This document shows, piece by piece, positions 1 through 64,000 of a stretch of DNA of 64,000 bases. The notes under the pieces are model-generated. The model saw only the letters and a list, made by a program, of their open reading frames with translations. It had not been told where the DNA came from and made no database searches. Each line of letters starts with the position of its first letter. Position 1 is the first letter of the stretch. The stretch covers positions 5,873-69,872 of the forward strand of contig CBDUQI010000002.1 in the NCBI GenBank assembly GCA_965369325.1. The letters run 5' to 3'. The translations under genes and the position numbers were made by a program. The DNA comes from an uncultured Gammaproteobacteria bacterium (GTDB lineage Bacteria; Pseudomonadota; Gammaproteobacteria; Steroidobacterales; JBCBZW01).

Positions 1-1632
1 GCCATCGCTCTGGCCGACGAATACGGAGGGAATGGTGATGGCATTGTTGCTGCCGCCCATCTCGATCACATCATCGCCGTCGTTGTTGATCACGATGGCG
101 CCGGTGGCACCGGCCACCTGGGCATTCAGCGCTTTGTCAGAGAATGCGCAGTCGCCGCGGTCGATCAAGGCGACCATGCCATCAAGACTGTTCGCTGGCA
201 GGGGGTTGCAGGCTAGGCTGTCAGTGCCGGTGATATCAAAGGCGATCGCGACCTGGCCGCTGACACTGCCGGCCGACGGGTTGAACGCTGCGCCGCCCAC
301 CGTGTATGGGCCTGCGATGGCGGCCGGGGTGTCCACCGTGAAGGTCGGCGGCAAGCCGCCGCCGAAAACGGAGCAGGCGCCCGCGTTGCGTGGGGCGTTG
401 GGCGTGTCGCCCGCCGCGCCGTTCAACTGGTCCATTAGCTCGCCAAAGATATCGGAGTACGATTCGTTCAATGCGCCGGACTGGTACTGGTAGATGAGCC
501 CATGTGTGCGCTCGGTATAGCCGTGCGCCCATTCGTGGGCGACGATGTCGTCGGTGGCAAGCTCGGGGCAAAAGCCGATGTAGCTGCCGGTCCAATGCGC
601 GTTGGGGCAGGCGATGGTGGGGTCGTTGTTGACCGCATGCATGATGCCATCGACGCCGTCGAACGACAGATAAGTGCCGTCACTCATGCTGGAGTAGACG
701 TTGTAGGTATCGAGCGAAAAGTCGATCAGATCATCAATGGTCGGGTTGCCGACGGGCACGCTGTCCCCCTCTGACCACACGCTGGAGGCGCTGTTAAATC
801 CGCCGTCGTAGATTTCACGCTGGATAAGCTCGTGCACGCCGCTGATCTGGTTCAGCGCTTTGCCGGTGTGCGCATCCAGATACACAAACTCGCGTACGCT
901 GTTGGCTGCGTTGTTAACCGTGATTTCCCACGCCAGTCGCGCGGGGCCGCTGTGTCCGCGCAGCAGGCCAACGCGATAAATTATTAGCGATGCATCGCTG
1001 GCGAGTTTGCCTGCGCTGGGTGCCAGCTGCTGGCGCACGATATCGCGCGCCAGTCGCCCGGCCCGCGCGCTGTTCACCGATGGGGTGATGCGCCCGGCCA
1101 GATCCTGGTGCAGTGCGGGTACCATCATGCCGTTGACAGCACGCAGCCGCCCGCGGGCATCCACGTTGGCGCGCAGCATCGCGCCAAACACGCGGACACC
1201 GCGATAGGTTTGCTGGTAGGAGAGCGTGGCGCCGCCACGCGTGTCCACGGCCTGGTCCAGTAGGGCTAGTGACACATGCTCATCTTGAGCGCCGAACAGT
1301 GCGCGGTGTTGCGCCAAAAACGCGTCAACCTTGGCATGGCGGCTGGCGTAGACACCACCAGGTTGTAAGTCGCCTTCGCCCTCGATGCGGGCGATCCGGG
1401 CCGCCTGGGTGGCACGGTGGCGTGCCAGCAGTACCCGGCCCTGCGCGCGATTTTGCAGGCCTGCATAGGCCGTGTCGGTGGCGCGCGCAATGGCGCTGTC
1501 GCGGGCCGACAGCGTGGCGTTGTCGGCTGCGTAGGCCGTTTGGCCAATCGCCACCACAGCCAGTGCGCTGGTGAGGGCAAGTAAAAATCGTGCGCCGCGG
1601 CGATTGCCGCAGCCTTGTGTGCTGTGCTCCAT
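1..1632 (-). CDS. Secreted M4 (thermolysin/vibriolysin-like) zinc metalloprotease, first 544 codons; 3' end runs off the window
   Basis: Absent from the ORF track because there is no stop in the window. My minus-strand translation from ATG 1632-1630 stays open to nt 1. Signal-like N-terminus MEHSTQGCGNRRGARFLLALTSALAVVAIGQTAYA. HEWAH zinc motif at 523-537, then the GALNESYSDIFGE Glu-ligand motif. A PA-domain-like stretch follows (MVALIDRGDCAFSDKALNAQVAGATGAIVINN). Confidence 0.85.
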   Translation of the reverse strand, partial: MEHSTQGCGNRRGARFLLALTSALAVVAIGQTAYAADNATLSARDSAIARATDTAYAGLQNRAQGRVLLARHRATQAARIARIEGEGDLQPGGVYASRHAKVDAFLAQHRALFGAQDEHVSLALLDQAVDTRGGATLSYQQTYRGVRVFGAMLRANVDARGRLRAVNGMMVPALHQDLAGRITPSVNSARAGRLARDIVRQQLAPSAGKLASDASLIIYRVGLLRGHSGPARLAWEITVNNAANSVREFVYLDAHTGKALNQISGVHELIQREIYDGGFNSASSVWSEGDSVPVGNPTIDDLIDFSLDTYNVYSSMSDGTYLSFDGVDGIMHAVNNDPTIACPNAHWTGSYIGFCPELATDDIVAHEWAHGYTERTHGLIYQYQSGALNESYSDIFGELMDQLNGAAGDTPNAPRNAGACSVFGGGLPPTFTVDTPAAIAGPYTVGGAAFNPSAGSVSGQVAIAFDITGTDSLACNPLPANSLDGMVALIDRGDCAFSDKALNAQVAGATGAIVINNDGDDVIEMGGSNNAITIPSVFVGQSDG

Positions 1633-1962
1633 GCTAGCCTCTACTGTTCCGTCAGTGTTGTTATGACTGCAACGCGCTGTCAGGCGGTTGCGGCGGCGCG
1701 CATACGGTTGTGCGTGATGCCTTTGTCGTTTTTGTTCGTGCGATTAGCCTAGGTGAGTGCAGGGGGCGAATCAAGGCGCAATCGGCGGCTATGTAAAGCG
1801 CAGCAGAAAAATAATTTTACGCTTTGCATAAGCAGTCACTGTGAAAAAATCGTGGTTCGGCAACGGGCTGAGTGTTATGTTTTCAGGGGTAAGAAAATGA
1901 GTCCTTGCGCAACGGCCCGAGACAACTACAACAGATACAGTCAATCAAATAAGGGGTGCACG

Positions 1963-2820
1963 ATGAGATTACTCTCAGCTTTGCTTCTGCTCTCGCTTGC
2001 CAGCGCTGCCGGCGCGCAGCAGGATGTCGTCGTTGATGCTGGGCGAGGCCCCATCAAGCTGCATGTGCCCGCCGCGTACGAGCAGGGCGAGCCAATTGCG
2101 CTGGTTGTGCAGTTGCACGGATACGGCTCGAGCGCCGTGTTCAACGAGCTGTACATGCGGATGACCGCGCAGTCCGATGCGCGCGGATTTTTGCTGGCGC
2201 TGCCCAACGGCACGTTGGATGTCTTTGGGGCACGCTACTGGAACGCCACCAATGCCTGTTGCGAGTACTTTGGTGAGCTGGATGATTCAGCTTATCTGCG
2301 CAATCTGGTGGAAGTGGTGGCCGCGACGTATTCGGTGGATGCCCGGCGGGTATATTTTGTTGGGCACTCCAACGGCGGCTTTATGTCCCATCGCATGGCT
2401 TGCGATCACGCCGATTTGGTCACTGCAATTGTCAGTGTGGCGGGTGCCAACTGGGAAGACATTGGTGAATGCCAGCCAAGCGAGCCAGTGCACACGCTGC
2501 AAATTCACGGGACGGCGGATGATGTCATTTTCTATCCGGGTGGCTGTCTGGCCGGACTGGGCTGTTATCCCGGTGCCAGAACCACAACGGAGGGTTGGGC
2601 GGCGCTGAACGGATGCGAGGTGAACGGCGTGATCACACCGCCGCTGCTGGATCTCATCGGCGGGCCGGCGAAGGATACTTTAAGACGCGTGTACGATCAG
2701 AACTGCGTCGGCGGCAGTGCGCAGCTGTGGACCGCGCCGGGCGCATCTCATGTGCCGGCGCTGGCCGATAATTTCGCATTGGAGGTCGCGGACTATCTGT
2801 TGTCCAAGGCCAAGCCGTGA
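1963..2820 (+). CDS. Secreted alpha/beta esterase of the PHB-depolymerase/LpqC type
   Basis: Signal peptide MRLLSALLLLSLASAAGA. GHSNGG nucleophile elbow, plus LHGYG and IHGTADD motifs. ATG 1963 is preceded by AAGGGG. The track's GTG 1753 start adds 70 residues that do not look like a signal peptide. Confidence 0.8.
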   Translation: MRLLSALLLLSLASAAGAQQDVVVDAGRGPIKLHVPAAYEQGEPIALVVQLHGYGSSAVFNELYMRMTAQSDARGFLLALPNGTLDVFGARYWNATNACCEYFGELDDSAYLRNLVEVVAATYSVDARRVYFVGHSNGGFMSHRMACDHADLVTAIVSVAGANWEDIGECQPSEPVHTLQIHGTADDVIFYPGGCLAGLGCYPGARTTTEGWAALNGCEVNGVITPPLLDLIGGPAKDTLRRVYDQNCVGGSAQLWTAPGASHVPALADNFALEVADYLLSKAKP

Positions 2821-3167
2821 CACTGCTCGCCCCGGCACGGATCTGTCGCGCCTGCTCACCCCCTATGCCGAAAGGCCAGCCAAGATGGAGACCCTCTAAG
2901 TGGTCTCATTGGCTGAATACGCAAATGACGGCCAGCCGGCCCTCAATTTATTCGTCATAATCTTTGTCGAATGTGCCGAACGCTGTACATCTTGCGGGCT
3001 TAGTGGCCCTGAAATAGGGGCCATTGCAGGCGAATTCCTGGACCAACGGGCACCTTCGCTAGCCAAATTAGCGACAAGCGTGCCCCCGATGGGGGACATG
3101 GATGAATGATCCGGGCTAGAATGCGCGCCTTTCCTGCCCGCTCCCCACCTCTCAGGCACCCCTTAAC

Positions 3168-4985
3168 ATGATAAGTAAACTTCGCAACATCGCGATCATC
3201 GCGCATGTTGACCATGGCAAAACCACGCTGGTGGATCAGTTGCTGCGCCAGTCCGGTACGTTGGATGCCCGCAAGGCGATGCCCGACCGTGTCATGGATT
3301 CAAATGACCTGGAGCGCGAGCGCGGCATTACCATTTTGTCCAAGAACACCGCGATCAACTGGGGCGAGTTCCGCATCAACATTGTGGATACCCCGGGGCA
3401 CGCGGACTTCGGTGGCGAGGTGGAACGGGTGCTGTCGATGGTGGACAGCGTGCTGTTGCTGGTTGATGCGGTGGATGGCCCAATGCCGCAAACCCGGTTT
3501 GTCACCCAGAAGGCCTTTGCCCACGGCTTCGAGCCCATCGTGGTGATTAATAAGATTGATCGCGACGGTGCCCGCCCGGACTGGGTGCTGGACCAGACCT
3601 TTGAGTTGTTCGACCGCCTGGGCGCCAATGACAAGCAGTTGGACTTCCCGGTGGTATACACCTCGGCGATCCAGGGCACCTCCGGCACCACGCCCGAGAC
3701 GATGACCGAGACCATGGACGTGCTGTTCAACACGGTTATCGCGCGCTGCCCGCCGCCGCCGGTGGATGAGCATGGCGCGTTTCAGCTGCAGATTTCGGTG
3801 TTGGATTACTCGACCTATCTAGGGGCTATCGGTATCGGGCGAATCGCTCGCGGCAGCGTGCGACGCAACGATGCCATCACCGTGATTGATGCCGACGGTG
3901 GGCGCCGCAACGAGCGTGTCGGCCAGATTTTCGGTTTGTTGGGTCTGGAGCGAGTGGAGGTGCAGGAGGCGCATGCGGGCGACATTGTGGCGATCGCCGG
4001 CATCGAGCGGCCCGCCATCTCCGATACGCTGTGCTACCCGGCCCAGCCGCAGGCACTGCCCGCGCTGACCGTGGACGAGCCCACCATCAGCATGACCTTC
4101 CAGGCCAATACCTCGCCGCTGGCGGCGCGCGAAGGCCGCTTTGTGACCAGCCGTCAGGTGCGCGACCGGCTGATGCGCGAAGCGCTGCACAATGTCGCAC
4201 TGCGGGTAGAGGAAACAGCTGATCCGGATAAACTGAGCGTCTCCGGGCGCGGCGAGTTGCATCTGGCCATTTTGATCGAAACTATGCGCCGCGAAGGTTT
4301 TGAGCTGGCCGTCTCGCGCCCGCGTGTGGTGGTGCGCGAAGTGGATGGCGAGCGTCATGAACCGTTCGAAGCGCTCACCGTGGATGTGGAGGATAAACAC
4401 CAGGGCGCGGTGATGGAGGCGTTGGGATCACGCGGCGGCGAGGTGGAATCGATGATGCCCGACGGGCAAGGTCGCACCCGGCTGGACTACATGATTCCGG
4501 CGCGTGGCCTGATTGGTTTCCAGACCGATTTTCGCACCATGACCTCTGGCACCGGCATGATGTACCACGTGTTCGATCACTACGGGCCGGTGCGGGCCCG
4601 CGAGATCGCCTCGCGCGCCAATGGTGTGCTTATCTCTAACTCCCCAGGCAAGTCCCTGGCGTATGCCCTGTTTAATCTGCAAGAGCGCGGGCGCATGTTT
4701 ATCGGTCCGGGTGAGGAGCTGTACGAGGGCATGGTGATTGGTCGGCACAGCCGCGACAACGATCTGACCGTGAACCCGACGAAGGGCAAACAACTCACCA
4801 ACGTGCGCGCCTCGGGCAAGGACGAAAGCATCCTGCTGACGCCGCCTATCCAGATGAGCCTGGAGCAGGCGATGGAGTTTATCGAGGACGACGAACTGGT
4901 GGAGATTACGCCGCAGAACATTCGCATTCGCAAACGGCATCTCAAAGAGCACGAACGCAAGCGCGCCTCGCGCGAGAGCCTGTAG
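3168..4985 (+). CDS. typA: Translational GTPase TypA/BipA
   Basis: N-terminus [19 protein letters not shown] (G1), [14 protein letters not shown] (G3), NKIDR (G4). Full-length 605 aa with the typical BipA C-terminal region. Confidence 0.97.
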
Positions 4986-5184
4986 TACTCGCCGGCAACT
5001 GGCAAACACCCCCGGTCGCAGCTCACCACAGCCCGCGTGCGGGCTCCGTATCAATGGCGCCCGTGCCGTGCGGCCACGATGGCTCGGGCCGCGATACTGG
5101 GTGATGCGATCTGACGCCGCTACGTTAATCGCGGTAACATAACCCGTGGCGCAGCCCTTCTCGCCCGTTACGGACAAAGCAGTT

Positions 5185-5517
5185 ATGGAATCCTCTAATA
5201 ATATTATTCTCTCCAACACCGAGTCGGTGCCCGGGCGGCGTATCGTCGAGTTCTACGGTGTTGTCAGCGGTAACACGGTGCGTGCGAAGCACATCGGCCG
5301 CGATTTTCTGGCCGGGCTAAAAAATATCGTCGGCGGTGAGCTAACCGCGTACACCGAGCTGTTGTCTGAGTCGCGGGATGAGGCCACCTCCCGTATGGTC
5401 GCGCAGGCGGCATCGGTCGGCGCGAATGCCGTAGTCAATGTGCGCTTCGCGACCAGTTCAGTGGCGCAGGGCGCAGCTGAGCTGTTCGCCTACGGCACCG
5501 CGGTGCGAGTGGAGTGA
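5185..5517 (+). CDS. YbjQ/UPF0145 family protein (putative heavy-metal-binding domain)
   Basis: ILSNTESVPGRRIVEFYGVVSGNTVRAKHIGRDFLAGLKNIVGGEL...GANAVVNVRF...YGTAV is the canonical YbjQ pattern. ATG 5185 chosen over the track start at 5146. Confidence 0.85.
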   Translation: MESSNNIILSNTESVPGRRIVEFYGVVSGNTVRAKHIGRDFLAGLKNIVGGELTAYTELLSESRDEATSRMVAQAASVGANAVVNVRFATSSVAQGAAELFAYGTAVRVE

Positions 5518-5533
5518 CAGGCGGCACATTGTA

Positions 5534-6067
5534 ATGGGCGGGCTGACAAGCATTGGTGTTACTCTGGCGCTTGTGGTGGTGGCGTACCTCGTCGGGGGTG
5601 TACGCGAGCGCAATCACTATCGCAGCATCGTTGAGCGCGAAACGCGCTATCGGGCGTTCCCGGTAAGCACCTTCGAGACGTTGTTGCCAGGCTGGAAGCC
5701 GCAAGAGGCCTCGTTGGTAAGCGGCAGTGTGGTGGTGTCGCTGGATTATTTTAAACGCACCATCGGCGTATTCCGCAGTATTTTCGGCGGCCGCCTACGC
5801 ACCTACGAGCCCTTGTTAGATCGTGCCCGGCGCGAGGCGGTTTTGCGCATGATCGAGTCGGCCAAAGGCCGCGGCTTTGATGCGGTGATTAACGTACGTC
5901 TTGAGACCTCCCGCCTGGCCAGTGCCCGGCGTGACGCTGAAGGCACTGCGGGTGTTGAGATGGTGGCCTACGGCACGGGCCTCAAGCTCGCCAACGCCCC
6001 GGCCGCACCGCGCAACCCCGAGCTCACGAGCGCATCGGCCGATGAAGTTCGAACCACGTACCCCTGA
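5534..6067 (+). CDS. Membrane-anchored YbjQ-domain paralog
   Basis: N-terminal TM segment (GLTSIGVTLALVVVAYLVGGV) followed by a YbjQ-like core (SGSVVVSLDYFKRTIGVFRSIFGGRL...FDAVINVRLE...VAYGTGL). ATG 5534 lies 16 nt after the upstream stop. Confidence 0.75.
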   Translation: MGGLTSIGVTLALVVVAYLVGGVRERNHYRSIVERETRYRAFPVSTFETLLPGWKPQEASLVSGSVVVSLDYFKRTIGVFRSIFGGRLRTYEPLLDRARREAVLRMIESAKGRGFDAVINVRLETSRLASARRDAEGTAGVEMVAYGTGLKLANAPAAPRNPELTSASADEVRTTYP

Positions 6068-6827
6068 CCACGATGTCAACGTCACCCAGGAGCATCCGCT
6101 AAAGAACGCGGTCTCGCTCGCGCTGGGTGTGATCGCCGTGTTTACGATACTGGCCTTGCTGCTGGTGGCAACTGCGGATGTTGTTGTTGGCCTGGTGCCG
6201 ATCAGGCTGGAGAGCCGCGTGTTCTCGGCCTGGCAGCCCGATGAGTTGTTTGACGACGATCAGGACGCCGCCGTGCCGGTCGGGGCCCTGCTCGACTCAC
6301 TGGTTGAGTTGTGGCCAGAGGCGAAGTATGAGTTTCGCGTCGCCGTTACTGATGCCGAGGCGCCCAACGCGGTGGCCTTGCCCGGCGGCCTCATTGTAGT
6401 GACCACCGGATTGTTGTCAGTGGTGGACAGTGAGAACGAACTGGCGTTTGTGATGGCCCACGAGCTTGGCCACTATCGAAATCGTGATCACTTACGGCAA
6501 ATGGGGCGCAGTGCCGCCCTTGAATTTGTATTTGGCCTGATTGGTGGTCACGGTAATTTTGGTAGCATCTGGGGCGATCTGACCACACGCGGGTTCAGCC
6601 GCGAGCAGGAACGTGAGGCCGACCGCTTTGGGTTGGCGTTGTCGTATCGCAAGTACGGGCATGTGGGTGACACATCGCGGTTCTTCCAGCGGCTCCGCGC
6701 AAGCTCAGGGTTAGAGGGGTATTTGTCCACGCACCCGCATCCGGATGAGCGCATTGCTGCGCTGCACCGCCAGGCGCAGGAGGCGGGTTGGCCGAGCGCC
6801 GGCGCCATCACCGAATGGCCGCATTAA
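6042..6827 (+). CDS. M48 family zinc metallopeptidase, membrane-anchored
   Basis: HELGH at 6469-6483, a downstream EREADRFG Glu ligand motif, a TM segment (LALGVIAVFTILALLLVA) and a STHPHPDERI tail. ATG 6042 overlaps the upstream gene by 26 nt. Confidence 0.85.
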   Translation: MKFEPRTPDHDVNVTQEHPLKNAVSLALGVIAVFTILALLLVATADVVVGLVPIRLESRVFSAWQPDELFDDDQDAAVPVGALLDSLVELWPEAKYEFRVAVTDAEAPNAVALPGGLIVVTTGLLSVVDSENELAFVMAHELGHYRNRDHLRQMGRSAALEFVFGLIGGHGNFGSIWGDLTTRGFSREQEREADRFGLALSYRKYGHVGDTSRFFQRLRASSGLEGYLSTHPHPDERIAALHRQAQEAGWPSAGAITEWPH

Positions 6828-6975
6828 CGGCTGTTACTCGACTGATTGTCTAATTGGGGACCGCAAAGCAATCGCGAGGCTAGGAATAACGCCCGTTTCA
6901 ATTGTGATTTAGGTCCTGAATTCTTATCTGCCATCCCTTAGGTTAGTGTAGCCACACAATACGGAGGTGGATCGT

Positions 6976-7953
6976 ATGGCTGTACCGACCCCTCAGGATG
7001 AAGCAGATCGGTTACGCACTTTGCATGCATTGAGCGTAATGGACACACCACCTGAGCACCGTTTTGATCGCTACACGCGGATCGCCTCGACGTTGTTCGA
7101 CGCGCCAATCGCGCTGGTGGGCTTTATCGATCAGGCCCGGCATTGGTTTAAATCGGGTACCGGCTTTGGCGCAACGCAGATCCCACGCGGCGTCTCTTTT
7201 TGCAGTTACACCATATTAGGTGATGAGGTGTTCGTCATACCGGATACCCAGGCGGACCAGCGTTTTGTCGGCAACCCGCTGCTGGGGGCCGAATTTAACA
7301 TCCGCTTTTACGCTGGCTGTCCGCTCATTGCTAATGGGCGCAAGATGGGCACGCTTTGCATTATGGATACGAAGCCGCGCACGTTCGACAACGAGCAACG
7401 TATGATGCTGCAGGATCTGGCGGACATGCTCACGCGCGATCTGGCCACGATCAGCCTGCTCAGCATTGATCAGATTACCGGCTTGCCTAACCGCCAGGGT
7501 TTCGAGACGCTCGGCACCCAGGTGCTGGCGATGACCCGGCGCAGCTCAGAACCCGTCTCCGCACTGATTTTGACGCTGGAGAACCTGAATCAAATTACCG
7601 AGCAGCATGGCCTGGAAGAGGGCGAGGAGGTGCTGAGCGAATCAGCCCAAATGCTGCACACCGCGTTTCGTGATTCCGATGTGCTTGGTTACCTGGGCGA
7701 CGGTGTGTTCGGCGTGTTGCTGACCGGCGCCAGCGCTGAGAGTGCGGGTGTTTGTCTTACCCGCCTGGATGAGCAGATGCATGCTCGCAACACCGTGGCT
7801 GGTGCGCGCTCGACCATCCGGTATTACGCAGGATACGCGGAGTATCGCGACGGAGAGCATGAGTTGTTGCGCAACGTGTTACTGGATGCCCAAAACAACG
7901 CGGAGCGCAGCCGTCATCAACGGCAGATGCTGAACGAGCGCGCGACTGGCTAG
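6976..7953 (+). CDS. GAF domain protein with degenerate GGDEF domain
   Basis: GAF signature (RFDRYTRIASTLFDAPIALVGFID..RHWFKS...IRFYAGCPL...GTLCIMD). The GGDEF-like domain starts at ITGLPNRQGF. Its A-site reads GDGVF instead of GG(D/E)EF, and RDSD (RxxD) sits 5 residues upstream (7669-7710). ATG 6976 has a GGAGG 9 nt upstream; GTG 6967 is an alternative start. Confidence 0.85.
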   Translation: MAVPTPQDEADRLRTLHALSVMDTPPEHRFDRYTRIASTLFDAPIALVGFIDQARHWFKSGTGFGATQIPRGVSFCSYTILGDEVFVIPDTQADQRFVGNPLLGAEFNIRFYAGCPLIANGRKMGTLCIMDTKPRTFDNEQRMMLQDLADMLTRDLATISLLSIDQITGLPNRQGFETLGTQVLAMTRRSSEPVSALILTLENLNQITEQHGLEEGEEVLSESAQMLHTAFRDSDVLGYLGDGVFGVLLTGASAESAGVCLTRLDEQMHARNTVAGARSTIRYYAGYAEYRDGEHELLRNVLLDAQNNAERSRHQRQMLNERATG

Positions 7954-8000
7954 CCGGCCGTCCGATCATAGTCGCGGCCGCTTATGCGGCGCTAATTTCG

Positions 8001-8025
8001 AAGGCCCGGCTCAGTACCGGGCCTT
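8001..8025. terminator. Hairpin between convergent genes (GAF-GGDEF gene and msrQ)
   Basis: AAGGCCCGG-ctcagta-CCGGGCCTT is a perfect 9-bp stem, followed on the + strand by cgTTTaTTT. It sits directly 3' of the msrQ stop on the other strand. Confidence 0.5.
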
Positions 8026-8028
8026 CGT

Positions 8029-8628
8029 TTATTTGGCTCTGGTGCGCCACCAACGCGCGCCCAACAGCGCGGCCAGCACAGCCGCGTAAATCAGAGGTTC
8101 GGTAATGTCTTCTTTCACCTGCCACCAAAAATGCCATACGCCCAAGATGGCAATAGGGTAAATCAGGCGATGCAGTTTTTGCCAGTTGCGCCCCAGCCGT
8201 CGCATCATCGCGCGGGTGGAGGTAGCAGCGAGCGGTAGCAGCCCGAGCAGGCCGGTAAAGCCGAGCGTGATGTAGGGCCGTTCCAGGATATCCTCGAACA
8301 CCGCATCCAGTGACAGCGACTGGTCCAGCCAGAAGTACACGGTGAAATGCAGTGCCACATAGAAGAACGCGAACAGCCCCAGCATGCGTCGAAAGCGCAT
8401 TACCCACGCCCAGCCGCTGGCCCAGCGCAGCGGGCTGATCATCAGGGTGATGAACAGAAAATTTAACCCCCACTCGCCGAATTTGTGCAACAGCGCCTCG
8501 ATCGGGTTGGCGCCAAGGGTAAAACCACCCCACTCCAGAGCACCGGCCAACATGGCCAGGAACGGCGCAGCGCAGCTCAGGAACACCAGGGGTTTTCCGA
8601 GCCAGCGAATGACCTGCGCTTGTCGCAT
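8029..8628 (-). CDS. msrQ: Protein-methionine-sulfoxide reductase heme-binding subunit MsrQ (YedZ)
   Basis: 199-aa polytopic membrane protein with a YedZ-like sequence (GANPIEALLHKFGEWGLNFLFITLMISPLR...). Located immediately downstream of msrP. Confidence 0.9.
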   Translation of the reverse strand: MRQAQVIRWLGKPLVFLSCAAPFLAMLAGALEWGGFTLGANPIEALLHKFGEWGLNFLFITLMISPLRWASGWAWVMRFRRMLGLFAFFYVALHFTVYFWLDQSLSLDAVFEDILERPYITLGFTGLLGLLPLAATSTRAMMRRLGRNWQKLHRLIYPIAILGVWHFWWQVKEDITEPLIYAAVLAALLGARWWRTRAK

Positions 8629-8661
8629 ACGGTGTATGTTCGCTAGAGGCGTCGAGGTGGG

Positions 8662-9651
<990 letters not shown>

Positions 9652-10048
9652 CTTTCGCTCTACCGCTGTGTAGTTGTGGCTCGCCATGCGCGTACCCGAA
9701 GCCTTTGCGCCAGCCGTCCAACGTTAAAATGTACCAGATTCGAGGCGAACAGGATGTCACGTTTGTCTCACATGCATATTTATCTTAGCGCCATGCGCCC
9801 ATTTGTCCTGCAACACGGCGTGCTTGTGCGAGGCGGACTCGCCCCGACTGCCCGTCAATCTACTGGCACTTATGTGGCCAGGATCGACGACAGCGTACGC
9901 TTGTTGTCGATTTTCCCGCGACCGGCCTCGCCGGCCTCAACTTTCCCGACCTGCAACCGACATAGACAAGAGTTCGCCACCGGATGTTCCCGTGGCAAAG
10001 AACCAGGCCGGGCCCGCGCTGCGCAACCGGTATGCAGGGAAGAGAAGT

Positions 10049-12571
10049 TTGCCGCCGTTCAATCGCCCCTCCCATTTGCACGTTGTTCGCAGTCTGCTGG
10101 TATTGCTGATCTGCCTGGCCGATAGCGTCCTGGGGGCTTATGCAGTGGCCGGTCAAGCCGCCGTCACCTACCACGAGCCGCTAAGGCAGTTGCGCTATCT
10201 CAGCGCGCAAGGGCAGATGAAACTGAACGCTGGCGAGCGTTCGGATGCCGTACAGCGCATGCAGTTTTCCGCTTTCGGCCGAGTCTTCGACTGGCAACTG
10301 GCGCCCAACCACGCACTGGTGCCCGCCCGTACCCGCAACGGCGATAGTGATGAGGTAGTGCAGTTGCTGCGCGGCCAACCTGCCGAGGATCCGCACGGTT
10401 GGGTACGCGTTGCGATCGTGGGCCATCAGGTTTATGGGATGGCTCGCGTGCATGGCGAGTTGTATGCCATTGAGCCCGCCCAGGACCTGGCCCCGTATAC
10501 GGATGTGAGCGACGCCGCGGATGCGGACGCCTCCAGGATATTCAGGGTGGCTGATACGCTGTTTGATCACGCCGACCGGGTGCTGCATCCCCCGTTGGAC
10601 AATGAGCAGAGCATCGCGCCAGCGCGGCCCGCGCCTGGGTTGCCCCTGGCCGGCAAGTCGCACCCGACGCGCCAGGCGGCCGGCGGGCCGCGCAAACGTA
10701 TTCAGATCGGCCTACTGGCCGACGCCGCGTACAGCGCCCGCTACGGGACGCTTTCGGTCCTTACCCAGCAACTACTGATTCGCGCCAATCAGGTCGACGG
10801 GATTTTCGCCGAGCAGTTAGGCGTTCAAATTGAGGTAGTCGAAGTCATCGGTTTTGAGGCAGATCCGGGCGCCCCTGCCGATCCGTTTTCCCAGAACGAT
10901 GCGGAGCAGTTGCTGGATGAGGTCGCACGCTACAAGTCCACCAGCGCAATGTCTTCGCTCGGGTTGGTGCATCTGTTCAGCGGGCGCGATCTGAACGCCA
11001 ATACCGTTGGCATCGCCTACCTGTCCACCATTTGTTCCACCCGCAATAGCGTAAGCCTCACGCAGGCCTCCGGCAGCGCCACTCGCGATGCACTGATTGC
11101 CGCGCATGAGATTGGGCACAACTTTGGCGCCCCCCATGACGGTGAGGCCGGGTCGGCCTGCGCATCCACCGGCAACGGCTTTTTGATGCAACCGGCGGTG
11201 AATGGCTCGGAAGTATTCTCCGACTGCAGCCTGCAGGCTATGCAGTCACTGGCGAATAACGGGCTGTGTTTGCTGCCTGCTGTGCAGACGCAATTTGCGC
11301 TGTCGGCCAGCCTGCCCGAGGTGCTGGTTCTGGGGGAGCCGACTGATCTTGAGATCGCGGCGACCGTGAGTGCGGCCTCTGGTGTATCGCAGTTCCATCT
11401 GGATGTTGACATCGGGCCGGCCGTGTCCGTGCTCTCGGCAGTGCTGGTCGGTGGTTCATGTGTGCCGCAAGGGCAGCAGATTCGGTGCACCCACCCCGGC
11501 ATGCTCAGCGGTCATCGCGCCGTGCTGCAACTGCAACTGTTAGCGCAGGAGCTTGGTGCGGCGAGCGTGCAGGCGCATGTTTACGCGCCGGACGACCTGT
11601 CGGTGTTCGAGGACCGCCTGAACACCGATTTGACCGTTGCCGCGGGGGTGGATCTGTTGGTGTCGGTGGATCAGGCGTTAGTGCCCGTGCGCCCGGGTGA
11701 GCAGATTCGCCTGCGGTTTGACGTGGCCAACGCGCTGAGTCAGGCCGCTCACGGGGTCAAGCTGCACATCGATACTGATGATACGACCAGGCTCGCGCTG
11801 GCCAGCGATGACCCGGCCTGCCAGATGGCGGGCAATATACTCAGCTGCGCGCTGGGCACGTTGACCGGCGAGCAAGTGGGCGGAGTGGAGATTACCGTCG
11901 CTGCGGCCAGTGATGCGCTGACCGATTTGGATCAGTTGATCCGAAGTATTCGCGCAACGGTCAGTGGCGATCTGCCCAATCTGAATCCGGCCAACGAGCT
12001 GGCCACCGCTGCGGTGGCGGTGGTTGGGGCGATCGTCGATCTGTCCGCCACGCTGCAAACGGCGCCCAACACGGTGCAGGAGGACCAGACTGCTACGTTT
12101 GACTTGATGCTGAGCAATCTGGGGCCGGATAACGCACAGGATGTGTTGCTGTCGGTCACCCTCTCAAGCTCAGCCGCTGCGCTGCAGTCAGTGCGCAGCA
12201 GCAAAGGGGAGTGCGAGTTGCTGAGCCAAGTGGACATGGTTTGCGAGATTGCCAACGTGGGCAGCGGCGAGAGTGTGCAACTAAGCGTGGACGCGCGCGG
12301 GCAGAGCGCCAACGATGTCACCCTGGGTGTGGCGACCTCCAACGCCGCGTTCGACCTACAAGCCTCCAACGATAGCCTGAGCACCGGATTTGCGGTTAAG
12401 GCGACCGCGCCGGGCGGTACCCTGGGCGCCTCAACCAGCGCGGGCGGTGGGGGCGGGCTCACCTCGCCGGCGTGGCTGCTCGGGCTGATTGCGCTCATTC
12501 GGGCTCGCCGCTGGCGCCACGCGTGCAGGCGCACCGTGGTATTGGCGGCAATGATGCGCCGCACCGCCTGA
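10049..12571 (+). CDS. Secreted reprolysin-like (M12B-type) zinc metalloprotease with DUF11-type repeats and GlyGly-CTERM-like tail
   Basis: HEIGHNFGAPHD at 11104-11139. About three DUF11-like Ig-fold repeats lie in the C-terminal half. The tail reads AGGGGGLTSPAWLLGLIALIRARRWR. I place the start at TTG 10049 (AGGGAAGAG upstream; signal LHVVRSLLVLLICLADSVLGAYA), but it is uncertain. The track start at 9803 adds about 80 implausible residues. Confidence 0.8.
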   Translation: MPPFNRPSHLHVVRSLLVLLICLADSVLGAYAVAGQAAVTYHEPLRQLRYLSAQGQMKLNAGERSDAVQRMQFSAFGRVFDWQLAPNHALVPARTRNGDSDEVVQLLRGQPAEDPHGWVRVAIVGHQVYGMARVHGELYAIEPAQDLAPYTDVSDAADADASRIFRVADTLFDHADRVLHPPLDNEQSIAPARPAPGLPLAGKSHPTRQAAGGPRKRIQIGLLADAAYSARYGTLSVLTQQLLIRANQVDGIFAEQLGVQIEVVEVIGFEADPGAPADPFSQNDAEQLLDEVARYKSTSAMSSLGLVHLFSGRDLNANTVGIAYLSTICSTRNSVSLTQASGSATRDALIAAHEIGHNFGAPHDGEAGSACASTGNGFLMQPAVNGSEVFSDCSLQAMQSLANNGLCLLPAVQTQFALSASLPEVLVLGEPTDLEIAATVSAASGVSQFHLDVDIGPAVSVLSAVLVGGSCVPQGQQIRCTHPGMLSGHRAVLQLQLLAQELGAASVQAHVYAPDDLSVFEDRLNTDLTVAAGVDLLVSVDQALVPVRPGEQIRLRFDVANALSQAAHGVKLHIDTDDTTRLALASDDPACQMAGNILSCALGTLTGEQVGGVEITVAAASDALTDLDQLIRSIRATVSGDLPNLNPANELATAAVAVVGAIVDLSATLQTAPNTVQEDQTATFDLMLSNLGPDNAQDVLLSVTLSSSAAALQSVRSSKGECELLSQVDMVCEIANVGSGESVQLSVDARGQSANDVTLGVATSNAAFDLQASNDSLSTGFAVKATAPGGTLGASTSAGGGGGLTSPAWLLGLIALIRARRWRHACRRTVVLAAMMRRTA

Positions 12572-12657
12572 GCGCGCTGTTAAACCTTCTCGCGCCCCGG
12601 CGCATCCAACTATCACAACAATGGACAAGGCCCACTGCATGCACACTGCCGTGCGGC

Positions 12658-12714
12658 GGGTGAGAATGGCGCCTGCGGGGGCATCGTGACTTCTGGTCCA
12701 TGCGGGGTGAGAAT
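12658..12714. repeat. Two direct copies of GGGTGAGAAT upstream of the 12740 gene
   Basis: Exact 10-mers at 12658-12667 and 12705-12714, 47 bp apart, 25 nt upstream of the ATG. Each contains a -10-like GAGAAT. Confidence 0.5.
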
Positions 12715-12739
12715 AGTAACGAATGCTGGGGAATGTTAA

Positions 12740-13576
12740 ATGAATACATGTATTTATGCGCGAAATGGGTTGGCGGCGCGGCGCTCGTCTGCGGGTTACT
12801 CCCTAAGTGTGCTTGGTGCAGCGATGGGGTTGGTGTTGGCACAGGCGGCGGCGGCGGGCAACTGGGATTCATGTCGCTACAGCGATGATCGCGAGGCCAG
12901 CTTCAAACTACCGGCCTCTGGCACCGTCTCGGTGCTTGCCGGCCCTGGTGCGCTAGTGGTGGAGGGCACCCGCGGCCAGCGCGAGGTGCTTGTGCGAGGT
13001 CGGGCCTGCGCGGATGACAAAGATGATCTGGCGGAGATCCAGATTGCCTCGCGCGCCCGCGGCGATGATCTGGAAATCATGGCCGAAATTGGCCGTCGCG
13101 ACTACGAAATACGCGGCAGCCTGGACCTGGAAATCAGCGTGCCGTCGGACCAGCATCTGGACATCATGGACAGCAGCGGCTCGATGGAAGTGCGCGAGGT
13201 GGCCTCGTTACGCGTCAGCGACAGCTCCGGCAGCATGAAACTCAGGGGTATCCCAGGCGAGGTGCATATCGTGCAAGACAGCTCGGGCGAGATTGATGTT
13301 CGCGATGTTGGCGCTTTGCGCATCGATACCGATGGCTCCGGCGGAATCAACGTGGACCGAGCCGTCTCAGTGCGTATCGACCAAGATTCCTCCGGTGGTA
13401 TCGAAATACGCCACGTAGATAACGACGTGGAGATCGGGGTGGATTCCTCCGGCTCGATCAGCGTGTCCGACGTGGGTGGCAACTTCTCTGTACGTGCAGA
13501 CAGCAGCGGCAGCATTCATCACCGCCGCGTGGGCGGCAGTGTGGATGTACCGGAGTACAAGCGGGACCACTACTGA
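12740..13576 (+). CDS. Secreted beta-strand-repeat protein (DUF4097/DUF2807 GIN-domain-like)
   Basis: Hydrophobic signal-like N-terminus. About seven repeats with a period of roughly 20 aa, built on D-S-S-G-(S/E/G)-I/M-x-V (DSSGSMEV, DSSGSMKL, DSSGEIDV, DGSGGINV, DSSGGIEI, DSSGSISV, DSSGSIHH). Confidence 0.7.
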   Translation: MNTCIYARNGLAARRSSAGYSLSVLGAAMGLVLAQAAAAGNWDSCRYSDDREASFKLPASGTVSVLAGPGALVVEGTRGQREVLVRGRACADDKDDLAEIQIASRARGDDLEIMAEIGRRDYEIRGSLDLEISVPSDQHLDIMDSSGSMEVREVASLRVSDSSGSMKLRGIPGEVHIVQDSSGEIDVRDVGALRIDTDGSGGINVDRAVSVRIDQDSSGGIEIRHVDNDVEIGVDSSGSISVSDVGGNFSVRADSSGSIHHRRVGGSVDVPEYKRDHY

Positions 13577-13606
13577 CAGATGAGTGTTGAGGTGGCCGGG
13601 TTTGCG

Positions 13607-14728
13607 CTAAGACGCGGACGCGGCCACCGTGACGTCGCCACTGCGGTTCGGGTCGACGCTGCTTGGCTTGCGCTGCAGTAACTGCTGCCAGTTGATGGCA
13701 GCATCGTGGCAATCCGGATCGTCCAGCGCACATCCCACCCACACATAACCGGCGGTCGGTGGATGCACCACATAGTGGGTGGCGGAGAACTGGTAGCGCA
13801 GATAGTTAAGATCGGTGGCGAAGCTGCCCTGGCTGCCATCGCGGCCATCGCCCGGTCGCAGCAGTGCGGTGCGCCGGTTGGCCGGCGAATCACACACCCA
13901 TTTGCCGCTGTCGCGGCCCAGCCCCTCCGCGCAGGCGTATACCACCACGGGCTCGCTGCAGGCGTTGACCAGTTCTACCTGCAACATGTCGACCAGATCG
14001 TGCGTCTGGCCGGGTTTGATACATCCGTTGCGAGACTTGATGCGCCCGTCGCTGACGGGTTTGCGGGCATTGGCGGCGGGGCGTGTGCTGGCCGCCCGGG
14101 GCCCGGCAAACACCACTTGTTCCGTGGCGCTGCGGCGGCCTTCTTCACCGGCCGGCAAGGCCGGATAGCGCCAGCGGCGCACGGCTGCAATGGCCTCAGC
14201 GTCAAACATGCGGCGCGGGCTGGCGGACGTTACCCGCGCACCGCTGACCGTGCCGTCGGGGGCGATATCCACACGCACTGTCACCCGTCCGCTGCGCCCG
14301 TTGGCGGCATCGGGGTAGTTCGGTTCGATCTGGATGATCGGGCGCAACGCAGGTGCCTGCGCAGGATCCTCGCCCGGGGCGCTCCCATTGCTGGCATCGG
14401 TGACCACCGGTTGGCCAGCGCGGTCTTCGCACACCTGGCAGCTTTGCACCAGAATTTGTGGGTCTTTGCCCCGGCTGAGCCATGCTTCGCGTGATTCCCC
14501 GCCGACCACAGTGCTTACCATGGGCTGCCCGTCGATGTAGTAGTCCACTCGTGAGCAGGCCGCGCTGTTGCTCTTGACTGTCACCCAGCCGGCCTCAGCC
14601 TGCACGGATGCCGCGCAGCTGTCGGTGATGGTGGTGCAGTCGCAGCGATACTCGGCCAGCAGTTGGGCAGGGGCCAGCGCAAACGCAGCCAGCGCCATCG
14701 AAGTTGTAATCGTTTTACCGTCAGTCAC
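13607..14728 (-). CDS. Periplasmic TonB C-terminal-domain protein flanked by Cys-rich domains
   Basis: TonB_C-like core PIIQIEPNYPDAANGRSGRVTVRVDIAPDGTVSGARVTSASPRRMFDAEAIAAVRRWRY. GTG 14728 has a GAGG 8 nt upstream and yields the signal VTDGKTITTSMALAAFALAPAQLLA. The track start at 14785 is possible. Confidence 0.7.
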   Translation of the reverse strand: MTDGKTITTSMALAAFALAPAQLLAEYRCDCTTITDSCAASVQAEAGWVTVKSNSAACSRVDYYIDGQPMVSTVVGGESREAWLSRGKDPQILVQSCQVCEDRAGQPVVTDASNGSAPGEDPAQAPALRPIIQIEPNYPDAANGRSGRVTVRVDIAPDGTVSGARVTSASPRRMFDAEAIAAVRRWRYPALPAGEEGRRSATEQVVFAGPRAASTRPAANARKPVSDGRIKSRNGCIKPGQTHDLVDMLQVELVNACSEPVVVYACAEGLGRDSGKWVCDSPANRRTALLRPGDGRDGSQGSFATDLNYLRYQFSATHYVVHPPTAGYVWVGCALDDPDCHDAAINWQQLLQRKPSSVDPNRSGDVTVAASAS

Positions 14729-14887
14729 GGGTATTGCCTCGGGGTTGACATAAACAAATCCCGCCAATTCTCTGACAACCAGCATACCCCAGTGAGCAAC
14801 ACCGCTGAAGCTGCACAGTCCCGGTTTTTACCGATGTATGTAAAAAAGAGCCAAAAAACATTGGTTTGGAGATACTGCGCGTGGGCC

Positions 14888-15759
14888 TCAGCTGGCCTGA
14901 GTGTTGATTGACCAGTCGTACTCTCGGTAGATCGTCTTATATCCGGTCGCGCGCGCCAGTTCCTGGCCCAGCGCTTCGGGCGCAATGCTGGCGATGTAAT
15001 CGACCACACCGCGCTGGGTTGGCAGCCCCAGTTGCCGCAGATGGTTAACGAAATCGCTGGTGTACATGTGGAAAATGTTGTTCAACTCGATCTGGCGGGT
15101 GTCATGGTTTACCCGTACATTGCGCTCATCGGTAATGAACGCCTGAGCGGCCTCATCCAGCATCAGGTCAAATTCATCGCCAGATTTGAGTTGCGTGGGG
15201 ATCAGCGGGCAGCTTCCGCTGGCGCAGTTCAGGACGAAATGTGCACGCGGGTCTTTAAATGGACGCAGGATTTTACTGTGCTCAAGATCGTAAAGGCTCA
15301 TCCGGCGCCCGCCCACGATAAACCGCAGGTTGTAGAAAAAGCCCAGGCCTTTCACCACCTCAATAGGGGCCTTCAGGTCGGTGACGCTCTGCAGTGGCCA
15401 GTGAGACAGTACGCCTTTGATCACGAAGGCGTTATACGCATAGACCCAGAAGGCCATCTGCTCGTTACGATCGGCAAAGCGCGTGGGTGCGGTGTCGGGC
15501 GTGTACAGCGCGATTGCCGCCAGATACTCATCCAGTTGCCGCTGCGCTTGTTGATCGTCGTGCCAGGCTTGATAGTCCACTTCGCCCTGGGGGTTCACGA
15601 AGCGGTTTAACAGTGCTTCGAAGCCATCATGGGAAAACCCGCTGGCGGGAAAGTCGGGTGCGGGCGAATCGGCCCCGTACAGCACGCGCGGCGCTGTGTT
15701 CCAGCGCCAGCCCAGCCAGGCGAGCGCGACCAGAATCAGAACTGCGATAATTATTTGCA
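14888..15759 (-). CDS. DUF547 domain protein with N-terminal membrane anchor
   Basis: MQIIIAVLILVALAWLGW anchor. DUF547-like core (FWVYAYNAFVIKGVL...HFVLNCASGSCP). ATG 15759 is used. The track's 420-aa version extends across the divergent 15884 gene and was rejected. Confidence 0.75.
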
Positions 15760-15883
15760 TAGCCCGTAAGTCCTTAGGTGCTGTCGTTACGATGCTGTCG
15801 GTGACATGCTGGTTACACAGCCGTTGCTTGAACGCGGCGTAAGCGGTCGCGTCAAGGTCTTGCCTGCTGTATGGTTCGCGCCC

Positions 15884-17197
15884 ATGGATGCCACCCTGCA
15901 CAACATGCTTGAAACGGCCCGTCGACTGCAACAGGACGGCCAGTTGCCCGAAGCCATCGCGGCCTATCGGCAGGCCTTGGCGCGCGACCCCTCTGACGGC
16001 GGCGCTTGGTTTGGACTGGGGCAGATCGCCTTTACCAGCGGTAACGTCCCCGAGTGTATCGAGCTGGTGCAGCGTGCGATCAGTTGCGACAAAACCGAAG
16101 GGGCGTACTACTACTATCTGGGTGTGGCGCAGTCGGCGATCGGCCGCCATGGGGCAGCATTGCGCTCAATGGAGCAGTCAGTGCGGTTGCGCCCGGCACA
16201 CGCAGGCGCGCAACTAAAGCTGGGGTTGCTGGCGTTGGATGCGGGTGAGCGCGAGCGTGCTGCGCGCGCTTGTCAGCGAGCGGTGCTGCTGGACCCGCGT
16301 TTGCAACAGCCCGAGCTGTTGCGTGACGCGGGCGAAGGCTTGCAACGCGAGGTTGAGCGGGCACGCAAACTGTTGCGCCAGACGTATGCTGAGCTGCTTC
16401 AGGGCACGCGTGACGCACTGGCCCTGGCGTATCCGGGCCAGCACGAGCGCATGGACAAATGCCTGCGCATGCTCGAAGGCGCCGCGCCGCGTGAGTATTG
16501 CCATCCGCAGCAGCGGCCCGAATTTCTGCTGATGCCGGACATGCAGGCGCAACCGTGGTTTGACCCGGCTAAGTTTGATTGGCTGGATGATTTGCGCGCT
16601 GCTTGCCCGCAAGTCCGCGAAGAGATGCTGCAGGTGCTGGGCGACGGGCAACGATTTGAGCCCTACGTGCACGGGGGCGACGATGGCGATGCGCGGGTGC
16701 TTACCCGCACAGGTATCGACATTACCTCGCTGGCCGAATCGCAGGACTGGACTGCGTTCCATCTGATGAAGGGCGAGCCGCAGGTGGAGAACTGTGCCTT
16801 ATGTCCAGCCACTACGGCCTTGATGGGGCGCCTGCCCCTGGCCAACGCCACAGGCTATGTGCCCGATGTGTTGTTTTCCATGCTTCAACCCGGCGCGCAT
16901 ATCCAGCCACACTACGGCCAGAACAACGTGCGCCTGACGGTGCACATGGGCCTTGAGGTGCCGGCGGACTGCGATATTACCGTGGGCGGCGAAACCCGCA
17001 CCTGGGAGAGCGGTGAGGTGCTGGTATTCGACGACAGTTTTTTACACGAGGCCACCAACCGAAGCGCGCAGCGCAGGGTAGTATTGATCTTCAAAGTCTG
17101 GAACCCATTTTTGTCGGATGCTGAGCGGTTTGGTATTGAGCATTTCTTTGCCAATCGCGAACGTTGGCTGAAACTGTGCGAACCGGATGCAACCTGA
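15884..17197 (+). CDS. TPR-repeat + aspartyl/asparaginyl beta-hydroxylase (Fe(II)/2OG) domain protein, paralog 1
   Basis: N-terminal TPRs (about 150 aa). C-terminal Asp_Arg_Hydrox-like motifs: HPQQRPEFLLMP, LQPGAHIQPHYG (about 16889-16918), RLTVHMGL, FDDSFLHEATNRS. No signal peptide. Confidence 0.85.
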   Translation: MDATLHNMLETARRLQQDGQLPEAIAAYRQALARDPSDGGAWFGLGQIAFTSGNVPECIELVQRAISCDKTEGAYYYYLGVAQSAIGRHGAALRSMEQSVRLRPAHAGAQLKLGLLALDAGERERAARACQRAVLLDPRLQQPELLRDAGEGLQREVERARKLLRQTYAELLQGTRDALALAYPGQHERMDKCLRMLEGAAPREYCHPQQRPEFLLMPDMQAQPWFDPAKFDWLDDLRAACPQVREEMLQVLGDGQRFEPYVHGGDDGDARVLTRTGIDITSLAESQDWTAFHLMKGEPQVENCALCPATTALMGRLPLANATGYVPDVLFSMLQPGAHIQPHYGQNNVRLTVHMGLEVPADCDITVGGETRTWESGEVLVFDDSFLHEATNRSAQRRVVLIFKVWNPFLSDAERFGIEHFFANRERWLKLCEPDAT

Positions 17198-18330
17198 GCG
17201 TCGGTGTGTCGTTTCAAGCAATAGATGCCGCCATCAGTGTCGGCGGACACTTTCGGTTTGTCGGTGAGCCGCTAGAGGCCTACCCGTTCGGGTCCGGCCA
17301 CATACACAATACCTTCAAGCTCAGCTGCACCGCCGGCTCGCAGACCCACTACTATTTGTTACAGCAGATCAATGCCCACGTATTCAGCGATGTACCGGCA
17401 TTGATGAACAATATCTCCCGCGTGCTCATGCACTCCCAGGCCAGTCTGCGCGTGCAGGACAAGGGTGACATCGCGCGACGTTGCCTGAGCGTGGTGCCGA
17501 CCCGGGCGAACCTTCCCTACCATGTGCACACCGACGGTAGTTACTGGCGCGCTTACCGTTTTATCGCGCAATCGCGCAGCTACACGGTGGCGACGACGCA
17601 GCAGCAAGCTTACGAAGTCGCTCGCGCGTTCGGGGAGTTTCAGCAACGGGTGGGGCGCTTGCCCGGCCCACGCCTGCACGAGTCTATCGCTGATTTTCAT
17701 CACACCCCAAAACGGGTGCAGGCGCTGCGCGATGCGGTCGCGGCGAATGTGCACAGGCGCGTCGAGCAGTGCGGGCCGCAACTGCGTTTTGCGTCGGCAC
17801 GCGCCCGGATCGCCCCAGCACTTATCGAGTTGCAGCAGTTGGGCAAGATCCCCGAGCGGGTCACCCACAACGACGCCAAGATGGATAACGTGTTGTTCGA
17901 CGAGCACACCGATGAGGCGTTATGCGTGGTGGATCTGGATACCGTGATGCCAGGCCTCAGCTTGTACGACTTCGGCGATCTGGTGCGCTCGTGCGCCAAT
18001 CGGGCGGGCGAAGATCACAGTGACGTGAGGCAGGTAGGTTTGGACATGCCACGCTTTGAGGCCATCGTCCACGGTTACTTGGCCGGCACCGGCGACATGC
18101 TGAACTCCGTGGAGATTGCCAACCTGGCCTTCTCGGCTAAGTTGATCAGTTACGAGCTGGGCGTGCGCTTTCTTACCGACTACCTATCCGGCGATCGCTA
18201 CTTCAAGACGCAATACGACGGCCAGAACCTGGCGCGCTGCAAGGTGCAGTTTGCGATGGTCGAGTCGATCGAGCAGCAGTATCGCGCCATGAACCGGCTG
18301 GCCCGCAGTATCGCAGGCAGCCCTGCCTGA
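17164..18330 (+). CDS. APH-family phosphotransferase (N-acetylhexosamine-1-kinase-like)
   Basis: YPFGSGHIHNTFKL nucleotide-loop region, catalytic VTHNDAKMDNVLFD and VVDLDTVMPG (Brenner/DxD motifs). The start is ambiguous: TTG 17164 overlaps the upstream gene by 34 nt, while GTG 17206 lies just after its stop. Confidence 0.75.
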   Translation: MAETVRTGCNLSVGVSFQAIDAAISVGGHFRFVGEPLEAYPFGSGHIHNTFKLSCTAGSQTHYYLLQQINAHVFSDVPALMNNISRVLMHSQASLRVQDKGDIARRCLSVVPTRANLPYHVHTDGSYWRAYRFIAQSRSYTVATTQQQAYEVARAFGEFQQRVGRLPGPRLHESIADFHHTPKRVQALRDAVAANVHRRVEQCGPQLRFASARARIAPALIELQQLGKIPERVTHNDAKMDNVLFDEHTDEALCVVDLDTVMPGLSLYDFGDLVRSCANRAGEDHSDVRQVGLDMPRFEAIVHGYLAGTGDMLNSVEIANLAFSAKLISYELGVRFLTDYLSGDRYFKTQYDGQNLARCKVQFAMVESIEQQYRAMNRLARSIAGSPA

Positions 18331-18344
18331 GCGCCGTGCGGGCT

Positions 18345-18509
18345 TCAGAAACTGGATGGGCCGAGCGGGGTGTCTAGCGTTGTGCCGGCAGCGGCCAGCG
18401 TGACCGAAGCTGTGGTGGTGCTGGCGTATGCGTTATTCGTCAGTACGCTGATGGCCAGACCGCAGAACACGACCAGGAAGGTGGCGTTAAGTAATTTTCC
18501 AGCTTTCAT
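18345..18509 (-). CDS. Small secreted pre-peptide (54 aa; predicted mature part about 25 aa, Ser/Thr-rich)
   Basis: ATG 18509 is preceded by a strong GAGGAGGG. Signal peptide MKAGKLLNATFLVVFCGLAISVLTNNAYA, then STTTASVTLAAAGTTLDTPLGPSSF. No homology recognised. Confidence 0.5.
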   Translation of the reverse strand: MKAGKLLNATFLVVFCGLAISVLTNNAYASTTTASVTLAAAGTTLDTPLGPSSF

Positions 18510-19108
18510 GTCGGCGACCCTCCTCAAGTTGGTCAGATGCATGGTTTCGTTTGTTATTAAAGCGATGAAACCTCGGAAACACCTCATCGCGGTTTCCCGA
18601 CCCCGGTGAGGCTTTCCGGTGGTGCATAGAGAGATTGTCTCCAAACCCGAGGGATTCAGCCAATCGATTGTAATTACGAATTTGATAGCAATTAACTATC
18701 GATCGTGGTTGATCTGGATGGCCCACATTCGGGGGCGGGCAGAAAATCGGTGGGGATTGCGCGTGGCTGTTCTCAACGCAGCTCGTGCGCCAGCAGCGCC
18801 TTGAGCATACGTAACTCGCGACGGATGGTCTTATATTTACTTTGAAAACAGTTTGTTATGGAGGGTGTCAGTGTTCCTGAGTCGGAAAAGCACCTGCATT
18901 TGAAACTATTTTGACACGATTTTCGACGCGTTTTCGTATTCCTGGGTAACTGCGGTTATGTACGGCGCCGGGCGCCAGCAGAAGCGCCGCTGAAAAAAAA
19001 TGCGATGAGGATGAGGTGATTTTCGTGGCTTATCGCTTTTAGTTTCAAACGCAATTTATTTGCCACATTCACTTAGCGATTTATCACCGACTTTTTAGGG
19101 GAAGACAC

Positions 19109-19489
19109 ATGAAAACCACTAACATCATCAAAGCCGCCGCGTTGACCGTCCTGAGCGGCCTGTTTATTAGCACCCTGAGCGCATACGCCGGGAGCGATGA
19201 ACTGCAGCAGATGGAGCCGGCCGTATTCGACATGGGCACCGCCACGGCGGTTGTGTACTACACGGAGACTGACAAAGGCGACTTTGAAGTGGTCACCACC
19301 ATCGGCCCGAACGTCGGCCACGATGCGCCGATCCAGCGGTACTCCTCCATCATCAGCGCCGGCGAGCAGACCACCATCACCATCGACGATTTGGCCAACG
19401 CCTCACGCTCGCTGATGATCGCCGCCTCCCGCCGTGGCATTAGCGTAGAGCAGTTGGACGCACCGGTGCGGGTCGCTACCAGCCGCTAA
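19109..19489 (+). CDS. Small secreted protein of unknown function
   Basis: RBS AGGGGAAG 5-6 nt upstream. Signal peptide MKTTNIIKAAALTVLSGLFISTLSAYA. Followed by a canonical terminator. Confidence 0.65.
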   Translation: MKTTNIIKAAALTVLSGLFISTLSAYAGSDELQQMEPAVFDMGTATAVVYYTETDKGDFEVVTTIGPNVGHDAPIQRYSSIISAGEQTTITIDDLANASRSLMIAASRRGISVEQLDAPVRVATSR

Positions 19490-19525
19490 TCGCCCGAGCG
19501 CAACCGCGCTCTCGCACCCGACCAA

Positions 19526-19556
19526 AGGGCCGCCGATATCATCGGTGGCCCTTTTT
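19526..19556 (+). terminator. Rho-independent terminator of the 19109 gene
   Basis: AGGGCCGCCGAT-atc-ATCGGTGGCCCT is a 12-bp stem with one G-U pair, followed by TTTTT. Confidence 0.8.
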
Positions 19557-20013
19557 GCTATTGGGTGAATTCTAAGCGAACACTTAGTCAGTGCAGGCTG
19601 ATTGCTTCGCGAAGATTGCGGTTTTCTCTGAGACCTCGATTCTGATCCCCTCCGGCCCGAGTGTGCCTAACTGGATGTTAGGCGGTAGTATGGCGTGAGA
19701 GTTCTTCGCAACGATGTATTGCCACACATCCATAATCGAGGAGATAGTGGTTGGGAATAACACGGGCCTTGTCCGTGGTCGTCGCGTCGAGCATGGTTGT
19801 CGCGTGTGCACCCGGGATTGTTGAGCTGCATCGACCGGCACCTGCCTCCGAAGAGTCCGAGCTTTTAGGACCATTTCCAAAAGATGACCGCGTTGTGGAT
19901 TCTTCAAAACGACATGGATGTTGGCTCGGTCCTTTAGCTACCATCATGTTGTTGCGCCAGGCTCGTGATGCGTGAGGGGCGAGAAGTGAAACGCCACAAC
20001 CTGAGAGGAAGTC

Positions 20014-20433
20014 GTGACCAACAATCCTTCAAAGCCCCCACTAATCATCGGACCAAATCAAGGTCGCACATACGATATGGGGCGGATGAGAGCTACGTTC
20101 TTTGCGGATGGCGAACAAACGGATAACCGATACTCGATCTCGGAGTGGTTTCTTGAGTCTCGAACAAAAGGGCCGGGCGAGCATCGCCATCCCGATGATC
20201 ACATTTTGTACGTGCTCACCGGCTCGCTGAGTCTCATCATTGAAGGGCAACGGTCAGACGCGGTACGCGGCAGCTACATCTTCATACCTGGTGGCACCAA
20301 CCATGACTTTGAGAATCATGGCGACGATGAGTGTGGGTTCATAAGCATAAACGTCCCCGCAGGATTCGAGCAGATGATGCCCCAGTTAGTCACGTGGTTC
20401 GCAGGCAATCCTCTGTGCGAAATCGACGCCTAG
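20014..20433 (+). CDS. Cupin domain protein
   Basis: GEHRHPDDHILYVLTGSL...YIFIPGGTNHDFEN is a two-motif cupin signature. GTG start with GAGAGGAAG upstream. Lower GC than the surrounding sequence. Confidence 0.8.
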   Translation: MTNNPSKPPLIIGPNQGRTYDMGRMRATFFADGEQTDNRYSISEWFLESRTKGPGEHRHPDDHILYVLTGSLSLIIEGQRSDAVRGSYIFIPGGTNHDFENHGDDECGFISINVPAGFEQMMPQLVTWFAGNPLCEIDA

Positions 20434-20534
20434 CCATCCGTTGGTGTGGATGCATCAACAGTTGCGAGGCCTGCTGTTGCCGTCACCTTTGCCGGCTATG
20501 CGCCGCTCGCCCCGGCGTCATGTGAGCACGGAAA

Positions 20535-20873
20535 ATGGCAAAACCAACTGAACTTGCGCAAAAATATATGGATGCCTTTTTCGGCCGGCAGCCATTAGAA
20601 AGCATGGAGGTGATCTTTGCTGAAAACCTAATATTCGAAGGTCCGTTTCAACAAACGACAAGCGCAAGGGCTTACCTGGAATCTCTTAAGAGGAATCCTC
20701 CAGTTGATGTAAGTTTCGAAACGGAGGCGGTTTTTGAGAGCGAGAATATGGCGTGCTTTATATATCAATTTTCAAAGCCGGGAGTGAAGACAAGGATGGT
20801 TCAAACGTTTGAGGTCAACGATGGCAAGATATCAAAAATAAAGCTGGTTTTTGACACCAATGCATTCACATAG
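20535..20873 (+). CDS. SnoaL-like / NTF2-fold protein
   Basis: 112 aa. The N-terminal pattern (ELAQKYMDAFFGR...) and the size fit SnoaL-like polyketide-cyclase-fold proteins. Clearly AT-richer than the window average. Confidence 0.65.
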   Translation: MAKPTELAQKYMDAFFGRQPLESMEVIFAENLIFEGPFQQTTSARAYLESLKRNPPVDVSFETEAVFESENMACFIYQFSKPGVKTRMVQTFEVNDGKISKIKLVFDTNAFT

Positions 20874-21022
20874 CAAGGCGGCCGTGGCGTGCCGCGCGGC
20901 TCCATTGCGCGTTAGGGATCAAGCCAATGCGCCAAGCAATTTTGGTTGGTATGTTTGTCTTCCAGCCGTCGTTGGCCCTGGCGTGTTCCGTGTGCGGCTC
21001 ACGGCACCCTCTGCGGTCACGG

Positions 21023-22468
21023 CTAGCGCCCCGCCAGATAGTGGGTGATCGCGCCCAGCCGCTCGACGGCATCTTCCAGCGCCGGCGACCAGGGGTGTCC
21101 GTAACTCAGGCGAATAAATTGACGGAAGCGGCGGTCCGGGGAGTAAATCTCGCCGGGCGAGATGCTGATGCCGGCTTCCAGCGCCTGGGCGAACAGCGTG
21201 CGCGAATCCACCCCGGGCAGTTCCAGCCACAACACGCCGCCGCCGCACGGCCGTGAGGCGCGGGTGTTGGCGGGGAAGTGTTGTCCCACCAGGCTCTGCA
21301 TGATCTCGCAATTACGTTTGAGTACTGGGCGCAGCGCTTTTAGATGGCGATCGTAATCGCCACTGGCAAGATACGAACTCAGCGTAAGCTGTTGCAGCAG
21401 CCCGGAGGAGCAGGAGATGGTGCGCTTCAGCCGTTCGGCTTGCTCGCGATAGCGGCCGGGCACCAGCCAGCCGATGCGATAACCGGGCGCCGCGGTTTTG
21501 GAGAACGAGCCGCAGGTAAGCACCAGACCTTTGCGGGAAAATACCTGCGCGGGCTTCGGTCGGATGCCACTAAACAGCAGCTCGCCGTAAACATCGTCTT
21601 CAATCAGCGCGATATCGCGCGCCTCCAGCATGTCCACCAGTTGTTCGCGATGCTGGTCGCTGGTGCAAGAGCCCAGTGGATTGTTTAGCGCGGAGGAAAA
21701 TATGCAGGCCTTTACCTGGTGGCGGGCTAACGCGGTCTCCAGCGCGGGTAACTCAATGCCCTCGCGTGCGCAGGTGTCAATCTCCAGCGCCAGCATGCCA
21801 AGGTTTTCGATCAGCTCCAGGATGCCGGGGTAGCTGGGCGATTCCACCGCAATCACATCGCCTGAGCTTGCCACCGACATCAGTGCCAGCGACAGCGCCT
21901 CTTGCCCGCCGTTGGTAATAATCAGCTCGTCCGGCTCCAGGCTCCCGCCCAGATCCAGATGCCGGTACGCCAGCTGGCGTTTGAGCGTCGGCTCGCCGTT
22001 GAGCGGGGCGTACCCGATGCTGCGTTCTTCGGCCCTGGCCATCACCCGCTTCATGGTGCGGTGCAGGCTTTTGCCGACCGGTTTGGCCATAGAGGGGTTG
22101 GCAATGCCCAGCGGCACTACACCGCGCTGGTGAATGCCGTCGTACACCTGCTCGATCAGGCTGCGGCAGCGCACCTGTTGGGGTTCAAAGCGGCTGGCAC
22201 CGTTGCGCCCGGCGCGCACTAAGCGGTTCTCGCGGATGGCTCGCACGTAATAACCAGATTGCGGGCGCGCCTGTACGCGCCCCTGTCGCTCCAGCTCCAG
22301 ATAGGCCTGTTTAACGGTGGGAATACTCACTCGCAACTGCGTACTCAATCGTCTCAACGAGGGTAGTCTGTCCCCAGGGCGCAGCGCGCCAGAGCCGATA
22401 TTGTCATTGATCAGGTCTATAACCTGTTGATATAAAAAAGTATCTGCGCGACGATCGACAGCTAGCAT
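21023..22468 (-). CDS. MocR/PdxR-type GntR-family regulator (wHTH + PLP aminotransferase-like domain)
   Basis: N-terminal GntR wHTH (LRPGDRLPSLRRLSTQLRVSIPTVKQAYLELERQGRV). Long class-I aminotransferase-like C-terminal domain with the SFSKT Lys motif. Confidence 0.9.
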   Translation of the reverse strand: MLAVDRRADTFLYQQVIDLINDNIGSGALRPGDRLPSLRRLSTQLRVSIPTVKQAYLELERQGRVQARPQSGYYVRAIRENRLVRAGRNGASRFEPQQVRCRSLIEQVYDGIHQRGVVPLGIANPSMAKPVGKSLHRTMKRVMARAEERSIGYAPLNGEPTLKRQLAYRHLDLGGSLEPDELIITNGGQEALSLALMSVASSGDVIAVESPSYPGILELIENLGMLALEIDTCAREGIELPALETALARHQVKACIFSSALNNPLGSCTSDQHREQLVDMLEARDIALIEDDVYGELLFSGIRPKPAQVFSRKGLVLTCGSFSKTAAPGYRIGWLVPGRYREQAERLKRTISCSSGLLQQLTLSSYLASGDYDRHLKALRPVLKRNCEIMQSLVGQHFPANTRASRPCGGGVLWLELPGVDSRTLFAQALEAGISISPGEIYSPDRRFRQFIRLSYGHPWSPALEDAVERLGAITHYLAGR

Positions 22469-22526
22469 GACGGCCTCAACTGTGTATGTTCCGTTTTCAG
22501 TTTTCTGAATCTGTTATAGCGCCAGA

Positions 22527-23477
22527 ATGCCGCTACAGTCAATCCTGTCTTTAGGCCTGAGCAGGAGGGATGCACGGGTGAACAACGTGGCTCTCTACCT
22601 GTTGACGGTGCTCGCCTGGGGTACTAGCTGGTTCGCGATTGAGTTCCAACTGGGCGAAGTGCCGCCCACGGTGTCGATTTGCTACCGCTATTTGATCGCA
22701 GCAGCGGCATTGTTTATGTGGTGCCGCGCACGCGGGTTAAACCTATCGTTCCCGCGCGCCGCGCACGCACGCTTTGCGTTGCTTGGAACGTTGATGTTCG
22801 GCTTGAACTACATCGCCGCCTATTGGGCGCAGGTGTACATAAGCTCTGCCATGAACGCTATCGTATTCTCCTCAATGCTGTGGCTGAATATTCTGAACGC
22901 ACGCGCCTGGTTCAAGGTAAAGATCGAGTCGCACGTCTACCTTGGCGCCAGCCTGGGTGTGATCGGTCTGGCAATCCTGTTCTGGCCGCAGCTGCGCGAC
23001 GCGCAATGGGGTGCGGCCGCGCCCATCGGTATTCTTATTTCGTTTTCCGGCGCGATGCTCGCCTCCTGGGGCAACATGGTGTCGCAGAGCTCGCAGGCCA
23101 GGGGACTGCCGGTGGTGCAGTCCAATGCATATGGCATGTTGTACGCGTCTATTCTCACCGGGGTGATCGCGCTGCTCAGCGGGGATCAGTTCAGCTTCGA
23201 ATGGACCTTCTCCTATGTCGCCTCGTTGCTGTATCTGGCGTTGTTCGCCTCGGTGATCGCGTTTGGTGCTTACCTCACATTGCTGGGACGCATTGGTGCG
23301 CATCGCTCCGGCTATATCGTGGTGGTGTTCCCGGTGGTTGCACTAATTCTATCGACGTTGTTTGAGGGCCTGTCGTTGCGCCCGACGGTATTGATCGGTG
23401 TCGCTTTTACGCTGCTTGGCAATGTCATGATTTTGCGTGGCAACCGGGCGGCCGTGCGGGCGGAAGCAAAAGCGTAA
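22527..23477 (+). CDS. DMT-superfamily (EamA-like) transporter
   Basis: About 10 TM segments and two EamA-like halves. Divergent from the MocR regulator, which is a classic pairing. The start may be a few codons downstream. Confidence 0.85.
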   Translation: MPLQSILSLGLSRRDARVNNVALYLLTVLAWGTSWFAIEFQLGEVPPTVSICYRYLIAAAALFMWCRARGLNLSFPRAAHARFALLGTLMFGLNYIAAYWAQVYISSAMNAIVFSSMLWLNILNARAWFKVKIESHVYLGASLGVIGLAILFWPQLRDAQWGAAAPIGILISFSGAMLASWGNMVSQSSQARGLPVVQSNAYGMLYASILTGVIALLSGDQFSFEWTFSYVASLLYLALFASVIAFGAYLTLLGRIGAHRSGYIVVVFPVVALILSTLFEGLSLRPTVLIGVAFTLLGNVMILRGNRAAVRAEAKA

Positions 23478-23642
23478 GCACAGGGCGGTTGCGTATCATG
23501 CAGCAACCTGCTGCCCAGCAGGCGCGCGGCGCGCGCGGCGTATTCAGGCTAAGATGGCGGCAGCGCAAAACAGCCACGCGCCCCCCAACGTCGCGGCCGC
23601 TGCGAAGACATCGGCCAATCGAATTGCCAACATCAGAGCTCA

Positions 23643-25061
23643 GTGCTGCACCGGATACTTAAAACTTTATCGCTTTTGCTGCTGCTTAGCGCCTGCGCCG
23701 GGCCCGCACCACCGCCCATCCCGCATGTGGATATGCAGGGTTTGCCGGATGCCGTGTCCTCGCAACTTAACGCCAGCCTGCAGCAAAGTGCGGCCGCACG
23801 GGCAGGCTCCGAACAGTTTGCGGCCGTCAACGGCACCCTGGCGATGCAACTTCATGTGTACGGGTTTTTGCCGCAGGCGCTTGTGTGTTATGAGCGCGCA
23901 CTATCGGCCCGTCCGGAGACCTTCGACTGGCATTACCTGCGCGCAGATGTGCTGGCCCGTCTGGGCCACGCGCAGCAGGCACAGGCCGCGTTTAACGACG
24001 CACTGGTGCGCGCGCCTGACAACCTGGATGCGCACCTGCGAATAGCGGATCTCAGGCTCAATGCCGGCGATGCCGCCGGTGCGCTGGTGACGCTGGGCAA
24101 CGTTGGCCACGAGCAATACCCGCAGGCGACGACGCAGTTTCTGTTGGGTCGGGCCAGGCATATGCTGGGCGATCACACCGTCGCCCGTGATCACCTGAGT
24201 AACGCGCTGAGCCAACGCGGTTCGTTCGGCGCCGGGCACTATGCGCTGGCCAACGTTTATCGTGCGTTGGGCGAGGATGCGTTGGCCCGTGCGCAGTTGA
24301 GCAAGTTTGAATCTGTGCGCAACGTCAAGTTACTGCTGGACCCTCGGATGCGTGCGCAGCTCTCTGCGATGGTTGCCAGCGACCGGCGCGACGTGCTGGA
24401 GGCAACCACTCACGCTAGCAAGGGCGAGATACAAAAGGCGATTGCGGCCTATCTGCGGGCGAGTGCTACCGATCCGGACAACGCCAACACGCATGCCTCG
24501 CTGGTGGGGTTGTACGCGCTGGCAGGCGAGGTCGAGCGCGCGCAGGAACACTTCCAGCGGGCGAGCGAGCTAACTCACGCGTTGCCGCGGGCATACGCGA
24601 ACATGGGGTTGGCATACGCGCGCAGTGGGCAAACCGAAGCGGCGGTAGAGCGATATCGCCAGGCGGTACAGCTGGAGCCGCACGACCCACAATTGAGTGC
24701 GACTTACGCCAACACCCTGGAGCGCAGTGGTGCGCTGGAGGCAGCTATCGCGGAGCATCAGCGGATGCTCACTAACGAGCCGGCGGCCGGGCCCACCCGT
24801 GTCGCGCTGATTCGACTACAGGGTGCGCGCGGCCGACATTCGCAGGTTCAAGTCTTGTTGGCGCAAAGTCGTGCGCTGGCAGACGCCTGGACCGTACCGG
24901 CGTTGCGCCAGGGGGCGACACAGGCCCTCGCATCAGGCGATGTCACGGCCGCCGTTTCGTTGTTAGAAGAGGCGGCCGCGCTGGCCGGTGCGCGCGGCGA
25001 GCACGCCAACCTCGCCGGCGCAAACGCAGAGCTCCTGCGAATTCAGGCAGGCCAGCAATGA
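23643..25061 (+). CDS. TPR-repeat lipoprotein (paralog family A)
   Basis: Lipobox LLLLSAC. TPR-like repeats throughout. The stop overlaps the next start (ATGA at 25058). Confidence 0.8.
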   Translation: MLHRILKTLSLLLLLSACAGPAPPPIPHVDMQGLPDAVSSQLNASLQQSAAARAGSEQFAAVNGTLAMQLHVYGFLPQALVCYERALSARPETFDWHYLRADVLARLGHAQQAQAAFNDALVRAPDNLDAHLRIADLRLNAGDAAGALVTLGNVGHEQYPQATTQFLLGRARHMLGDHTVARDHLSNALSQRGSFGAGHYALANVYRALGEDALARAQLSKFESVRNVKLLLDPRMRAQLSAMVASDRRDVLEATTHASKGEIQKAIAAYLRASATDPDNANTHASLVGLYALAGEVERAQEHFQRASELTHALPRAYANMGLAYARSGQTEAAVERYRQAVQLEPHDPQLSATYANTLERSGALEAAIAEHQRMLTNEPAAGPTRVALIRLQGARGRHSQVQVLLAQSRALADAWTVPALRQGATQALASGDVTAAVSLLEEAAALAGARGEHANLAGANAELLRIQAGQQ

Positions 25062-26791
25062 GCGACGCGCCTGGCATACGCGTCGCAGGCGCCAGCGTTT
25101 TTCTGCTGGCGCTGGCCGCGTGCAACGCCCCACCTGATGAGCCTCATCAGCCTGCCACGCAGTACTTTAGCGATGTCACCGATGCTGTCGGGCTGGCGTT
25201 CACCCATTTCTCCGGCGTAAGCGGCCAGTATTACTTCAGCGAGATTATGGGCGCCGGTGGCGCGCTGCTGGATTACGACCGCGATGGCGATCTGGACATC
25301 TATCTACTGCAAGGAGTTAGGCCACCGGACACCTTGCCCGATGCGCTGGTGTTCGATCCGCCCCGGCGGCCAGGCAACCGCCTGATGCAAAATCAGCTTT
25401 TTCCCCGAGGCCAGCTCCGGTTCGAAGACGTGACCGATGCCAGTGGCACCAACAACGCGCTCGGCGACGGCATGGGCATCGCGGTTGGGGATATCGACAA
25501 CGATGGGTTTGACGATATCTATCTGGCCAACTTCGGCCCCAATGTGCTGCTGAAAAACACAGGCGACGGCCGCTTCACCGATGTGACCGCAGCGGCCGGC
25601 GTGCAGGATGATCGCTGGAGCAGCAGTGCTGCTTTTGTGGACTACGATCTGGATGGCGATCTGGATTTGTTCCTCGCCAGCTACGTCTCCTTTCAGTACG
25701 CTCTGAATAAACGTTGCAACGGTGCCGGCGGCCAACGCGATTACTGCACGCCGCTTAACTATCAGCCATTGAGCGATCGCCTGTTTCGCAACGACGGCCA
25801 CGGCACCTTCGAAGATGTGACGCTGAGCGCGGGAATTGCCGGCGCCCGTGGTTCTGGCCTGGGTGTCCTCGGTGCTGACTTTAACGGTGACGGCTGGCCG
25901 GACATCTACGTAGCCAACGACGGGCGACCCAATGTTTTGTGGATAAACCAGACCGACGGCCGCTTTGAAGATGCTGCCCTGATGGCTGGCGTGGCCTACA
26001 ACGCCAACGGTGCCGCCGAGGCTAGCATGGGCGTGGCGGCGGGCGACTTTGACGGCGATGGCGATGAAGACCTGTTCATGACTCATCTGGCCAACGAAAC
26101 CAACACGCTTTACCTAAACGATGGGGCGGCCGGGTTCGTGGACGCCACCGCACCTCTGCAACTTGGCCTCCCCAGTCTGCCCTACACCGGCTTTGGCACC
26201 CGGTGGCTCGACTACCAGAACGATGGTGCGCCGGATCTGTTTGTGGTCAACGGCGCAGTGACGTTGGAAATCTCACAGCAGGGTGAACCCTTCCCCTACC
26301 GTCAGCCTGATCAGTTATTTCTTAACCACCGCGGCGAAGGGTTCGCCGTGGTGGCCGCACCGGCTGGTGCGCCGCCGGCGCAGATGCGGGTCGGCCGCGG
26401 GCTCGCTAGCGGTGATGTGGATGGTGATGGCGATACCGATCTGCTGGTCACCAACAACAACGGGCCCGCGCAACTGCTGCTGAACAATCAGTCCGATGGC
26501 AACTACTGGTTGGCAGTGCAGGTGCAGGGCGTAGCGGCCAACCGTAATGCTTATGGTGCGCGCGTGGCATTGGTGCGCCAGGATGGCAGTCGGCTGTGGC
26601 GCCGGGTACACAGCGATGGCAGCTACCTGAGCGCCAGCGATCCACAGTTGTTGTTTGGCTTGGGCCAAGACCCCGCGCATCAGGCGCTAATCGTGCACTG
26701 GCCAGGTGGTGTGCGTGAACAATGGCCCGCCCAAACCCCCAATACACGCGTGACACTGGTGCAGGGCGCTGGCCAGGTTTTGCGGGACTAG
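25058..26791 (+). CDS. CRTAC1-family lipoprotein (FG-GAP/VCBS repeats + ASPIC/UnbV C-terminal domain)
   Basis: Lipobox LALAAC. Repeated Ca-binding loops (DYDRDGDLD, GDIDNDGFDD, DYDLDGDLD, DFNGDGWPD, GDFDGDGDED, GDVDGDGDTD). C-terminal NRNAYGARVAL...DGSYLSASDPQLLFGLG. Confidence 0.85.
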   Translation: MSDAPGIRVAGASVFLLALAACNAPPDEPHQPATQYFSDVTDAVGLAFTHFSGVSGQYYFSEIMGAGGALLDYDRDGDLDIYLLQGVRPPDTLPDALVFDPPRRPGNRLMQNQLFPRGQLRFEDVTDASGTNNALGDGMGIAVGDIDNDGFDDIYLANFGPNVLLKNTGDGRFTDVTAAAGVQDDRWSSSAAFVDYDLDGDLDLFLASYVSFQYALNKRCNGAGGQRDYCTPLNYQPLSDRLFRNDGHGTFEDVTLSAGIAGARGSGLGVLGADFNGDGWPDIYVANDGRPNVLWINQTDGRFEDAALMAGVAYNANGAAEASMGVAAGDFDGDGDEDLFMTHLANETNTLYLNDGAAGFVDATAPLQLGLPSLPYTGFGTRWLDYQNDGAPDLFVVNGAVTLEISQQGEPFPYRQPDQLFLNHRGEGFAVVAAPAGAPPAQMRVGRGLASGDVDGDGDTDLLVTNNNGPAQLLLNNQSDGNYWLAVQVQGVAANRNAYGARVALVRQDGSRLWRRVHSDGSYLSASDPQLLFGLGQDPAHQALIVHWPGGVREQWPAQTPNTRVTLVQGAGQVLRD

Positions 26792-27155
26792 CGGCATTTC
26801 GCGCAAACCGATCGCGTTTTGGTTATTGCCGGGCGAGGCGGGTTGAAAACTCTCACGCACCAGTGATCCCAAGCGGAGCGTTGCAAGCGCATGGCTGCGG
26901 TCTTGTTAAGTATTGGAAACTAAGACGGAAGTCGGCCCTACTGCTGGGCGCATTCGGACGCTGCGATGGCGCAAGTGGACAACCGTTGGCGTTTGAAAAT
27001 TCGTGCTGCAGTGCGCTCGTGCTGGTGCGGCTCTGAACGCTGTACTAAGATTATGTTACCCACGTTCCTTGGGGAAAACCCGGCGCATTGCCAACCGCAA
27101 TGGCCTGCGCAGGGAGGCGGATAAGGAAAGCACAAAAATTGTCAGGAGGGGAACT

Positions 27156-27815
27156 ATGCGATATCTCGTTAAGCGCGCACTTGGGTGTGCACTGTTTGCG
27201 ACGATGCTCATCAGTGGCGGAGCTTTTGCTGCAACCACTGCTTATATTTCCGGCCCGGATCTGGGGCTTGAGATTCCGGATAACAATCCGGACGGCTTGA
27301 CCACCACGCTCACCGTCGATGACACCGGTGTTGTGGGTGATGTGTCGGCAGTTGTTATCAGCGCGGACCACACCTGGGTAGGTGATCTGGTTGTTACGCT
27401 GACAGCACCTGATGGCACATCGGTGACGCTGATGGATCGTCCGGGCGTCGTCGATGACATCTGTTGCGGTAACGGAGCAGACATCAGTGCCAGCCTGGGC
27501 TTGGTATTCAGCGATTTGATTCCGCTGCCTGCTGAGGGCGCGGGCGCCAACGGTTGTGGAGCAGTCGGCGTTGATTGCGGCCGTGCCTTTGGTCCGGAAA
27601 GTGCGTTGAGCGCACTAGCAGGGGTGGAAGTCTCGGGCGACTGGACCTTGAGCATTTCCGATAATGCGGGTGCCGACGTTGGCACGCTAAACGGCTTTTT
27701 CCTGGTGGTTGAGACGGGCGAGTCTTCTCGCGCGGCCATGCCAATGCCAGCGATTGCCTTACTACTGTTCGCCGGCATCGCCGGTGCAGGCGTAATGCGC
27801 CGCCGCCGCAGCTAG
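27156..27815 (+). CDS. Stand-alone proprotein-convertase P-domain protein with PEP-CTERM-like C-terminal anchor
   Basis: RBS CAGGAGGGG. Signal peptide ending AFA. P-domain pattern IPDNNPDGLTTTLTV...VVISADHTWVGDLVVTLTAPDGTSVTLMDR...GDWTLSISDNAGADVGTLNGF. Tail PMPAIALLLFAGIAGAGVMRRRRS. Confidence 0.75.
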   Translation: MRYLVKRALGCALFATMLISGGAFAATTAYISGPDLGLEIPDNNPDGLTTTLTVDDTGVVGDVSAVVISADHTWVGDLVVTLTAPDGTSVTLMDRPGVVDDICCGNGADISASLGLVFSDLIPLPAEGAGANGCGAVGVDCGRAFGPESALSALAGVEVSGDWTLSISDNAGADVGTLNGFFLVVETGESSRAAMPMPAIALLLFAGIAGAGVMRRRRS

Positions 27816-27833
27816 GACAACAACACGTCCTCG

Positions 27834-27867
27834 GAACCCCGTCACTTGTGGCGGGGTTCTGTCTTTT
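27834..27867 (+). terminator. Rho-independent terminator after the P-domain gene
   Basis: GAACCCCG-(10 nt)-CGGGGTTC is a perfect 8-bp stem, followed by tgtcTTTTc. Confidence 0.7.
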
Positions 27868-27873
27868 CGGCCT

Positions 27874-27902
27874 TTGCATGCTATCGTCTCGCGTTGATTA
27901 AT
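27874..27902 (+). promoter_or_regulatory. Candidate sigma70 promoter for the 27941-44095 operon
   Basis: TTGCAT (27874-27879), a 17-nt spacer, then ATTAAT (27897-27902), 38 nt upstream of the ATG. By-eye match only. Confidence 0.35.
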
Positions 27903-27940
27903 AGCGCTTTTCCCGGCGCCACTATCGAGACCTCCTGCGC

Positions 27941-28933
27941 ATGTACTACGCGGCCGCCTGCCAAACCAACTTTCCCTCACCCGCCGAGCGCTCGGAAATA
28001 CCCGAACGCACACGCCGGATGTGCCAGATTATCGAGCAGACCATCACCGGCTACGAGCCGTTTTTTGATGTTCGACTGTTGGTGTTCCCGGAGTTTGCGC
28101 ATGCCGTGCCGGCGTACCCGACGGCGGCGGAGCTAAGGCGTCGTCTGGCCGTCAGGCTGCCCAATGAGCACACCCAGGCCTACGAAAGGCTGGCGGCAAA
28201 GTACGGCTGCTACATCCAGAGCGGTACTTTTCTGGAAATTGATGATACGTATCCGGATGCGCTCTTTAACACCACGGTGCTGATTGGCCCTGATGGAGTG
28301 TTGAGCAAATACCGTAAGGTGAATACCTGGATCCCGTGGGAGGTGCATACCAGCCCCCACGATATAGAGGGTTACGCGCCCGAGCCGTTCCCGGTAGTCG
28401 ATACTGAGCTCGGTCGTCTTGGTGTGGCGATCTGTTACGACTGGCTATTCCCCGAGACGATTCGGCAAATTGCCTACAACGGCGCCGAAGTGATCATCCG
28501 CGTCTCCGCCTATATGGATCCTTGGGGCACCGCCAGCCCGATGGACTGGTGGACGTTGATTAACCGCACCCGGGCGCTTGAGAATACCGCCTACGTAGTG
28601 GCCTCCAATCAGGCGGCCAGTTTTAAGAACTATCCGCCGTTCAGTTGGCCGGGCGGCAGCATGGTGGTGGATTATGACGGGCGTGTGCTGGCTCAGGCAG
28701 ACCCTGGTCCGGCAGAAAAAGTGGTGGTCGCGCCGATTGACATCAACGCGTTGCGCAGCGAGCGCGCGCGCCGCCGCGGGCACGATATGCGCTCGCATCT
28801 GCGCAGTGAGATTCACACCTACGCCGCGCAGCCGATGCTGGCCCGTGCGGGCGATCAGCCGATTGATATCGACTCGCTCAATGTGCGTATCGCCGAGGCC
28901 AAACAACGTCTGCCGGGGGCGGATGAGCAATGA
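27941..28933 (+). CDS. Carbon-nitrogen hydrolase (nitrilase superfamily; aliphatic amidase/formamidase-like)
   Basis: Catalytic E-K-C context: LLVFPEF, KYRKVNTWIPWE, VAICYDWLFPE. No signal peptide. The stop overlaps the next start (ATGA at 28930). Confidence 0.85.
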   Translation: MYYAAACQTNFPSPAERSEIPERTRRMCQIIEQTITGYEPFFDVRLLVFPEFAHAVPAYPTAAELRRRLAVRLPNEHTQAYERLAAKYGCYIQSGTFLEIDDTYPDALFNTTVLIGPDGVLSKYRKVNTWIPWEVHTSPHDIEGYAPEPFPVVDTELGRLGVAICYDWLFPETIRQIAYNGAEVIIRVSAYMDPWGTASPMDWWTLINRTRALENTAYVVASNQAASFKNYPPFSWPGGSMVVDYDGRVLAQADPGPAEKVVVAPIDINALRSERARRRGHDMRSHLRSEIHTYAAQPMLARAGDQPIDIDSLNVRIAEAKQRLPGADEQ

Positions 28934-31900
28934 GCGCAGGGTCCGATAAACTGCAGACGCTGCCGGCGTTGATCATGAGCGTAACCTTACTTTGTGTGAG
29001 CGCCTGCGATCGCGCCCCGAACCAGCCCCCGCTTGAGGACAACGCTGCGCCGACGGTGGCCGCCGACCGCCCAGGCGCGGCGCTGATTGCGCTGAACAAT
29101 CGCGGTGTCGCCCTGATGGGGTACTTCGACTACACCGGTGCACGCGATGTCTTCGCCCGGGTGGTCAGGCAGGCCCCTCGGTGGCACCAGGCACAGGTGA
29201 ATCTGGCGATTGCTACCCTGAACCGCCAGCAGCCCGATGATGAAACCCTGGCACTGCAGATCTTGCAGCAGGTGCTGGACGCTGAGCCCGCGCACGTGCG
29301 TGCCAACTACGTGGCGGGGCTGTTGAGGCTGTATCTGGGGGAGTTCGAGCAGGGCACAACACATTTTGAGCAAGTGCTGGCACAGGACAGCGGCGATGCG
29401 TATGCGCACTACTACCTGGGCCAGATTCAAGCTCAACAGGGGCAACTGGCGCCAGCGCTCAGCCGATTCGAGCGGGCGATCGCGCTTGAGCCCTACCTGA
29501 GCAGCAGTTACTACGGGGCAGCGCTGGCGCTGCGGCGCCTGGATCGGGCTGATGAGGCTAGGCAACTGCTCGGCACCTACCAGCGGCTGGAGGACAATCC
29601 GCGCGCTCGGCTGGCGGAATTCAAGTACACCCGGATGGGCCCGAAGGCCGAGGCGTTGGCATCGGGGCGCCCGACAGCGCCAGCACCCGCGCTGCCATCA
29701 GGCGATCTGTTTACGCCGGCCGAGCAAATACTATCGGGTGACTTGAGCACGAGCCACTTGAGTACGGCAGACATCAACAACGATGGTTTGCAAGACATCT
29801 TTCTTGGCGGCGCGGCGGACAGTCAGGTACTACTGGCCGGCGCGTCGGGTTACGTGGTGGATACCTCACACGCACTGGCTGGCATCGGCCAGGTGCGCGC
29901 TGCCTTGTGGGGCGACGTCAACAACGATGGTAATACGGATGTCTACCTGTGCCGCGCTGGGGCCAATCAACTGTGGCTGCAATCGGCCGGCGAATCAGGC
30001 GCGCCGACACAGTGGACTCGCGCGCAGGGCGATGTGGTAGCGGACGGCGTGCGCACCTGCCTCGATGCCGGCCTGTTCGACGCCGATCACGACGGTGATC
30101 TGGACGTTTTCATCGTTAACGCCAATGGCGAGGACGTGCTGCTGAACAATAACCTGGATGGGACTTTCAGGCGCTTGCAGGATCTACCCTCAACCGCACC
30201 GACAAGTTCTCCCGCGTCGCGTCAGCAACTTAGCGTCGACCTGGACGGCGATCGCGATGTAGACATTGTGGTGCTCAACGGCGATGCGCCGCATGTCGTT
30301 TTGTCCAACGATCGGCTTTGGCTGTACCAGTCCGCAACCGGCTTTGAGCGGTTTTCGCAAACCCCGGCGGTGGCCGTGACCGCAGGCGATGTGGATACCG
30401 ATGGTCAAGTGGAACTGTATACCCGCACGCCCGATGGTGCGTTGTGGCGCTGGGTGGATGCGGCGGATGAGGGTTGGGTCTCTGCCCGGATCAGCGCACC
30501 TACGCAACCGGGTGCAGGCGTCTTAATGCTACAGGACTTCAACGGCGACGGTCAGGCCGAGTTGCTGTCGGGAGACGCATCGGGCTGGCGTGTGCTGCGC
30601 CTCAATGGCGAGCACAATGCACAGGTGCTGTACGCCGCTGATGCGCCCGCCACGGCGCCAATAGCGTTGCTGGAAAGCGTTCAAGCAGGCCCTTCGGTGG
30701 CCGCCGCCGGGCTAGATGGATTGCAGCGTTGGCAGCCCGGACCCGGCCGTTATCCATTTGCCGCCTTCTCCTTCAGCGGCAAGGAGGAGCAGGCGGAGTC
30801 GATGCGCTCCAATGCGTCCGGTATCGGTACACGGGTGTCGCTGCGCAATGCCACGCAATGGAGTGTGAGCGACACGTTCGACAAACATTCCGCGCCGGGG
30901 CAAAGCCTGCAACCTTTGAGCATTGGTTTGCGCGGTGCCGCTGCGGCCGACTTCGTCGCATTGGATTGGTCCGACGGCGTGTTTCAGACGGAGCTTGATC
31001 TGGCCGCCGGGCAGCGTCATCAGATTGCGGAGACCCAGCGTCAGCTTGCCAGTTGTCCGGTGTTGTTCGCGTGGGATGGCAGTGAGTATCGATTTGTCAC
31101 CGATCTTCTTGGGGTCGGTGGTATCGGATTCTTCGCCTCGCCTGGGCAGTACAACACCCCGCGCCCGTGGGAGCATGTGTTGCTGCCTGCAGGCGCACTG
31201 GCCGCCCGCGAGGGGATGTTCGAACTAAAACTTACCGAGCCCATGGAGGAGATTGCGTACGTGGACTCGCTCGCACTGGCCGTGCACGATGTGCCGCCCG
31301 GCTGGCACATGATTCTGGATGAGCGTATGGCCACCGACGCCCATCAGCCCAGTGGCGAGCCGGTGTTTTTCCGGCGCAGTGTAAGTGTGCAGCATGCTGA
31401 GAACGAACGTGGCGATGAGGTGACCGCCAGCCTGCAGCACGCCGACCTGCAAGCCGCCCCGCCCGGGACTCTGGACGCGCGCTTTATTGGTCGGCTGGCG
31501 GGTGAGCATGTGTTGACGCTGACGTTCGATAAGCCGCTGGATCAAACGCCCGGACAGCCCGTGCTGGCCGCGGACGGCTGGGTTGAGTACCCGTATTCGC
31601 AAACTGTATTTGCCGCGTGGCAGGCCGGGGAGTTTTATCAGTCGCCGAGCCTGGAAGCGCAGGGGGAGGACGGCGTGTGGGTGAGCCTGCTGCCCAGCTT
31701 TGGTTATCCGGCGGGCATGCCGCGCGAGATGAGTGTCGCACTGAATAATCTGCCGGCGGGTAGTCGGCGGCTGCGACTGCGCAGCAATCTTGAAATCTAC
31801 TGGGATCGCATTCGCGTGGTCTATCGCGAACCCGCGCCGCCGGCAGCGGTGACCCGAGTGCTTAGGCCTGACCGCGTGCGCTTATCACAGACGGGCTTCC

Positions 31901-32286
31901 CGTTACGCACCAGCGGTCCGCAGCGCGTGCCACGTTATGACTACAGCACGCGCGAGGCCTATTGGGATACGCGTTATCAGGCCGGCTACTACACCCGCTT
32001 TGGTCCGGTGACGGCGCTGGTGGCACAGGAGGACGATGCGCTGCTGATCGTTGGTCCGGGTGAGGAGGCGCACATGCAGTTCGCTGACACCCTGCCCGCC
32101 GTCGCGCCCGGATTTGTCCGCCGCTTTGAGTTGCGCACTCGCGGCTATGCCAAAGACATGGACATGTATACGAATACCGGGGAGACGGTGGGACCGCTGC
32201 CGGTGAAAGACGCATCGCCCGCTGCGCGAGCACAGGTCGACAGGCTGCATCGCCAGTACCACGTGCGATATTTGTCCGGGCGCTAG
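28930..32286 (+). CDS. 1118-aa lipoprotein: TPR + FG-GAP/VCBS + ASPIC/UnbV-like region + about 400-aa uncharacterised C-terminal domain
   Basis: Lipobox LLCVSAC. TPRs at about aa 40-230. VCBS-type loops (DINNDGLQD, GDVNNDGNTD, DADHDGDLD, DLDGDRDVD, GDVDTDGQ, DFNGDGQAE). ASGIGTRVSL...SLQPLSIGL. C-terminal CPVLFAWDGSEYRFVTDLLGVGGIGFF. Confidence 0.8.
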   Translation: MSAGSDKLQTLPALIMSVTLLCVSACDRAPNQPPLEDNAAPTVAADRPGAALIALNNRGVALMGYFDYTGARDVFARVVRQAPRWHQAQVNLAIATLNRQQPDDETLALQILQQVLDAEPAHVRANYVAGLLRLYLGEFEQGTTHFEQVLAQDSGDAYAHYYLGQIQAQQGQLAPALSRFERAIALEPYLSSSYYGAALALRRLDRADEARQLLGTYQRLEDNPRARLAEFKYTRMGPKAEALASGRPTAPAPALPSGDLFTPAEQILSGDLSTSHLSTADINNDGLQDIFLGGAADSQVLLAGASGYVVDTSHALAGIGQVRAALWGDVNNDGNTDVYLCRAGANQLWLQSAGESGAPTQWTRAQGDVVADGVRTCLDAGLFDADHDGDLDVFIVNANGEDVLLNNNLDGTFRRLQDLPSTAPTSSPASRQQLSVDLDGDRDVDIVVLNGDAPHVVLSNDRLWLYQSATGFERFSQTPAVAVTAGDVDTDGQVELYTRTPDGALWRWVDAADEGWVSARISAPTQPGAGVLMLQDFNGDGQAELLSGDASGWRVLRLNGEHNAQVLYAADAPATAPIALLESVQAGPSVAAAGLDGLQRWQPGPGRYPFAAFSFSGKEEQAESMRSNASGIGTRVSLRNATQWSVSDTFDKHSAPGQSLQPLSIGLRGAAAADFVALDWSDGVFQTELDLAAGQRHQIAETQRQLASCPVLFAWDGSEYRFVTDLLGVGGIGFFASPGQYNTPRPWEHVLLPAGALAAREGMFELKLTEPMEEIAYVDSLALAVHDVPPGWHMILDERMATDAHQPSGEPVFFRRSVSVQHAENERGDEVTASLQHADLQAAPPGTLDARFIGRLAGEHVLTLTFDKPLDQTPGQPVLAADGWVEYPYSQTVFAAWQAGEFYQSPSLEAQGEDGVWVSLLPSFGYPAGMPREMSVALNNLPAGSRRLRLRSNLEIYWDRIRVVYREPAPPAAVTRVLRPDRVRLSQTGFPLRTSGPQRVPRYDYSTREAYWDTRYQAGYYTRFGPVTALVAQEDDALLIVGPGEEAHMQFADTLPAVAPGFVRRFELRTRGYAKDMDMYTNTGETVGPLPVKDASPAARAQVDRLHRQYHVRYLSGR

Positions 32287-32295
32287 GCGGCACTT

Positions 32296-35148
32296 GTGAG
32301 CACATCGCCCCGCCCGACTCATGCCCCGGCCCGGCGTCCACGCCAGGTGGTTGGGCCCCGCCTGAAGTTGTTGTTGCAGATCGTGTTTGGATTGTTCGCG
32401 TTGCTCGCGGCCAATTCGTTGTATTTGGCGGGCGTCACGCTTGCGGAAACCCTCAGTGGCACGGCGTTGCAGGATCACTTTTATCAGTACATGTTCCTGG
32501 CCCATTTGAGTCTGGGCCTAATACTGATCCTGCCATTCCTGCTGTATGGCATTGGCCATATTGCGAACGCTTGGGATCGGCCTAATCGGCGCGCGGTGCG
32601 TATGGGATACGCGTTGTTCGTGCTTGGCCTCGCGTTATTGCTCAGCGGCTTGCTGCTCACTCGCGGTCTGCCCTGGTTTGAAGTGCGCGCAGACGTCACA
32701 CGCAGGGCGTTGTACTGGCTGCACGTGTTGTCGCCACTGTTGTGTGTGTGGGCGTTCGTGCTACACCGGCTGGCCGGCAAAGCAATCGCTTGGCGTGTGG
32801 GGGCGCGCATCGGCGGATTGGGGCTGGCGGCAGCGCTGGTCGGGTTGGCGTTTCACGCGCAAGACCCGCGCCAGTGGGGAGCTGAGGGGCCGGCCAGCGG
32901 CGAGCAGTATTTTTTTCCCTCGCTTGCGCGCACCGCGACGGGCGACTTTATTCCGGCCGACGCCTTAATGCAGGATGCGTATTGTGCCGAGTGCCACCAG
33001 GACGCGCATGAGCGCTGGCAGCACAGTGCCCACCGCTTCGCGTCATTTAATAATCCGGCCTACCGATTCTCGGTGCGACGCACGCGTGAGCAGTCGCTGC
33101 GACGCGACGGCGATGTATCAGCCGCCCGGTTTTGCGCGGGTTGTCACGATCCGGTGCCGTTTTTCAGTGGCGCCTTTGACGACCCCAGCTTTGATGATGT
33201 GAATCACCCCACCTCGCAGGCTGGCATTACCTGCACCTCGTGCCATGCGATCACCAACATCAACAGCGTGCGCGGCAATGCAGACTACACCATCGAGCAG
33301 CCGTTGCATTACCCGTTTGCTGCCAGCGAGCATGCGGCACTTCAGTGGGTGAACCGCACGCTGGTCAAGGCCAAACCGGCGTTCCATAAAAAGACCTTTC
33401 TAAAGCCGCTGCATCAGGAGGCCGAGTTTTGCGGCGCTTGCCACAAAGTGCATCTGCCCCAAGAGTTAAATGCGTATCGCTGGTTGCGTGGGCAGAACCA
33501 CTACGATGCCTGGTTGCTGAGCGGTGTGTCCGGTCACGGCGCGCAGAGCTTTTACTACCCGGATCAGGCGCAAAGCGATTGCAATGGTTGCCACATGCCG
33601 TTGCAGCCCTCGCAGGACTTTGCCGCCAGCGATCACGATGGCAGCGGCGAGCGCTCCGTGCACGACCATTTGTTCGCCTCGGCCAATACGGCGCTCAGCC
33701 ACTGGCTGAATTTTCCGCCGCCGGTGGACGAGGCCCACCGCGAAATGCTGGAAGGCGCGCTGCGCGTGGATATCTTTGGTTTGCGCGAAGAAGGCACGCC
33801 CGCTGGGCGTTTGCTGGCGCCGCTGCGCCCGCAATTGCCCGCGCTGATTCCAGGGCGTACTTATCTGGTTGAAGTGGTCGTGCGCACACTCACCTTGGGG
33901 CACACCTTTACTCAGGGAACGGCAGACTCCAACCAGGTGTGGCTGGAGGTGACCGCGCGCAGTGGCCGGCAGGTGCTCGGGCGCAGCGGTGCGCGCGAGC
34001 AGGCCACTCAGGCGGTGGACCCGTGGGCGCACTTTATCAATGCCTATGTGCTCGATCGTCATGGCAAGCGCGTTGATCAGCGCAATGCCGAGGACATCTT
34101 TGTTGCGCTGTACAACAACCAGATTCCGCCGGGCGCGAGCGACGTGGTGCACTATCGCCTGCGCGTGCCTGAAGATGCCGGTGCACAGATAGCGATAGAG
34201 GTGGCGGTGCAGTACCGCAAGTTCAACACCCATTACGCGGGCCTAGTGGTCTCGCAGATGGAGGAGACAGGCGCGAGCAATGCTGAGCCGTATATGAACG
34301 ATCTCCCGGTCACTACCCTGGCACGCGATTATCTCGTGTTGCCAGTGGCGCCGTCGGACCGCGACGGTGCCGAGAAAGCCTCGCCGGTCGCGAACTCTGT
34401 GGATGATTCTCCCATCCCGCTATGGCAGCGCTGGAACGACTATGGCATTGGTCTGTTGCGCAAATCCGGCAGCGGCGAGTTGCGCCAGGCCGAGCACGCG
34501 TTTGGCGCGGTGGCAGAGTTAGGCCGGGGGGACGGGCCGATAAATCTGGCGCGCGTGTATTTGCGCGAGGGACGGTTGGATGAGGCGGTTGACGCGCTTG
34601 CCAGGGCGGGGCACAGCGATCCGCCCCCACCCCCTTGGGTGGTGGCGTGGCTCACTGGGCAGGTGAATTTGCAGAACGGCTATCTGGATGAAGCTATCGA
34701 GAACTTTCAGTCTATTGTGGCTACGCGGTTTGCCTCAGCGCGTGCGCGGGGCTTTGATTTCGCTCGCGATTATCGGGTTTGGAATGCGCTGGCGCTCAGC
34801 CGCTTTGAGCGCGCGAAACTAGAGCGCGGCGACGGGCGCCGCGTCGCCCGTGAGGGCTACCTGCAGGGGGCTGTCGCGGCTTACGAACAGGCGTTGGCGC
34901 TGGACCCGGAGAACGTCAGTGCCCACTACGGTCTGGCGCGAACCTGGCAGGCGCTCGGCGATGAGGCTGCGGCCGGGTATCATAGGCAGGCACACGCACG
35001 CTATAAGCCGGACGACAATGCGGCCGATCGGGTGATCGGCATCGCCCGACGCGCAGACCCGGCCGCCGATCATGCCGCCAACGACGTGGTGATCTACGAT
35101 CTGCACCGCGACAGCGGTCAGTACATATCCACCGTCCAACCTGAATAA
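32296..35148 (+). CDS. Membrane-anchored multiheme c-type cytochrome with C-terminal TPR domain
   Basis: About five N-terminal TM helices bearing conserved His (about 32365-32853). Five CxxCH motifs: CAECH 32983, CAGCH 33133, CTSCH 33232, CGACH 33430, CNGCH 33580. TPR-like repeats lie in the last 250 aa or so. Confidence 0.85.
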   Translation: MSTSPRPTHAPARRPRQVVGPRLKLLLQIVFGLFALLAANSLYLAGVTLAETLSGTALQDHFYQYMFLAHLSLGLILILPFLLYGIGHIANAWDRPNRRAVRMGYALFVLGLALLLSGLLLTRGLPWFEVRADVTRRALYWLHVLSPLLCVWAFVLHRLAGKAIAWRVGARIGGLGLAAALVGLAFHAQDPRQWGAEGPASGEQYFFPSLARTATGDFIPADALMQDAYCAECHQDAHERWQHSAHRFASFNNPAYRFSVRRTREQSLRRDGDVSAARFCAGCHDPVPFFSGAFDDPSFDDVNHPTSQAGITCTSCHAITNINSVRGNADYTIEQPLHYPFAASEHAALQWVNRTLVKAKPAFHKKTFLKPLHQEAEFCGACHKVHLPQELNAYRWLRGQNHYDAWLLSGVSGHGAQSFYYPDQAQSDCNGCHMPLQPSQDFAASDHDGSGERSVHDHLFASANTALSHWLNFPPPVDEAHREMLEGALRVDIFGLREEGTPAGRLLAPLRPQLPALIPGRTYLVEVVVRTLTLGHTFTQGTADSNQVWLEVTARSGRQVLGRSGAREQATQAVDPWAHFINAYVLDRHGKRVDQRNAEDIFVALYNNQIPPGASDVVHYRLRVPEDAGAQIAIEVAVQYRKFNTHYAGLVVSQMEETGASNAEPYMNDLPVTTLARDYLVLPVAPSDRDGAEKASPVANSVDDSPIPLWQRWNDYGIGLLRKSGSGELRQAEHAFGAVAELGRGDGPINLARVYLREGRLDEAVDALARAGHSDPPPPPWVVAWLTGQVNLQNGYLDEAIENFQSIVATRFASARARGFDFARDYRVWNALALSRFERAKLERGDGRRVAREGYLQGAVAAYEQALALDPENVSAHYGLARTWQALGDEAAAGYHRQAHARYKPDDNAADRVIGIARRADPAADHAANDVVIYDLHRDSGQYISTVQPE

Positions 35149-35149
35149 T

Positions 35150-37033
35150 ATGACGCAACGCAAGCGCGAAGTTCAAAGCGACGCCACCCCGGACGCTGAC
35201 GACGCCATCATTGCCCGCGCGCTGCGCTGGTCATTGGGCCTGGGGGTGCTGGGGCTGGTGCTACTTGCCCTCGTGTTGGTGCTGTGGCGAGCCGGGCAGG
35301 CACCAGCGCCGATTGAGACCGCGGTGGTAGAGGCGCCCGTGGCCAGGGTGCCGAGCGCGCTATCGGCGCTGCCTGCTCTGCCGTTTACTGACATCACCGA
35401 GGAGGCGGGCATCGCTTTCGTACACCGCAATGGTGCCTATGGCGAAAGCCTGTTGCCGGAGACTATGGGCGGTGGTGTCGGTTTTGCTGATATCGATAAT
35501 GATGACGATCCGGATCTGATTCTGGTCAACGCTCAGCCCTGGCCCTGGCGTGCGCCGCAGGCGGAGGCGGATGGCGCTACCGAGGCAGGTGTGGTGCTTT
35601 ACCTGAACGATGGCAGCGGCCATTTTTCTGAGGTTAGCGCAAGCGCCGGACTGCAGGCGCCAGCGTACGGCATGGGGTTGGCCGTGGGCGATTACAACGG
35701 CGATGGTCTGGAGGATATTTACGTGACCACGCTTGGCACCAACCGGCTGTATCGCAATGCCGGCGATGCGCGTTTCGTGAACGAGACGGCGACCGCAGGC
35801 GTTAGCGGAGATGCCGACGACTGGAGCACCGGTGCTGCGTTTTTTGATTACGACAACGACGGCGATCTGGATTTGTTCGTAACCAGCTATGTGCGATGGT
35901 CGCGCGAGCTGGATCTGGAGGTGGACTATCGTCTGGCTGGTATCGGCCGCGCCTACGGCCCGCCCGGCAACTACGCGGGTTCTCACTCGCGCCTGTATCG
36001 CAACGACGGCCCGGCCAGCGATGGCAACGTGCGCTTTGCGGACGTGTCGGTCGCCGCCGGCATTCATGTAGCCAATCCGGATACCGGCTTTCCAATGGGC
36101 AAGGGGCTGGCGGTCATGCCGGTCGATACCGACCTGGACGGTTATCTGGATGTGGTGGTGGCGAATGACACCGTGCGGAATTTTCTCTTCCGTAATCTTG
36201 GCGATGGAACGTTTACCGAAACCGGTACACTGGCTGGTCTGGCCTTCGATAACTCCGGCAGTGCCACCGGCGCGATGGGTATCGATGGCGGTCACTACAA
36301 CAACGACGATGATCTGGCCATTGCGATTGCCAATTTCGCCAATGAGATGACCTCGTTTTATGTCGCCCCGCAGGCCAGTGGCCTGTTTAGCGACGATGCC
36401 ATCGTGCTGGGCATCGGCCCCGACAGCCGGCGTGTGCTGAGCTTTGGCGTGTTCTTTGCCGATCTTGATCTGGACGGACGGCTGGATTTTTTCCAAGCCA
36501 ACGGGCACGTGGAAGATGAAATTAATTTGGTTCAACCCAGTCAAACCCACGAGCAGGCCGCGCAGGTGTTCTGGAACTGTGGCGATACGTGTCAACGCAT
36601 GTTTGTGCCACTGCCGGGCGATACACTGGGCGATCTGGCGCGCCCGCAGGTGGGCCGCGGCGCAGCCTATGCCGATATTGATGGCGATGGCGATCTGGAT
36701 TTGGCGTTAACTCAGGCGGGCCGGGCAGCACGCCTGTTGCGCAACGATCAGCGTCAGGGTGGGCACTGGCTGCGTCTGAGGTTGCGCGGTGCCGGTATGA
36801 ACCGCTCGGCCATCGGCGCGCGTGTAGAGGTACAGGTCGATGGCGTGACCCAGCGGCGCACGGTGATGCCGGCCCGTGGCTACCTCAGCAGTATGGAGCC
36901 GGTGCTCAGTTTTGGTCTTGGGTCGGCCCGGGAGGTGCAGCGAGTGAACGTCACCTGGCCCGATGGTCGCCGCAAAGTGATTGAGAATCTAGCCGCCGAT
37001 GTTGAGTATCGTCTGACTCAGGGCGAGGAGTAG
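35150..37033 (+). CDS. CRTAC1-family protein, N-terminal signal-anchor
   Basis: TM segment LGLGVLGLVLLALVLVLW. FG-GAP/VCBS loops (ADIDNDDDPD, GDYNGDGLED, DYDNDGDLD, DTDLDGYLD, ADLDLDGRLD, ADIDGDGDLD). C-terminal NRSAIGARVEV...GYLSSMEPVLSFGLG. Confidence 0.85.
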   Translation: MTQRKREVQSDATPDADDAIIARALRWSLGLGVLGLVLLALVLVLWRAGQAPAPIETAVVEAPVARVPSALSALPALPFTDITEEAGIAFVHRNGAYGESLLPETMGGGVGFADIDNDDDPDLILVNAQPWPWRAPQAEADGATEAGVVLYLNDGSGHFSEVSASAGLQAPAYGMGLAVGDYNGDGLEDIYVTTLGTNRLYRNAGDARFVNETATAGVSGDADDWSTGAAFFDYDNDGDLDLFVTSYVRWSRELDLEVDYRLAGIGRAYGPPGNYAGSHSRLYRNDGPASDGNVRFADVSVAAGIHVANPDTGFPMGKGLAVMPVDTDLDGYLDVVVANDTVRNFLFRNLGDGTFTETGTLAGLAFDNSGSATGAMGIDGGHYNNDDDLAIAIANFANEMTSFYVAPQASGLFSDDAIVLGIGPDSRRVLSFGVFFADLDLDGRLDFFQANGHVEDEINLVQPSQTHEQAAQVFWNCGDTCQRMFVPLPGDTLGDLARPQVGRGAAYADIDGDGDLDLALTQAGRAARLLRNDQRQGGHWLRLRLRGAGMNRSAIGARVEVQVDGVTQRRTVMPARGYLSSMEPVLSFGLGSAREVQRVNVTWPDGRRKVIENLAADVEYRLTQGEE

Positions 37034-37080
37034 ATGCAGCAGGCACCCGGTGGTACATCTGCTGCTTCGGAGGACAATCA

Positions 37081-38886
37081 TTGATTGCATGTAAGTACAT
37101 ATCGAGCGCGCGGCCGCGCCCCACGGCGTTGTCCTGGGTGGCAGGGCTGGTACTGGGGCTAAGTAGCGTCGTAGCCCTAGCGCAAACGCGGCCGGGCATG
37201 TTTGTAGACGTCGCGCACAGCAGCGGGCTGGACTTTGTACACTTTAATGGCATGTCCGGAAAATTGTATTTTCCAGAGATGATGGGGGCAGGTGCCGCGT
37301 TGTTTGACTACGACAACGACGGTGATCTGGACGCTTACTTGGTACAGGGGCATCTGCTTGGCGAGGGCGTTGCAATGGCGCAGGCCGCACAGAAACCGCC
37401 GCACCCACTACCGCTGCGTGATCGCCTGTTCCGCAACGATACTCGTATCGGCAAGGACGGCGCTATCAACATCCGCTTTACCGATGTGACGCCGGCCAGC
37501 AAGCTTGATGCGCAGGGCTACGGCATGGGGGTGGCTGCCGCCGATTACGACAATGATGGCTGGGTGGACCTGTACGTAATGAACTATGGGGCAAACCAGC
37601 TGTGGCACAATCGCGGCGACGGCACGTTTGAGAACGTGACCGATCGGGCTGGGGTTGGCGATGCGCGCTGGAGCGTGAGCGGCTCGTTCGTGGACGTTGA
37701 TGCGGACGGTCTGCTGGATTTATACGTCGGGAACTATGTTAAGCATAATTTGCGCAACCGACGTGAGTGCGTGTTGTCCAATCGAATAGCGGACTATTGT
37801 GGGCCCTTGAAAAGCGCAGGTGAGAAAGATCGCCTATATCGTAATCTAGGCGATGGAAAATTTGAGGACGTGGCAGCGCGCGCTGGCACGCAACGTGCCT
37901 GGGGCGGCGCATTGGGCGTGATCACCGCCGACTACAACGCCGATGGACACACCGATATTTATGTGGCCAATGATGGCGTGCCCAATCAACTGTGGGTCAA
38001 TCGGGGCGACGGCACGTTTGTTGACGATGCACTGCTGGCGGGTGTGTCGGTGAACGGCGACGGCATGGCCGAGGCCAGTATGGGTATTGATGCCGCTGAT
38101 TTCGACGGGGATGGTGATACCGATTTGTTCATGACGCATTTGCGCAGCGAGACCAACACGCTGTACGTGAACGATGGTAATGGCTGGTTTGAGGATGAGA
38201 CATTGAAAATGGGCCTCGCGAATCCCAGCATCCCTTACACCGGTTTTGGTATGGCATGGTTTGATGCGGATAATGACGGCTGGCTGGATTTGCTGGCGGT
38301 GAACGGCGCAGTGCGAAAAATCGAGGCCCTGATTGATGCGGGCGACCCCTATCCCTTGCATCAGCGCAACCAGTTGTTCATGAACAGCGGCGATGGGCGC
38401 TACCGCGAACGCACCGCAGCCACCGGTGCTGGCGCCGTGTTTGATTTGTCCGAGGTTAGCCGTGGCGCTGCGTTTGGCGATATCGACAACGACGGCGATG
38501 CCGATGTCCTGGTGACCAACAATGCCGGTCCCGTACGCTTGCTGCGCAATGATGCAGGCGCTGGCGCGGCTTGGTTAGGCTTGCGTTTGCTCGACGGCAA
38601 ACGCGATGCGCTGGGCGCGCGTGCCGTGCTGCAGGATGGCCGTCACCTAACCCGTCGTGCCCGCAGCGATGGTAGTTACGCCAGCGCTAACGATGCGCGC
38701 ATTATTTTTGGCTTGGGCCGCAGGCTGAACACCGCCCCGAAGGCGCCAAAGCATTTTGAAGTGAACATTATCTGGCCGGGCGGGCAGCAGGAGACTTATC
38801 GTGGGCTTGCCCCATCTCGCTACCACACGTTGCACCGCGGTCAGGGCGAGAAGTCGCCCGGCAAGCCAGAGGCAGAAGCAGGTTAA
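37081..38886 (+). CDS. CRTAC1-family secreted protein
   Basis: TTG start with GGAGG 7 nt upstream. Signal peptide ...LVLGLSSVVALAQT. Motifs YFPEMMGAGAALFDYDNDGDLD, ADYDNDGWVD, DFDGDGDTD, GDIDNDGDAD. C-terminal ALGARAVL...DGSYASANDARIIFGLG. Confidence 0.85.
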   Translation: MIACKYISSARPRPTALSWVAGLVLGLSSVVALAQTRPGMFVDVAHSSGLDFVHFNGMSGKLYFPEMMGAGAALFDYDNDGDLDAYLVQGHLLGEGVAMAQAAQKPPHPLPLRDRLFRNDTRIGKDGAINIRFTDVTPASKLDAQGYGMGVAAADYDNDGWVDLYVMNYGANQLWHNRGDGTFENVTDRAGVGDARWSVSGSFVDVDADGLLDLYVGNYVKHNLRNRRECVLSNRIADYCGPLKSAGEKDRLYRNLGDGKFEDVAARAGTQRAWGGALGVITADYNADGHTDIYVANDGVPNQLWVNRGDGTFVDDALLAGVSVNGDGMAEASMGIDAADFDGDGDTDLFMTHLRSETNTLYVNDGNGWFEDETLKMGLANPSIPYTGFGMAWFDADNDGWLDLLAVNGAVRKIEALIDAGDPYPLHQRNQLFMNSGDGRYRERTAATGAGAVFDLSEVSRGAAFGDIDNDGDADVLVTNNAGPVRLLRNDAGAGAAWLGLRLLDGKRDALGARAVLQDGRHLTRRARSDGSYASANDARIIFGLGRRLNTAPKAPKHFEVNIIWPGGQQETYRGLAPSRYHTLHRGQGEKSPGKPEAEAG

Positions 38887-38892
38887 CAATCA

Positions 38893-40626
38893 ATGATGAG
38901 ATTTCCCCCAAACGCAGTGCGTATTGCGTCGGTTAGATCCGATGACCGATCATTCCCCGTCGCGGCGTCACGCGCGATGAAGAGCATGCTAATCGGCGCT
39001 GTGATCAGCGTGATGATCGGCGTCGTTCCGGGCGGCCCGAGCGGCATCGCGCACGCGGTCACGGGCGAGGCGCAAGCCGCTGCTGCGACGCCGGCAGCAT
39101 CGGTGGTGAATGTACCGCACCCGCAATACGATCAGCTTAAGCCACTGGTGCGCAGCCAGCTTGAAACCGCACGCGGGCAGTTTGATCGCACCTTGTCCAG
39201 TCCCTCGGCCGGACGTGAGCACGGGGTTGCATACGGACGGCTTGGCATGCACTACCAGGCCCATCAGCAGCAGGCGGCAGCGCGTGCCTGCTATGTGAAC
39301 GCGGCACTGCTTGATGCGCAGAATTTCCGCTGGCCCTATCTTCTGGCGGTGTACCATGAGGAAGCGGGCGAATTGCTGGAGGCGAGCGAGCAGTATCTGC
39401 AGAGCGTGCGACTTAACCCAGACAGCGTCGCCGGTGCCGTGCGATTGGCGCGGGTGTTGATTCAGCTCGAGCGCCTGGACGGGGCGCAGTCACTGTTAGA
39501 TCAAGTGCTGGCGGCGGAGCCTAAACACGCGGCTGCACTGGCCGCGCTTGGCGACATCGCGGCGGCGCGCGATGAGCACTCCAAGGCCGTCGAGTACTAC
39601 AACGCGGCGCTAGCGATCCAGCCGGAAGCCAGTCAGCTCACCTATCGTGTGGGTATTTCCTACCGGGCGCTGGGCCAGTTGGAGCAGGCACGTACGGCGC
39701 TTGAGCAGCGCGGTGAGCGCATTCCAAGCATTGCCGATCCGCTGCTCGCCTTTGTGCAGGGGCACAAGCTGGGGTCGAGCTTCTTTGTCTCTGAGGGCGA
39801 TAAAGCCATGCGCGGCGGGGATGTTGAGACAGCCGCACGGCTTTTCGATGCCGCCGCGGCGATCAACCCTGAAGATCCGCGTGCCTTGCTGGGGCTGGGC
39901 CAATCACTAGGTGCGGTGGGCAAGCTGGACAGCGCCATTGCCCGGTTCGATCAGGTGCTGCAGATTCAGCCCTACAACACCAATGCGCACTACTTTAAAG
40001 GCGCGCTGCATGAGATCGACGGCGACGACGATCAGGCATTAAGGCATTTTCGCTCAGCAGTGAGCGAGGAGAATGCGCACTTTGAAGCCACCTTTATGCT
40101 GGCCAATGCACTGTTGCGCAAGCGCTTGTTTGACGAGGCGGCGGTGCAATACGGACGCATCGCCAAGGCGCGGCAGGACCCAGAGTTTTTGTATCAGGAA
40201 GGCGTGGCGTGGTTGGCCGGGCAGCGTTGCGGCGCCGCGCAAAACGCGTTGATGGCGGCGGTGACCGTAAAGCCTTCTGATCAGCGTTACATTCAGGCCG
40301 TCTCGCGTTTGTTTTCGGTATGCGAGACGGGGCCAACGCAAAAAGCCACAGCACTGGAGTACGCCCAGCGCTTGTACGATGCACACCCCGGCCTTGAAAC
40401 ATCGGTGTCGCTGGCGATGGCAATGGCCGCCAACGGGCGGTTCGAAGATGCCATCGATTTTCAAACCCAGGCGATTTTTGAAGCCCTAAAGGCCAACATG
40501 GCGGGCATGCCTGAAATTCTGGCAGCCGACCTGGATCGCTATCGCGAGGGTAAGCCGGCTGAGCTCGCGTGGCCGCACGAACATTCCATTTACCAACCGG
40601 CGCGTTTGACGCTGGACCGGCTGTAG
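38893..40626 (+). CDS. TPR-repeat secreted protein (paralog family A)
   Basis: TPR repeats throughout. A signal-like MKSMLIGAVISVMIGVVPGGPSGIAHA begins at ATG 38977, which may be the true start. Confidence 0.75.
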   Translation: MMRFPPNAVRIASVRSDDRSFPVAASRAMKSMLIGAVISVMIGVVPGGPSGIAHAVTGEAQAAAATPAASVVNVPHPQYDQLKPLVRSQLETARGQFDRTLSSPSAGREHGVAYGRLGMHYQAHQQQAAARACYVNAALLDAQNFRWPYLLAVYHEEAGELLEASEQYLQSVRLNPDSVAGAVRLARVLIQLERLDGAQSLLDQVLAAEPKHAAALAALGDIAAARDEHSKAVEYYNAALAIQPEASQLTYRVGISYRALGQLEQARTALEQRGERIPSIADPLLAFVQGHKLGSSFFVSEGDKAMRGGDVETAARLFDAAAAINPEDPRALLGLGQSLGAVGKLDSAIARFDQVLQIQPYNTNAHYFKGALHEIDGDDDQALRHFRSAVSEENAHFEATFMLANALLRKRLFDEAAVQYGRIAKARQDPEFLYQEGVAWLAGQRCGAAQNALMAAVTVKPSDQRYIQAVSRLFSVCETGPTQKATALEYAQRLYDAHPGLETSVSLAMAMAANGRFEDAIDFQTQAIFEALKANMAGMPEILAADLDRYREGKPAELAWPHEHSIYQPARLTLDRL

Positions 40627-40638
40627 AGCCCGGCGGGC

Positions 40639-42435
40639 GTGGGGCAGTGTTCGCGCCAGCCAGCATCGGCGAGCCGGCGACCGTGCACCATGCCGGGTGC
40701 TGGCCGTGTCGGTGTCATCAAGAGCACGGCGTTGGCAGTGCTTGCCACCGTAGCGCTCGCGGGCTGTAGCGAGCCCGGTACCCAATCGGGCCCAGGTACC
40801 CAATCAGATTATGAGCCCACGCTCTTCGAAGACCGGGCGCAGGCGTCCGGTCTGCACTTTGAGCATGCCAACGGCATGGTGGGCGAGCTGTATTTCGCCG
40901 AGATGATGGGCGCAGGTGCGGCACTGTTTGACTACGACGGCGATGCCGATCTGGATGTCTGGCTAGTGCAGGGCGGTAATCTGGGCGCCGACGCTACGCC
41001 AGTCAACCGGGCCGATCAGCTTTTTCGCAACGACAGCGCCGACGGCCAGCTACGCTTTACCAACGTCACGCAACAGGCGCAAATCGCGGCCACCACCTAC
41101 GGCATGGGTGTTGCCATTGGCGACATCGATAACGATGGCGATGAAGATGTATTCCTGAGCAACTTCGGCCCCAACCAGTTGTGGCGCAACAATGGCGACG
41201 GAACGTTTACGGACATCAGTGCCAGCGCGGGTGTGGGTGATACTCGCTGGAGTGTTAGCGCCAGTATGGCGGACCTGGATGGCGACGGCTGGTTGGATAT
41301 CTACGTCGGCAATTACGTCAGCTACACCATCGCGGGCCATAAGCCCTGCCGCTCGACCACCAGCGCACGCGATTACTGCTCGCCGCTGGTGTACCGCCCG
41401 CAAGGCGACCGACTGCTGCGCAACGCGGGCGATGGCCGCTTTGAAGATGTGACGGGTGCTAGCGGCGTGGGCGGTGCCCGCGGTGGTGCGCTGGGCGTCA
41501 GTGTGGCGGACTTCAACAGCGACGGCCGCCCCGATATCTATGTGGCGAACGATGGCGTGGCCAATCTGCTGTGGATTAATCAGGGCGGCATGCGCTTTGT
41601 TGAGCAGGCCGCGCTGGCGGGGGTTGCAGTGAATATGAGCGGCGCGCCGGAAGCCAGCATGGGCGTGGATGCGGGCGACTTCGACGATGATGGCGATGAG
41701 GATTTGTTTATGACTCATCTAGCCCGCGAATCCAACACGCTGTATCTGAACGACGGCAAGGGCTGGTTTGAAGACCGCACTGTGGGCATGGGGCTGGCCG
41801 GGCCAAGCCTGGCGGCGACGGGTTTCGGCACCGGCTGGTTTGACTACGACAACGACGGCACGCTGGATATCTTCGCGGCCAACGGCGCGGTTACCCGATT
41901 ACAGGCACAAATGGATGCCGGGCTCGCGCACCCGTTGCGACAGCGCAACCAGCTGTTCCGCGGCGAGTCAGGCACCGGGTTTGTCGAGGTGAGTGCCACT
42001 GCAGGCGCGGCCTTTCAGATCGAGGATGTCACCCGCGGTGCAGCCTTCGGGGATGTGGACAACGATGGTGACACCGACATCGTGGTCACCAACAACAACG
42101 GCCCAGCACGTTTGCTGATTAATCAGGCGGGGCAGCAGCAGGTCTGGCTGGGGCTGCAACTAACAAGTACGCAGGGGCGCCCGGCATTAGGTGCACGCGT
42201 GCGTGCAACATTGCGCGGTCGCGGCACCGTGTGGCGCCGTGCGCGCAGCGATGGCAGCTACGGCTCAAGCCGCGATTCGCGTGTGTTAATCGGCCTGGGG
42301 CGGGGCGATGCCGCGCAAGGCGCGGTTGAGGCGATTCATGTTTATTGGCCGAATGGCGGGTCTGAGGATTTCGGCGCGCTCGCGCCCGGGCGGTACCACC
42401 AGTTGGTACAGGGGCAAGGTCGTGCGCTGCAGTAG
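40639..42435 (+). CDS. CRTAC1-family lipoprotein
   Basis: Lipobox VALAGC (the start may be ATG 40690). YFAEMMGAGAALFDYDGDADLD, GDIDNDGDED, DLDGDGWLD, DFNSDGRPD, GDFDDDGDED, GDVDNDGDTD. C-terminal ALGARVRA...DGSYGSSRDSRVLIGLG. Confidence 0.85.
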   Translation: MGQCSRQPASASRRPCTMPGAGRVGVIKSTALAVLATVALAGCSEPGTQSGPGTQSDYEPTLFEDRAQASGLHFEHANGMVGELYFAEMMGAGAALFDYDGDADLDVWLVQGGNLGADATPVNRADQLFRNDSADGQLRFTNVTQQAQIAATTYGMGVAIGDIDNDGDEDVFLSNFGPNQLWRNNGDGTFTDISASAGVGDTRWSVSASMADLDGDGWLDIYVGNYVSYTIAGHKPCRSTTSARDYCSPLVYRPQGDRLLRNAGDGRFEDVTGASGVGGARGGALGVSVADFNSDGRPDIYVANDGVANLLWINQGGMRFVEQAALAGVAVNMSGAPEASMGVDAGDFDDDGDEDLFMTHLARESNTLYLNDGKGWFEDRTVGMGLAGPSLAATGFGTGWFDYDNDGTLDIFAANGAVTRLQAQMDAGLAHPLRQRNQLFRGESGTGFVEVSATAGAAFQIEDVTRGAAFGDVDNDGDTDIVVTNNNGPARLLINQAGQQQVWLGLQLTSTQGRPALGARVRATLRGRGTVWRRARSDGSYGSSRDSRVLIGLGRGDAAQGAVEAIHVYWPNGGSEDFGALAPGRYHQLVQGQGRALQ

Positions 42436-44095
42436 CAGGTTTCGGTGTGCGCGTGCGCGTACCCGTGCGGTGCCAGCGGGCCGGCGTTTAGCGCTGGGCT
42501 GGTATCTGTGCGGTTGCATGTTACTGAGTGCGTGCACGCCGGGCGAGCCGGTTAGTTCTGCCGCTTCATCCGCTGATCCGGCCCTCACAGGTTTACGTTT
42601 TCCGGATGTCTCGCATCTAGAACCCAGCGTGGCCGAGGCCATTGTGGAGGGGCGCAGGCAGCTGGAGGCCGCGCAGGATGCGGGTGATGCTTCGCGCATT
42701 GCGGCGCAGTACGCGGCGCTCGGCCGGTTGTTCCAGGCGCACCATCTTCAGGAGGCCGCAGTCGCCGCTTATCGTCACGCGCTCGCGGGCGATGCCGACA
42801 ACGTTCAATGGCACTACCTGCTGGCGCTCGCTGCGGCCGACAGCAACGCGTCGGCGGAGGCGAGCACACATCTAAAGGCGGTGCTAGCGTTGCAGCCGGA
42901 TTACGCACCTGCCTGGATTCGATTGGGTCGAATAACACTGCAATCGGGACACGACATTGATGCGCGCGCCGCGTTCGAGCAGGCGCAGGCGTTGCTCGAG
43001 AGCGCCGCCGCCCACGAGGGGTTGGCCCGGGTCGCGCTGATGCAGAACGACCCGCAACGCGCCGCCGGGCACCTGGAGCGAGCCCTCGCAATACAGCCTC
43101 AGGCGACACGGTTGCGTACGCCGCTGGTGCAGGCTTATCGCAAGCTGGCTCGCACCGAGGAGTTGGCTCGTCTGGTGCCGCAGCTGGCGCCGGATGGGGG
43201 TGTGCCTGTGAGTTTCGAGGACCCCTGGTTTGAGCAGCTTGCCGGGTTGGTGCGCAGCTCGCAGTTTTACCTGCAACAGGGCCAGGCCCGCATCGCGCAG
43301 CAGGACTACCGGGGGGCAGCCGAGCAGTTCGGGCTGGCTGTTCAGGCCAACCCGCAGGACGCCGCCGCGCATGCCACTTACGGTCGCGCGCTGGAGCGCT
43401 TAGGGGCGCGGGAGCAGGCGCATGCCCAGTACACGCTGGCCCTGGGCTTGGTGCCTACACATGCGCAGGCCAATTACTTTCTGGGCGCGATGCTCTTCCG
43501 CCAGGGCGATGAGCAGGCTATGGCTTACTTTGAGCGCGCGGTGGTCGCCGACCCTCAGTATTTGCAGCCGCGCTATCTGCTGGCCGCGCAGCGGCTGCGC
43601 GAGGCGCGTTACGCGGAGGCGGCCGTGCACTACAGGGCGTTGGTAGGGGTTCAGCCGCAGTCGCTGGAGCCCCGATACTGGCTGGGTCTAGCGCACCTGA
43701 TGGCGGGTGAGTGCGAGCCGGCGCTGGCTGCGTTGGGTGCGGCCGAGCGCATCGCCAGCGGCAACGGTCTGGTTATGCAGGCTTCTGCTCGTGCGATCGC
43801 CGTTTGCGTCGGGACGCCGCCAGCGTTGGACAAGGCGTTGGAATTTGCCCGCACGGTACTGGAGGCAAAGCCGGACGCGGAATCACACGCGACGCTTGCG
43901 ATGGTACTGCAGGCGCGTGGGGATCAGGCGGGCGCTTTGCATCAGGTGGAGGCAGCGGAAAAACAACTGGCGTCGAACGCACCTGTACGCGAGTGGTATC
44001 AGCAGCTTCGCAGGCAGCTTCAGGATAATGCGGATGCGCCCTTGCCGTGGCCGCCGACCAGCCCCACGGTTCGCCCGCAACTCCCTCGCCTGTGA
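42422..44095 (+). CDS. TPR-repeat lipoprotein (paralog family A)
   Basis: Lipobox CMLLSAC. TPR repeats throughout. The start is GTG 42422 (14-nt overlap with the upstream gene) or GTG 42470. The track start at 42308 lies inside the upstream gene and was rejected. Confidence 0.75.
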   Translation: MRCSSRFRCARARTRAVPAGRRLALGWYLCGCMLLSACTPGEPVSSAASSADPALTGLRFPDVSHLEPSVAEAIVEGRRQLEAAQDAGDASRIAAQYAALGRLFQAHHLQEAAVAAYRHALAGDADNVQWHYLLALAAADSNASAEASTHLKAVLALQPDYAPAWIRLGRITLQSGHDIDARAAFEQAQALLESAAAHEGLARVALMQNDPQRAAGHLERALAIQPQATRLRTPLVQAYRKLARTEELARLVPQLAPDGGVPVSFEDPWFEQLAGLVRSSQFYLQQGQARIAQQDYRGAAEQFGLAVQANPQDAAAHATYGRALERLGAREQAHAQYTLALGLVPTHAQANYFLGAMLFRQGDEQAMAYFERAVVADPQYLQPRYLLAAQRLREARYAEAAVHYRALVGVQPQSLEPRYWLGLAHLMAGECEPALAALGAAERIASGNGLVMQASARAIAVCVGTPPALDKALEFARTVLEAKPDAESHATLAMVLQARGDQAGALHQVEAAEKQLASNAPVREWYQQLRRQLQDNADAPLPWPPTSPTVRPQLPRL

Positions 44096-44114
44096 TCTCC
44101 TGGCGGTGGGGGTG

Positions 44115-44753
44115 TTAGAGGCGCTGGAACACGCCGTAGCGCACCAGAATTTGATCCGCGAACTCCTCATGTCCGGGCAGATACGGGCGCGGTTCGGATA
44201 TCTGTTCGATGCGCCAGCTGCCATCGCTGGCCAGCGTGTCGAAGGCCTCCTGGGTTTGGCGCACCTCGAACACATCGGTGCGTTGGGTCATCACAATAAA
44301 ACCGCCGGTGTGCACCAGCCGGCAAAACTCGCGGCACGTACCCAGCACGTCCGGCAGGTAGGACATCACACCAATGCACACCAGCGCGCCAAAGTCGGCG
44401 TCCGGCAGGGGCACAGGCAGCGCGGTGAGATCCTGCACGGATACACTTGAGTAAATGCCCGAGCGTTGCGCACATCGGATGGAGCTGGCCGAGGCATCAA
44501 TGCCGAGCAGATGGTTGAAGCCTGCACGCCGCAACGCCGCGCCGACCAAACCGGTGCCGCAGCCAGCGTCCAGCACACGGACATCGGGTGCGCACAAAGA
44601 GACCAGGTACTGCGCCGCGACTTGTGGTGCCTGATAGTTCCACCCGGCCAGATCGGTGTCGTAGGCCTGCGCCCAATTGTCGTAGAGGTCGACCACCTGT
44701 TCGTGGGTGGCGCCGGCGGCGTCGGCCAGGGATGGTTTTTGTTCTTCGCTCAT
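44115..44753 (-). CDS. Class I SAM-dependent methyltransferase
   Basis: VLDAGCGTGLVG motif I. ATG 44753 is preceded by GAGGAGG; the track start is 44786. Confidence 0.85.
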   Translation of the reverse strand: MSEEQKPSLADAAGATHEQVVDLYDNWAQAYDTDLAGWNYQAPQVAAQYLVSLCAPDVRVLDAGCGTGLVGAALRRAGFNHLLGIDASASSIRCAQRSGIYSSVSVQDLTALPVPLPDADFGALVCIGVMSYLPDVLGTCREFCRLVHTGGFIVMTQRTDVFEVRQTQEAFDTLASDGSWRIEQISEPRPYLPGHEEFADQILVRYGVFQRL

Positions 44754-44795
44754 GGCTGCCTCCTCATCCGCGCTGGAGGCTGTCATTGGCGCAGA

Positions 44796-45995
44796 TTACT
44801 CCGATATCGGCATTGCCAGTTTAACGGTTGTACCCGTCGGGCGCGAGGCCAACAAGAACTGGCCGCCGCGACCGTGGATTTGCTCCTCGATGCTAAACAA
44901 CCCAAAACCGGCGGGCTCGTGAGTGGTGTCAATCCGCTGGAATCCGCATCCATTGTCCGCCACCGTGATGTACAGCAGGCTCTCACTGTGGCTGACGGTG
45001 GTGAGCACATCGGAGGCCTGCGCGTGCTTGGCGACGTTCATCCAAAGCTCGCGCACTGCACGAAACACAAATACCGCGTCGGGGTGGGGTATTTGGGGTA
45101 CATGCGGCGTTTCGGTAACACGATAGCTCGGGCAACTGGGCAGCGTTTTGCTGGAAGGGTCGCACAAACGGCCGCTTAGCCAGCGCAGCGCAGGCACCAG
45201 ACCAAAGTCACGCAACACCGGCGGGCTCAGATCGAACACCAGCGTGCGCGTTTGCTCGATAACATTTTGCGTAAGTTGCGTGGCCTGCGCCAGGATCGGG
45301 CGCAAGCCGCCATTGGCGGCTTTGGAGGCTTCGTCAAGGCAAAAGCGCACGCTCAGTAAAGACTGGAGTGTGGCGTCATGCAGATCTTGCGCGATACGTC
45401 GTCGCTCTGCCTCTTCCGCGTTCACCAGTCTTGTGGTGAGGCGGCGGGTACGCTCCAGCATATCGTGGGCCTGATCACGGCGATCAAGCCGGGTCTTGTG
45501 ACGTTCGAATAACGACATCACCAGCCCAGCCAGGCGCTTGAGGGAGTCTCGTTGCTTGTGGTTAAGCGCGCGCGTGTGCGTGTCGATCACACACAGTCCG
45601 CCCAGCATATGGCCTTGTCGGTTGACCAGTGGCGCACCGGCGTAGAACCGGATGCCTGGCTCGCCAGTCACTAAGGGGTTGTGCCGAAAGCGTGGGTCGG
45701 TACGGGCATCTGGGACTTCTATGACGCCATCAGCATTGACTAGATCGGCACAAAAAGCATCCGTGCGCGAGGTTTGAGTCAGCTCGATGCCGGCGCCTCT
45801 TTTAGTCCACTGGCGCTGTTCGTCAAGCAGGGTGAGCCGCGCGATCGGAGTTTCGCAAATGCTTGCTGCCAGTTCGACTATGGCATCCAGTTCTGGTTGG
45901 GCGCGACCATTGAGCACGCGGGACGGCAACGGGGCGCGCTGGCGCGCCGATTCGTTGGTGTCACGAGTGCACTTCAGAGACATATCAAAAAGCAC
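44796..45995 (-). CDS. Cytoplasmic GAF-domain sensor histidine kinase (HisKA_3/NarX-type dimerisation domain)
   Basis: GAF pattern (ICETPIARLTLLDEQRQWTKR...IRFYAGAPL...GGLCVID). H-box RRIAQDLHDATLQSL. HATPase_c region (WMNVAKHA ... DNGCGF ... GFGL). No TM segments and no response regulator nearby. Confidence 0.85.
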   Translation of the reverse strand: MLFDMSLKCTRDTNESARQRAPLPSRVLNGRAQPELDAIVELAASICETPIARLTLLDEQRQWTKRGAGIELTQTSRTDAFCADLVNADGVIEVPDARTDPRFRHNPLVTGEPGIRFYAGAPLVNRQGHMLGGLCVIDTHTRALNHKQRDSLKRLAGLVMSLFERHKTRLDRRDQAHDMLERTRRLTTRLVNAEEAERRRIAQDLHDATLQSLLSVRFCLDEASKAANGGLRPILAQATQLTQNVIEQTRTLVFDLSPPVLRDFGLVPALRWLSGRLCDPSSKTLPSCPSYRVTETPHVPQIPHPDAVFVFRAVRELWMNVAKHAQASDVLTTVSHSESLLYITVADNGCGFQRIDTTHEPAGFGLFSIEEQIHGRGGQFLLASRPTGTTVKLAMPISE

Positions 45996-46162
45996 TTTAT
46001 CTTTCTATGCGCTCAGGATGGACCTGCTCCTTATGATGTCCAGTATTACATAATATGTGGTTTCGTGCGTTACTGATTGCCCGTCCCTATTATCACGATG
46101 TCTGATGCAGTCGTCAGCCAGACACTATTATTGAAGTGTTTTGCGGGGTTCATCCGTAGGTT

Positions 46163-47605
46163 TCAGGGGCCTGCAGCTTGTATCTGCTTGAAGGTCTTTA
46201 GGGCGTCCAGTGCCCGTTGCCGCCCGATACTGTGTTCCACCAGAGGCAGCGGATACTGCGTGCCCAAGTGTATGCCCGCGCGTGCCAGCGTCGCGGCGTC
46301 AGCCGCCCAGGGCTGATGAATATGCGTCGATGGCAGGCCCGCCAGCTCGGGCACCCAGCGGCGCACATAACTGCCCTGTGGGTCGAATTTCTCCCCCTGC
46401 AGGATGGGGTTGAACACGCGAAAGTAGGGGGAGGCATCTGCGCCGCAACCAGCCACCCATTGCCAGCCCGCACAGTTGTTGGCGAGATCGGCATCCACCA
46501 GGGTGTCCCAGAACCACTGCTCGCCCCGTTGCCAGGGCACCAGCAGATGCTTAACCAGAAAAGACGCGGCGATCATACGCACACGGTTGTGCATCCAGCC
46601 GGTTTGCCACAGCTCCCGCATGCCGGCATCCACGATTGGGAAGCCGGTCTGACCTCGTTGCCAGGCGGACAACGCATCCTGGTCATCCACCCACGGAAAT
46701 GCGTTGTATGCGGGTTTGAACGCGCTACTGGCGATATGCGGCCAGTGGAACAGCAGGTGGTGGGAGAAGTCGCGCCAGCCCAATTGGCGCAGGTAAGCCG
46801 CGCTGCCGCCACCGGCTGAGGCGTGATCGCGGACGAAGTGCCACAGCTGGCGTGGGCTGATCTCGCCAAAGTGCAGATGCGCCGATAGCTGCGAGGTGCC
46901 AGGCGCGGCGGGCACATCGCGCCCGTCGCTGTAGTGGCTTATCGCCTCGTCGGCAAACTGCGCCAGGCGCGCCTTCGCGCCGGCTTCGCCTGGTTGCCAG
47001 TGTGCCCGCAGCCCGCCAGCCCAGTCCGGCCGAACGGGCAGCAGCGACCAGTCCTCCAGTGCCTCACTTGCGATGGAAACTGGCGCGAAAGATAGCTTTG
47101 GAACGGGCAATTCGGCTGCGGGTTCCGGTTGCCCCAGGCAAGTCTTCCAAAACGGCGTGAACACTTTGAACGGTGTGTCTGTGCGCGTACGGATGTGTTC
47201 CGGCTGAAACAACAGCGTCCCGGTAAAGCGCCGCACTTCCAGCCCGTCGGCGGAAAAGCGCTGGTGCAAGCGCTGTTCAAGCGACACCTTCCATGGTTGA
47301 TAGCCGCGGCTGAAATACAGTGCTGCTGCGTCGCAATGGGTTACCAGACGCGCCAGCACCTGCTCGATCGGTCCGCGTGCCAGCCACAGTTGCCCGCCGT
47401 GCTGGTGCAGGGATTGTTGCAGGCTGTGCAGTGAGTGATGCAGCCACCAGCGGCTGGCACTGGCTGGCGCGCGCGCGCCGGGCGTGGATTCGTCATGCAC
47501 ATAACAGACGATCAACGGCCGGCCGCTGATCGCCGCTGCGTGCAGAGCCGGGTGGTCGCTCAGGCGCAGGTCTTCATACAGCCAGACAATTACCGGTGCC
47601 GTCAC
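46163..47605 (-). CDS. phrB: Deoxyribodipyrimidine photolyase (class I CPD photolyase family)
   Basis: N-terminal VIVWLYEDLRLSDHPAL. FAD-binding C-terminal signature TGFPIVDAGMRELWQTGWMHNRVRMIAASFLVKHL...DADLANNCAGWQWVAGCGADASPYFRVFNP. Confidence 0.92.
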   Translation of the reverse strand: MTAPVIVWLYEDLRLSDHPALHAAAISGRPLIVCYVHDESTPGARAPASASRWWLHHSLHSLQQSLHQHGGQLWLARGPIEQVLARLVTHCDAAALYFSRGYQPWKVSLEQRLHQRFSADGLEVRRFTGTLLFQPEHIRTRTDTPFKVFTPFWKTCLGQPEPAAELPVPKLSFAPVSIASEALEDWSLLPVRPDWAGGLRAHWQPGEAGAKARLAQFADEAISHYSDGRDVPAAPGTSQLSAHLHFGEISPRQLWHFVRDHASAGGGSAAYLRQLGWRDFSHHLLFHWPHIASSAFKPAYNAFPWVDDQDALSAWQRGQTGFPIVDAGMRELWQTGWMHNRVRMIAASFLVKHLLVPWQRGEQWFWDTLVDADLANNCAGWQWVAGCGADASPYFRVFNPILQGEKFDPQGSYVRRWVPELAGLPSTHIHQPWAADAATLARAGIHLGTQYPLPLVEHSIGRQRALDALKTFKQIQAAGP

Positions 47606-47785
47606 CAGGTTTCTCCTGAATAAACGCCGGGCGGGGTGTCTGCTGGTGCAGCGTCGTGCCCGCGGCCCGCCGGACTAGGCGAGATGAGGTCAGCGCGCGA
47701 TAGTATCGCCTCATAGAGCCAGTGGGGTAGCGGAATTGCACGTTTATCACGACACTTTCGCCGGCTGGTCCGCTACAATTGTGAC

Positions 47786-48286
47786 ATGAGTGACGCAACC
47801 GAACAGCAAAAAGCCCATCTGGCCAGCGAACAGGGCCAGCAGGAATTTAATCAGTGGTTGAGCGAGATGTACTCGCAGCTAGGGCGGTATGCCCATAGCA
47901 AGGGTGCGATCCCTGCGGAGGCCGACGGACAGGTGGTCTGGGCGGTGCCCTTTCGGCTGCTGCTGGTTCGTGTGTGGGCCCGCGCGGATCGCAGCGCCTC
48001 CCATTGGGTGCTGGGTGGCGGTGAAATCCCAAGTGATGTGATCGAAACGCGGCTAGCAGCGACGCCGCGCGAGGCTGTGCGCCACATCGCGCTCAAGTGG
48101 CAGTTGCAGGCGGCACGTGTATCCACGCTGGCCGACGATGGCACGGCCGCGCCCGCCGCGCCTGATGGCGCCAGCGATGTTGATTGGGACGACATGGGCA
48201 TCAAGCTTGCGCAGCAGGCCGAGGCGCTCTATGCCCTTACCGATCGCGATGATCTTTGGGATGTACCCGCTCCGGATTCCGCTTGA
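47786..48286 (+). CDS. Conserved hypothetical protein (DUF4826-like)
   Basis: 166 aa with good coding appearance. Central HWVLGGGEIPSDVIE...AVRHIALKWQLQA resembles what I recall of DUF4826; that assignment is tentative. Confidence 0.6.
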   Translation: MSDATEQQKAHLASEQGQQEFNQWLSEMYSQLGRYAHSKGAIPAEADGQVVWAVPFRLLLVRVWARADRSASHWVLGGGEIPSDVIETRLAATPREAVRHIALKWQLQAARVSTLADDGTAAPAAPDGASDVDWDDMGIKLAQQAEALYALTDRDDLWDVPAPDSA

Positions 48287-48448
48287 GCGAGCGCCACTGC
48301 GCTTGACTTAATCCGGATAGTTCGTCTTTCGCGCCTCGCGGCGTCGCTTAGGCCGTGCTGCGGACTGCGACCTGCTGTCGTGAATGGCGTGAACGCCGCC
48401 CCGGGAATCGGGTCCTAACCCTTAGGGCCCAAAGGGGTTGACCGGCGC

Positions 48449-48487
48449 GATGGACCGGAGCGACGGACCAGGACGACGGACCAGAAC
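48449..48487. repeat. Three tandem 13-mers (GAYGGACCRGRRC) upstream of the ToxR-like regulator gene
   Basis: gatggaccggagc / gacggaccaggac / gacggaccagaac. The last two share 12 of 13 positions. Confidence 0.6.
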
Positions 48488-48598
48488 AGTGGCCTCGCAC
48501 AGTGCAAAAGCGATGCGAAGGCGCGCCCCGCCCAATACGGGTATCGCCAGCGCGCCGTAGCGTCAGCATCCGCCGGGAGGGCGGAGAAGGAAAATCAC

Positions 48599-49747
48599 GT
48601 GAGTGTGTACAGATTCAGCGAATTCGAGTTTGATGAGGAGCGGTTACGCCTTAGCTATCAGGGCGAGCTGACGCCACTGCGGCACAAAACAGCGTTATTG
48701 CTCAAGCTACTGCTGGGCGAACGTGGCGGTGTCCTCAGCAAGCAGCAGATTATCGATCAGGTGTGGCAACGGCAGATGGTTAGCGACCAGAGTGTGTTCC
48801 AGGCCATCAGCGAGCTACGCCAGCGCCTCGCGCCGGCCGGCGATTTGATCGCCACCCACCCAGGTATCGGTTACGAATGGATAAGCCCGGTGGCGTGCGA
48901 TCTGGTGGACACCACGCCCGTTGCAGCGGCATCGTGGCGGCTGGCGGCCGGCATTCTCGTGATGCTGTTGGCCGCGCCCGTGATTCGCGGAGACAGCACT
49001 CACCATCGCCTGTCGAACGCGGCGGCAGATATTTCATCGCAGCTGCCGGCAACACCGCCCATAGGCATCGGATCGGCAGCTGTCGGCGTGCTGGACAGCA
49101 CTCGGTTGGTGATGCCAGCGATGCGGGCTTTCGCGCAGGGGCTAGATCACCTTGGCGCGGGGCGGGCCCGCGAAGCGGAACGCCTTTTTTTGGTGGCCGC
49201 GCAGGAGAATCCCGCCTTTGCCGAGGCCTCACTAATGATCGGTGAGTCATTGCTGGCCCAGCAGCGTTACACCGAGGCGAGCGCGCAGGCGACCGCACTG
49301 CTCGGCGGCTCCGGCGAGGTCCCCTCGGCGCAGAGTGCGTACATCTCTGTGGCGGCGATGGACTTACTCAGCCGCATCAGCGAGCAGGCCGGACAGCCTT
49401 ATCAGGCGATCGCCTGGTCAGCGACCGCACTGGCACAGGCGCGCGAGCACGCATTTGTATGCACCGCCGCGGCCAGCTCTGATCGGTTGGCCCAGTTGGT
49501 GCGCGACGGATCAGCCGATCAAGCGCCCACGGGCGAGGAGCCATTGCAGTCGGACCGTGTTCCCGCGCATCTTCAGGACCAGGCCAGCGATGCCTTGTCG
49601 GCGGCGGCCATTATCTCGGAGCATGCCCCCTCACGGGCGCACTGCGAGGAGATCGGTGCGTTGCCGGGTGAGTCTGTGCCGGGCATCCGCGTTGCGGCTC
49701 GCGCGGTGCTCATGCGCCGGTGTGTGCGCCCTGTCGGGCTGGTTTGA
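48599..49747 (+). CDS. ToxR/CadC-like membrane-bound winged-helix (OmpR/PhoB-type DNA-binding domain) regulator
   Basis: N-terminal YRFSEFEFDEERLRLSYQGELTPLRHKTALLLKLLL...QIIDQVWQRQMVSDQSVFQAISELRQRL...GIGYEW. One TM segment (WRLAAGILVMLLAAPV). TPR-like periplasmic part. GTG start. Confidence 0.8.
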   Translation: MSVYRFSEFEFDEERLRLSYQGELTPLRHKTALLLKLLLGERGGVLSKQQIIDQVWQRQMVSDQSVFQAISELRQRLAPAGDLIATHPGIGYEWISPVACDLVDTTPVAAASWRLAAGILVMLLAAPVIRGDSTHHRLSNAAADISSQLPATPPIGIGSAAVGVLDSTRLVMPAMRAFAQGLDHLGAGRAREAERLFLVAAQENPAFAEASLMIGESLLAQQRYTEASAQATALLGGSGEVPSAQSAYISVAAMDLLSRISEQAGQPYQAIAWSATALAQAREHAFVCTAAASSDRLAQLVRDGSADQAPTGEEPLQSDRVPAHLQDQASDALSAAAIISEHAPSRAHCEEIGALPGESVPGIRVAARAVLMRRCVRPVGLV

Positions 49748-49843
49748 GCCGATTTTAGGCAGATTTGAGCGCTTTTTTGATGCGCTAGAAGCTTGGCGCT
49801 AACAGTATTGGGATCCTCTGTTTACCTCTGGAGGAGTCCAATA

Positions 49844-50584
49844 ATGCGAGTTCTTTTTTCTGCGCTGATGCTATCGATCGCCGCTGTGGCCTGTAGCAAC
49901 GCCACGTCTGCGGCGACTGAACCCTGTGATGCCAAAGCGATTCGCGGCGCTCTTAAGGCCTATCTGCCCGGCGAACTGGACATATCACCCACCCCGGTAG
50001 AGGGGCTGTGCGAAGTGGCACAAGAGCTGCGTGTGCTGTACGCCTCGCCAGATGGCAGTTTCGTGTTGCAGGGACCTCTGATCGATACCGCCAAACGTCT
50101 TGATCTGACCGCCGAGCGCCTGGGCGCTGCGCGCCAGACGCTGCTGGCCAAAGAGTCGCCTCTGGGTACCTACGACTATCTTGCCAACACCACACCGCCA
50201 GCGCATACCTTGACTGTCATCACCGATATTGATTGTGCTTATTGCCGGCGCTTGCATGCCAAAATGGATGAGTACAATGCCGCCGGAATCGAGTTGCGGT
50301 ACCTCATGTTGCCACGGGCCGGTCGCGACTCGGTGTCTTATCAGAAGGCGGTAGCCGCCGCGTGTTCACAATCGCCCACCGAGGCCATCACCGAGTACAT
50401 GAACGGAGCTGCCCTGGCGCAACAGCCGACGAGTTGCGCGCACAATATTGATCGTCACATGGCGCTGGCCCAGCGTCTTGGCGCAAACAGCACGCCTTCG
50501 TTTATTTTTCCGGATGGCACACTGACCGCCGGCCTGATGCCGCCGCAGCGTTTGCTTGAGGTGCTTGAAGCCAGCGCCGAATAG
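49844..50584 (+). CDS. DsbC/DsbG-family periplasmic thiol:disulfide interchange protein
   Basis: RBS GGAGGAG. Signal peptide MRVLFSALMLSIAAVA. Thioredoxin-fold CAYC active site within VITDIDCAYCRRLH. C-terminal STPSFIFPDG. Confidence 0.85.
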   Translation: MRVLFSALMLSIAAVACSNATSAATEPCDAKAIRGALKAYLPGELDISPTPVEGLCEVAQELRVLYASPDGSFVLQGPLIDTAKRLDLTAERLGAARQTLLAKESPLGTYDYLANTTPPAHTLTVITDIDCAYCRRLHAKMDEYNAAGIELRYLMLPRAGRDSVSYQKAVAAACSQSPTEAITEYMNGAALAQQPTSCAHNIDRHMALAQRLGANSTPSFIFPDGTLTAGLMPPQRLLEVLEASAE

Positions 50585-50597
50585 TTGCACACGGTAC

Positions 50598-50675
50598 CCG
50601 CCGCCGCGATGGCGTGTTCTTGGAAACAAGTACGTTTGCGGCGGCGAACTCCTGCGGCCCGGCGGGGCGTACTTG
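50598..50675. terminator. Compound GC-rich hairpin region between convergent genes (no U-tract)
   Basis: Outer 9-bp stem CGCCGCCGC (50599-50607) / GCGGCGGCG (50638-50646) encloses an inner hairpin with a GAAA loop (50616-50633). The segment CAAGTACG (50627-50634) can alternatively pair with CGTACTTG (50668-50675). Confidence 0.35.
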
Positions 50676-50692
50676 TCCGAGCCTTGGGCGGA

Positions 50693-51298
50693 TTATTTTA
50701 TCCGCACCACCCTGACCGTGCGGTTGAGCCCTTCTACTGCCATCCGGAAGCTGCCTAAAGCGCCCCGCTTGATGGTGATCTGAGGCCGTGAGGCGCGGTA
50801 AGAGACGCGCCCGTTTTGTGCCTGTTTCCATACCTGGCCGTTTTCCAGCCGAAATAACGTCTTGCCACTCCACCCGGAAAAGTCACCGTCGTAACGGGTG
50901 ACAATCTCCTGGATGCTCTCGGCGATGCGTTTGTCCTCCAGCCCGAAATCGGCTTCGGTAATCACCATGCTCTCATTCGCCCCACCCGCCTGCGGGGTGT
51001 GAGTGGCCACCGTGACCGGTTGTGATGGGGCTGGCGATGGCTTAGGCGCCGGGTTTACCGGTGTGGCAGGCGATGCGGGCATGATGGCGGCTGAGGTCTC
51101 GTTGGGCGCACTTCTACGGGCCAGCTTGTCAAAGCATTTGAGTCGACGTGAATCTTTGGCAATTTGGGCACACTCGCGCAGCTGCGCGTGCACGGCCTCT
51201 ACGGCGTTGGCGGGTGCCGGACTTAGCGCGACGGCGGCGCCCGCCATCGCGATCAGTGAACATAATTTGGTATTTAGCAGCATTGTTTCTTTCATCAA
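50693..51298 (-). CDS. Secreted hypothetical protein
   Basis: Signal peptide ...LIAMAGAAVALSPAPANA. Pro/Ala-rich linker. Conserved-looking C-terminal domain (GKTLFRLENGQVWKQ...ITIKRGALGSFRM). No family recognised. Confidence 0.6.
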   Translation of the reverse strand: MMKETMLLNTKLCSLIAMAGAAVALSPAPANAVEAVHAQLRECAQIAKDSRRLKCFDKLARRSAPNETSAAIMPASPATPVNPAPKPSPAPSQPVTVATHTPQAGGANESMVITEADFGLEDKRIAESIQEIVTRYDGDFSGWSGKTLFRLENGQVWKQAQNGRVSYRASRPQITIKRGALGSFRMAVEGLNRTVRVVRIK

Positions 51299-51481
51299 GT
51301 GCCTACAGCCTGCCTGATTTTACGCATAGTTACGGCGCCGGTCACGGCCGCAGAGCAATTGCTTGCTGATGCGCCGCGACAATTCCCACGTACTAACCGA
51401 TTATACTGCGGGTTCTTCTGTCACCGGGCTGAGCAGAACGCCCGTCACCCCCAACCCGCGTGATTGCGCAAGCCAGGCTCT

Positions 51482-53611
51482 ATGACCGACAACTCCGTGG
51501 ATTTCGCGCAGCAATTTCACCAGGCCTGCCAGCTGCATGAAAGTGGCGAGTTGGAGGCGGCGCGGCTCGCGTACCTAAGTCTGCTCAGCGAGCAACCGGA
51601 GCATGCCGAGGTATTGCATCGGCTCGGAAATATCGAGCTGCGCTATGGGCAGCTGCAAAGCGCAGAGCAGCGCGTTGCCCGCGCGCTGCAGCTGCAGCCG
51701 GATGCGCCGGGATACCAGATTACGCTTGGCAATATCCTGCGCGCTGCGCAGCGCCCGCAAGAAGCCCTTGCGGCGTATCGAGCAGAGCTGGCGGCGCGGC
51801 CGGACTTTGCTATCGCCCATCAGCAGGTAGGGCTGATGATGCTGGAAGGCGGGGAGCCGGCGGGCGCAGTGCGCAGCTTGCTCAAAGCGGTTGAGCATGC
51901 GCCGGATCTTGCCAGCGCGCACAACTACCTTGGGCGCGCGCTGAACAATCTTGGCAATTTCCCGCAAGCGGCGAATGCTTTTTTGAGCGCGATTGAGCGC
52001 CAACCCCATTTCCCGGAGGCGTATAACAACCTGGGGCACGTCCTGCGTGCGCAGGGCAATATGCGCAAAGCTGCCGAAGCGTTCACGGAGGCGGTCAGGC
52101 AAGACCCCGCGGATACACGCGCACAGCATAATCTTGGCACTGCGCTGGCGGCCCTGAACGATGCGCCGGGTGCCGTGCAGGCGTTTAAGGAAGCCATCCG
52201 CCTCGATCCGGACAATGCCGACGCGTGCCACAATCTGGCGGTGGTGTTGCACGATAAGGGCCTGCTGGATCAGGCGTTGGAGTACTACGACAAAGCGTTG
52301 AGCGTGGACGCCACACGTGCCGATACCCTGAGCAGTCGAGGCGCCGCCCTGCAGTCCATGGGGGCGTTCACACAGGCGCAGGGCAGTTACGAAGCTGCGC
52401 TACAGGTCCATGCCAACCTACCGGCGGCGCTGGCGGGGCTGGCAGGTCTGTTGCATATGCAAGGGCGTGACCAGGAGGGCTTGGCCTTGCTGGAACCGCG
52501 GCTAGCCGCCGGCATGCGGGCGCCCGAGGTGTTGGGCAGTTACGCCGATATGATGCGCGCCACCGGGGACACCGCGCCGGCCAGGGCGTTGCTGACTCAA
52601 ATCATGAGTCATCCTCGGTTGACGGCTGACCAGCAGTTGCAGTTGCACTTTAAGATGGGCGATTTATGCGACGCCGACGGCGACTACGATCTGGCGTTCG
52701 AACATTATCAACGCGCCAATGGCCTGAAGCGCACCGGCTTTGATCCGGACAAGCATGCGCAGCAGATAGACAGGCTAATCGTGTACTTCGATGCTGAGCG
52801 TTGCGCGGGAGGCTCCGCCCCCCTGGCCGAGCCGTCGCAGCTGCCTGTATTTATCGTTGGGATGCCGCGTTCGGGTACCTCGCTGGTGGAGCAGATTGTG
52901 GCCAGCCATTCGCAGGTGTTCGGGGCTGGCGAGCTAAACCACATTGGCGCGATCGTGCGGCACCTGGTTGGCCAGCACACCCTGGGCACGCAGGCCCCTT
53001 TAGGGTGGCCCGAATTACTGGATCAGGTGCCCGCCCAGCGACTTGGAGAATGCGCAACCGAGTACCTGATGCAACTGCGTGCGATGGACCGTAACGCACT
53101 GCGTATCAGTGACAAGATGTGGCTGAATTTTGAGCACCTGGGCCTGATTGCCCAGTTGTTCCCCGGCGCTCGCGTGCTGCACTGTACGCGCGACCCGCTC
53201 GATACCGCGCTGTCCTGTTACTTCCACAACTTTTTCCAAACCATCGCGCTGCCGTTTTCATACCGCCTGGCTGACATTGGTGAGTATTACCTGGACTACG
53301 TGCGCCTGATGGACCACTGGCGTAAGGCGTTGCCGCTGCGCATGCTGGATGTGCCTTACGAGGCGCTGGTGGCCGAGCAGGGGCCAATCAGTCGCGCGCT
53401 GATCGATTTTCTTGAGCTACCGTGGGATGAGGCCTGCCTGCGTTTTCATGAAACACCGCGGGTGGCGCTTACTGCCAGCTACGCGCAGGTGAAAAAACCC
53501 ATGTACAGCAGCTCGGTTGGGCGCTGGCGGCACTACGAGCGTCACCTGGCGCCGCTGCGCAAGGTGCTGGACGGCGCTGTGCAAGGTCGCCCCGCGCGGT
53601 GGACGCCATGA
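51482..53611 (+). CDS. TPR-repeat + sulfotransferase protein 1
   Basis: About 430 aa of TPRs, then a PAPS-type sulfotransferase: 5'-PSB FIVGMPRSGTSLVEQI and 3'-PB CTRDPLDTALSCYF. C-terminal VGRWRHYE. ATG 51482 is preferred over TTG 51464. Confidence 0.85.
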   Translation: MTDNSVDFAQQFHQACQLHESGELEAARLAYLSLLSEQPEHAEVLHRLGNIELRYGQLQSAEQRVARALQLQPDAPGYQITLGNILRAAQRPQEALAAYRAELAARPDFAIAHQQVGLMMLEGGEPAGAVRSLLKAVEHAPDLASAHNYLGRALNNLGNFPQAANAFLSAIERQPHFPEAYNNLGHVLRAQGNMRKAAEAFTEAVRQDPADTRAQHNLGTALAALNDAPGAVQAFKEAIRLDPDNADACHNLAVVLHDKGLLDQALEYYDKALSVDATRADTLSSRGAALQSMGAFTQAQGSYEAALQVHANLPAALAGLAGLLHMQGRDQEGLALLEPRLAAGMRAPEVLGSYADMMRATGDTAPARALLTQIMSHPRLTADQQLQLHFKMGDLCDADGDYDLAFEHYQRANGLKRTGFDPDKHAQQIDRLIVYFDAERCAGGSAPLAEPSQLPVFIVGMPRSGTSLVEQIVASHSQVFGAGELNHIGAIVRHLVGQHTLGTQAPLGWPELLDQVPAQRLGECATEYLMQLRAMDRNALRISDKMWLNFEHLGLIAQLFPGARVLHCTRDPLDTALSCYFHNFFQTIALPFSYRLADIGEYYLDYVRLMDHWRKALPLRMLDVPYEALVAEQGPISRALIDFLELPWDEACLRFHETPRVALTASYAQVKKPMYSSSVGRWRHYERHLAPLRKVLDGAVQGRPARWTP

Positions 53612-55062
53612 GTGTACAGGCCTATCTGGCGGCCGGCCTGAAGGCCCAGCGTGCCGGTCAGTTGCCCGAGGCCGCGGTCCACTTCAAGCAGGCGGTTACC
53701 GAGGCGCCGGGCGATGCCCGCGCTTGGACCTGTCTGGGCAGCGTGTTGCAAATGGGCGGTCGGTACGAGGATGCACGGACGTGTTATCGCAATGCGCTCA
53801 AGGCGGATGCCACCTACCCGGATGCAACCTACAACCTGGGCACCCTGAATCAGGGCGAGCGGCAGTTGGATGAAGCGCTTACGGCGTATCGGCGCACGCT
53901 GGAACTGGCACCGGCGCATGCCGGGGCACTGGCGGGCATGGCTACCATTATGGATTGGCGCGGGCAGGACGCTGAAGCCCTGCAGCAACTGCAACAGCAA
54001 ATGGGTGAAGCGCCCGCCGATCTGGAGCTAGAGCTGATTTATGCGCGCCTGCTCTCGCGTGACGGTCGCCACCAAGTTGCCCTGGAACGGTTGCAGGCCG
54101 TATTGGCCAGTGCGGATCTTACCGGGCACCAACGCTCGCGTGTGCATTTTGCGCTGGGGCGTATTTGTGATCGGCAGGCTCGTTACGATGATGCGTTTGC
54201 GCACTTCGAACAGGCGAACGTCCTGAAGGGCGCGCGCTTTGATGCAAACGCATTCGGCGAATTTGTTGACGAGTTGATCGAGACATTCAGTCCGGCTGCG
54301 ATGGCCGATATGGCGGACTCCGGTGTGAGCGACGACCGGCCCATCTTTATCGTCGGTCTGCCGCGCTCGGGTAGCACGCTGCTCGAGCAGATTCTGGGCG
54401 CCCATCCGCAAGTGCTGGCCGGCGGCGAAAGCACCGCATTCCCGCGCGTGGCGGCGGCGTTGGCCAACGCCGCCCACGGCGGTAGTTATCCGGGTTGTAT
54501 CGCCGCATGCGAGGCGCACGAGCTTGAGGGCGCGGCGCATACCTACCTGGGGCAGTTGCCCGATACCACGCAGCACGTCACCGACAAGTTGCCCGGTAAC
54601 TTCATGCACGTCGCGAGCATTTCACGCGTATTGCCCGGCGCGCGCATTGTGAACTGTGTGCGCGATCCGCTTGAGACTGCCTTGTCCTGCTACATGCAGA
54701 ATTTTGCGGGCGGTAGTTTGCCCTACACCTACAACCTGACGCACCTCGCGCACTACGTGAACGACTACCGGCGCCTTATGGCGCATTGGCAGCAGTTGTG
54801 CGCGCACGGCGTACTTACCTTGCACCAGGTGCATTACGAATTACTGGTGCAAGACCCGCAGGGGCAAATCCGGCAGTTGCTGCAACAACTGGAGTTGCCA
54901 TGGTCTGAGCAATGCCTGGCCTTTCACGAGGTGGCGCCACCCGCATTGACCGCAAGCAATGCGCAGGTTCGAAAGCCCATCTACCGCGATGCCCTGGGCC
55001 GTGCCGAACACTATCGCGCCCATCTTGGCACCTTGATTGAGCAATTGGATTCGCCGGCCTGA
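53608..55062 (+). CDS. TPR-repeat + sulfotransferase protein 2
   Basis: FIVGLPRSGSTLLEQI and CVRDPLETALSCYM. The ATG 53608 forms an ATGA overlap with the upstream stop; the track's GTG 53599 is possible. Confidence 0.85.
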   Translation: MSVQAYLAAGLKAQRAGQLPEAAVHFKQAVTEAPGDARAWTCLGSVLQMGGRYEDARTCYRNALKADATYPDATYNLGTLNQGERQLDEALTAYRRTLELAPAHAGALAGMATIMDWRGQDAEALQQLQQQMGEAPADLELELIYARLLSRDGRHQVALERLQAVLASADLTGHQRSRVHFALGRICDRQARYDDAFAHFEQANVLKGARFDANAFGEFVDELIETFSPAAMADMADSGVSDDRPIFIVGLPRSGSTLLEQILGAHPQVLAGGESTAFPRVAAALANAAHGGSYPGCIAACEAHELEGAAHTYLGQLPDTTQHVTDKLPGNFMHVASISRVLPGARIVNCVRDPLETALSCYMQNFAGGSLPYTYNLTHLAHYVNDYRRLMAHWQQLCAHGVLTLHQVHYELLVQDPQGQIRQLLQQLELPWSEQCLAFHEVAPPALTASNAQVRKPIYRDALGRAEHYRAHLGTLIEQLDSPA

Positions 55063-55228
55063 TTGCCCGTGTCCGTGCCTTCAGTCCGTTTGGTCATCGC
55101 GCGCCGGTAGGCCGGAAAGTACCTGAGCCGCGCTGCGCGCCGCGCCGAGTGTCTTGTTACCTCACGGTTTATCCTGGCCCATCGGCATGAGGCTTGTCTT
55201 GTGTCGCTGTGCTTGCAAGACTGCGGGC

Positions 55229-57211
55229 ATGGACAAGCGTCAGATGAAGATGGTCGAGGTATTGCGCCGCGGCGTTGAACAACACCAACGTGGCGAGTTG
55301 AATGACGCGCGTCGTAATTATCTTGAGTTCCTGCGCGTGTTCCCGGAGAACACACAGGCGCTGCATCTGCTTGGCAGCGCCGAGGCGCAGGCCGGGAACT
55401 TGAATGCGGCCGAGAGCAGTTTGCGTAAAGCGACCCGAGCCAGTGACGCGCAGGCCGCGCATTGCAATACGCTGGCCACGGTGCTGAAGCAAAAGAAGGA
55501 GATGGAGGAGGCTCTCATCTGGTTTGATCGCGCACTGGAACTGGAACCTGGCTTTGGTCCCGCTTGGCACAATCGCGGACGCCTGCGTCACAGTCTTGGT
55601 CAGTTCGATGCCGCCACCGCAGACTTGCGCGCCGCTGCGGAGCTAATGCCCGGCAATGCGCGCGTGCACAACGATCTTGGCATGTTGTACGAGTCGCAAG
55701 GCATGTTCGTCGAGGCAGTAAGCTGCTTCGAGCAGGCGATTCGCGCCGACGTCAAGTACGTCTATGCACACAACAATCTTGGGGCCATACACCTCACCTG
55801 CGGTCGGTTGCCGCAGGCGGCACGTTGTTTCGAGCAGGCGATTAATTGCGACCCTAACTTTGCCAGCGCGCACGACAATCTGGGGCTGGTGCTGAGCGAG
55901 CAGGGGCGGGCACAGGAGGCGTTGGCTTGCCACGCACGCGCCGCCGCGCTGGCGCCGGAACGGCCTTCGCCACTGGCCAATCAGGGCACCGTGTTGCAAG
56001 GTCTTGGCCAGATTGACGAGGCGCAGGCGCGCTTTCGCGCCGCGCTTGCGCTGGATGAGGCCAGCCCTCTGGCACTGGCCGGGCTGGCGGAACTGCACGA
56101 GTGGCGCGGGGAGTATCAAGAGGGCCTGACTCTGGTGGAGACCCCAGCCAATGAGGACAAGCCTCACCCCGATGTGGTGCTGGCCTGTGCGCGTCTGCTG
56201 CGGCGAGTTTACCGCGTGCCAGAGGCGATTGATCTGCTTCAGCCCTGGCTCGATCAGGTGGAGCAACTGGGGAATGTGCGGGCACGCTATCTGCACTTTA
56301 CCCTCGGCCATCTGTTGGACGATGAAGGATGTTACGCCGAGGCGTTCAAGCAATTTGAGTTGGGCAACCGAAGGCGCGGGGCCACCTTCGATCCGGCCCG
56401 CTGGTCCGCTTACGTGGACAGCATGATCGCGATGTTCTCCGTGCGCCGCATGCGCGATCTGCCCCGTGCCAGTGAGTTGCCCGCGCCTATGGTGTTTATC
56501 GTAGGCATGCCACGCTCAGGGACGTCGCTGGCTGAGCAGATCCTGGCCGGGCACCCGCAAGTGCTGGCAGCCGGTGAGCGCGCACAACTGGGCCAGCTGG
56601 CGCAGGCGCTGCCAGCGCGGCTGGGTACGGATGCGCCTTACCCAATGTGCGTAGCAAGCGTGGATCAGTCGGTTCTGCAGGGCATGGGCCGCGAGTACAG
56701 CGTTGATCTGACGCCGTTGCCCGACGGCGTGGATGTGGTCACCGACAAGATGCCGCTTAACTTCCATCACATTGGTCTTGCCATGCTGATGTTTCCCAAC
56801 GCGCGGGTGATCCACTGTACCCGTGATGCGGTGGATACCTGTTTGTCGTGCTACTTTCAGGACTTCCCGGATCCGGCGCTTAACTTCAGCACACGTTTGC
56901 GTGATACCGCTGAGTACTATCGTGACTATCGGCGTCTGATGCGGCACTGGGCGAGCCTGCCCGGATTGAGAATGATGGAGCTCAATTACGAAGCGTTGGT
57001 GGAGGACACCGAAGGGCAGACGCAGGCGTTGCTGCGATTTTTGCAACTGCCGTGGGACGATACCTGCCTGCGGTTCTATGAATCTGCACACAACCAACAT
57101 ACCGCCAGCCATGCGCAAGTGCGTCGACCCATCTACGCAAGCGCCGTCGGGCGTCGTCATCACTACCGTGATTTTCTGGGCGATCTGCGCTCGCAGATCG
57201 ACCGTCCCTGA
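55229..57211 (+). CDS. TPR-repeat + sulfotransferase protein 3
   Basis: FIVGMPRSGTSLAEQI and CTRDAVDTCLSCYF. ATG 55229 (MDKRQMKMVEVLRRG) is preferred over the track's TTG 55154. Confidence 0.85.
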   Translation: MDKRQMKMVEVLRRGVEQHQRGELNDARRNYLEFLRVFPENTQALHLLGSAEAQAGNLNAAESSLRKATRASDAQAAHCNTLATVLKQKKEMEEALIWFDRALELEPGFGPAWHNRGRLRHSLGQFDAATADLRAAAELMPGNARVHNDLGMLYESQGMFVEAVSCFEQAIRADVKYVYAHNNLGAIHLTCGRLPQAARCFEQAINCDPNFASAHDNLGLVLSEQGRAQEALACHARAAALAPERPSPLANQGTVLQGLGQIDEAQARFRAALALDEASPLALAGLAELHEWRGEYQEGLTLVETPANEDKPHPDVVLACARLLRRVYRVPEAIDLLQPWLDQVEQLGNVRARYLHFTLGHLLDDEGCYAEAFKQFELGNRRRGATFDPARWSAYVDSMIAMFSVRRMRDLPRASELPAPMVFIVGMPRSGTSLAEQILAGHPQVLAAGERAQLGQLAQALPARLGTDAPYPMCVASVDQSVLQGMGREYSVDLTPLPDGVDVVTDKMPLNFHHIGLAMLMFPNARVIHCTRDAVDTCLSCYFQDFPDPALNFSTRLRDTAEYYRDYRRLMRHWASLPGLRMMELNYEALVEDTEGQTQALLRFLQLPWDDTCLRFYESAHNQHTASHAQVRRPIYASAVGRRHHYRDFLGDLRSQIDRP

Positions 57212-57216
57212 GCGCC

Positions 57217-58647
57217 ATGGGCGATCCGGCCAGCGCTGAGCAGCAGGCGCTAAGCGCGCTTGGTAAGGCCCGGCATGCCCGTGCGCAGGACGATCTTGCG
57301 CAAGCCGAGCAACACTATCAACAGGTGTTGGCTTATGCCGGCGCGGCCGGGCGTCGCACCTTCTGTGAGGCGTGCGCCGAACTGGGGTTTGTGTATCTGC
57401 TCCGTAGACGACACGATCAAAGTCGCGCGTTGTTCGAGCGCGCCCTGGGAGTCATGCCGGCGCTTGCCGCGGCGCGGTACGGCATGGGGTTGCTGGACGC
57501 GCTGGCCGGTGCGTTCGAGCCGGCGCTCGCCCGTTTTCGCGCGTTGCTGCGAGAGTATCCACATATGGGTGAGGCGGCCCAGCAATTGGTGGCCAGCAAA
57601 CGTTTTGAACACGCGGATGATGCGGATATCGGGCTCATCGAGGCCGCTCTTACTCAGGCTGAGGCGCTGCCGAGCGCACGTGAGAAGCTGTCCTTCGCGC
57701 TGGCCAAAGCACTGGACGACTGCGGCGAATGGGCGCGCGCGTTTTACTTCGCACAGCAAGCCAATCGGCTAAAAAAAGCCCGTTGTGCGCCGTTTGATGC
57801 GCTCGCCGCTTGCCGCTACCTGGAAGGCATTGCTGAAGTGTTCGATCGCAGCACGGTGCAACAGATGGGACCTGCACCCGCGCAGGCCTTGCAGGCGCAC
57901 AAGCCGCCACGTCCGGTATTCATCGTTGGCATGCCACGCTCAGGCACTACGCTGCTTGAGCAGATGTTAAGTGCCCATCCGCAGGTGCACACCGCCGGCG
58001 AACAGGCGATTGTGGATGAGGCCACCTTGGGTGCGTTGATGCCGTACCCGCAAAGCTGCCGGGAGGGCGGCGATGCGCGGCTTGCGCCCATCCGTCAGGC
58101 GTACACCCAGATGTTGCGCGCACATGCCAACGCGAAGCCGAGCTCGCGCGTGATACTGGATAAGTACCCGATGAACTTCCTTCACCTGGGGCTTATCCGC
58201 CAACTATTTCCGGAGGCCGTGTTGATTCACAGCTATCGGCATCCGGCGGATACTTGCCTGTCGATTTATTTCCAGGACTTTCGCAGCGGCAACCTGTACG
58301 CCAACAATCTGCAGGACCTTGCCGGCACCTATCGCAGCTACTGCGAATTAATGCAGCACTGGCATCGGATGCTTCCGGGGCAGATTTTTGACTGCGAGTA
58401 CGAGGCCCTGGTGGCAAACCCGGAAACGGTGATACGCGAGGTGCTGGCCCATTGCGGTCTCGGATTTGATCCGGCTTGTCTCGCACACACGTCCAATCCT
58501 GGCATGGTGGATACGCTCAGCCGTTGGCAGGTGCGCCAGCCCATCTACACGCGGGCGGTAGGGCGCTGGCGCCACTACGAGGAGTTTATCGGCGCGTTGG
58601 TTGCACTGCCCGAATTCTCGCCAGCGAATCGAGACATCCAGGCATGA
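57217..58647 (+). CDS. TPR-repeat + sulfotransferase protein 4
   Basis: FIVGMPRSGTTLLEQM and SYRHPADTCLSIYF. The start lies 5 nt after the upstream stop. The 3' end overlaps the convergent 58575 gene by 73 nt. Confidence 0.85.
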   Translation: MGDPASAEQQALSALGKARHARAQDDLAQAEQHYQQVLAYAGAAGRRTFCEACAELGFVYLLRRRHDQSRALFERALGVMPALAAARYGMGLLDALAGAFEPALARFRALLREYPHMGEAAQQLVASKRFEHADDADIGLIEAALTQAEALPSAREKLSFALAKALDDCGEWARAFYFAQQANRLKKARCAPFDALAACRYLEGIAEVFDRSTVQQMGPAPAQALQAHKPPRPVFIVGMPRSGTTLLEQMLSAHPQVHTAGEQAIVDEATLGALMPYPQSCREGGDARLAPIRQAYTQMLRAHANAKPSSRVILDKYPMNFLHLGLIRQLFPEAVLIHSYRHPADTCLSIYFQDFRSGNLYANNLQDLAGTYRSYCELMQHWHRMLPGQIFDCEYEALVANPETVIREVLAHCGLGFDPACLAHTSNPGMVDTLSRWQVRQPIYTRAVGRWRHYEEFIGALVALPEFSPANRDIQA

Positions 58648-59930
58648 CGGCTGGCAAAGAACTGCTGTAAGCCAAAAATTTCGGCGTCATTCAAGGCGGG
58701 ATGCCAGACTTCAAAAATCAGCACACCACGTAATTCATCACTGCGGTTCCACGCCTCATGTTCAAAGCTGTCATCAAAAATCAGCAGCTCACCGGGCATC
58801 CACTGGCGCGTTTGCTCGCCCACGCGGATCGCGCAGTCTGAAGGGATCTGCACGGCCAAGTGAACGGTCAGACGCACGTTCATCTGGCCGTAGTGCGGCA
58901 CGATGTGCGCGCCCGGCTCCAGCAACGAGAAGAACACCTCCGGCATGTAGCCATCGGCACGCGCCAGCGGTAGCTCGTCCATCAGCGCGCTAGTGCGTGG
59001 GCAACGTTTGCGGTTGGTTTCCAGCGCGCCCGCGCGGTCCAGGTGGAAGGCCGTCCAGTTGCGCGAGCCGGCCAGGGTTGAGAAGTCAGTGCCCTGCGGC
59101 GTCACCGCGTCGCCGCCATCACCGGTACCGTGGATATAGGGCTCAAATTGCTCGTGGTGACCGAGTAGCGCCTGGTACTCATCCGCAATCATGGCGAACT
59201 GCGCTCGCACGCGCTCGGCCCAGGCAAATTCCTCTGCCTCGTACCAGGCGCGCGCTGGCATCTGCGGCATCAGCAGGAACTCAGGGCGTTGTTGCGGATG
59301 CAGCCATTGTTTAGATACCTGGCCGCGCAAAATGGCAAAACATTGCGCGAGCCGTTGCGTGGCATCCTTGCCGTCCCGCTCGCGGGCTAGCTGCAATGCA
59401 TCCTCGAGCATACCCACATAGTGCTGGCGCAGGGTTTTTTGCGCGGTTGCCACTTGCTCGCGCATGCCGGTGGGAAGGCGCGTGTCGTTGCTGGCGGCAC
59501 TTAGCGCGGGTTGCACCGCCAGCGCGTGCTGAAAACTCGCAGCCGCATCCTCTTGTCGTTGCAGTTGCAGTTCCAGCAGACCTTTACGAATTAGGATCAT
59601 GCCTTGTTCGGGTTGTAACCGATGAGCCTCATGCAGCGCTTGCACCGCAGCGTGCAGTTCGCCGCTGGCGGCCAGCAGCAAGGCATATCGAAAACGGCTC
59701 TCCGGATGTGTAGGGTGCTTGGCAATCGCGACTTCCAGCAGTTGCCGGGCCTGATCCAGGTTGCCGGTATTGGCAGCGATCTGCGCCAGGCCCAGGCGCG
59801 CCTGCAGATGTTCAGGAGCCAGCTGCAACGCGCGGCGAAAACAACCTATTGCCTCGGGCAGCTGTCCCTGCTCAAGCGCTTGTTTGCCCCGTTGCACGAG
59901 CGCATCCGGAGACTGCGAGCCACCGGGCAC
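58575..59930 (-). CDS. TPR-repeat + aspartyl/asparaginyl beta-hydroxylase domain protein, paralog 2
   Basis: Same architecture and motifs as the 15884 gene: HPQQRPEFLLMP, LEPGAHIVPHYG, RLTVHLAV, FDDSFEHEAWNRS. The GTG start shares one nt with the upstream stop (TAGTG). Confidence 0.85.
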   Translation of the reverse strand: MPGGSQSPDALVQRGKQALEQGQLPEAIGCFRRALQLAPEHLQARLGLAQIAANTGNLDQARQLLEVAIAKHPTHPESRFRYALLLAASGELHAAVQALHEAHRLQPEQGMILIRKGLLELQLQRQEDAAASFQHALAVQPALSAASNDTRLPTGMREQVATAQKTLRQHYVGMLEDALQLARERDGKDATQRLAQCFAILRGQVSKQWLHPQQRPEFLLMPQMPARAWYEAEEFAWAERVRAQFAMIADEYQALLGHHEQFEPYIHGTGDGGDAVTPQGTDFSTLAGSRNWTAFHLDRAGALETNRKRCPRTSALMDELPLARADGYMPEVFFSLLEPGAHIVPHYGQMNVRLTVHLAVQIPSDCAIRVGEQTRQWMPGELLIFDDSFEHEAWNRSDELRGVLIFEVWHPALNDAEIFGLQQFFASRHAWMSRFAGENSGSATNAPINSS

Positions 59931-60580
59931 TACTTCATCCGCATCATGCAGTTAAACGCCACCACAATGCGTGGCCGCTGCCCCACATAGGCGAAAATCT
60001 CGTGCAGCAGGTACGAGGGGAAGATCACCAGCTTACCCGGCGCATGTTGCACCTGGAAGACACCCTGGTTAGCGGGCATGACCAGCCGCTGATTGCCAGC
60101 ATCCAGATACATGTCGGCCATCCCGCGCGGGTCGTGAAAGCGCACGGCGCCACTGTCGGGATGTTGCTTGCTGGTATCGCCTGGGTCTACGCAGAATACG
60201 CCTGACCAGGAGGCGTTCTGATGGTTATGCAACCCCTGAAAACCGCCATTTCGGGTCACATGAAACCATGCGTGGTATTCAAAGTGCAGCCGTTGCAGCT
60301 CCTCGGGTGAGTAGTCCGTGGTGCGATTGATGAGTTGCGCCAGACTGCTGTGGCAGAACCCGGCCAGTGTGCGCACCGGCGGGTCTGGCCAGTTAAATAG
60401 GTCGAAGTTGCTTTCAAACAGCGCCCCTTGCTGGGTGGAGCGGTGGGTCTTATTGCGGTACTGGTCACCGGCCTGCTCGCGGGCGATAAATAGCTCGGAC
60501 AGTTGTCCCAGCAGTGCGTGCTGCTCCGGCGGCAGCACGAATTCGGCAAACGGGACGGCGAACAGATGGGCAATTTTCAT
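59930..60580 (-). CDS. Stand-alone Fe(II)/2OG-oxygenase-like protein (TIGR02466 / 2OG-FeII_Oxy_5-like)
   Basis: GLHNHQNASWSGVFCV ... KLVIFPSYLLHEI ... RIVVAFN. Clear paralog of the oxygenase domain inside the 60610 fusion gene. Confidence 0.75.
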   Translation of the reverse strand: MKIAHLFAVPFAEFVLPPEQHALLGQLSELFIAREQAGDQYRNKTHRSTQQGALFESNFDLFNWPDPPVRTLAGFCHSSLAQLINRTTDYSPEELQRLHFEYHAWFHVTRNGGFQGLHNHQNASWSGVFCVDPGDTSKQHPDSGAVRFHDPRGMADMYLDAGNQRLVMPANQGVFQVQHAPGKLVIFPSYLLHEIFAYVGQRPRIVVAFNCMMRMK

Positions 60581-60609
60581 GGGCTTTTTGGCAGCGTCGA
60601 GGCGCCCGG

Positions 60610-63570
60610 TCAGCGGCGTCGGCGCGTCGTTTCAAGCCCCAGCGCCTGGCGCAACGGCCCAAGGTGATGACGATATTTGCGCCATCGGCCCACGGAGGAT
60701 TTGTAAGCGGGCTGGCGCACTTGCACGTGGCTGGCGGTGTTTACGACCCGATGGTTCTTGTGAAAGGCCAGACAGTCCTCGGACCAGGGCACGTCCAAGT
60801 ACTCCAGCATGAGTCGGGCTTGCCCTTCGATGTCGTCCACCAGTTCCTCGTACTGCACTTCCAGAATGCCGCCGGGCAGGATGGCACGCCAGTGATCCAT
60901 CAAGTTCTGATAGGTGAGATAAGTGCCGCCGACTTCGCGCAAGTCGTTGGTGAACCCGCGGTCGGCCGCGAACGAGGTGAAGTAACACGACAGGCAGGTG
61001 TCCATTGGATCACGTACCACGTGAATGATGCGCACGTTGGGCATCATCATGCGCGCCAGCCCCAGCAACGTGTAGTTGAAGGGCATTTTATCGGTGATCC
61101 TGAGCGCATCCGGGTTTAGTGCGCGCAAGCGCCCGGCGTAGTGCTCACCCACCTGCCGCCAGCCTTCCTCCTGCACCTCGCGCACCGATTCGGGGAGTTG
61201 CCCGTTTGCGGGCAACCAGGGGCCAATGCGACTGATACTGCGCCATAGATCGTTAAGCTCGCCGCCCCCGTGTATCTGCGGATGGCTGTCGAGAATCTGC
61301 TCGACCAACGTGGTGCCCGAGCGTGGCATGCCAACAATAAGCACGGGATGTTGTGCCGGCGTGCCACGCGGCTCGCGCGAGGCGAATACCGAGGGCGAGA
61401 AGGCTCGAATAATGCGTTCGGTATTGGCTTTTTCGTTTTCCAGATCGAACTGAACTTTGCGTCGCTTGAAGGCATTGGCCGCAGTGAAGTGTCTGAACGC
61501 TACCTCATGATCACCCAGGTTGTCGTAGGCGCGCCCGAGAGTAAAGTGCATGAGTGAGCGGTCCGATTCCGGTAACGCCTCGCCCTTGGCCAGCGACTCA
61601 TGCAATGCCGCAATCTGCGGGTCGTCATTGCGCCAGGTTTTGACAAACGCTAGGCCGTAATGAGCCGCGCCGCTGTCGGGGTTGGTCGCCAGGGCCTGCT
61701 GGTAGGACTCGCTAGCCTGCTCGAACATACCCATATCAGTGAACAGCGAGGCACGTGCAATTAGCAAAGCAACATCGTGCGGTGCCAGTAACAAGCCGGC
61801 CTCGTAGGCGGCTAGGGCTTCGCCCATGCGTTGCTCCTGGCGCAGCGCATTGGCCAGTTCGCGGCAATGGGAAACTTCCTCGGGCGCGAGCCCGCTGGCG
61901 CGTGCGAAATGCTGGCTCGCCGCGGCGAAGTCGGCCGTGCGGATGGCCACCTGACCTAGAACGTGCCAGCCCTCGGCGAGGTCCGGCGCGGACTGGGTCA
62001 TTGCCTCAGCCAGCCGCGTCGCTTCATCCATCTTGCCTTGCTGCAGGGCTATACGTGCGCGATCAAGGTCGCTGCTCGGGTCCTGTGTGCGAACCGGTAC
62101 CGGCGGCTTATCCAGCGGCAGTACATCAAAGGCGATGCTGATGCGCGAGCGATCACCCTCGAACGGGACTGTGCTGTGATAAAGATAGGATGGGAACAGC
62201 ACCAGTTGCCCTTCGACCGGCAGCACCGTACGGATGATGGGGGTTGCAGTGCTCTTCAGCTGCCCCGGCGGATGACCGAACTGAAGAGAACCTGCGCTCT
62301 GTTCGCGCTGTTCATCAACTGCCTCATCCGGCACGCACACGTAGTAAACGCCGCTCACCCATCCATCCGGGTGGATATGCGGGCGCTGATGGCCACCTCG
62401 CTCAAGCACGGTGGCCCATATGTGCAGACGCCAGTGGGCGGGCTGCCATGCCAAATACGGGTGGTCATCGCTGCCGACCGCGGCCAGGCGCTGGAAGTAG
62501 TCATTCACCGCCTGGTTGATGTGTTGCACCAAGTCCACGATCGGGCCGGTATCGCCCTCCAGCAGGTTTCGCGTCTGCTGCCCGCCGGTGGTCGTTTTGC
62601 CGGCGGGGTCCGGCGCCAGCGTGGGATGCTGCAGAATATGCTGCGCGAGACGTCGGTTCAGATCGGCCAGCGCGTCGTCCTGCCCGGTACCCGAAGCGTC
62701 GGCCGAAAACTGCAGAGCTTGCGTATGCACCAGCTGCTCGAGCCTAAGCAGCCGCATGGCGCTTTGGCTGTCACCGGCTTCGGTATGCGCGATGATTTGC
62801 AGCGACATCGCCGAGCGGTTACCCGGATCGACCCTCAGTACGGCCTGGGTGCGCGCGATAGCCTCGCCCGAGCGGCCGCGGGCAAGTTGCAGCGCGGCCA
62901 GATTGCATCCGGCCTGTACCATCGCAGGGTCCAGACGCAATGCTTCAGTGTAGGCTTGGATGGCCGCGTCAATATTATCCTGTGCCTGATAAGCGATGCC
63001 CAGATTGGAGTGGATCCCGGGCTCATCGGGCGCCAGGCTAAGTGCCTGCTGATACACCAAGATGGCAGCGCCATCCTGCTGGTCTGCATGCAGGGCGCTG
63101 GCGTAGTTGGACAGCAGTTGCGGATCGTTGCCCGCAAGCGGCAGCGCAGTTTCGTATGTCTCGATGGCTTTGCGCAACTGCCCGGCATTGCGTAGTTGGT
63201 TAGCCAGGTTGGTCCAGGCGGTCGCGTGAGAAGGGTCCAGTGCGGTGGCTTGCCGCGACCAGCTGATCGCCTCATCCAGGCGGCCTTCACCCTGCAGTAT
63301 CAGACCCAGGTTTACGTAGTAGTCGGGATTGGCATGAACGGCAATGGCACGCTGGATGAGCGACACCGCCGAGGCGATCTGGCGTGCATCAGCTGCCAGC
63401 AACCCCAGTAGGTGCATGGCATCGGGGTGTTGCGGGTTAATTCCGAGTATCTGCCGACACAGGCGTTCAGCCATAGCAAGGTGCCCGGCAGAGTGTTCTC
63501 CGACCGCTTGCGCATATAGCTGTGTGACGCTGATTTGTTCCACCGGCATCTCGATACCGACCCCTACCAA
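60610..63570 (-). CDS. Four-module fusion: TPR - Fe(II)/2OG-oxygenase-like domain - TPR - sulfotransferase
   Basis: aa 1-265 are TPR. aa about 275-505 form the oxygenase domain (HIHPDG at 62379-62362, GWVSGVYYV, LVLFPSYLYHS, RISIAFD). aa about 515-700 are TPR. aa about 720-986 form the sulfotransferase (LIVGMPRSGTTLVEQI, VVRDPMDTCLSCYF). The likely initiation codon is ATG 63549; TTG 63570 is the track start. Confidence 0.85.
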   Translation of the reverse strand: MVGVGIEMPVEQISVTQLYAQAVGEHSAGHLAMAERLCRQILGINPQHPDAMHLLGLLAADARQIASAVSLIQRAIAVHANPDYYVNLGLILQGEGRLDEAISWSRQATALDPSHATAWTNLANQLRNAGQLRKAIETYETALPLAGNDPQLLSNYASALHADQQDGAAILVYQQALSLAPDEPGIHSNLGIAYQAQDNIDAAIQAYTEALRLDPAMVQAGCNLAALQLARGRSGEAIARTQAVLRVDPGNRSAMSLQIIAHTEAGDSQSAMRLLRLEQLVHTQALQFSADASGTGQDDALADLNRRLAQHILQHPTLAPDPAGKTTTGGQQTRNLLEGDTGPIVDLVQHINQAVNDYFQRLAAVGSDDHPYLAWQPAHWRLHIWATVLERGGHQRPHIHPDGWVSGVYYVCVPDEAVDEQREQSAGSLQFGHPPGQLKSTATPIIRTVLPVEGQLVLFPSYLYHSTVPFEGDRSRISIAFDVLPLDKPPVPVRTQDPSSDLDRARIALQQGKMDEATRLAEAMTQSAPDLAEGWHVLGQVAIRTADFAAASQHFARASGLAPEEVSHCRELANALRQEQRMGEALAAYEAGLLLAPHDVALLIARASLFTDMGMFEQASESYQQALATNPDSGAAHYGLAFVKTWRNDDPQIAALHESLAKGEALPESDRSLMHFTLGRAYDNLGDHEVAFRHFTAANAFKRRKVQFDLENEKANTERIIRAFSPSVFASREPRGTPAQHPVLIVGMPRSGTTLVEQILDSHPQIHGGGELNDLWRSISRIGPWLPANGQLPESVREVQEEGWRQVGEHYAGRLRALNPDALRITDKMPFNYTLLGLARMMMPNVRIIHVVRDPMDTCLSCYFTSFAADRGFTNDLREVGGTYLTYQNLMDHWRAILPGGILEVQYEELVDDIEGQARLMLEYLDVPWSEDCLAFHKNHRVVNTASHVQVRQPAYKSSVGRWRKYRHHLGPLRQALGLETTRRRR

Positions 63571-63768
63571 TCAGCATGTTGGCGAAAACCGAGCGGATCG
63601 GCAAGCCGGATGTTGTAGCCGGGGCGCTGTGACGCGAACAGCCTCTGTGCAATGCACTCGCACGCAGCTAAATCCGGGCTCCGAGCGCGCAGGGCGCAAT
63701 GGCATTCCAGAGGCTACATAACTATACTGGTTTCGCATCTGGGTAGGATGCTGTGGAGCCAGGGCGCA

Positions 63769-64000
63769 ATGTACCTAGAGTTCTTCAATCTACGTGAGTC
63801 ACCATTCAGGCTTAGCGCTGATCCGGGATACCTGTTCCTGAGTAAATCGCATGCCCGCGCACGCGCGGGGCTGGAGTATGCGCTATACAAGCGCGAAGGC
63901 GTCATGGTGCTTACCGGGCCTATAGGCACCGGCAAAACCATGCTGGTGCAAGAGGTTTGCCGGGCCAGCGCCAAACAGGTGCTGATGTTGCACCAGACCC
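63769..64000 (+). CDS. ExeA/GspA-type AAA ATPase (PEP-CTERM/exosortase-locus-like), N-terminal 77 codons; runs off the window
   Basis: My translation reads MYLEFFNLRESPFRLSADPGYLFLSKSHARARAGLEYALYKREGVMVLTGPIGTGKTMLVQEV, the canonical ExeA N-terminus plus Walker A. Not in the track because it is truncated. An in-frame ATG at 63748 is an alternative start. Confidence 0.8.
   Translation, partial: MYLEFFNLRESPFRLSADPGYLFLSKSHARARAGLEYALYKREGVMVLTGPIGTGKTMLVQEVCRASAKQVLMLHQT

Follow-up and report, generated by a model that had tools for sequence, protein, structure and literature searches.

In Geobacter CbcL and in NrfH/CymA/TorC, a membrane anchor touching the quinone pool is joined to periplasmic c hemes; among these proteins, we know of no TPR arm and no propeller partner. 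Bacterial CRTAC1/ASPIC-UnbV proteins have, to our knowledge, no known function, and a full-text search on the structure of human CRTAC1 yielded no bacterial one. Pentaheme proteins include the low-potential cytochrome c552 of Thermochromatium tepidum (PDB 5ZE8), which is soluble and ~400 aa long, and MccSep/ExtKL of Geobacter sulfurreducens (PDB 9WT8-9WTC), a multiheme selenoenzyme of elemental sulfur respiration. The latter is built from a pentaheme cap and an Ig-like stem, and four of its hemes are bis-His while the fifth is special (bioRxiv 10.1101/2025.11.18.688581). PtdA is encoded together with porin, tetraheme, and decaheme proteins in the ptdABCDEFG cluster (bioRxiv 10.1101/2023.11.21.568154). 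In non-anammox bacteria, clusters encoding hydrazine-synthase homologues flank a CRTAC1-family gene (PMC12758564).

Here, we analyze a gene cluster within a 64-kb stretch of DNA (the window), in which the pentaheme cytochrome CYT6 is directly followed by the CRTAC1-type propeller CRT7. The CYT6/CRT7 pair probably forms a new redox enzyme of the periplasm that is connected to the respiratory quinone pool. Full-text literature searches returned no description of the cluster, of the cytochrome family, or of a CRTAC1-type propeller as the fixed partner of this family.

A layered cluster of 20 kb

The cluster consists of 11 co-oriented ORFs between positions 23643 and 44095; these and all features described below lie on the + strand. 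The junctions measure, in order, -4, +211, +125, -4, +9, +1, +47, +6, +12, and -14 nt and thus include two 4-nt overlaps, at 25058 and 28930. A first-pass annotation of the DNA had described the same 11 genes, and the ORF list and Pfam bear out its coordinates and domains. This includes the four CRTAC1-type paralogs (CRT2, CRT7, CRT8, and CRT10, all with FG-GAP_3 and UnbV_ASPIC), the TPR+FG-GAP+ASPIC fusion, the C-N hydrolase, and the P-domain protein, as well as the N-terminal lipoboxes, the signal peptide, and the signal anchor. The proposed functional linkage of the genes also holds, but the conserved unit comprises two to four genes instead of eight to eleven. Rather than a single unit, the cluster is composed of a core, a frequent add-on, extra modules, and an unrelated insert. 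CYT6 (32296-35148) and CRT7 (35150-37033) form the universal core, CNh4 (27941-28933) and FUS5 (28930-32286) the frequent add-on, and TPR/propeller gene pairs the extra modules. Nor is everything organized around the cytochrome, as had been assumed: at one locus (L084), TPR/propeller modules and the amidase/fusion pair occur while a cytochrome is absent within 10 kb.

The core itself is firmly linked. Synteny in relatives, on which the first-pass annotation had staked its reading, is retained: of 65 loci, which represent at least five phyla, 61 have a CRT7 orthologue directly downstream of the cytochrome, and a 4-nt overlap is the commonest form of this junction. The link persists in remote relatives at 36-38% identity. 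Relatives of CYT6 amount to 594 matched stretches across one-genome-per-species assemblies, and the family forms 601 clusters at 50% identity. It is very widespread and unusually conserved, with 55-65% identity over the full length across phyla (Gammaproteobacteria, Planctomycetota, Verrucomicrobiota, Acidobacteriota, and others). Cultured carriers, which make genetics and biochemistry feasible, include Saltatorellus ferox Poly30, Rhodopirellula europaea 6C, Stieleria mannarensis, and Pseudoalteromonas sp. SSM20. We take these to be aerobic heterotrophs, a lifestyle that gives no clue to the substrate.

Recurrent neighbors of the core are propeller, TPR, and amidase genes only. In 81 loci, no outer-membrane β-barrel or decaheme partner family of the porin-cytochrome type (MtrCAB/Pcc) recurs, and neither an outer-membrane porin nor a second cytochrome gene is conserved near the core; in the whole window, CYT6 is the only CXXCH protein. 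Likewise, glycosyltransferase, export, and exosortase genes are not conserved near the cluster. An NCBIfam scan assigned no specific family to any cluster protein, PADLOC defence models gave no match, and an Rfam scan of 22000-45000 found no riboswitch, its only match being a sub-threshold rnk_pseudo one over the terminator hairpin. Another TPR-rich cluster is present in the window at 51-63 kb.

The unrelated insert encodes a P-domain protein with a PEP-CTERM-like tail (27156..27815; P_proprotein 1.7e-12). The first-pass annotation had counted this gene as a member of the system, but it is not conserved in related loci. For the ORF as first called (27003-27815; P_proprotein 2.9e-12), the ATG at 27156, located behind an AGGAGG ribosome-binding site, is the more likely start, and the match of the protein to VPLPA-CTERM (22.2 bits) stays below the cutoff of 25.35. 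A strong terminator-like hairpin (27832..27861; stem of 13 pairs, 8 of them GC, with a T-rich tail behind it) separates the P-domain gene from the core operon. It lies just before the candidate promoter at 27874-27902 (TTGCAT-17-ATTAAT), a weak call that agrees with the consensus at 7 of 12 positions and was not called by a consensus promoter scan.

The pentaheme cytochrome CYT6

CYT6 is a single polypeptide of four parts, namely a membrane domain (32296..32880), a periplasmic core (32953..34347) composed of a five-heme cap (residues ~220-480) and an Ig-like β-sandwich (489-684), and a C-terminal TPR arm (34420..35079). The five CXXCH motifs and the C-terminal TPR agree with the first-pass annotation, whereas its single TM helix is replaced by five predicted ones (residues 21-54, 61-92, 98-121, 133-159, and 166-187 in the AF2 model). 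The membrane domain is diheme-b-like: H70 and H88 lie in TM2 and H143 and H157 in TM4, in keeping with the two histidine pairs at matching membrane depths of diheme cytochrome b anchors (FdnI/HydC/NarI-like). All four histidines are invariant in 24 sequences and conserved across 102 family members. At a remote locus (L088), the membrane domain is encoded by a separate gene of 197 aa, in which the histidine spacings of 18 and 14 are kept. By sequence, the domain shows a weak DUF4405 match in Pfam (E 0.001, below cutoff), no meaningful match to PDB sequences, and no match to any heme b, quinone-binding, or known cytochrome b family. The likeliest role of the four membrane histidines is to hold two b-type hemes and to provide a link to the quinone pool. 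Such a link had been suggested before and is made plausible by the five-TM architecture and by the conserved histidines, whose spacing survives in the split subunit.

In the periplasmic core, the five CXXCH motifs (CAECH, CAGCH, CTSCH, CGACH, and CNGCH) are all conserved in the family, and 78 of 101 members contain all five. A fold search with whole CYT6 returned TPR matches only (MamA, designed TPRs) and was uninformative on the core, which required a sub-model of the cap and the Ig-like domain (residues 191-705, AF2). The heme-cap part of the model is of low confidence (pLDDT 35-65). Foldseek retrieved c552 (5ZE8) as best match (E 1.7e-12, target TM-score 0.58), placing the helical heme cap followed by an Ig-like β-sandwich in the c552/MccSep-type architecture. 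In phmmer searches, the core matches 5ze8 at 2.9e-4 and MccSep at 0.05, and the NCBIfam ExtKL model matches weakly (5e-4). In Pfam, the hemes are packed similarly to those of c554, c7, and MtrC domains II/IV.

Putative heme ligands were read from conservation counts. Outside the heme motifs, no more than four histidines (H246, H364, H458, and H536) are universal in the family, against five hemes, and Met434, Lys384, and Tyr256 are conserved across the family, too. The close CYT6 subfamily contains many conserved histidines. The mismatch between four universal distal histidines and five hemes is a hint that one heme is special and possibly catalytic. No cysteine is conserved across the family except in the five CXXCH motifs, and the MccSep hallmark, a Cys that ligates heme 2 together with a Sec/Cys catalytic residue close by, is absent. 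Similarly, CXXCK, the motif of the catalytic heme in NrfA-type pentaheme nitrite reductases, is not conserved in the close CYT6 family because its invariant cysteines all lie in CXXCH motifs. Invariant polar loops (NxY[KR]WLRGQNHYD, LSGVSGHG, and SFYYP) are located near hemes 4 and 5. The first-pass annotation had treated the cytochrome as an electron conduit. However, the heme domain may be catalytic, since its fold includes a true enzyme, MccSep, and one heme is seemingly not bis-His. The TPR arm (Pfam TPR_19 5e-11; AF2 helices at residues 709-928) is modeled with a pLDDT around 90 and yields MamA-like TPR matches in the structure search.

Propellers, TPR partners, and the amidase

CRT7 (35150..37033; FG-GAP_3 9e-33, UnbV_ASPIC 4e-22) is a membrane-anchored propeller that matches human CRTAC1 (9etn) with a phmmer E-value of 1.4e-22. 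A TM anchor is found in 61 of 63 aligned CRT7-type sequences (62 orthologues and that of the window), while none of the 63 has a lipobox. The propeller shows no obvious redox-cofactor site; Asp, Asn, and Gly in calcium loops make up most of its conserved residues. FG-GAP/VCBS repeats followed by UnbV_ASPIC score above the Pfam cutoff in CRT2, CRT7, CRT8, and CRT10. CRT7 represents a separate subfamily, with 33-37% identity to the other three, which are ~50% identical to one another and which we term type-B propellers.

Each type-B propeller is paired with a TPR protein. The TPR lipoprotein TPR1 (23643..25061; Pfam TPR 1e-25, lipobox LLSAC) overlaps by 4 nt with the propeller lipoprotein CRT2 (25058..26791; FG-GAP_3 4.5e-41, UnbV_ASPIC 2.6e-13). 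CRT8 (37081..38886; FG-GAP_3 8e-47), which carries a signal peptide, is paired with TPR9 (38893..40626; Pfam TPR families 1e-25), and this pair is found again in other loci. The lipoprotein CRT10 (40639..42435; FG-GAP_3 5.8e-47, lipobox LAGC) is followed by the TPR lipoprotein TPR11 (42422..44095; Pfam TPR families, lipobox LLSAC), the start of which is uncertain (GTG 42422 or ATG 42308). TPR9 and TPR11 are 28% identical over their full length and share the W(H/P)YLLA motif; the first-pass annotation had extended this motif to TPR1, which lacks it and is a distant relative (22% identity, E 1e-5 to 1e-3). We regard TPR1/CRT2, CRT8/TPR9, and CRT10/TPR11 as paralogous accessory modules. A TPR gene adjoins a type-B propeller gene in 10 of 13 cases, and one locus (L001) encodes a TPR-propeller fusion in the order opposite to that of FUS5. 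Together with FUS5 itself, these arrangements suggest that TPR and propeller parts likely associate physically, in agreement with the earlier proposal.

CNh4 (27941..28933; CN_hydrolase 2.5e-40) is a cytoplasmic amidase of the nitrilase superfamily (PF00795, 138.9 bits against a cutoff of 23.2) with an invariant catalytic triad (E51, K126, C165) and no signal peptide. It scores far below the NCBIfam equivalogs for formamidase (110 bits, cutoff 406) and aliphatic amidase (77 bits, cutoff 427). CNh4 orthologues, which are 70-78% identical, adjoin FUS5-type genes in all four loci checked; the aligned upstream regions of seven amidase genes share no common element. FUS5 (28930..32286) is a lipoprotein in which a TPR region, an FG-GAP propeller, and ASPIC/UnbV (20.4 bits, below the Pfam cutoff of 23.4) precede a C-terminal region of ~420 aa, the 418 aa of which have no Pfam match. 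In 8 of 51 loci, the gene immediately before that of the cytochrome is a FUS5 orthologue. Retention of FUS5 in the inner membrane, considered because of the Asp after its lipobox, was dropped as an idea since this residue varies in orthologues (E, D, G).

Mechanism, alternatives, and known systems

We propose, with a probability of about one half, that the region encodes a conserved redox system of the inner membrane, accompanied by additional modules of paralogs, in which CYT6/CRT7 acts as a quinone-coupled periplasmic oxidoreductase and the TPR arm holds the propeller. The arm of CYT6 would position CRT7 against the heme cap, and the b and c hemes would carry electrons, in one direction or the other, between quinones of the pool and a substrate in the periplasm. 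The reaction may take place at the one c heme that is seemingly not bis-His. CRT7, a membrane-anchored calcium-type propeller translated right after CYT6, could then serve as the substrate-binding or specificity subunit. CNh4 and FUS5 would constitute a second module, with the amidase handling a carbon-nitrogen compound in the cytoplasm. More tentatively, CYT6/CRT7 might be a respiratory-type enzyme, widely distributed yet overlooked so far, in which a CRTAC1-family propeller serves a quinone-coupled pentaheme catalyst as substrate-binding subunit and which, together with the amidase, would define a new pathway that oxidizes or reduces a small, possibly nitrogen-containing, compound.

A cytochrome acting as a pure conduit, relaying quinol electrons to propellers, soluble carriers, or an extracellular acceptor without chemistry at its own hemes, appears unlikely to us. 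It would fit the c554-, c7-, and MtrC-like packing, the many conserved histidines of the close subfamily, the position of PtdA-like relatives in porin-cytochrome-like clusters, and the fact that c552, the closest structural relative, has no known catalytic role. However, the lack of a conserved porin or second cytochrome gene nearby, the inner-membrane anchoring of both CYT6 and CRT7, and the four universal distal histidines for five hemes argue against it, and the cross-phylum identity and invariant polar loops are more active-site-like than wire-like. Still less probable is a role in the cell envelope instead of energy metabolism, in which polymers or proteins of the envelope would be bound or assembled by TPR scaffolds and calcium propellers while the cytochrome supplies or senses redox equivalents, as in MsrPQ-type repair systems. 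FG-GAP/VCBS propellers elsewhere in bacteria bind exopolysaccharide, as in Vibrio RbmC/Bap1, and the TPR proteins resemble, far below NCBIfam cutoffs, lipoprotein scaffolds of envelope machines, such as PrsT, PilW, BcsC, and LapB; moreover, TPR/propeller modules exist without the cytochrome, and PEP-CTERM-type proteins adjoin the cluster in the window and at a second locus (L085). Yet such a role is at odds with the absence of conserved glycosyltransferase, export, or exosortase genes, leaves the dedicated cytoplasmic amidase unexplained, and sits poorly with the heme domain, whose very high conservation argues for defined chemistry.

A chance grouping of expanded TPR and FG-GAP/ASPIC paralogs beside an unrelated cytochrome is highly improbable. 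While many carrier genomes have expanded sets of TPR and ASPIC/UnbV proteins, and the window harbors the further TPR-rich cluster at 51-63 kb, this explanation is already contradicted by the synteny data: the cytochrome-CRT7 order, mostly with overlapping stop/start codons, extends to the remote relatives, and CNh4 and FUS5 are adjacent wherever checked.

The pairing with CYT6 gives bacterial CRTAC1/ASPIC-UnbV proteins a concrete, testable partner and a likely site, the periplasm-facing inner membrane. If true, a function of CRT7 as substrate subunit would be the first biochemical role for the bacterial CRTAC1/ASPIC family, and if the compound on which the enzyme acts is common in the sea or in soil, a missing reaction would be added to the element cycling that abundant bacteria of sediments and soils carry out.

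Compared with known systems, c552 shares with CYT6 the five-heme α-helical cap followed by the Ig-like β-sandwich, motifs around hemes 1-3, and the CxxCHMP of heme 5, but has neither membrane domain nor TPR arm and is ~15% identical. MccSep has the same cap-plus-stem architecture and a weak sequence match at heme 1. It differs by its His/Cys-ligated heme 2 with a selenocysteine nearby and is a soluble tetramer; going by the name of its gene, it is encoded within the ext gene set and not beside a CRTAC1 gene. CbcL and NrfH/CymA/TorC are alike in principle only; we found no sequence relation and claim no membership. PtdA lacks the TPR, the CRTAC1 partner, and the fused membrane domain. Human CRTAC1 (PDB 9ETN) combines an FG-GAP β-propeller with ASPIC/UnbV as CRT7 does, yet it is a secreted animal matrix protein without a cytochrome partner, whereas the bacterial proteins described here are membrane-anchored or lipoproteins. 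Finally, the hydrazine-synthase-homologue clusters, although they encode HZS alpha and beta-gamma homologues and have no TPR or b-type domain, provide a second case of heme-c protein genes beside a CRTAC1-family FG-GAP protein.

Layers of the gene cluster

All eleven co-oriented open reading frames described in the first-pass annotation are present in the window, separated in gene order by junctions of -4, +211, +125, -4, +9, +1, +47, +6, +12, and -14 nt, and Pfam recovers every domain named there. TPR proteins are encoded at 23643 (TPR1), 38893 (TPR9), and 42422 (TPR11), while the four CRTAC1-type propeller genes at 25058 (CRT2), 35150 (CRT7), 37081 (CRT8), and 40639 (CRT10) each carry FG-GAP_3 (E 1e-33 to 1e-47) and UnbV_ASPIC. 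A CN_hydrolase domain is found in the nitrilase-superfamily amidase CNh4 (27941-28933), and a P-domain in the protein first read at 27003-27815. FUS5 (28930-32286) fuses TPR, FG-GAP, and ASPIC domains, and the multiheme cytochrome CYT6 (32296-35148) combines five CXXCH motifs with a C-terminal TPR domain. The N-termini match the lipoboxes, signal peptide, and signal anchor described.

Full-length homologues of CYT6 number in the thousands. The best 120, leaving out the window's own protein, share 58-65% identity over ≥95% of the length, and with each species represented by one genome, a scan confirmed at least 594 matching stretches. Carriers among the listed matches include Gammaproteobacteria (Rariloculaceae, Lysobacterales, Arenicella, Oceanococcus, Pseudoalteromonas sp. 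SSM20), Planctomycetota (Rhodopirellula europaea 6C, Stieleria mannarensis, Saltatorellus ferox Poly30), Verrucomicrobiota, Acidobacteriota, Latescibacterota, Methylomirabilota, and one betaproteobacterium.

Comparison of the window proteins with all open reading frames of 81 fetched loci places a CRT7-type orthologue (560-750 bits, versus 100-450 for other propellers) directly 3′ of the cytochrome in 61 of the 65 loci having enough flank, most commonly with a 4-nt overlap. Besides CRT7, no gene family is universal among the 81 loci. Even next to two remote CYT6-family members (36-38% identity), a CRTAC1-type gene still adjoins. A FUS5 orthologue directly 5′ of the cytochrome occurs in 8 of 51 loci, and a CNh4 orthologue in 10 of 51. 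Two close gammaproteobacterial relatives share the order CNh4-FUS5-CYT6-CRT7, which is followed by CRT8-TPR9 in one (L016) and by a TPR9-like gene in the other (L040). The expected synteny of the supercluster therefore holds for the CYT6-CRT7 order but not for the eleven genes as one conserved block. Because neighbours are unequally conserved across loci, the cluster is layered: CYT6 and CRT7 are universal, CNh4 and FUS5 frequent, the TPR/propeller pairs (TPR1-CRT2, CRT8-TPR9, CRT10-TPR11) optional, and the P-domain gene is unrelated to the cytochrome/propeller system.

This last gene probably starts at ATG 27156, preceded by an AGGAGG site, and is divided from the downstream genes by a terminator-like hairpin of 13 pairs (27832-27861). 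The promoter proposed earlier (TTGCAT-17-ATTAAT) is weak, matching 7 of 12 consensus positions at a site where a promoter scan makes no call. Overlapping the hairpin, a match to the Pseudomonas rnk leader (27779-27868; Rfam 33 bits, gathering cutoff 55; E 0.03) is probably due to chance. The P-domain protein (27156-27815) has a PEP-CTERM/VPLPA-CTERM-like tail at 22.2 bits, under the 25.35 cutoff; a small PEP-CTERM protein also directly follows the cytochrome in another locus (L085, 20431-20946), a recurrence that is possibly coincidence.

CNh4 has no signal peptide, and its Glu51-Lys126-Cys165 triad is invariant. Its orthologues are 70-78% identical, its scores fall well under the cutoffs of named amidase families, and among solved structures it comes closest to yeast Nit3 (YLR351C), formamidases, and other nitrilase-superfamily enzymes (~1e-20). 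A FUS5-type gene adjoins the amidase in all four loci examined, three of which also hold the cytochrome and CRT7; the fourth (L084) has propeller/TPR genes and no cytochrome within 10 kb. In L084, a gene of the CCP_MauG diheme peroxidase family (4165-5373) lies 5 kb from that cluster, and in a Planctomycetota MAG a truncated-haemoglobin gene (Bac_globin; L003, 9525-9911) sits between a FUS5-like gene and the cytochrome. The final ~420 residues of FUS5 (31030-32283) are without a Pfam match, and none of the PDB sequence hits has its best-aligned stretch there.

Membrane domain and heme core of CYT6

CYT6 had been assigned a single transmembrane helix; the AF2 model (pLDDT 70) instead predicts five (residues 21-54, 61-92, 98-121, 133-159, and 166-187), followed by a heme region of low confidence and then a beta-sandwich (489-684) and a TPR domain (709-928), both confident. 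The N-terminus and the loops following TM2 and TM4 carry positive charges, so that the C-terminal part is predicted to be periplasmic, as required for c-heme attachment. His70, His88, His143, and His157 show no variation across 24 sequences and are kept in the wider family wherever the membrane domain is present. Each pair occupies one helix, with spacings of 18 and 14 residues and at matching depths. Two such pairs are typical of transmembrane diheme b proteins (FdnI, NarI, cytochrome b). Since the domain matches no known b-type family in Pfam and PDB sequence searches, we only infer that it binds heme b. One remote locus (L088) encodes the membrane domain as its own 197-aa gene immediately 5′ of the cytochrome, with the four histidines and their spacing identical; neighbours of this relative (L088, 1-14205) are three FGE-sulfatase-family genes, a Sortilin/BNR propeller, a 1013-aa multiheme cytochrome, and a 3261-aa giant protein.

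The modelled periplasmic core belongs to the fold class of cytochrome c552 and MccSep, the Geobacter pentaheme selenoenzyme. A sub-model of residues 191-705 (pLDDT 72) matches a single solved structure well, the pentaheme cytochrome c552 of Thermochromatium tepidum (5ZE8; E 1.7e-12), covering cap and Ig-like domain. By sequence, 5ZE8 (2.9e-4) and MccSep (0.05) are weak matches through the motif C-x-E-C-H-x-[DE]-x-H-x-x-W-x-x-S-x-H. MccSep, an enzyme built of a pentaheme cap and an Ig-like stem, is required for sulfur respiration; its hemes 1, 3, 4, and 5 are bis-His-ligated and heme 2 is His/Cys-ligated beside selenocysteine (bioRxiv 10.1101/2025.11.18.688581).

In an alignment of 102 CYT6-family sequences, down to 34% identity, the five CXXCH motifs are universal, and the only further universal histidines are H246, H364, H458, and H536; Met434 (CHM), Lys384 (CHK), and Tyr256 are also conserved. 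Four extra histidines for five hemes suggest that, like MccSep, CYT6 has one heme that is not bis-His-ligated, although its chemistry would differ. The most conserved stretch follows heme 4 (NxY[KR]WLRGQNHYD, LSGVSGHG, SFYYP). The heme-2 ligand of MccSep lies ~14 residues past the heme-4 motif, and counting from the matched fragment offers, as a lead, an equivalent position near Arg398 in CYT6.

Propellers and their TPR partners

The window propellers are true CRTAC1/ASPIC-family members, and CRT7 matches human CRTAC1 (9etn) at 1.4e-22. Of the four paralogs described, CRT2, CRT8, and CRT10 form a "type B" group of ~50% mutual identity, and CRT7 a separate subfamily (33-37%). The WxYLLA motif ascribed to all three TPR proteins occurs in TPR9 and TPR11 but is absent from TPR1, which is 22% identical to both. 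Among 63 aligned CRT7-type sequences (62 orthologues and the window's own), 61 have a hydrophobic, uncleaved-type anchor ~31 residues ahead of the domain and none a lipobox; therefore, both core proteins are predicted to reside in the inner membrane, facing the periplasm. Invariant residues of the CRT7 orthologues are chiefly Asp, Asn, and Gly of calcium-type loops, those specific to CRT7 are His453, Glu455, Trp131, Trp250, Trp475, Lys318, and Arg427, and no clear cofactor site emerges among them.

Every window propeller has a TPR partner, either adjacent (TPR1-CRT2, CRT8-TPR9, CRT10-TPR11), fused (FUS5), or as the arm of CYT6 next to CRT7. Across loci, type-B propeller genes have an adjacent TPR gene in 10 of 13 cases, with one more fused to TPR. 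Such fusions are known in both domain orders (FUS5 and another locus), and this gene-fusion pattern is the main argument that TPR and propeller parts may be in physical contact.

TPR domains recur elsewhere in the window. A second iterated cluster (51464-63570) encodes five Sulfotransfer_3 sulfotransferase-domain proteins, four fused to TPR (51464, 53599, 55154, and 60610, minus strand; the last with an additional 2OG-Fe(II) oxygenase domain) and one without (57217), together with a TPR + Asp/Arg beta-hydroxylase (58575-59930) and a 2OG-Fe(II) oxygenase (59930-60580), both on the minus strand. The former is paralogous in architecture to a TPR + aspartyl/asparaginyl beta-hydroxylase fusion at 15806-17197. 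A Trans_reg_C + TPR regulator (48599-49747) adjoins a DsbC-type disulfide isomerase (49793-50584), and a 922-aa reprolysin-like (M12B) zinc metalloprotease with a DUF11 domain is encoded at 9803-12571.

Proposed function and known systems

We propose, with a probability of about 0.5, that CYT6 and CRT7 form a quinone-coupled periplasmic oxidoreductase. Two b hemes would conduct electrons through the CYT6 membrane domain, and the five c hemes would form the path from there to the non-bis-His heme, where the reaction would take place. The TPR arm would grip the membrane-anchored propeller, which may serve as substrate-binding or specificity subunit. CNh4 and FUS5 would contribute cytoplasmic C-N hydrolysis and a second TPR-propeller unit, with the remaining pairs as paralogous accessory modules. 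As the cultured carriers of CYT6 are presumably aerobic heterotrophs, a substrate-oxidising, quinone-reducing role is just as likely as a reductase role.

That CYT6 instead acts purely as an electron conduit seems unlikely, and a system for envelope assembly or repair with redox input is somewhat less likely still. Chance clustering of the genes is contradicted by the synteny and highly improbable.

The proposed oxidoreductase system occurs widely, shows high conservation, and is open to tests in cultured strains, and its function is one that we infer; no published description of a cytochrome-TPR/CRTAC1 system was found in the full-text literature searched, where journal coverage is incomplete. 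CRTAC1-family genes have been described beside hydrazine-synthase homologues (PMC12758564), giving the family a second heme-protein context. CYT6 departs from MccSep at the active site, as no extra cysteine is conserved across the 102 aligned sequences, and from NrfA in lacking CXXCK. With the CbcL-type fused b/c quinol oxidoreductases, it shares the logic only.

Follow-up and report, generated by a model that had tools for sequence, protein, structure and literature searches.

A widespread bacterial cytochrome joining a putative di-heme b membrane domain, a pentaheme c domain and a TPR tail

We have analysed a gene for a 950-residue cytochrome in a 64-kb window (the whole stretch of DNA under study, 64,000 nucleotides), in which a five-helix membrane domain, a pentaheme c domain, a beta-sandwich and a TPR tail are joined in one polypeptide. 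The analysis confirmed that this fusion exists as one full-length, conserved protein. On balance, we consider it probable that the protein is an inner-membrane bc-type cytochrome that forms, as a single polypeptide, a self-contained transmembrane electron conduit. Because the b/c fusion is accompanied by a near-constant CRTAC1-family neighbour, the fused cytochrome may be an undescribed route that moves electrons across the inner membrane. No simpler link between the quinone pool and periplasmic chemistry is known than the fusion of a membrane b domain to a multiheme c domain. The present family would be the second such example after CbcL, independently assembled and far more widespread. A preliminary description, made from the DNA letters and their translations, had proposed that electrons could pass from the quinone pool through c hemes to partners on the TPR tail, such as the adjacent CRTAC1 proteins; as a whole, this interpretation was partly supported.

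Architecture and distribution of the fused cytochrome

The product of the open reading frame is identical to the database protein P0001 and has more than 5,900 homologues. Thousands of these are full length, and a chance reading frame or a pseudogene is therefore ruled out. The AlphaFold2 model of the protein has a mean pLDDT of 80 and a pTM of 0.79. The protein had been called tripartite, but a beta-sandwich modelled with confidence (pLDDT mostly 85-97) that separates the heme domain from the TPR tail had been overlooked, and the protein therefore has four parts (Table 1). The TPR-like character assigned to the last 250 residues or so was confirmed by the modelled helices and by the Pfam models TPR_19 (43.2 bits against a cut-off of 25), TPR_11 (37.8 against 26.8) and TPR_2 (31.5 against 27), which cover residues of about 750-893. 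With the same tail, Foldseek found MamA, OGT and consensus TPR structures at E of about 1e-4, MamA and the consensus structures with a probability of 1.0.

Table 1. Features of the fused cytochrome and of the genes around it, in positions of the window
Feature	Position (nt)	Strand	Description and basis
CN_hydrolase gene	27941..28933	+	Pfam; 4-nt overlap with the next gene
Upstream gene	28930..32286	+	1118-aa TPR + FG-GAP + UnbV_ASPIC protein; Pfam
Fused cytochrome gene	32296..35148	+	Open reading frame, 950 aa, GTG start
Five-TM domain, putative di-heme b	32356..32856	+	aa 21-187; AlphaFold2 helices and His conservation
Periplasmic alpha-helical pentaheme c domain	32893..33750	+	aa about 200-485; CxxCH motifs and Pfam Cytochrome_C554
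Beta-sandwich domain	33760..34347	+	aa 489-684; AlphaFold2 strands and conservation
TPR tail	34420..35079	+	aa 709-928; Pfam TPR models and AlphaFold2 helices
Partner gene	35150..37033	+	Membrane-anchored CRTAC1-family beta-propeller, FG-GAP repeats + UnbV_ASPIC; Pfam
Downstream array	37081..44095	+	CRTAC1 paralogues and TPR proteins; Pfam
CRTAC1 paralogue	37081-38886	+	Pfam
TPR protein	38893-40626	+	Pfam
CRTAC1 paralogue	40639-42435	+	Pfam
TPR protein	42308-44095	+	Pfam

At least 587 species genomes of at least six phyla contain a member of the family, with identities of 54-63% across Gammaproteobacteria, Planctomycetota, Verrucomicrobiota, Acidobacteriota and others. Its hosts include cultured aerobes without known extracellular electron transfer, and the aerobes among the hosts include Rhodopirellula, Stieleria and Saltatorellus. 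Databases label the family by generic names only, and full-text literature searches found no published description of a fused 5-TM/pentaheme/TPR cytochrome family. In this respect the earlier statement that the fusion is not described holds, but the pentaheme module is known and the fusion of b and c domains has a precedent in Geobacter CbcL.

Conservation was judged on a close set of 120 homologues and on a distant set of 81 relatives with 33-56% identity; HMMs built from the close homologues were too insensitive for reliable architecture calls in distant relatives. The beta-sandwich accompanies the heme domain in every relative, subject to this insensitivity for the distant ones, and its invariant residues are R530, G535, H536, G541, T542, D544 and W549. 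Some relatives without the membrane domain retain the heme domain, the sandwich, the TPR repeats and the CRTAC1 linkage, and variants with only a signal anchor in its place keep the same neighbours. Since everything else is kept when it is missing, the membrane domain behaves as an added coupling module.

The membrane domain and its histidines

The N-terminal part of the cytochrome contains five hydrophobic segments. These had been described as about five helices in residues 24-186, and AlphaFold2 indeed placed helices at residues 21-54, 61-92, 98-121, 133-159 and 166-187 with a pLDDT of about 80-93; the cytoplasmic loops of the model are a few residues long. Histidines had been listed at positions 61, 70, 88, 143 and 157. 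All five positions are right and four are conserved, but H61 is not, and its position is occupied by Tyr in 104 of 120 homologues. H70, H88, H143 and H157 are invariant in all 120 close homologues (the core clade). In the distant set, H70 is kept in 80 of 81 members, H143 in 79, H88 in 66 and H157 in 67, and the absence of the last two in about 18% of members (about 82% conservation) may partly reflect alignment error. Apart from the histidines, G74 and G118 are the only membrane-domain residues conserved in at least 90% of these 81 members. The orthologues thus have the conserved transmembrane His pairs on which the preliminary description had made its b-heme proposal depend.

H70 and H88 are located on helix 2, H143 and H157 are located on helix 4, and none of the four is on helix 1. 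On one face of each helix, H70 and H88 are separated by 18 residues (5.0 turns) and H143 and H157 by 14 residues (3.9 turns), and the depths of the histidines on helix 2 match those on helix 4. These conserved pairs at matching depths suggest that the membrane domain holds two b-type hemes, each with bis-His ligation. Two cytoplasmic motifs of the domain, RPNRRAV and HRLAG, are strongly conserved as well. Confirmation of b hemes would make the five-helix domain a new heme-b membrane family; if it has none, what would be left is a membrane-tethered protein of the pentaheme c552 group, uncharacterised as well but less remarkable.

The domain had been likened to the cytochrome b subunits PhsC, FdnI and that of hydrogenase, and this likeness was not borne out by the searches. 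For 12 diverse membrane domains, no match to Ni_hydr_CYTB (PF01292) was obtained in Pfam and NCBIfam at E up to 10, and no match to cytochrome b561 was obtained for the membrane domain in Pfam, NCBIfam or PDB sequences at the same limit. Comparison of a membrane-domain profile (A2) with PDB sequences recovered no cytochrome b, and the NCBIfam search with membrane domains returned nothing relevant. In Pfam, the 12 domains gave only sub-threshold matches to DUF4405 and DUF7139. The match to DUF4405 (PF14358) covers residues 106-157 in helices 3-4. It scores 18.0 bits when the full protein is searched and 20.1 bits when the membrane domain is searched alone, against a cut-off of 26.7; even with E allowed up to 10, only 3 of the 12 members show it. 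Foldseek with the membrane domain found nothing significant (best E 0.58, STEAP2 1.3, Dcytb 3.2), and hhalign found no similarity between the membrane domain and an MsrQ-like protein of the window (probability 0.5%). A heme-handling domain of the CcsA/CcmF kind was considered and rejected because the conserved residues include no Trp-rich WWD-type motif.

On the one hand, the membrane domain resembles FdnI, PhsC and HyaC (PF01292) in being a small helical domain with four candidate ligand histidines, two of which share a helix at a spacing of about 14 residues. On the other hand, FdnI has four helices, of which helices 1 and 2 each provide one heme-ligating His and helix 4 provides two, whereas the histidines of the fused cytochrome are on helices 2, 2, 4 and 4 of five. 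The quinol dehydrogenases NapC, NirT, CymA and ImcH are likewise membrane-anchored multiheme c proteins that link the quinone pool to periplasmic partners; they have a single anchor helix (up to three in ImcH) and no b heme. Another comparison is provided by DUF4405, MsrQ and PepSY-like proteins, which share with the fused cytochrome four central, highly conserved transmembrane histidines, the presumed ligands of two b hemes through which electrons cross the membrane to periplasmic partners. DUF4405 has been found experimentally to bind heme b, with four central histidines as the ligands (PMC11334425). It has six helices, while the membrane domain here has five and scores under the Pfam cut-off.

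The pentaheme domain and its relatives

The five CxxCH motifs at residues 230, 280, 313, 379 and 429 begin at nt 32983, 33133, 33232, 33430 and 33580, exactly as the preliminary description had placed them. In a control of 20,000 shuffled proteins, the mean number of such motifs was 0.005 and the maximum was 1. All 10 Cys residues outside the membrane domain belong to these motifs. The motifs are invariant in the 120 close homologues and aligned in 81 of 81 distant ones, with a CX4CH form of the heme 1 motif in a few family members; the earlier proposal had likewise depended on this conservation. Within the heme domain, H246, H364 and H458 are invariant candidate distal ligands, and a fifth distal ligand could be M434 (79 of 81) or H579 (63 of 81).

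The suggested comparison with Cytochrome_C554 (PF13435) gave a match over residues 230-317 at 34.3 bits, above the cut-off of 20.8, and 13 of 14 diverse members match this model. Cytochrom_NNT scored weakly (best E 0.0089, 6 of 14 members). The profile A3 matched the pentaheme c552 of T. tepidum (PDB 5ZE8) over hemes 1-3 with an E of 1.4e-11, and also MccA (2e-4), MccSep (9WT9, 8e-4) and c554 (8.5e-4); the NCBIfam model of ExtKL gave an E of 5e-4, far under the cut-off of that model. Judged by these profile similarities, the predicted periplasmic part is a member of the pentaheme c552/ExtKL/MccSep group. With T. tepidum c552, Geobacter ExtKL/MccSep (PDB 9WT8/9WT9) and the PHCs of cable bacteria, it has in common five CxxCH motifs in an alpha-helical cap, and a modelled beta-sandwich that appears to correspond to theirs follows the cap. 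A CxxCHM(P) fifth motif is also common to the fused cytochrome and the pentaheme c552/ExtKL/MccSep group, and the profile similarity is significant over hemes 1-3 and weak beyond. In MccSep, the heme cap is followed by an Ig-like stem, and the modelled beta-sandwich of the fused cytochrome appears to be arranged alike. However, the heme-ligating Cys and the catalytic Sec/Cys of MccSep are absent from the present family, since no Cys outside the CxxCH motifs is conserved. The proteins of this group are soluble, whereas the fused cytochrome adds the five-TM domain and the TPR tail.

The closest functional comparison may be CbcL of Geobacter sulfurreducens, in which one chain carries a transmembrane di-heme b domain and a periplasmic multiheme c domain and connects the quinone pool to the periplasmic hemes (10.1101/2022.08.31.506072). 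CbcL has been termed unique as a b/multiheme-c fusion (10.1101/2022.08.31.506072). In the same manner, the fused cytochrome appears to combine a b-like membrane domain and a multiheme c domain in one polypeptide; neither of the two has an Fe-S, flavin or molybdopterin subunit. However, CbcL has nine c hemes and a b domain of the Fdn/Hyd/Phs type, whereas the present protein has five c hemes and a b-like domain without a Ni_hydr_CYTB match. The position of F525 in a transmembrane helix suggests that the b domain of CbcL is C-terminal, while the b-like domain here is N-terminal and has five helices. Moreover, the pentaheme c552-type domain, the beta-sandwich and the TPR tail distinguish the present protein from CbcL. 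From this comparison, we regard the fused cytochrome as analogous, not homologous, to CbcL.

Considering these domains together, we propose the following arrangement for the conduit. The N terminus would be cytoplasmic, and since five helices cross the membrane, all parts past helix 5 would be periplasmic, as the attachment of c hemes requires. H70 and H143 would bind one b heme close to the periplasmic face and H88 and H157 a second one at the cytoplasmic face, and the two hemes would form a wire through the membrane. This wire would lead to the five covalent c hemes of the pentaheme cap, a module assigned to the c552/ExtKL/MccSep type by homology. The cap would stand on the beta-sandwich stem, which would contribute the invariant H536, and the TPR tail would follow. 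In this way, the periplasmic heme chain could be connected to the quinone pool or to a different donor on the cytoplasmic side, and no Fe-S, flavin or molybdopterin subunit would be needed for the link. The pentaheme module itself would likely be the terminal redox site, and the CRTAC1-like propeller and TPR proteins would probably be non-redox partners for scaffolding or substrate binding.

CRTAC1 neighbours and the possible course of electrons

The partner gene begins 2 nt past the stop codon of the cytochrome gene, and its product matches the human CRTAC1 structure 9ETN with an E of 1.4e-22. The association with adjacent CRTAC1 proteins pointed out earlier proved to be strongly conserved: a CRTAC1-family homologue (about 50% identity) lies directly downstream of the cytochrome in 60 of 67 loci, often no more than tens of bases away. 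This near-obligate pairing offers an experimental route into the large bacterial CRTAC1 family, whose function is unknown. Upstream, the gene of the 1118-residue protein stops 10 nt ahead of the cytochrome start, and tblastn placed a homologue of this protein upstream of the cytochrome in 14 of 59 loci; clustering gave 22 of about 80. The CN_hydrolase gene recurs in 8-11 related loci and is likely the first gene of the operon; a terminator-like hairpin (27832-27861) is located just upstream of it. The TPR protein family of the downstream array recurs in 13 loci. Among the conserved neighbours in related loci, no other redox gene and no regulator was found.

For the proposed conduit, we tentatively infer that electrons more probably flow outward, from quinol to the periplasm, because CbcL, MsrQ/DUF4405-type cytochromes and the reductase MccSep work in this way, with no large catalytic subunits. 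The opposite course seems to us rather unlikely. In this case, the pentaheme domain would oxidise a periplasmic substrate, possibly at a heme with open coordination, and the b hemes would pass the electrons inward to quinone on the cytoplasmic side. With the same low likelihood, the protein would then form half of an energy-conserving redox loop comparable to formate dehydrogenase-N or to the path from c554 through cM552 to ubiquinone. A quinone site at the cytoplasmic face would be consistent with the putative b heme of H88 and H157 there and with the conserved RPNRRAV and HRLAG motifs, and aerobic hosts such as Rhodopirellula, Stieleria and Saltatorellus could hand the electrons to oxygen. 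Four invariant distal histidines (H246, H364, H458 and H536) face five c hemes, which leaves room for a catalytic heme; however, M434 or H579 could serve as the fifth ligand, and the characterised pentaheme relatives are either a reductase (MccSep) or without an assigned role.

It is also doubtful that the b domain oxidises quinol and the c hemes carry electrons to TPR-docked CRTAC1 proteins as terminal acceptors, as had been proposed. The position of the CRTAC1 gene directly downstream would fit such a hand-over, as would the nature of TPR repeats as protein-binding modules in an array rich in TPR and CRTAC1 genes, and the CRTAC1 linkage persists in the variant without the membrane domain. 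However, the conserved residues of the partner family include no Cys, no CxxCH and no recognisable redox-cofactor motif. Only two His residues (H92 and H453) are conserved, and the remaining conserved residues follow the Asp/Asn/Gly calcium-site pattern of FG-GAP propellers. The only solved relative of the partner, human CRTAC1, is a non-redox matrix protein. Given the absence of a redox-cofactor motif, a scaffolding role is more likely for the partner than that of an electron acceptor, and the proposed hand-over found no support.

Equally improbable, in our view, is that the five helices are a mere membrane anchor or hold a ligand different from heme, for example a metal ion, in which case the protein would act as a tethered pentaheme cytochrome and exchange electrons with soluble carriers of the periplasm. 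This is consistent with the absence of a significant sequence or fold match of the membrane domain to any cytochrome b and with the existence of signal-anchor-only variants that have the same neighbours. However, five helices are more than a simple anchor needs, the four buried histidines and two glycines are the most conserved membrane residues at 33-56% identity, and the pairing by depth and helix face fits bis-His heme sites. It is very improbable that the protein is a redox sensor or has a purely structural role in the envelope, although the TPR- and propeller-rich surroundings resemble envelope assembly more than a respiratory operon and a two-component system lies near the cytochrome in one related locus, because the protein has no cytoplasmic output domain and only short modelled cytoplasmic loops, no regulator is among the conserved neighbours and the seven presumed hemes would be costly in a scaffold.

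Returning to the preferred reading of a transmembrane conduit, a bolder extension of it, to which we assign a low probability, is that the protein is central to a quinone-linked periplasmic oxidoreductase system not yet described. Here a self-contained b2c5 cytochrome would lead electrons across the membrane and have a catalytic heme with open coordination, and the CRTAC1-like calcium propellers and TPR proteins would capture a substrate that is polymeric or insoluble, or would present it. If true, this would be the first function for bacterial CRTAC1 homologues, in mostly aerobic or facultative hosts of at least six phyla. The putative catalytic heme of this extension would correspond in position to the Cys-ligated heme 2 of MccSep, where the present family has an invariant Ser-Gly loop.

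Domain architecture and family of the cytochrome

Full length and conserved, the cytochrome is a membrane protein whose five c-heme sites, on the periplasmic side, are of the c552/MccSep type. It also has a beta-sandwich and a TPR tail, and its gene has a conserved CRTAC1-family neighbour (FG-GAP/UnbV_ASPIC beta-propeller). The protein sequence is exactly that of the database protein P0001. The preliminary description saw a His-bearing five-helix domain, five CxxCH motifs and a TPR tail, and each of these was borne out. The five motifs lie exactly at the described nucleotides, against a mean of 0.005 and never more than one in 20,000 shuffles of the protein, and 10 of the 11 cysteines sit inside them. 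Hydropathy gave five hydrophobic segments, which were also helices in the AlphaFold2 model (64 homologues; mean pLDDT 80, pTM 0.79), and three Pfam TPR families matched the tail. However, the beta-sandwich between hemes and tail had been overlooked.

Features of the cytochrome and of its gene neighbourhood in the window
Feature	Position	Strand	Basis or remark
Cytochrome ORF	32296-35148	+	GTG start, 950 aa
Membrane helices (5)	aa 21-54, 61-92, 98-121, 133-159, 166-187	+	AlphaFold2, high confidence
CxxCH motifs (5)	aa 230, 280, 313, 379, 429; nt 32983, 33133, 33232, 33430, 33580	+	sequence
Cytochrome_C554	aa 230-317	+	Pfam, above cut-off
Beta-sandwich	aa 489-684	+	AlphaFold2, confidently modelled
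TPR tail (TPR_19, TPR_11, TPR_2)	aa ~750-893	+	Pfam, above cut-offs
Strong terminator-like hairpin	27832-27861		13-bp stem, 8 G-C pairs, T-rich tail; between P-domain gene and CN_hydrolase, ahead of array
CN_hydrolase	27941-28933	+	4-nt overlap with next gene
TPR + FG-GAP + UnbV_ASPIC protein, 1118 aa	28930-32286	+	ends 10 nt before cytochrome
CRTAC1-family partner	35150-37033	+	starts 2 nt after cytochrome
Further CRTAC1, TPR, CRTAC1, TPR genes, in that order	up to 44095	+

This uncharacterised family occurs widely. A metagenome protein collection contains more than 5,900 relatives, the best 120 of which are full length and 58-66% identical; the sources call them no more than "multiheme c-type cytochrome", "TPR repeat protein" or "hypothetical". 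A single JGI label also has "cytochrome b subunit of formate dehydrogenase", which we treat only as a lead. A search with residues 1-720 against representatives of 50%-identity clusters gave 667 proteins with E-values no higher than 1e-30, and a scan with one genome per species found a relative in at least 587 species genomes. Among the matches listed are Gammaproteobacteria, Planctomycetota, Verrucomicrobiota, Acidobacteriota, Latescibacterota, Methylomirabilota and Betaproteobacteria, with cross-phylum identity holding at 54-63%, and the cultured hosts Rhodopirellula europaea 6C, Stieleria mannarensis and Saltatorellus ferox Poly30.

Conservation was examined in the 120 closest homologues and in 81 distant full-length members (33-56% identity). 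All five CxxCH motifs are kept throughout (120/120 and 81/81). The list of membrane histidines in the preliminary description stood for H70, H88, H143 and H157, which are invariant in the close set and retained in 80, 66, 79 and 67 of the 81 distant members, but not for H61, where 104 of the 120 have Tyr. Beyond these histidines, only G74 and G118 of the membrane domain reach 90% conservation in the distant set. The candidate distal heme ligands H246, H364, H458 and H536 are invariant there, while M434 is kept in 79/81 and H579 in 63/81. In some distant members (P0186 and P0192), heme motif 1 is CX4CH (YCGNSGCH, SCGTADCH) rather than CXXCH, while motifs 2-5 are standard.

The pentaheme module and its relatives

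A profile of 14 sequences (aa 196-705) searched against the PDB matched the pentaheme cytochrome c552 of Thermochromatium tepidum (5ZE8, E 1.4e-11, over hemes 1-3), MccA (4RKM, E 2e-4), the Geobacter multiheme selenoprotein MccSep (9WT9, E 8e-4) and cytochrome c554 (1BVB, E 8.5e-4). By descent, its nearest kin are the soluble proteins of the pentaheme c552/ExtKL/MccSep group, and this holds for aa ~200-684 only. A 2025 study places cytochrome c552, ExtKL, GSU2801 and cable-bacteria cytochromes in one pentaheme family and regards its members as potentially catalytic and as having pentacoordinate hemes (PMC11976967).

The monomer of MccSep, which reduces polysulfide, has a five-heme alpha-helical cap followed by an Ig-like beta-sandwich stem; its heme 2 is ligated by a Cys, and its Sec is essential (PMC13510729). 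The model of aa 200-684 suggests the same layout, and in the relatives the heme domain always comes with the sandwich. On the other hand, the active-site residues of MccSep are absent from the family, because it has no conserved cysteine outside CxxCH. When a weak HMMER alignment was extended by two residues, the invariant S409 (SGVSG loop, aa 409-413, window 33520-33534) fell opposite Cys239, the heme-2 ligand of MccSep, which is only a lead. If S409 is the equivalent of Cys239, a strong sixth ligand could be missing from one of the c hemes.

Cable bacteria have fusions between pentaheme cytochromes of this group and truncated globins (PMC11976967). A truncated-globin gene (Bac_globin) also lies divergently, directly upstream of a homologue in a Planctomycetota locus (L002, 9525-9911 of that locus, minus strand), which may be coincidence.

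The membrane domain

Since c-type hemes are attached in the periplasm and the domain has five helices, the chain after helix 5 lies outside and the N terminus inside. The Arg-rich N-terminal tail and charge-free first loop are consistent with this. Helices 2 and 4 would then both start at the periplasmic side and end at the cytoplasmic side, which puts H70 and H143 a few residues below the periplasmic face and H88 and H157 at the cytoplasmic one. The spacing of the two histidines is 18 residues in helix 2 and 14 in helix 4 (5.0 and 3.9 turns), so each pair is on one helix face. Judged from the sequence, this is the pattern expected of two bis-His hemes stacked across the membrane, and G74 and G118 would fit close heme packing, as known from other b cytochromes. 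RPNRRAV (helix 2-3 loop) and HRLAG (after helix 4), both cytoplasmic, are nearly invariant in the core clade, which points to a putative functional site on that side.

The proposed kinship with PhsC/FdnI-type b subunits failed. In the membrane domains of 12 members, the Pfam families Ni_hydr_CYTB, b561 and cytochrome b were unmatched even at E up to 10, a 12-sequence profile run against all PDB sequences recovered no cytochrome b, an NCBIfam search gave nothing relevant, and Foldseek with a domain-only model gave nothing significant. The sole Pfam match was DUF4405, below threshold in 3 of the 12 (best 20.1 bits, cut-off 26.7); it is a lead because purified DUF4405 protein, which has four central histidines, was shown by pyridine hemochrome to contain bound heme b (PMC11334425). 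We consider it a reasonable inference that the domain would work like a di-heme b domain. The window also encodes an MsrP/MsrQ-like pair (8029-9687, minus strand), in which ORF 8662-9687 has a molybdopterin oxidoreductase domain and ORF 8029-8628 encodes a 199-residue multi-helix protein with membrane histidines. Such a pair is a textbook example of how a membrane protein with heme b feeds an enzyme in the periplasm; hhalign detected no similarity between the MsrQ-like protein and the membrane domain of the cytochrome.

Gene neighbourhood and proposed electron transfer

The cytochrome gene sits in a tightly spaced array, and the hairpin ahead of it probably marks the start of its operon. Of 81 non-redundant related loci, 67 have enough sequence to show the next gene downstream, and in 60 of these it encodes a full-length CRTAC1 homologue (~50% identity). 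The 1118-residue protein is upstream in 14/59 loci (22 loci by clustering), a TPR protein recurs in 13 and CN_hydrolase in 8-11; no other redox protein was found among the conserved neighbours. The partner carries an anchor helix at its N terminus, is related to human CRTAC1 (9ETN, E 1.4e-22) and conserves calcium-site Asp/Asn/Gly motifs, only two histidines and no cysteine. One 734-residue relative (P0243; locus L084, 6250-10205) is without the five-helix domain and has only a signal anchor, and its gene overlaps by 4 nt a CRTAC1 gene, here upstream, with a TPR gene beside. This locus keeps the CRTAC1 and TPR neighbours; therefore, the stable unit is pentaheme, sandwich and TPR with a CRTAC1 gene, and the five-helix domain is a module added in the main clade, as expected of a device through which electrons enter or leave. 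CRTAC1-family genes also occur in clusters of non-anammox hydrazine-synthase homologues (PMC12758564), which is another pairing of such genes with heme-protein genes.

The protein is thus a real and conserved bc-type fused membrane cytochrome around a pentaheme c552-type module, its b part being predicted; fusion and conservation stand from the first interpretation, but its PhsC/FdnI kinship does not. The closest functional analogue is CbcL of Geobacter, a fusion of di-heme b and nine-heme c domains, which its authors describe as unique in joining a membrane-spanning b cytochrome and a soluble multiheme c part with no accessory subunits. The cytochrome may do the same job, but with non-homologous parts, another arrangement and two extra domains. 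Our literature search found no paper on this b/c fusion or its CRTAC1 link.

Two b hemes, on H70/H143 and H88/H157, would carry electrons across the membrane, and this wire would join a cytoplasmic-face site (quinone or a cytoplasmic reductase) to the c-heme chain. The pentaheme module may be the terminal redox site, with TPR and CRTAC1 proteins as putative non-redox partners. We give this mechanism as a whole slightly better than even chances. Inward flow to quinone, as one half of a redox loop like that of Fdn-N, is a serious rival, especially in aerobes. We lean towards outward flow, because CbcL, MsrQ/DUF4405-type proteins and the reductase MccSep serve as analogues.

Around the cytochrome, TPR and CRTAC1-family genes alternate in an array of unusual length (23643-44095), with four CRTAC1 paralogues (~577-627 aa), the 1118-residue protein and a proprotein-convertase P-domain protein (27003-27815). 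A second TPR-rich cluster (51464-63570) contains four TPR-sulfotransferase fusions (51464-53611, 53599-55062, 55154-57211 and, on the minus strand and with a 2OG-Fe(II) oxygenase domain, 60610-63570) and a sulfotransferase without TPR match (57217-58647); adjoining are a TPR-Asp/Asn beta-hydroxylase (58575-59930) and a 2OG-Fe(II) oxygenase (59930-60580), both on the minus strand. Elsewhere, 9803-12571 encodes a 922-residue secreted-type M12B (reprolysin-like) metalloprotease with a DUF11 repeat domain.

Follow-up and report, generated by a model that had tools for sequence, protein, structure and literature searches.

A conserved gene cluster joining TPR-sulfotransferases to 2OG-FeII oxygenases, with a putative role in protein or peptide modification

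The Pfam family Sulfotransfer_3 also includes enzymes with non-protein substrates, and to our knowledge bacterial protein sulfation comes down to essentially one enzyme, RaxST, which acts on RaxX. In the part of their paper covered here, Iyer, Abhiman, de Souza and Aravind (2010, PMC2938197) predicted that some bacterial operons encode a dioxygenase for hydroxylating a protein together with a sulfotransferase for its subsequent sulfation, and noted receptor-linked Syn9-gp52-like dioxygenases together with a TPR-fused dioxygenase family. This prediction was overlooked in the preliminary description of the locus reported here, which had stated that no characterised bacterial system of such composition is known. 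None was found in the literature searched, and searches on TIGR02466, on TPR-sulfotransferases with TonB, on PEP-CTERM with sulfotransferase and on bacterial TPR tyrosine sulfation returned nothing relevant. The locus is a cluster of seven genes within a 64-kb stretch of DNA, the whole of which was analysed and is referred to as the window. It belongs to a widespread, conserved type of island.

Organization of the seven-gene cluster

ORF calling returned seven intact ORFs at 51482-63570, with all coordinates as in the preliminary description (Table 1). The junctions given there were recovered as well: the g2 ATG overlaps the g1 stop codon in an ATGA at 53608, g3 and g4 are separated by a 5-nt spacer (57212-57216), g5 and g6 meet in a minus-strand TAGTG at 59930, and 29 nt lie between g6 and g7 (60581-60609). 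The convergent genes g4 and g5 overlap by 73 nt at their 3' ends. An alternative TTG start for g1 lies at 51464, the true start of g3 is more likely ATG 55229 than TTG 55154, and a database copy of g7 (P0001, 100% identical) begins 32 codons downstream, for a length of 954 aa. Because the G+C content of the cluster is not atypical for the window, across which it is flat, the word island here denotes a gene cluster and nothing more; a lateral-transfer island was considered and set aside.

Table 1 Features of the cluster and its flank, in window coordinates
Feature	Coordinates	Strand	Description
Secreted hypothetical protein	50693..51298	-	201 aa; divergent from g1; possible associate only
g1	51482..53611	+	TPR array + C-terminal TPST-like PAPS sulfotransferase, 709 aa; Sulfotransfer_3 1.8e-40, many TPR models
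g2	53608..55062	+	TPR + sulfotransferase, 484 aa; Sulfotransfer_3 7e-45
g3	55154..57211	+	TPR + sulfotransferase, 685 aa from TTG 55154; Sulfotransfer_3 3.4e-43
g4	57217..58647	+	Degenerate TPR-like helical N-terminus + sulfotransferase, 476 aa; Sulfotransfer_3 2.5e-43
g5	58575..59930	-	TPR + AspH-type (two-His, HxG...H) beta-hydroxylase, 451 aa; Asp_Arg_Hydrox 1.7e-44
g6	59930..60580	-	Stand-alone 2OG-FeII_Oxy_5 oxygenase, 216 aa; Pfam 2.4e-18
g7	60610..63570	-	Fusion of TPR, 2OG-FeII_Oxy_5 (1.1e-25), TPR and Sulfotransfer_3 (1.2e-40), 986 aa
g7 oxygenase domain	62086..62718	-	aa 285-495; invariant H-x-H...H + R-x-S motif
g7 sulfotransferase domain	60613..61362	-	aa 737-986

The domain search suggested by the preliminary description matched Sulfotransfer_3, Asp_Arg_Hydrox, 2OG-FeII_Oxy_5 and TPR alike. 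Its claim that each of the four plus-strand genes pairs TPRs with a sulfotransferase held for g1-g3, while in g4 the sulfotransferase was recovered and a Pfam TPR was not. The further claim that the products are cytoplasmic agrees with the lack of any signal peptide or TM segment in the seven proteins, in which the maximum Kyte-Doolittle 19-residue mean does not exceed 1.46. All seven genes are also intact in a related genome, L085, where the orthologs of g1 and g5 are 83-85% and 79% identical, respectively, and where the TPR parts (68-90% identity to the window) and the catalytic parts (76-87%) are similarly conserved. The secreted protein encoded beside g1 has no Pfam or NCBIfam match; its homologs adjoin related systems in L085, L146 and L156, and its association with the cluster may be due to chance.

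Catalytic domains and TPR regions

All five sulfotransferase domains score between 139.9 and 154.3 bits against Sulfotransfer_3, for which the Pfam gathering cut-off is 27, and each carries both nucleotide-binding motifs. The 5'-PSB loop reads xxFIVG(M/L)PRSG(T/S)(S/T)L in 5/5 copies (aa 455 in g1, aa 446 in g3). The 3'-PB motif (aa 570 in g1, aa 557 in g3) agrees exactly with the preliminary description: four copies have RDxxxTxLSCY(F/M), while g4 has RHPADTCLSIYF. Across a 35-member family alignment the PSB loop (PRSGT/S), the 3'-PB Arg and Ser, the Glu equivalent to TPST2 E99 and the Lys of the 'DK' pair are all invariant. This catalytic-base Glu is E274 in g2, and in the conserved (A/G)GE tripeptide (GAGE, AGGE, AAGE, TAGE or GGGE) the Glu aligns with the second Glu of the TPST 'CGEE'. 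A profile of the domain matched TPST1 (1e-20) and TPST2 (4e-17) in the PDB ahead of PKS sulfotransferases (4e-10) and of heparan and aryl sulfotransferases (~1e-4). Among solved structures, both the profile and Foldseek thus place the domains with TPST and not with carbohydrate or lipid sulfotransferases, a ranking of homologs that favours a TPST-like assignment with peptidyl tyrosine as a possible acceptor. The TPR-sulfotransferase family is very common (7,730 clusters), a size overlooked in the preliminary description.

The three oxygenases of the cluster have the DSBH fold, belong to two families and are presumably Fe-dependent. The stand-alone oxygenase g6 is the most conserved gene and serves as the island marker, with 418 homologous clusters that are 55-91% identical. 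It had been described as a paralog of the g7 oxygenase domain, which it is, distantly (32% identity over 120 aa, E 4e-13). Both exceed the Pfam 2OG-FeII_Oxy_5 cut-off of 27 (g6 66.8, g7 90.4), and against TIGR02466, with a cut-off of 62.5, g7 lies above (67.9) and g6 below (52.3). Their metal motif is an invariant H-x-H...H without the HxD/E carboxylate (H114/H116/H181 in g7, domain numbering; H118/H120/H193 in g6), followed 11 residues past the distal His by an Arg, in R-I-S in g7 and R-I-V in g6, a candidate for the basic residue expected to bind the 2OG C5 carboxylate. Because H-x-H...H replaces the canonical HxD/E...H, a hydroxylase chemistry is an assumption for these domains. The AF2 model of g6 (pLDDT 93.5) retrieved the uncharacterised structures 3BVC and 2RG4 first in Foldseek, then the P. 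putida EF-Tu prolyl hydroxylase PPHD, Dictyostelium PhyA and human PHD2; it superposes on 3BVC with a TM of 0.68-0.72 and on PPHD and PHD2 with a TM of ~0.6. The same list contains, with similar scores, the small-molecule oxygenases PolD, AviO1/EvdO1 and HalD, and also the PiuC/YbiX-like 3DKQ. A genome scan for oxygenase relatives was based on an alignment of seven oxygenase sequences. Roughly 70/80 genome loci with TPR-Oxy_5 genes are without a nearby sulfotransferase, and viral contigs hold only distant oxygenase relatives (15 loci, at most 39% identity), so that a phage origin was set aside.

For g5, TPR models cover aa 8-142 and the oxygenase domain aa 243-411, the latter scoring 151.9 bits against Asp_Arg_Hydrox (Pfam cut-off 22.6). 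Its catalytic domain aligns with that of human AspH (E 2.3e-28), with PHYG facing PHTG and with FDDSFEHE aligned; we take PHTG to contain H679 and G681, and FEHE H725, in the human numbering.

Pfam TPR matches are present in g1, g2, g3, g5 and g7, the last with two TPR stretches. OGT-like TPR superhelices were counted in six of the proteins, the N-terminal region of g4 being degenerate and without a Pfam TPR match. This region has a weak match to the NCBIfam PrsT-TPR model (5.7e-6) and in the family profile hhalign places it on the TPR/linker columns, a result that is partly circular in that g4 itself belongs to the profile. In the AF2 model of g2 (pLDDT 92.5, pTM 0.90), Foldseek matched the TPR part best to the TPRs of OGT and SPY, and the catalytic part to TPST2 and TPST1.

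Related islands and the putative substrate

The TPR-oxygenase-TPR-sulfotransferase fusion (~980 aa) forms 13 protein clusters with ~32-42% identity in many uncultured Gammaproteobacteria, where it is always followed by the paralogous 216-aa oxygenase and faces a TPR-sulfotransferase array. The order of fusion, 216-aa oxygenase and TPR-sulfotransferase, facing a variable number of convergent TPR-sulfotransferases, is found in L001, L003, L022, L037, L076 and L086 and in the metagenome loci L102, L105, L107, L112, L122 and L156. Each island holds 4-9 divergent sulfotransferase paralogs. In L088, the two halves of the fusion are adjacent separate genes. Because the fusion is conserved, the gene order is kept and the L088 pair is split, a coupling of oxygenase and sulfotransferase is well supported. 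The preliminary description had proposed this coupling and had suggested a survey of gene neighbourhoods, which showed that the fusion is accompanied across lineages by the small oxygenase and by the sulfotransferase array. Its third component fared less well: the AspH domain call is sound, and the gene is a minority accessory, present in 3/32 related islands, and not a regular island member. A second TPR-AspH gene lies elsewhere in the window. The same coupling speaks against the idea that independent TPR enzymes were piled up by duplication in a paralog-rich neighbourhood with no common pathway, which is highly improbable given the fusion, the ATGA and TAGTG translational coupling and an order kept across lineages at only ~40-60% protein identity, even though single TPR-sulfotransferase, TPR-Oxy_5 and TPR-AspH genes are found in other places and the sulfotransferase family is huge.

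The cluster is best explained, tentatively, as a cytoplasmic enzyme set that may post-translationally modify a putative protein or peptide, which the seven-gene set would probably both hydroxylate and sulfate. A polypeptide is the favoured putative substrate because every catalytic domain is nearest to a protein-modifying enzyme (TPST1/2, human AspH or PHD-type), an indirect argument drawn from sequence and fold comparison. The TPR arrays resemble those of OGT and SPY and are conserved between orthologs as strongly as the catalytic domains, and related islands add TPR-GT41 (OGT family) genes in L021, L088, L157 and L161 and TPR-PRMT genes in L086, L102 and L122; the absence of signal peptides and TM segments is also in keeping with modification in the cytoplasm. 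The TPR arrays would recruit one or more polypeptide substrates or hold the enzymes together, while hydroxylation of side chains would fall to the AspH-type enzyme and to the Oxy_5 oxygenases with their PHD-like fold. Sulfate would be moved by the TPST-like domains from PAPS to Tyr and/or hydroxyls, possibly those freshly installed by the oxygenases, and the 4-9 paralogs of an island could serve different sites or substrates.

Counting against a polypeptide is the lack of a substrate gene among the small ORFs of ten islands and, in the window, among collagen-like and PEP-CTERM sequences. Small ORFs conserved across the ten islands proved to be shadows inside coding genes, and when only intergenic space was considered, matches were found merely between near-identical lineages; a co-encoded precursor peptide was therefore rejected. 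The window has no run of at least six GXY repeats in any frame and no ORF with a PEP-CTERM tail. Also against a polypeptide are the Sulfotransfer_3 members with non-protein substrates, the small-molecule oxygenases among the g6 matches, the H-x-H...H motif of the Oxy_5 domains and the many TPR-Oxy_5 loci without a nearby sulfotransferase. The sequences preceding receptor or island genes were searched for regulatory RNA, and at gathering score Rfam gave no match in the window, L001, L076 or L086.

A TonB-dependent receptor gene stands directly upstream, on the same strand, in 12/19 related islands of at least 10 kb, a linkage overlooked in the preliminary description. Since a receptor heads most related islands, outer-membrane transport is probably connected with the target or product. 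In the variant represented by the window, the receptor is missing and the AspH module has been gained: no receptor homolog lies anywhere in the 64 kb (the 82,373-bp contig continues ~18 kb beyond).

The receptor would fit a transported small-molecule ligand at least equally well, as would the minimal pair of receptor and g6-like gene that occurs without any TPR enzyme in L142 and L146. The enzymes might accordingly tailor a siderophore-like or amino-acid-derived small molecule that passes the TonB-dependent receptor, with TPRs that only assemble the complex, a possibility that we consider doubtful. A SAM methyltransferase accompanies 9/19 islands of at least 10 kb, and g6 resembles small-molecule oxygenases as well as the PiuC/YbiX-like 3DKQ. 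The receptor-oxygenase pairs fiu-ybiX and piuA-piuC offer a parallel, ybiX adjoining fiu. The PKHD-type hydroxylase gene ybiX was reported among the differentially expressed genes in an iron-uptake study of uropathogenic E. coli, and Iyer et al. (2010, PMC2938197), in the part covered here, read receptor-linked dioxygenase clusters in this manner. Against such a role, no gene for a scaffold-building enzyme (NRPS, PKS, ATP-grasp), an exporter or an inner-membrane importer was seen in any island, and the window has no methyltransferase, GT41 or PRMT gene in addition to having no receptor. Long, conserved, OGT-like TPR arrays on nearly every enzyme would be unusual for tailoring of this kind, and TPST is a far closer relative of the sulfotransferase domain than the aryl and PKS enzymes are.

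Sulfation and hydroxylation of an exopolysaccharide, LPS or membrane lipid, with an envelope-biogenesis machine as the docking site of the TPRs and an LpxO- or OlsC-like action of the AspH-type enzyme on acyl chains, is clearly unlikely. The preliminary description had based an exopolysaccharide alternative on a PEP-CTERM-type ATPase gene starting at 63769. The gene is there, divergently adjacent to the island and matching, with E 8.8e-21, positions 1-72 of the XrtA/PEP-CTERM-associated ATPase model TIGR03015, but a homolog is present in 0/170 related loci. Since the linkage is thus not conserved, the exopolysaccharide reading was dropped as a general explanation. Sugar-nucleotide genes (Epimerase_2 and DegT) adjoin the island too, but in a single lineage (L001, L003, L031), and the islands themselves contain no glycosyltransferase, flippase or polymerase gene. 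While the best NCBIfam match of g5 is OlsC (1.9e-26), its scores of 92.8 for OlsC and 50.4 for LpxO are far under the equivalog cut-offs of 450 and 500, and it has AspH-like TPRs and no hydrophobic segment. In the profile search, carbohydrate sulfotransferases were 16 orders of magnitude worse than TPST.

A bolder form of the protein-modification reading, which we regard as rather improbable, is that many environmental Proteobacteria possess a dedicated, eukaryote-like toolkit for modifying, ahead of its secretion, a specific protein or peptide that is exported or associated with the outer membrane. It would comprise O-sulfation of Tyr or hydroxyls and hydroxylation of prolyl and Asp/Asn residues, with O-glycosylation and Arg methylation in some lineages, each activity guided by its own OGT-like TPR array and directed at a target that is perhaps a ligand or partner of the linked receptor. 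If true, it would represent the first bacterial multi-enzyme pathway of protein O-sulfation beyond RaxST. Thousands of annotated TPR-sulfotransferase genes are without a known function, and the island, which ties them to two oxygenase families via gene fusion and conserved order, is a concrete, testable unit. Once found, the substrate would reveal what a family of at least 7,700 sequence clusters does, would account for the repeated occurrence of PF13759 oxygenases beside TonB-dependent receptors, and would put to the test the prediction, now a decade old, of a bacterial origin for protein hydroxylation followed by sulfation.

Comparison with known systems

The operons of Iyer et al. (2010, PMC2938197), as far as that paper is covered here, resemble the cluster in that a 2OG dioxygenase of the beta-hydroxylase family is linked or fused to a P-loop sulfotransferase with a hydroxylate-then-sulfate logic. 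They differ in containing PhyH-methyltransferase fusions, PAPS synthetase and collagen-like or tail-collar substrate genes, all absent from the window, whereas the part covered describes neither TPR-sulfotransferase arrays nor the Oxy_5-sulfotransferase fusion nor the 216-aa marker oxygenase.

With TPST1, TPST2 and RaxST the window enzymes share the Sulfotransfer_3 family, the PSB and PB motifs, the catalytic Glu and the 'DK' Lys, and TPST is their best PDB match by profile and the best by fold among sulfotransferases. Unlike TPST, to which they are only ~22-26% identical, they are soluble and cytoplasmic, have no Golgi membrane anchor, bear a TPR superhelix at the N-terminus and are present in 4-9 paralogous copies per locus. 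A RaxST-RaxX-type arrangement is not apparent: the window has no adjacent RaxX-like precursor or peptidase-transporter gene, no small intergenic ORF is conserved across ten islands, and the island has no transporter gene.

Human AspH shares with g5 the TPR-plus-oxygenase layout and the unusual two-His HxG...H iron site, but g5 has neither a TM anchor nor an ER lumen topology, and no EGF-domain substrate is evident. LpxO and OlsC, which hydroxylate lipids and share its Pfam family, are no less distant from g5, which falls under both NCBIfam cut-offs. Both g6 and the g7 domain lie above the Pfam threshold of the TIGR02466/PF13759 group (3BVC, 2RG4), on whose fold g6 superposes; the fold of g6 is also like that of PHD-type prolyl hydroxylases, from which it differs by H-x-H...H in place of HxD...H. 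Finally, the catalytic domains of the window are sulfotransferases and oxygenases, unlike those of OGT and SPINDLY, and threading of a substrate through the TPR groove is only conjectural here, but the design principle of a TPR superhelix joined to a catalytic domain is common to both, and true TPR-GT41 genes are present in some of the related islands.

The seven genes and their surroundings

The stretch from 51482 to 63570 is filled by four tandem plus-strand and three minus-strand open reading frames, and the observation of a seven-gene TPR-sulfotransferase/oxygenase island was confirmed as a whole. Pfam supported the domain calls of the preliminary description with one exception: an N-terminal TPR array had been ascribed to all four plus-strand genes, but only those of g1, g2 and g3 were recovered. 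The N-terminal 230 residues of g4 match a TPR-protein model weakly and align to the family profile in its TPR/linker region, a comparison that is partly circular. The 5'-PSB and 3'-PB motifs and the four gene junctions were found exactly as described. No hydrophobic segment was detected in any of the seven proteins, and G+C is flat over the whole window. With only 37-50% mutual identity, the five sulfotransferase domains are old paralogs; the oxygenase domains of g6 and g7 are 32% identical. Because the convergent g4 and g5 overlap, a terminator cannot fit between their transcription units.

Coordinates of island genes and other features (window positions unless a related locus is named)
Feature	Position	Strand	Description
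M12B metalloprotease	9803-12571	+	922 aa, reprolysin-type, DUF11 domain
DUF547 ORF	14888-16150		
Second TPR-AspH gene	15806-17197	+	463 aa; TPR + Asp_Arg_Hydrox, E 1.1e-43; 43% identical to g5
TPR and FG-GAP/UnbV_ASPIC run	23643-44095	+	
P-domain protein	27003-27815	+	270 aa, proprotein-convertase P-domain
CadC-like regulator	48599-49747	+	winged helix, TPR region
DsbC-type disulfide isomerase	49793-50584	+	
Secreted protein	50693-51298	-	201 aa, divergent from g1
g1	51482-53611	+	TPR, Sulfotransfer_3 (g1-g3: E 1.8e-40 to 7e-45)
g2	53608-55062	+	TPR, Sulfotransfer_3
g3	55154-57211	+	TPR, Sulfotransfer_3
g4	57217-58647	+	Sulfotransfer_3 alone, E 2.5e-43
g4/g5 overlap	58575-58647		3' ends, 73 nt
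g5	58575-59930	-	TPR, Asp_Arg_Hydrox, E 1.7e-44
g6	59930-60580	-	2OG-FeII_Oxy_5, E 2.4e-18; H-x-H...H at aa 118-122 (HNHQN) and 193
g7	60610-63570	-	TPR, 2OG-FeII_Oxy_5, TPR, Sulfotransfer_3
g7 oxygenase domain	62086-62718	-	H-x-H...H (HIHPD)
TIGR03015 ATPase gene	63769-64000	+	XrtA/PEP-CTERM-associated; N-terminus, continuing past window end
L085, g4/g5-type overlap	3350-3422		73 nt
L142, receptor-oxygenase pair	4624-8212		
L146, receptor-oxygenase pair	6703-10651		

The regulator and isomerase genes lie just upstream of the island. The 201-aa secreted protein, which has no family assignment, contains Cys in an N-terminal motif and has a linker rich in Pro and Ala, and its C-terminal 'GWSGKTLFxLENGQVWKQ' domain is conserved; the related locus L085 has a copy 71% identical to it, and homologs of 36-39% identity occur beside the receptor/g6-like pair of L146 and inside another island (L156). 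Farther upstream, TPR proteins alternate over a long stretch of one strand with five or six FG-GAP/UnbV_ASPIC (CRTAC1-like) copies, 33-54% identical; a 950-aa Cytochrome_C554/TPR protein and a CN_hydrolase are also encoded there. This FG-GAP/ASPIC family adjoins related islands or g6-like genes in four loci (L086, L133, L131 and L046), an adjacency that may be chance because of its copy number. The M12B and P-domain proteins belong to eukaryote-like extracellular families unusual in bacteria.

Sulfotransferase and oxygenase domains

A profile of the five sulfotransferase domains matched the tyrosylprotein sulfotransferases TPST1 (1e-20) and TPST2 (4e-17), followed by PKS sulfotransferases (4e-10) and heparan and aryl sulfotransferases (~1e-4). 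The Glu aligned to the TPST2 catalytic base is invariant among 35 family members, as are other PAPS/catalytic residues. In the confident AF2 model of g2 (pLDDT 92.5), Foldseek matched the TPR half to OGT/SPINDLY and the catalytic half to TPST2/TPST1. With every sequence feature of the TPST-like class present, the island domains are predicted to belong to it, although they differ from it in topology, TPR fusion and copy number, and do not form a RaxST-RaxX-type system. The family comprises 7,730 clusters (50% identity, E <= 1e-30); most members have a 200-500-residue N-terminal extension and some carry 2-8 sulfotransferase domains per chain. Giant homologs of 1,600-2,800 aa (P0254-P0259) contain three to eight.

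The closest match of g5 is human AspH (E 2.3e-28), with which it shares the TPR-plus-oxygenase layout and the two-His HxG...H site; it falls far under the LpxO and OlsC cut-offs and is predicted to be an AspH-type enzyme rather than either of these. The g6 model (pLDDT 93.5) best matches the uncharacterised 3BVC/2RG4 and then protein prolyl hydroxylases (P. putida PPHD with EF-Tu, Dictyostelium PhyA and PHD2), with some small-molecule oxygenases scoring just below. The Oxy_5 family (PF13759) has an invariant H-x-H...H, an Arg at the 2OG-binding position and no carboxylate ligand. Unlike the canonical HxD/E...H site, the PF13759 oxygenases of the window would therefore have a putative three-His metal site, and '2OG-dependent hydroxylase' is a family label for a putative chemistry. 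The TPR-AspH and g6 families each number hundreds of clusters. A second TPR-AspH gene sits in unrelated surroundings at a distance of 36 kb, so this architecture also occurs outside the island; because the ORF of this second gene and a DUF547 ORF overlap, one of the two starts is probably miscalled.

A recurrent gene cluster

Searches with g7 recovered four-part fusions of the same type (977-983 aa, ~42% identity) in uncultured Gammaproteobacteria. On these contigs, genes for a 216-aa Oxy_5 protein and a TPR-sulfotransferase come after the fusion, which faces four or more convergent TPR-sulfotransferases. The close relative L085 (g6 85% identical) matches the window gene for gene, including the TPR-AspH, the convergent overlap, a flanking 192-aa hypothetical protein and an adjacent DsbC, and its TPR regions are conserved to the same degree as the catalytic domains. 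In the more distant L088, TPR-Oxy_5 and TPR-sulfotransferase are adjacent but separate genes, found with a TPR-GT41, a small oxygenase, a TPR-AspH and further TPR-sulfotransferases; L086 has an extra TPR-PRMT and a second small oxygenase.

Custom HMMs were run on six-frame translations of 80 genome loci, collected with the TPR-type oxygenase domain as seed, and of 80 metagenome loci, for which the g6 family was the seed. Thirty-two non-redundant loci combined a g6-like gene with two or more sulfotransferase domains. Among the 19 for which 10 kb or more of sequence was available, TPR-Oxy_5 was present in 16, a TonB-dependent receptor in 12, a SAM methyltransferase in nine, and TPR-PRMT and an AspH-type gene in three each. 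TPR-Oxy_5 genes are mostly solitary (roughly 70 of the 80 genome loci), and many g6-like genes occur merely as a receptor-then-oxygenase pair. These counts point to a core of a g6-like oxygenase, a TPR-Oxy_5 protein, often sulfotransferase-fused, and several TPR-sulfotransferases. A receptor gene usually heads this core; the window island is a variant without a receptor and with an AspH, and a search of the 64-kb window for homologs of the receptor, the methyltransferase, GT41 and PRMT found none. The island is not a one-off oddity: clusters of this kind are widespread, conserved and experimentally uncharacterised, and the window has one variant. The minimal conserved pair, as in L142 and L146, has no sulfotransferase or TPR enzyme close by.

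Substrate and relation to known systems

The interpretation offered in the preliminary description is supported in part. The best-supported reading, a tentative one, is that the island encodes a cytoplasmic machine acting on a polypeptide: the TPR arrays would recruit the substrate or assemble the enzymes, the oxygenases would hydroxylate side chains, and O-sulfation of Tyr and/or hydroxyls would fall to the TPST-like domains. A protein or peptide substrate is favoured mainly because the catalytic modules all have a protein-modifying enzyme as nearest characterised homolog, as do the accessory GT41 and PRMT of relatives. The conserved g7 fusion shows an oxygenase and a sulfotransferase to be parts of one process, as the preliminary description had proposed; its further suggestion, sulfation of the newly made hydroxyl, goes beyond what the fusion shows. 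A substrate gene, looked for among small intergenic ORFs in ten islands and collagen-like/PEP-CTERM ORFs in the window, was not found, which counts against a polypeptide substrate.

In the second-ranked reading, which is rather unlikely, the enzymes act instead on a small molecule transported by the linked receptor; the conserved receptor gene is more simply explained in this way and so also counts against a polypeptide substrate. The receptor-oxygenase pairs resemble the adjacent gene pairs fiu-ybiX and piuA-piuC, of which ybiX is catalogued as a PKHD-type hydroxylase gene. Such a substrate would echo the siderophore-like proposal of Iyer et al. 2010 (PMC2938197). Modification of an exopolysaccharide or lipid, previously suggested from the ExeA/PEP-CTERM-type ATPase, is improbable: that neighbour is real but conserved in none of 170 related loci, and the sugar genes seen in relatives are confined to one lineage. 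No PEP-CTERM-tailed ORF was found within the window.

The literature searched yielded no experimental studies of TPR-sulfotransferases or TIGR02466 proteins; the island, as a candidate system, is a good experimental entry point to bacterial protein sulfation. PMC2938197 predicted in 2010 that bacterial operons pair beta-hydroxylase-type dioxygenases with sulfotransferases sulfating the new hydroxyl. It already mentions a TPR-fused dioxygenase family, Syn9-gp52-like dioxygenases linked to receptors, and fusions of sulfotransferases to 2OG dioxygenases. The operons that it describes carry a PhyH-methyltransferase, PAPS synthetase and collagen-like or tail-collar substrates, in contrast to the window island, which is without them. 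Comparative genomics had anticipated the logic of the island.
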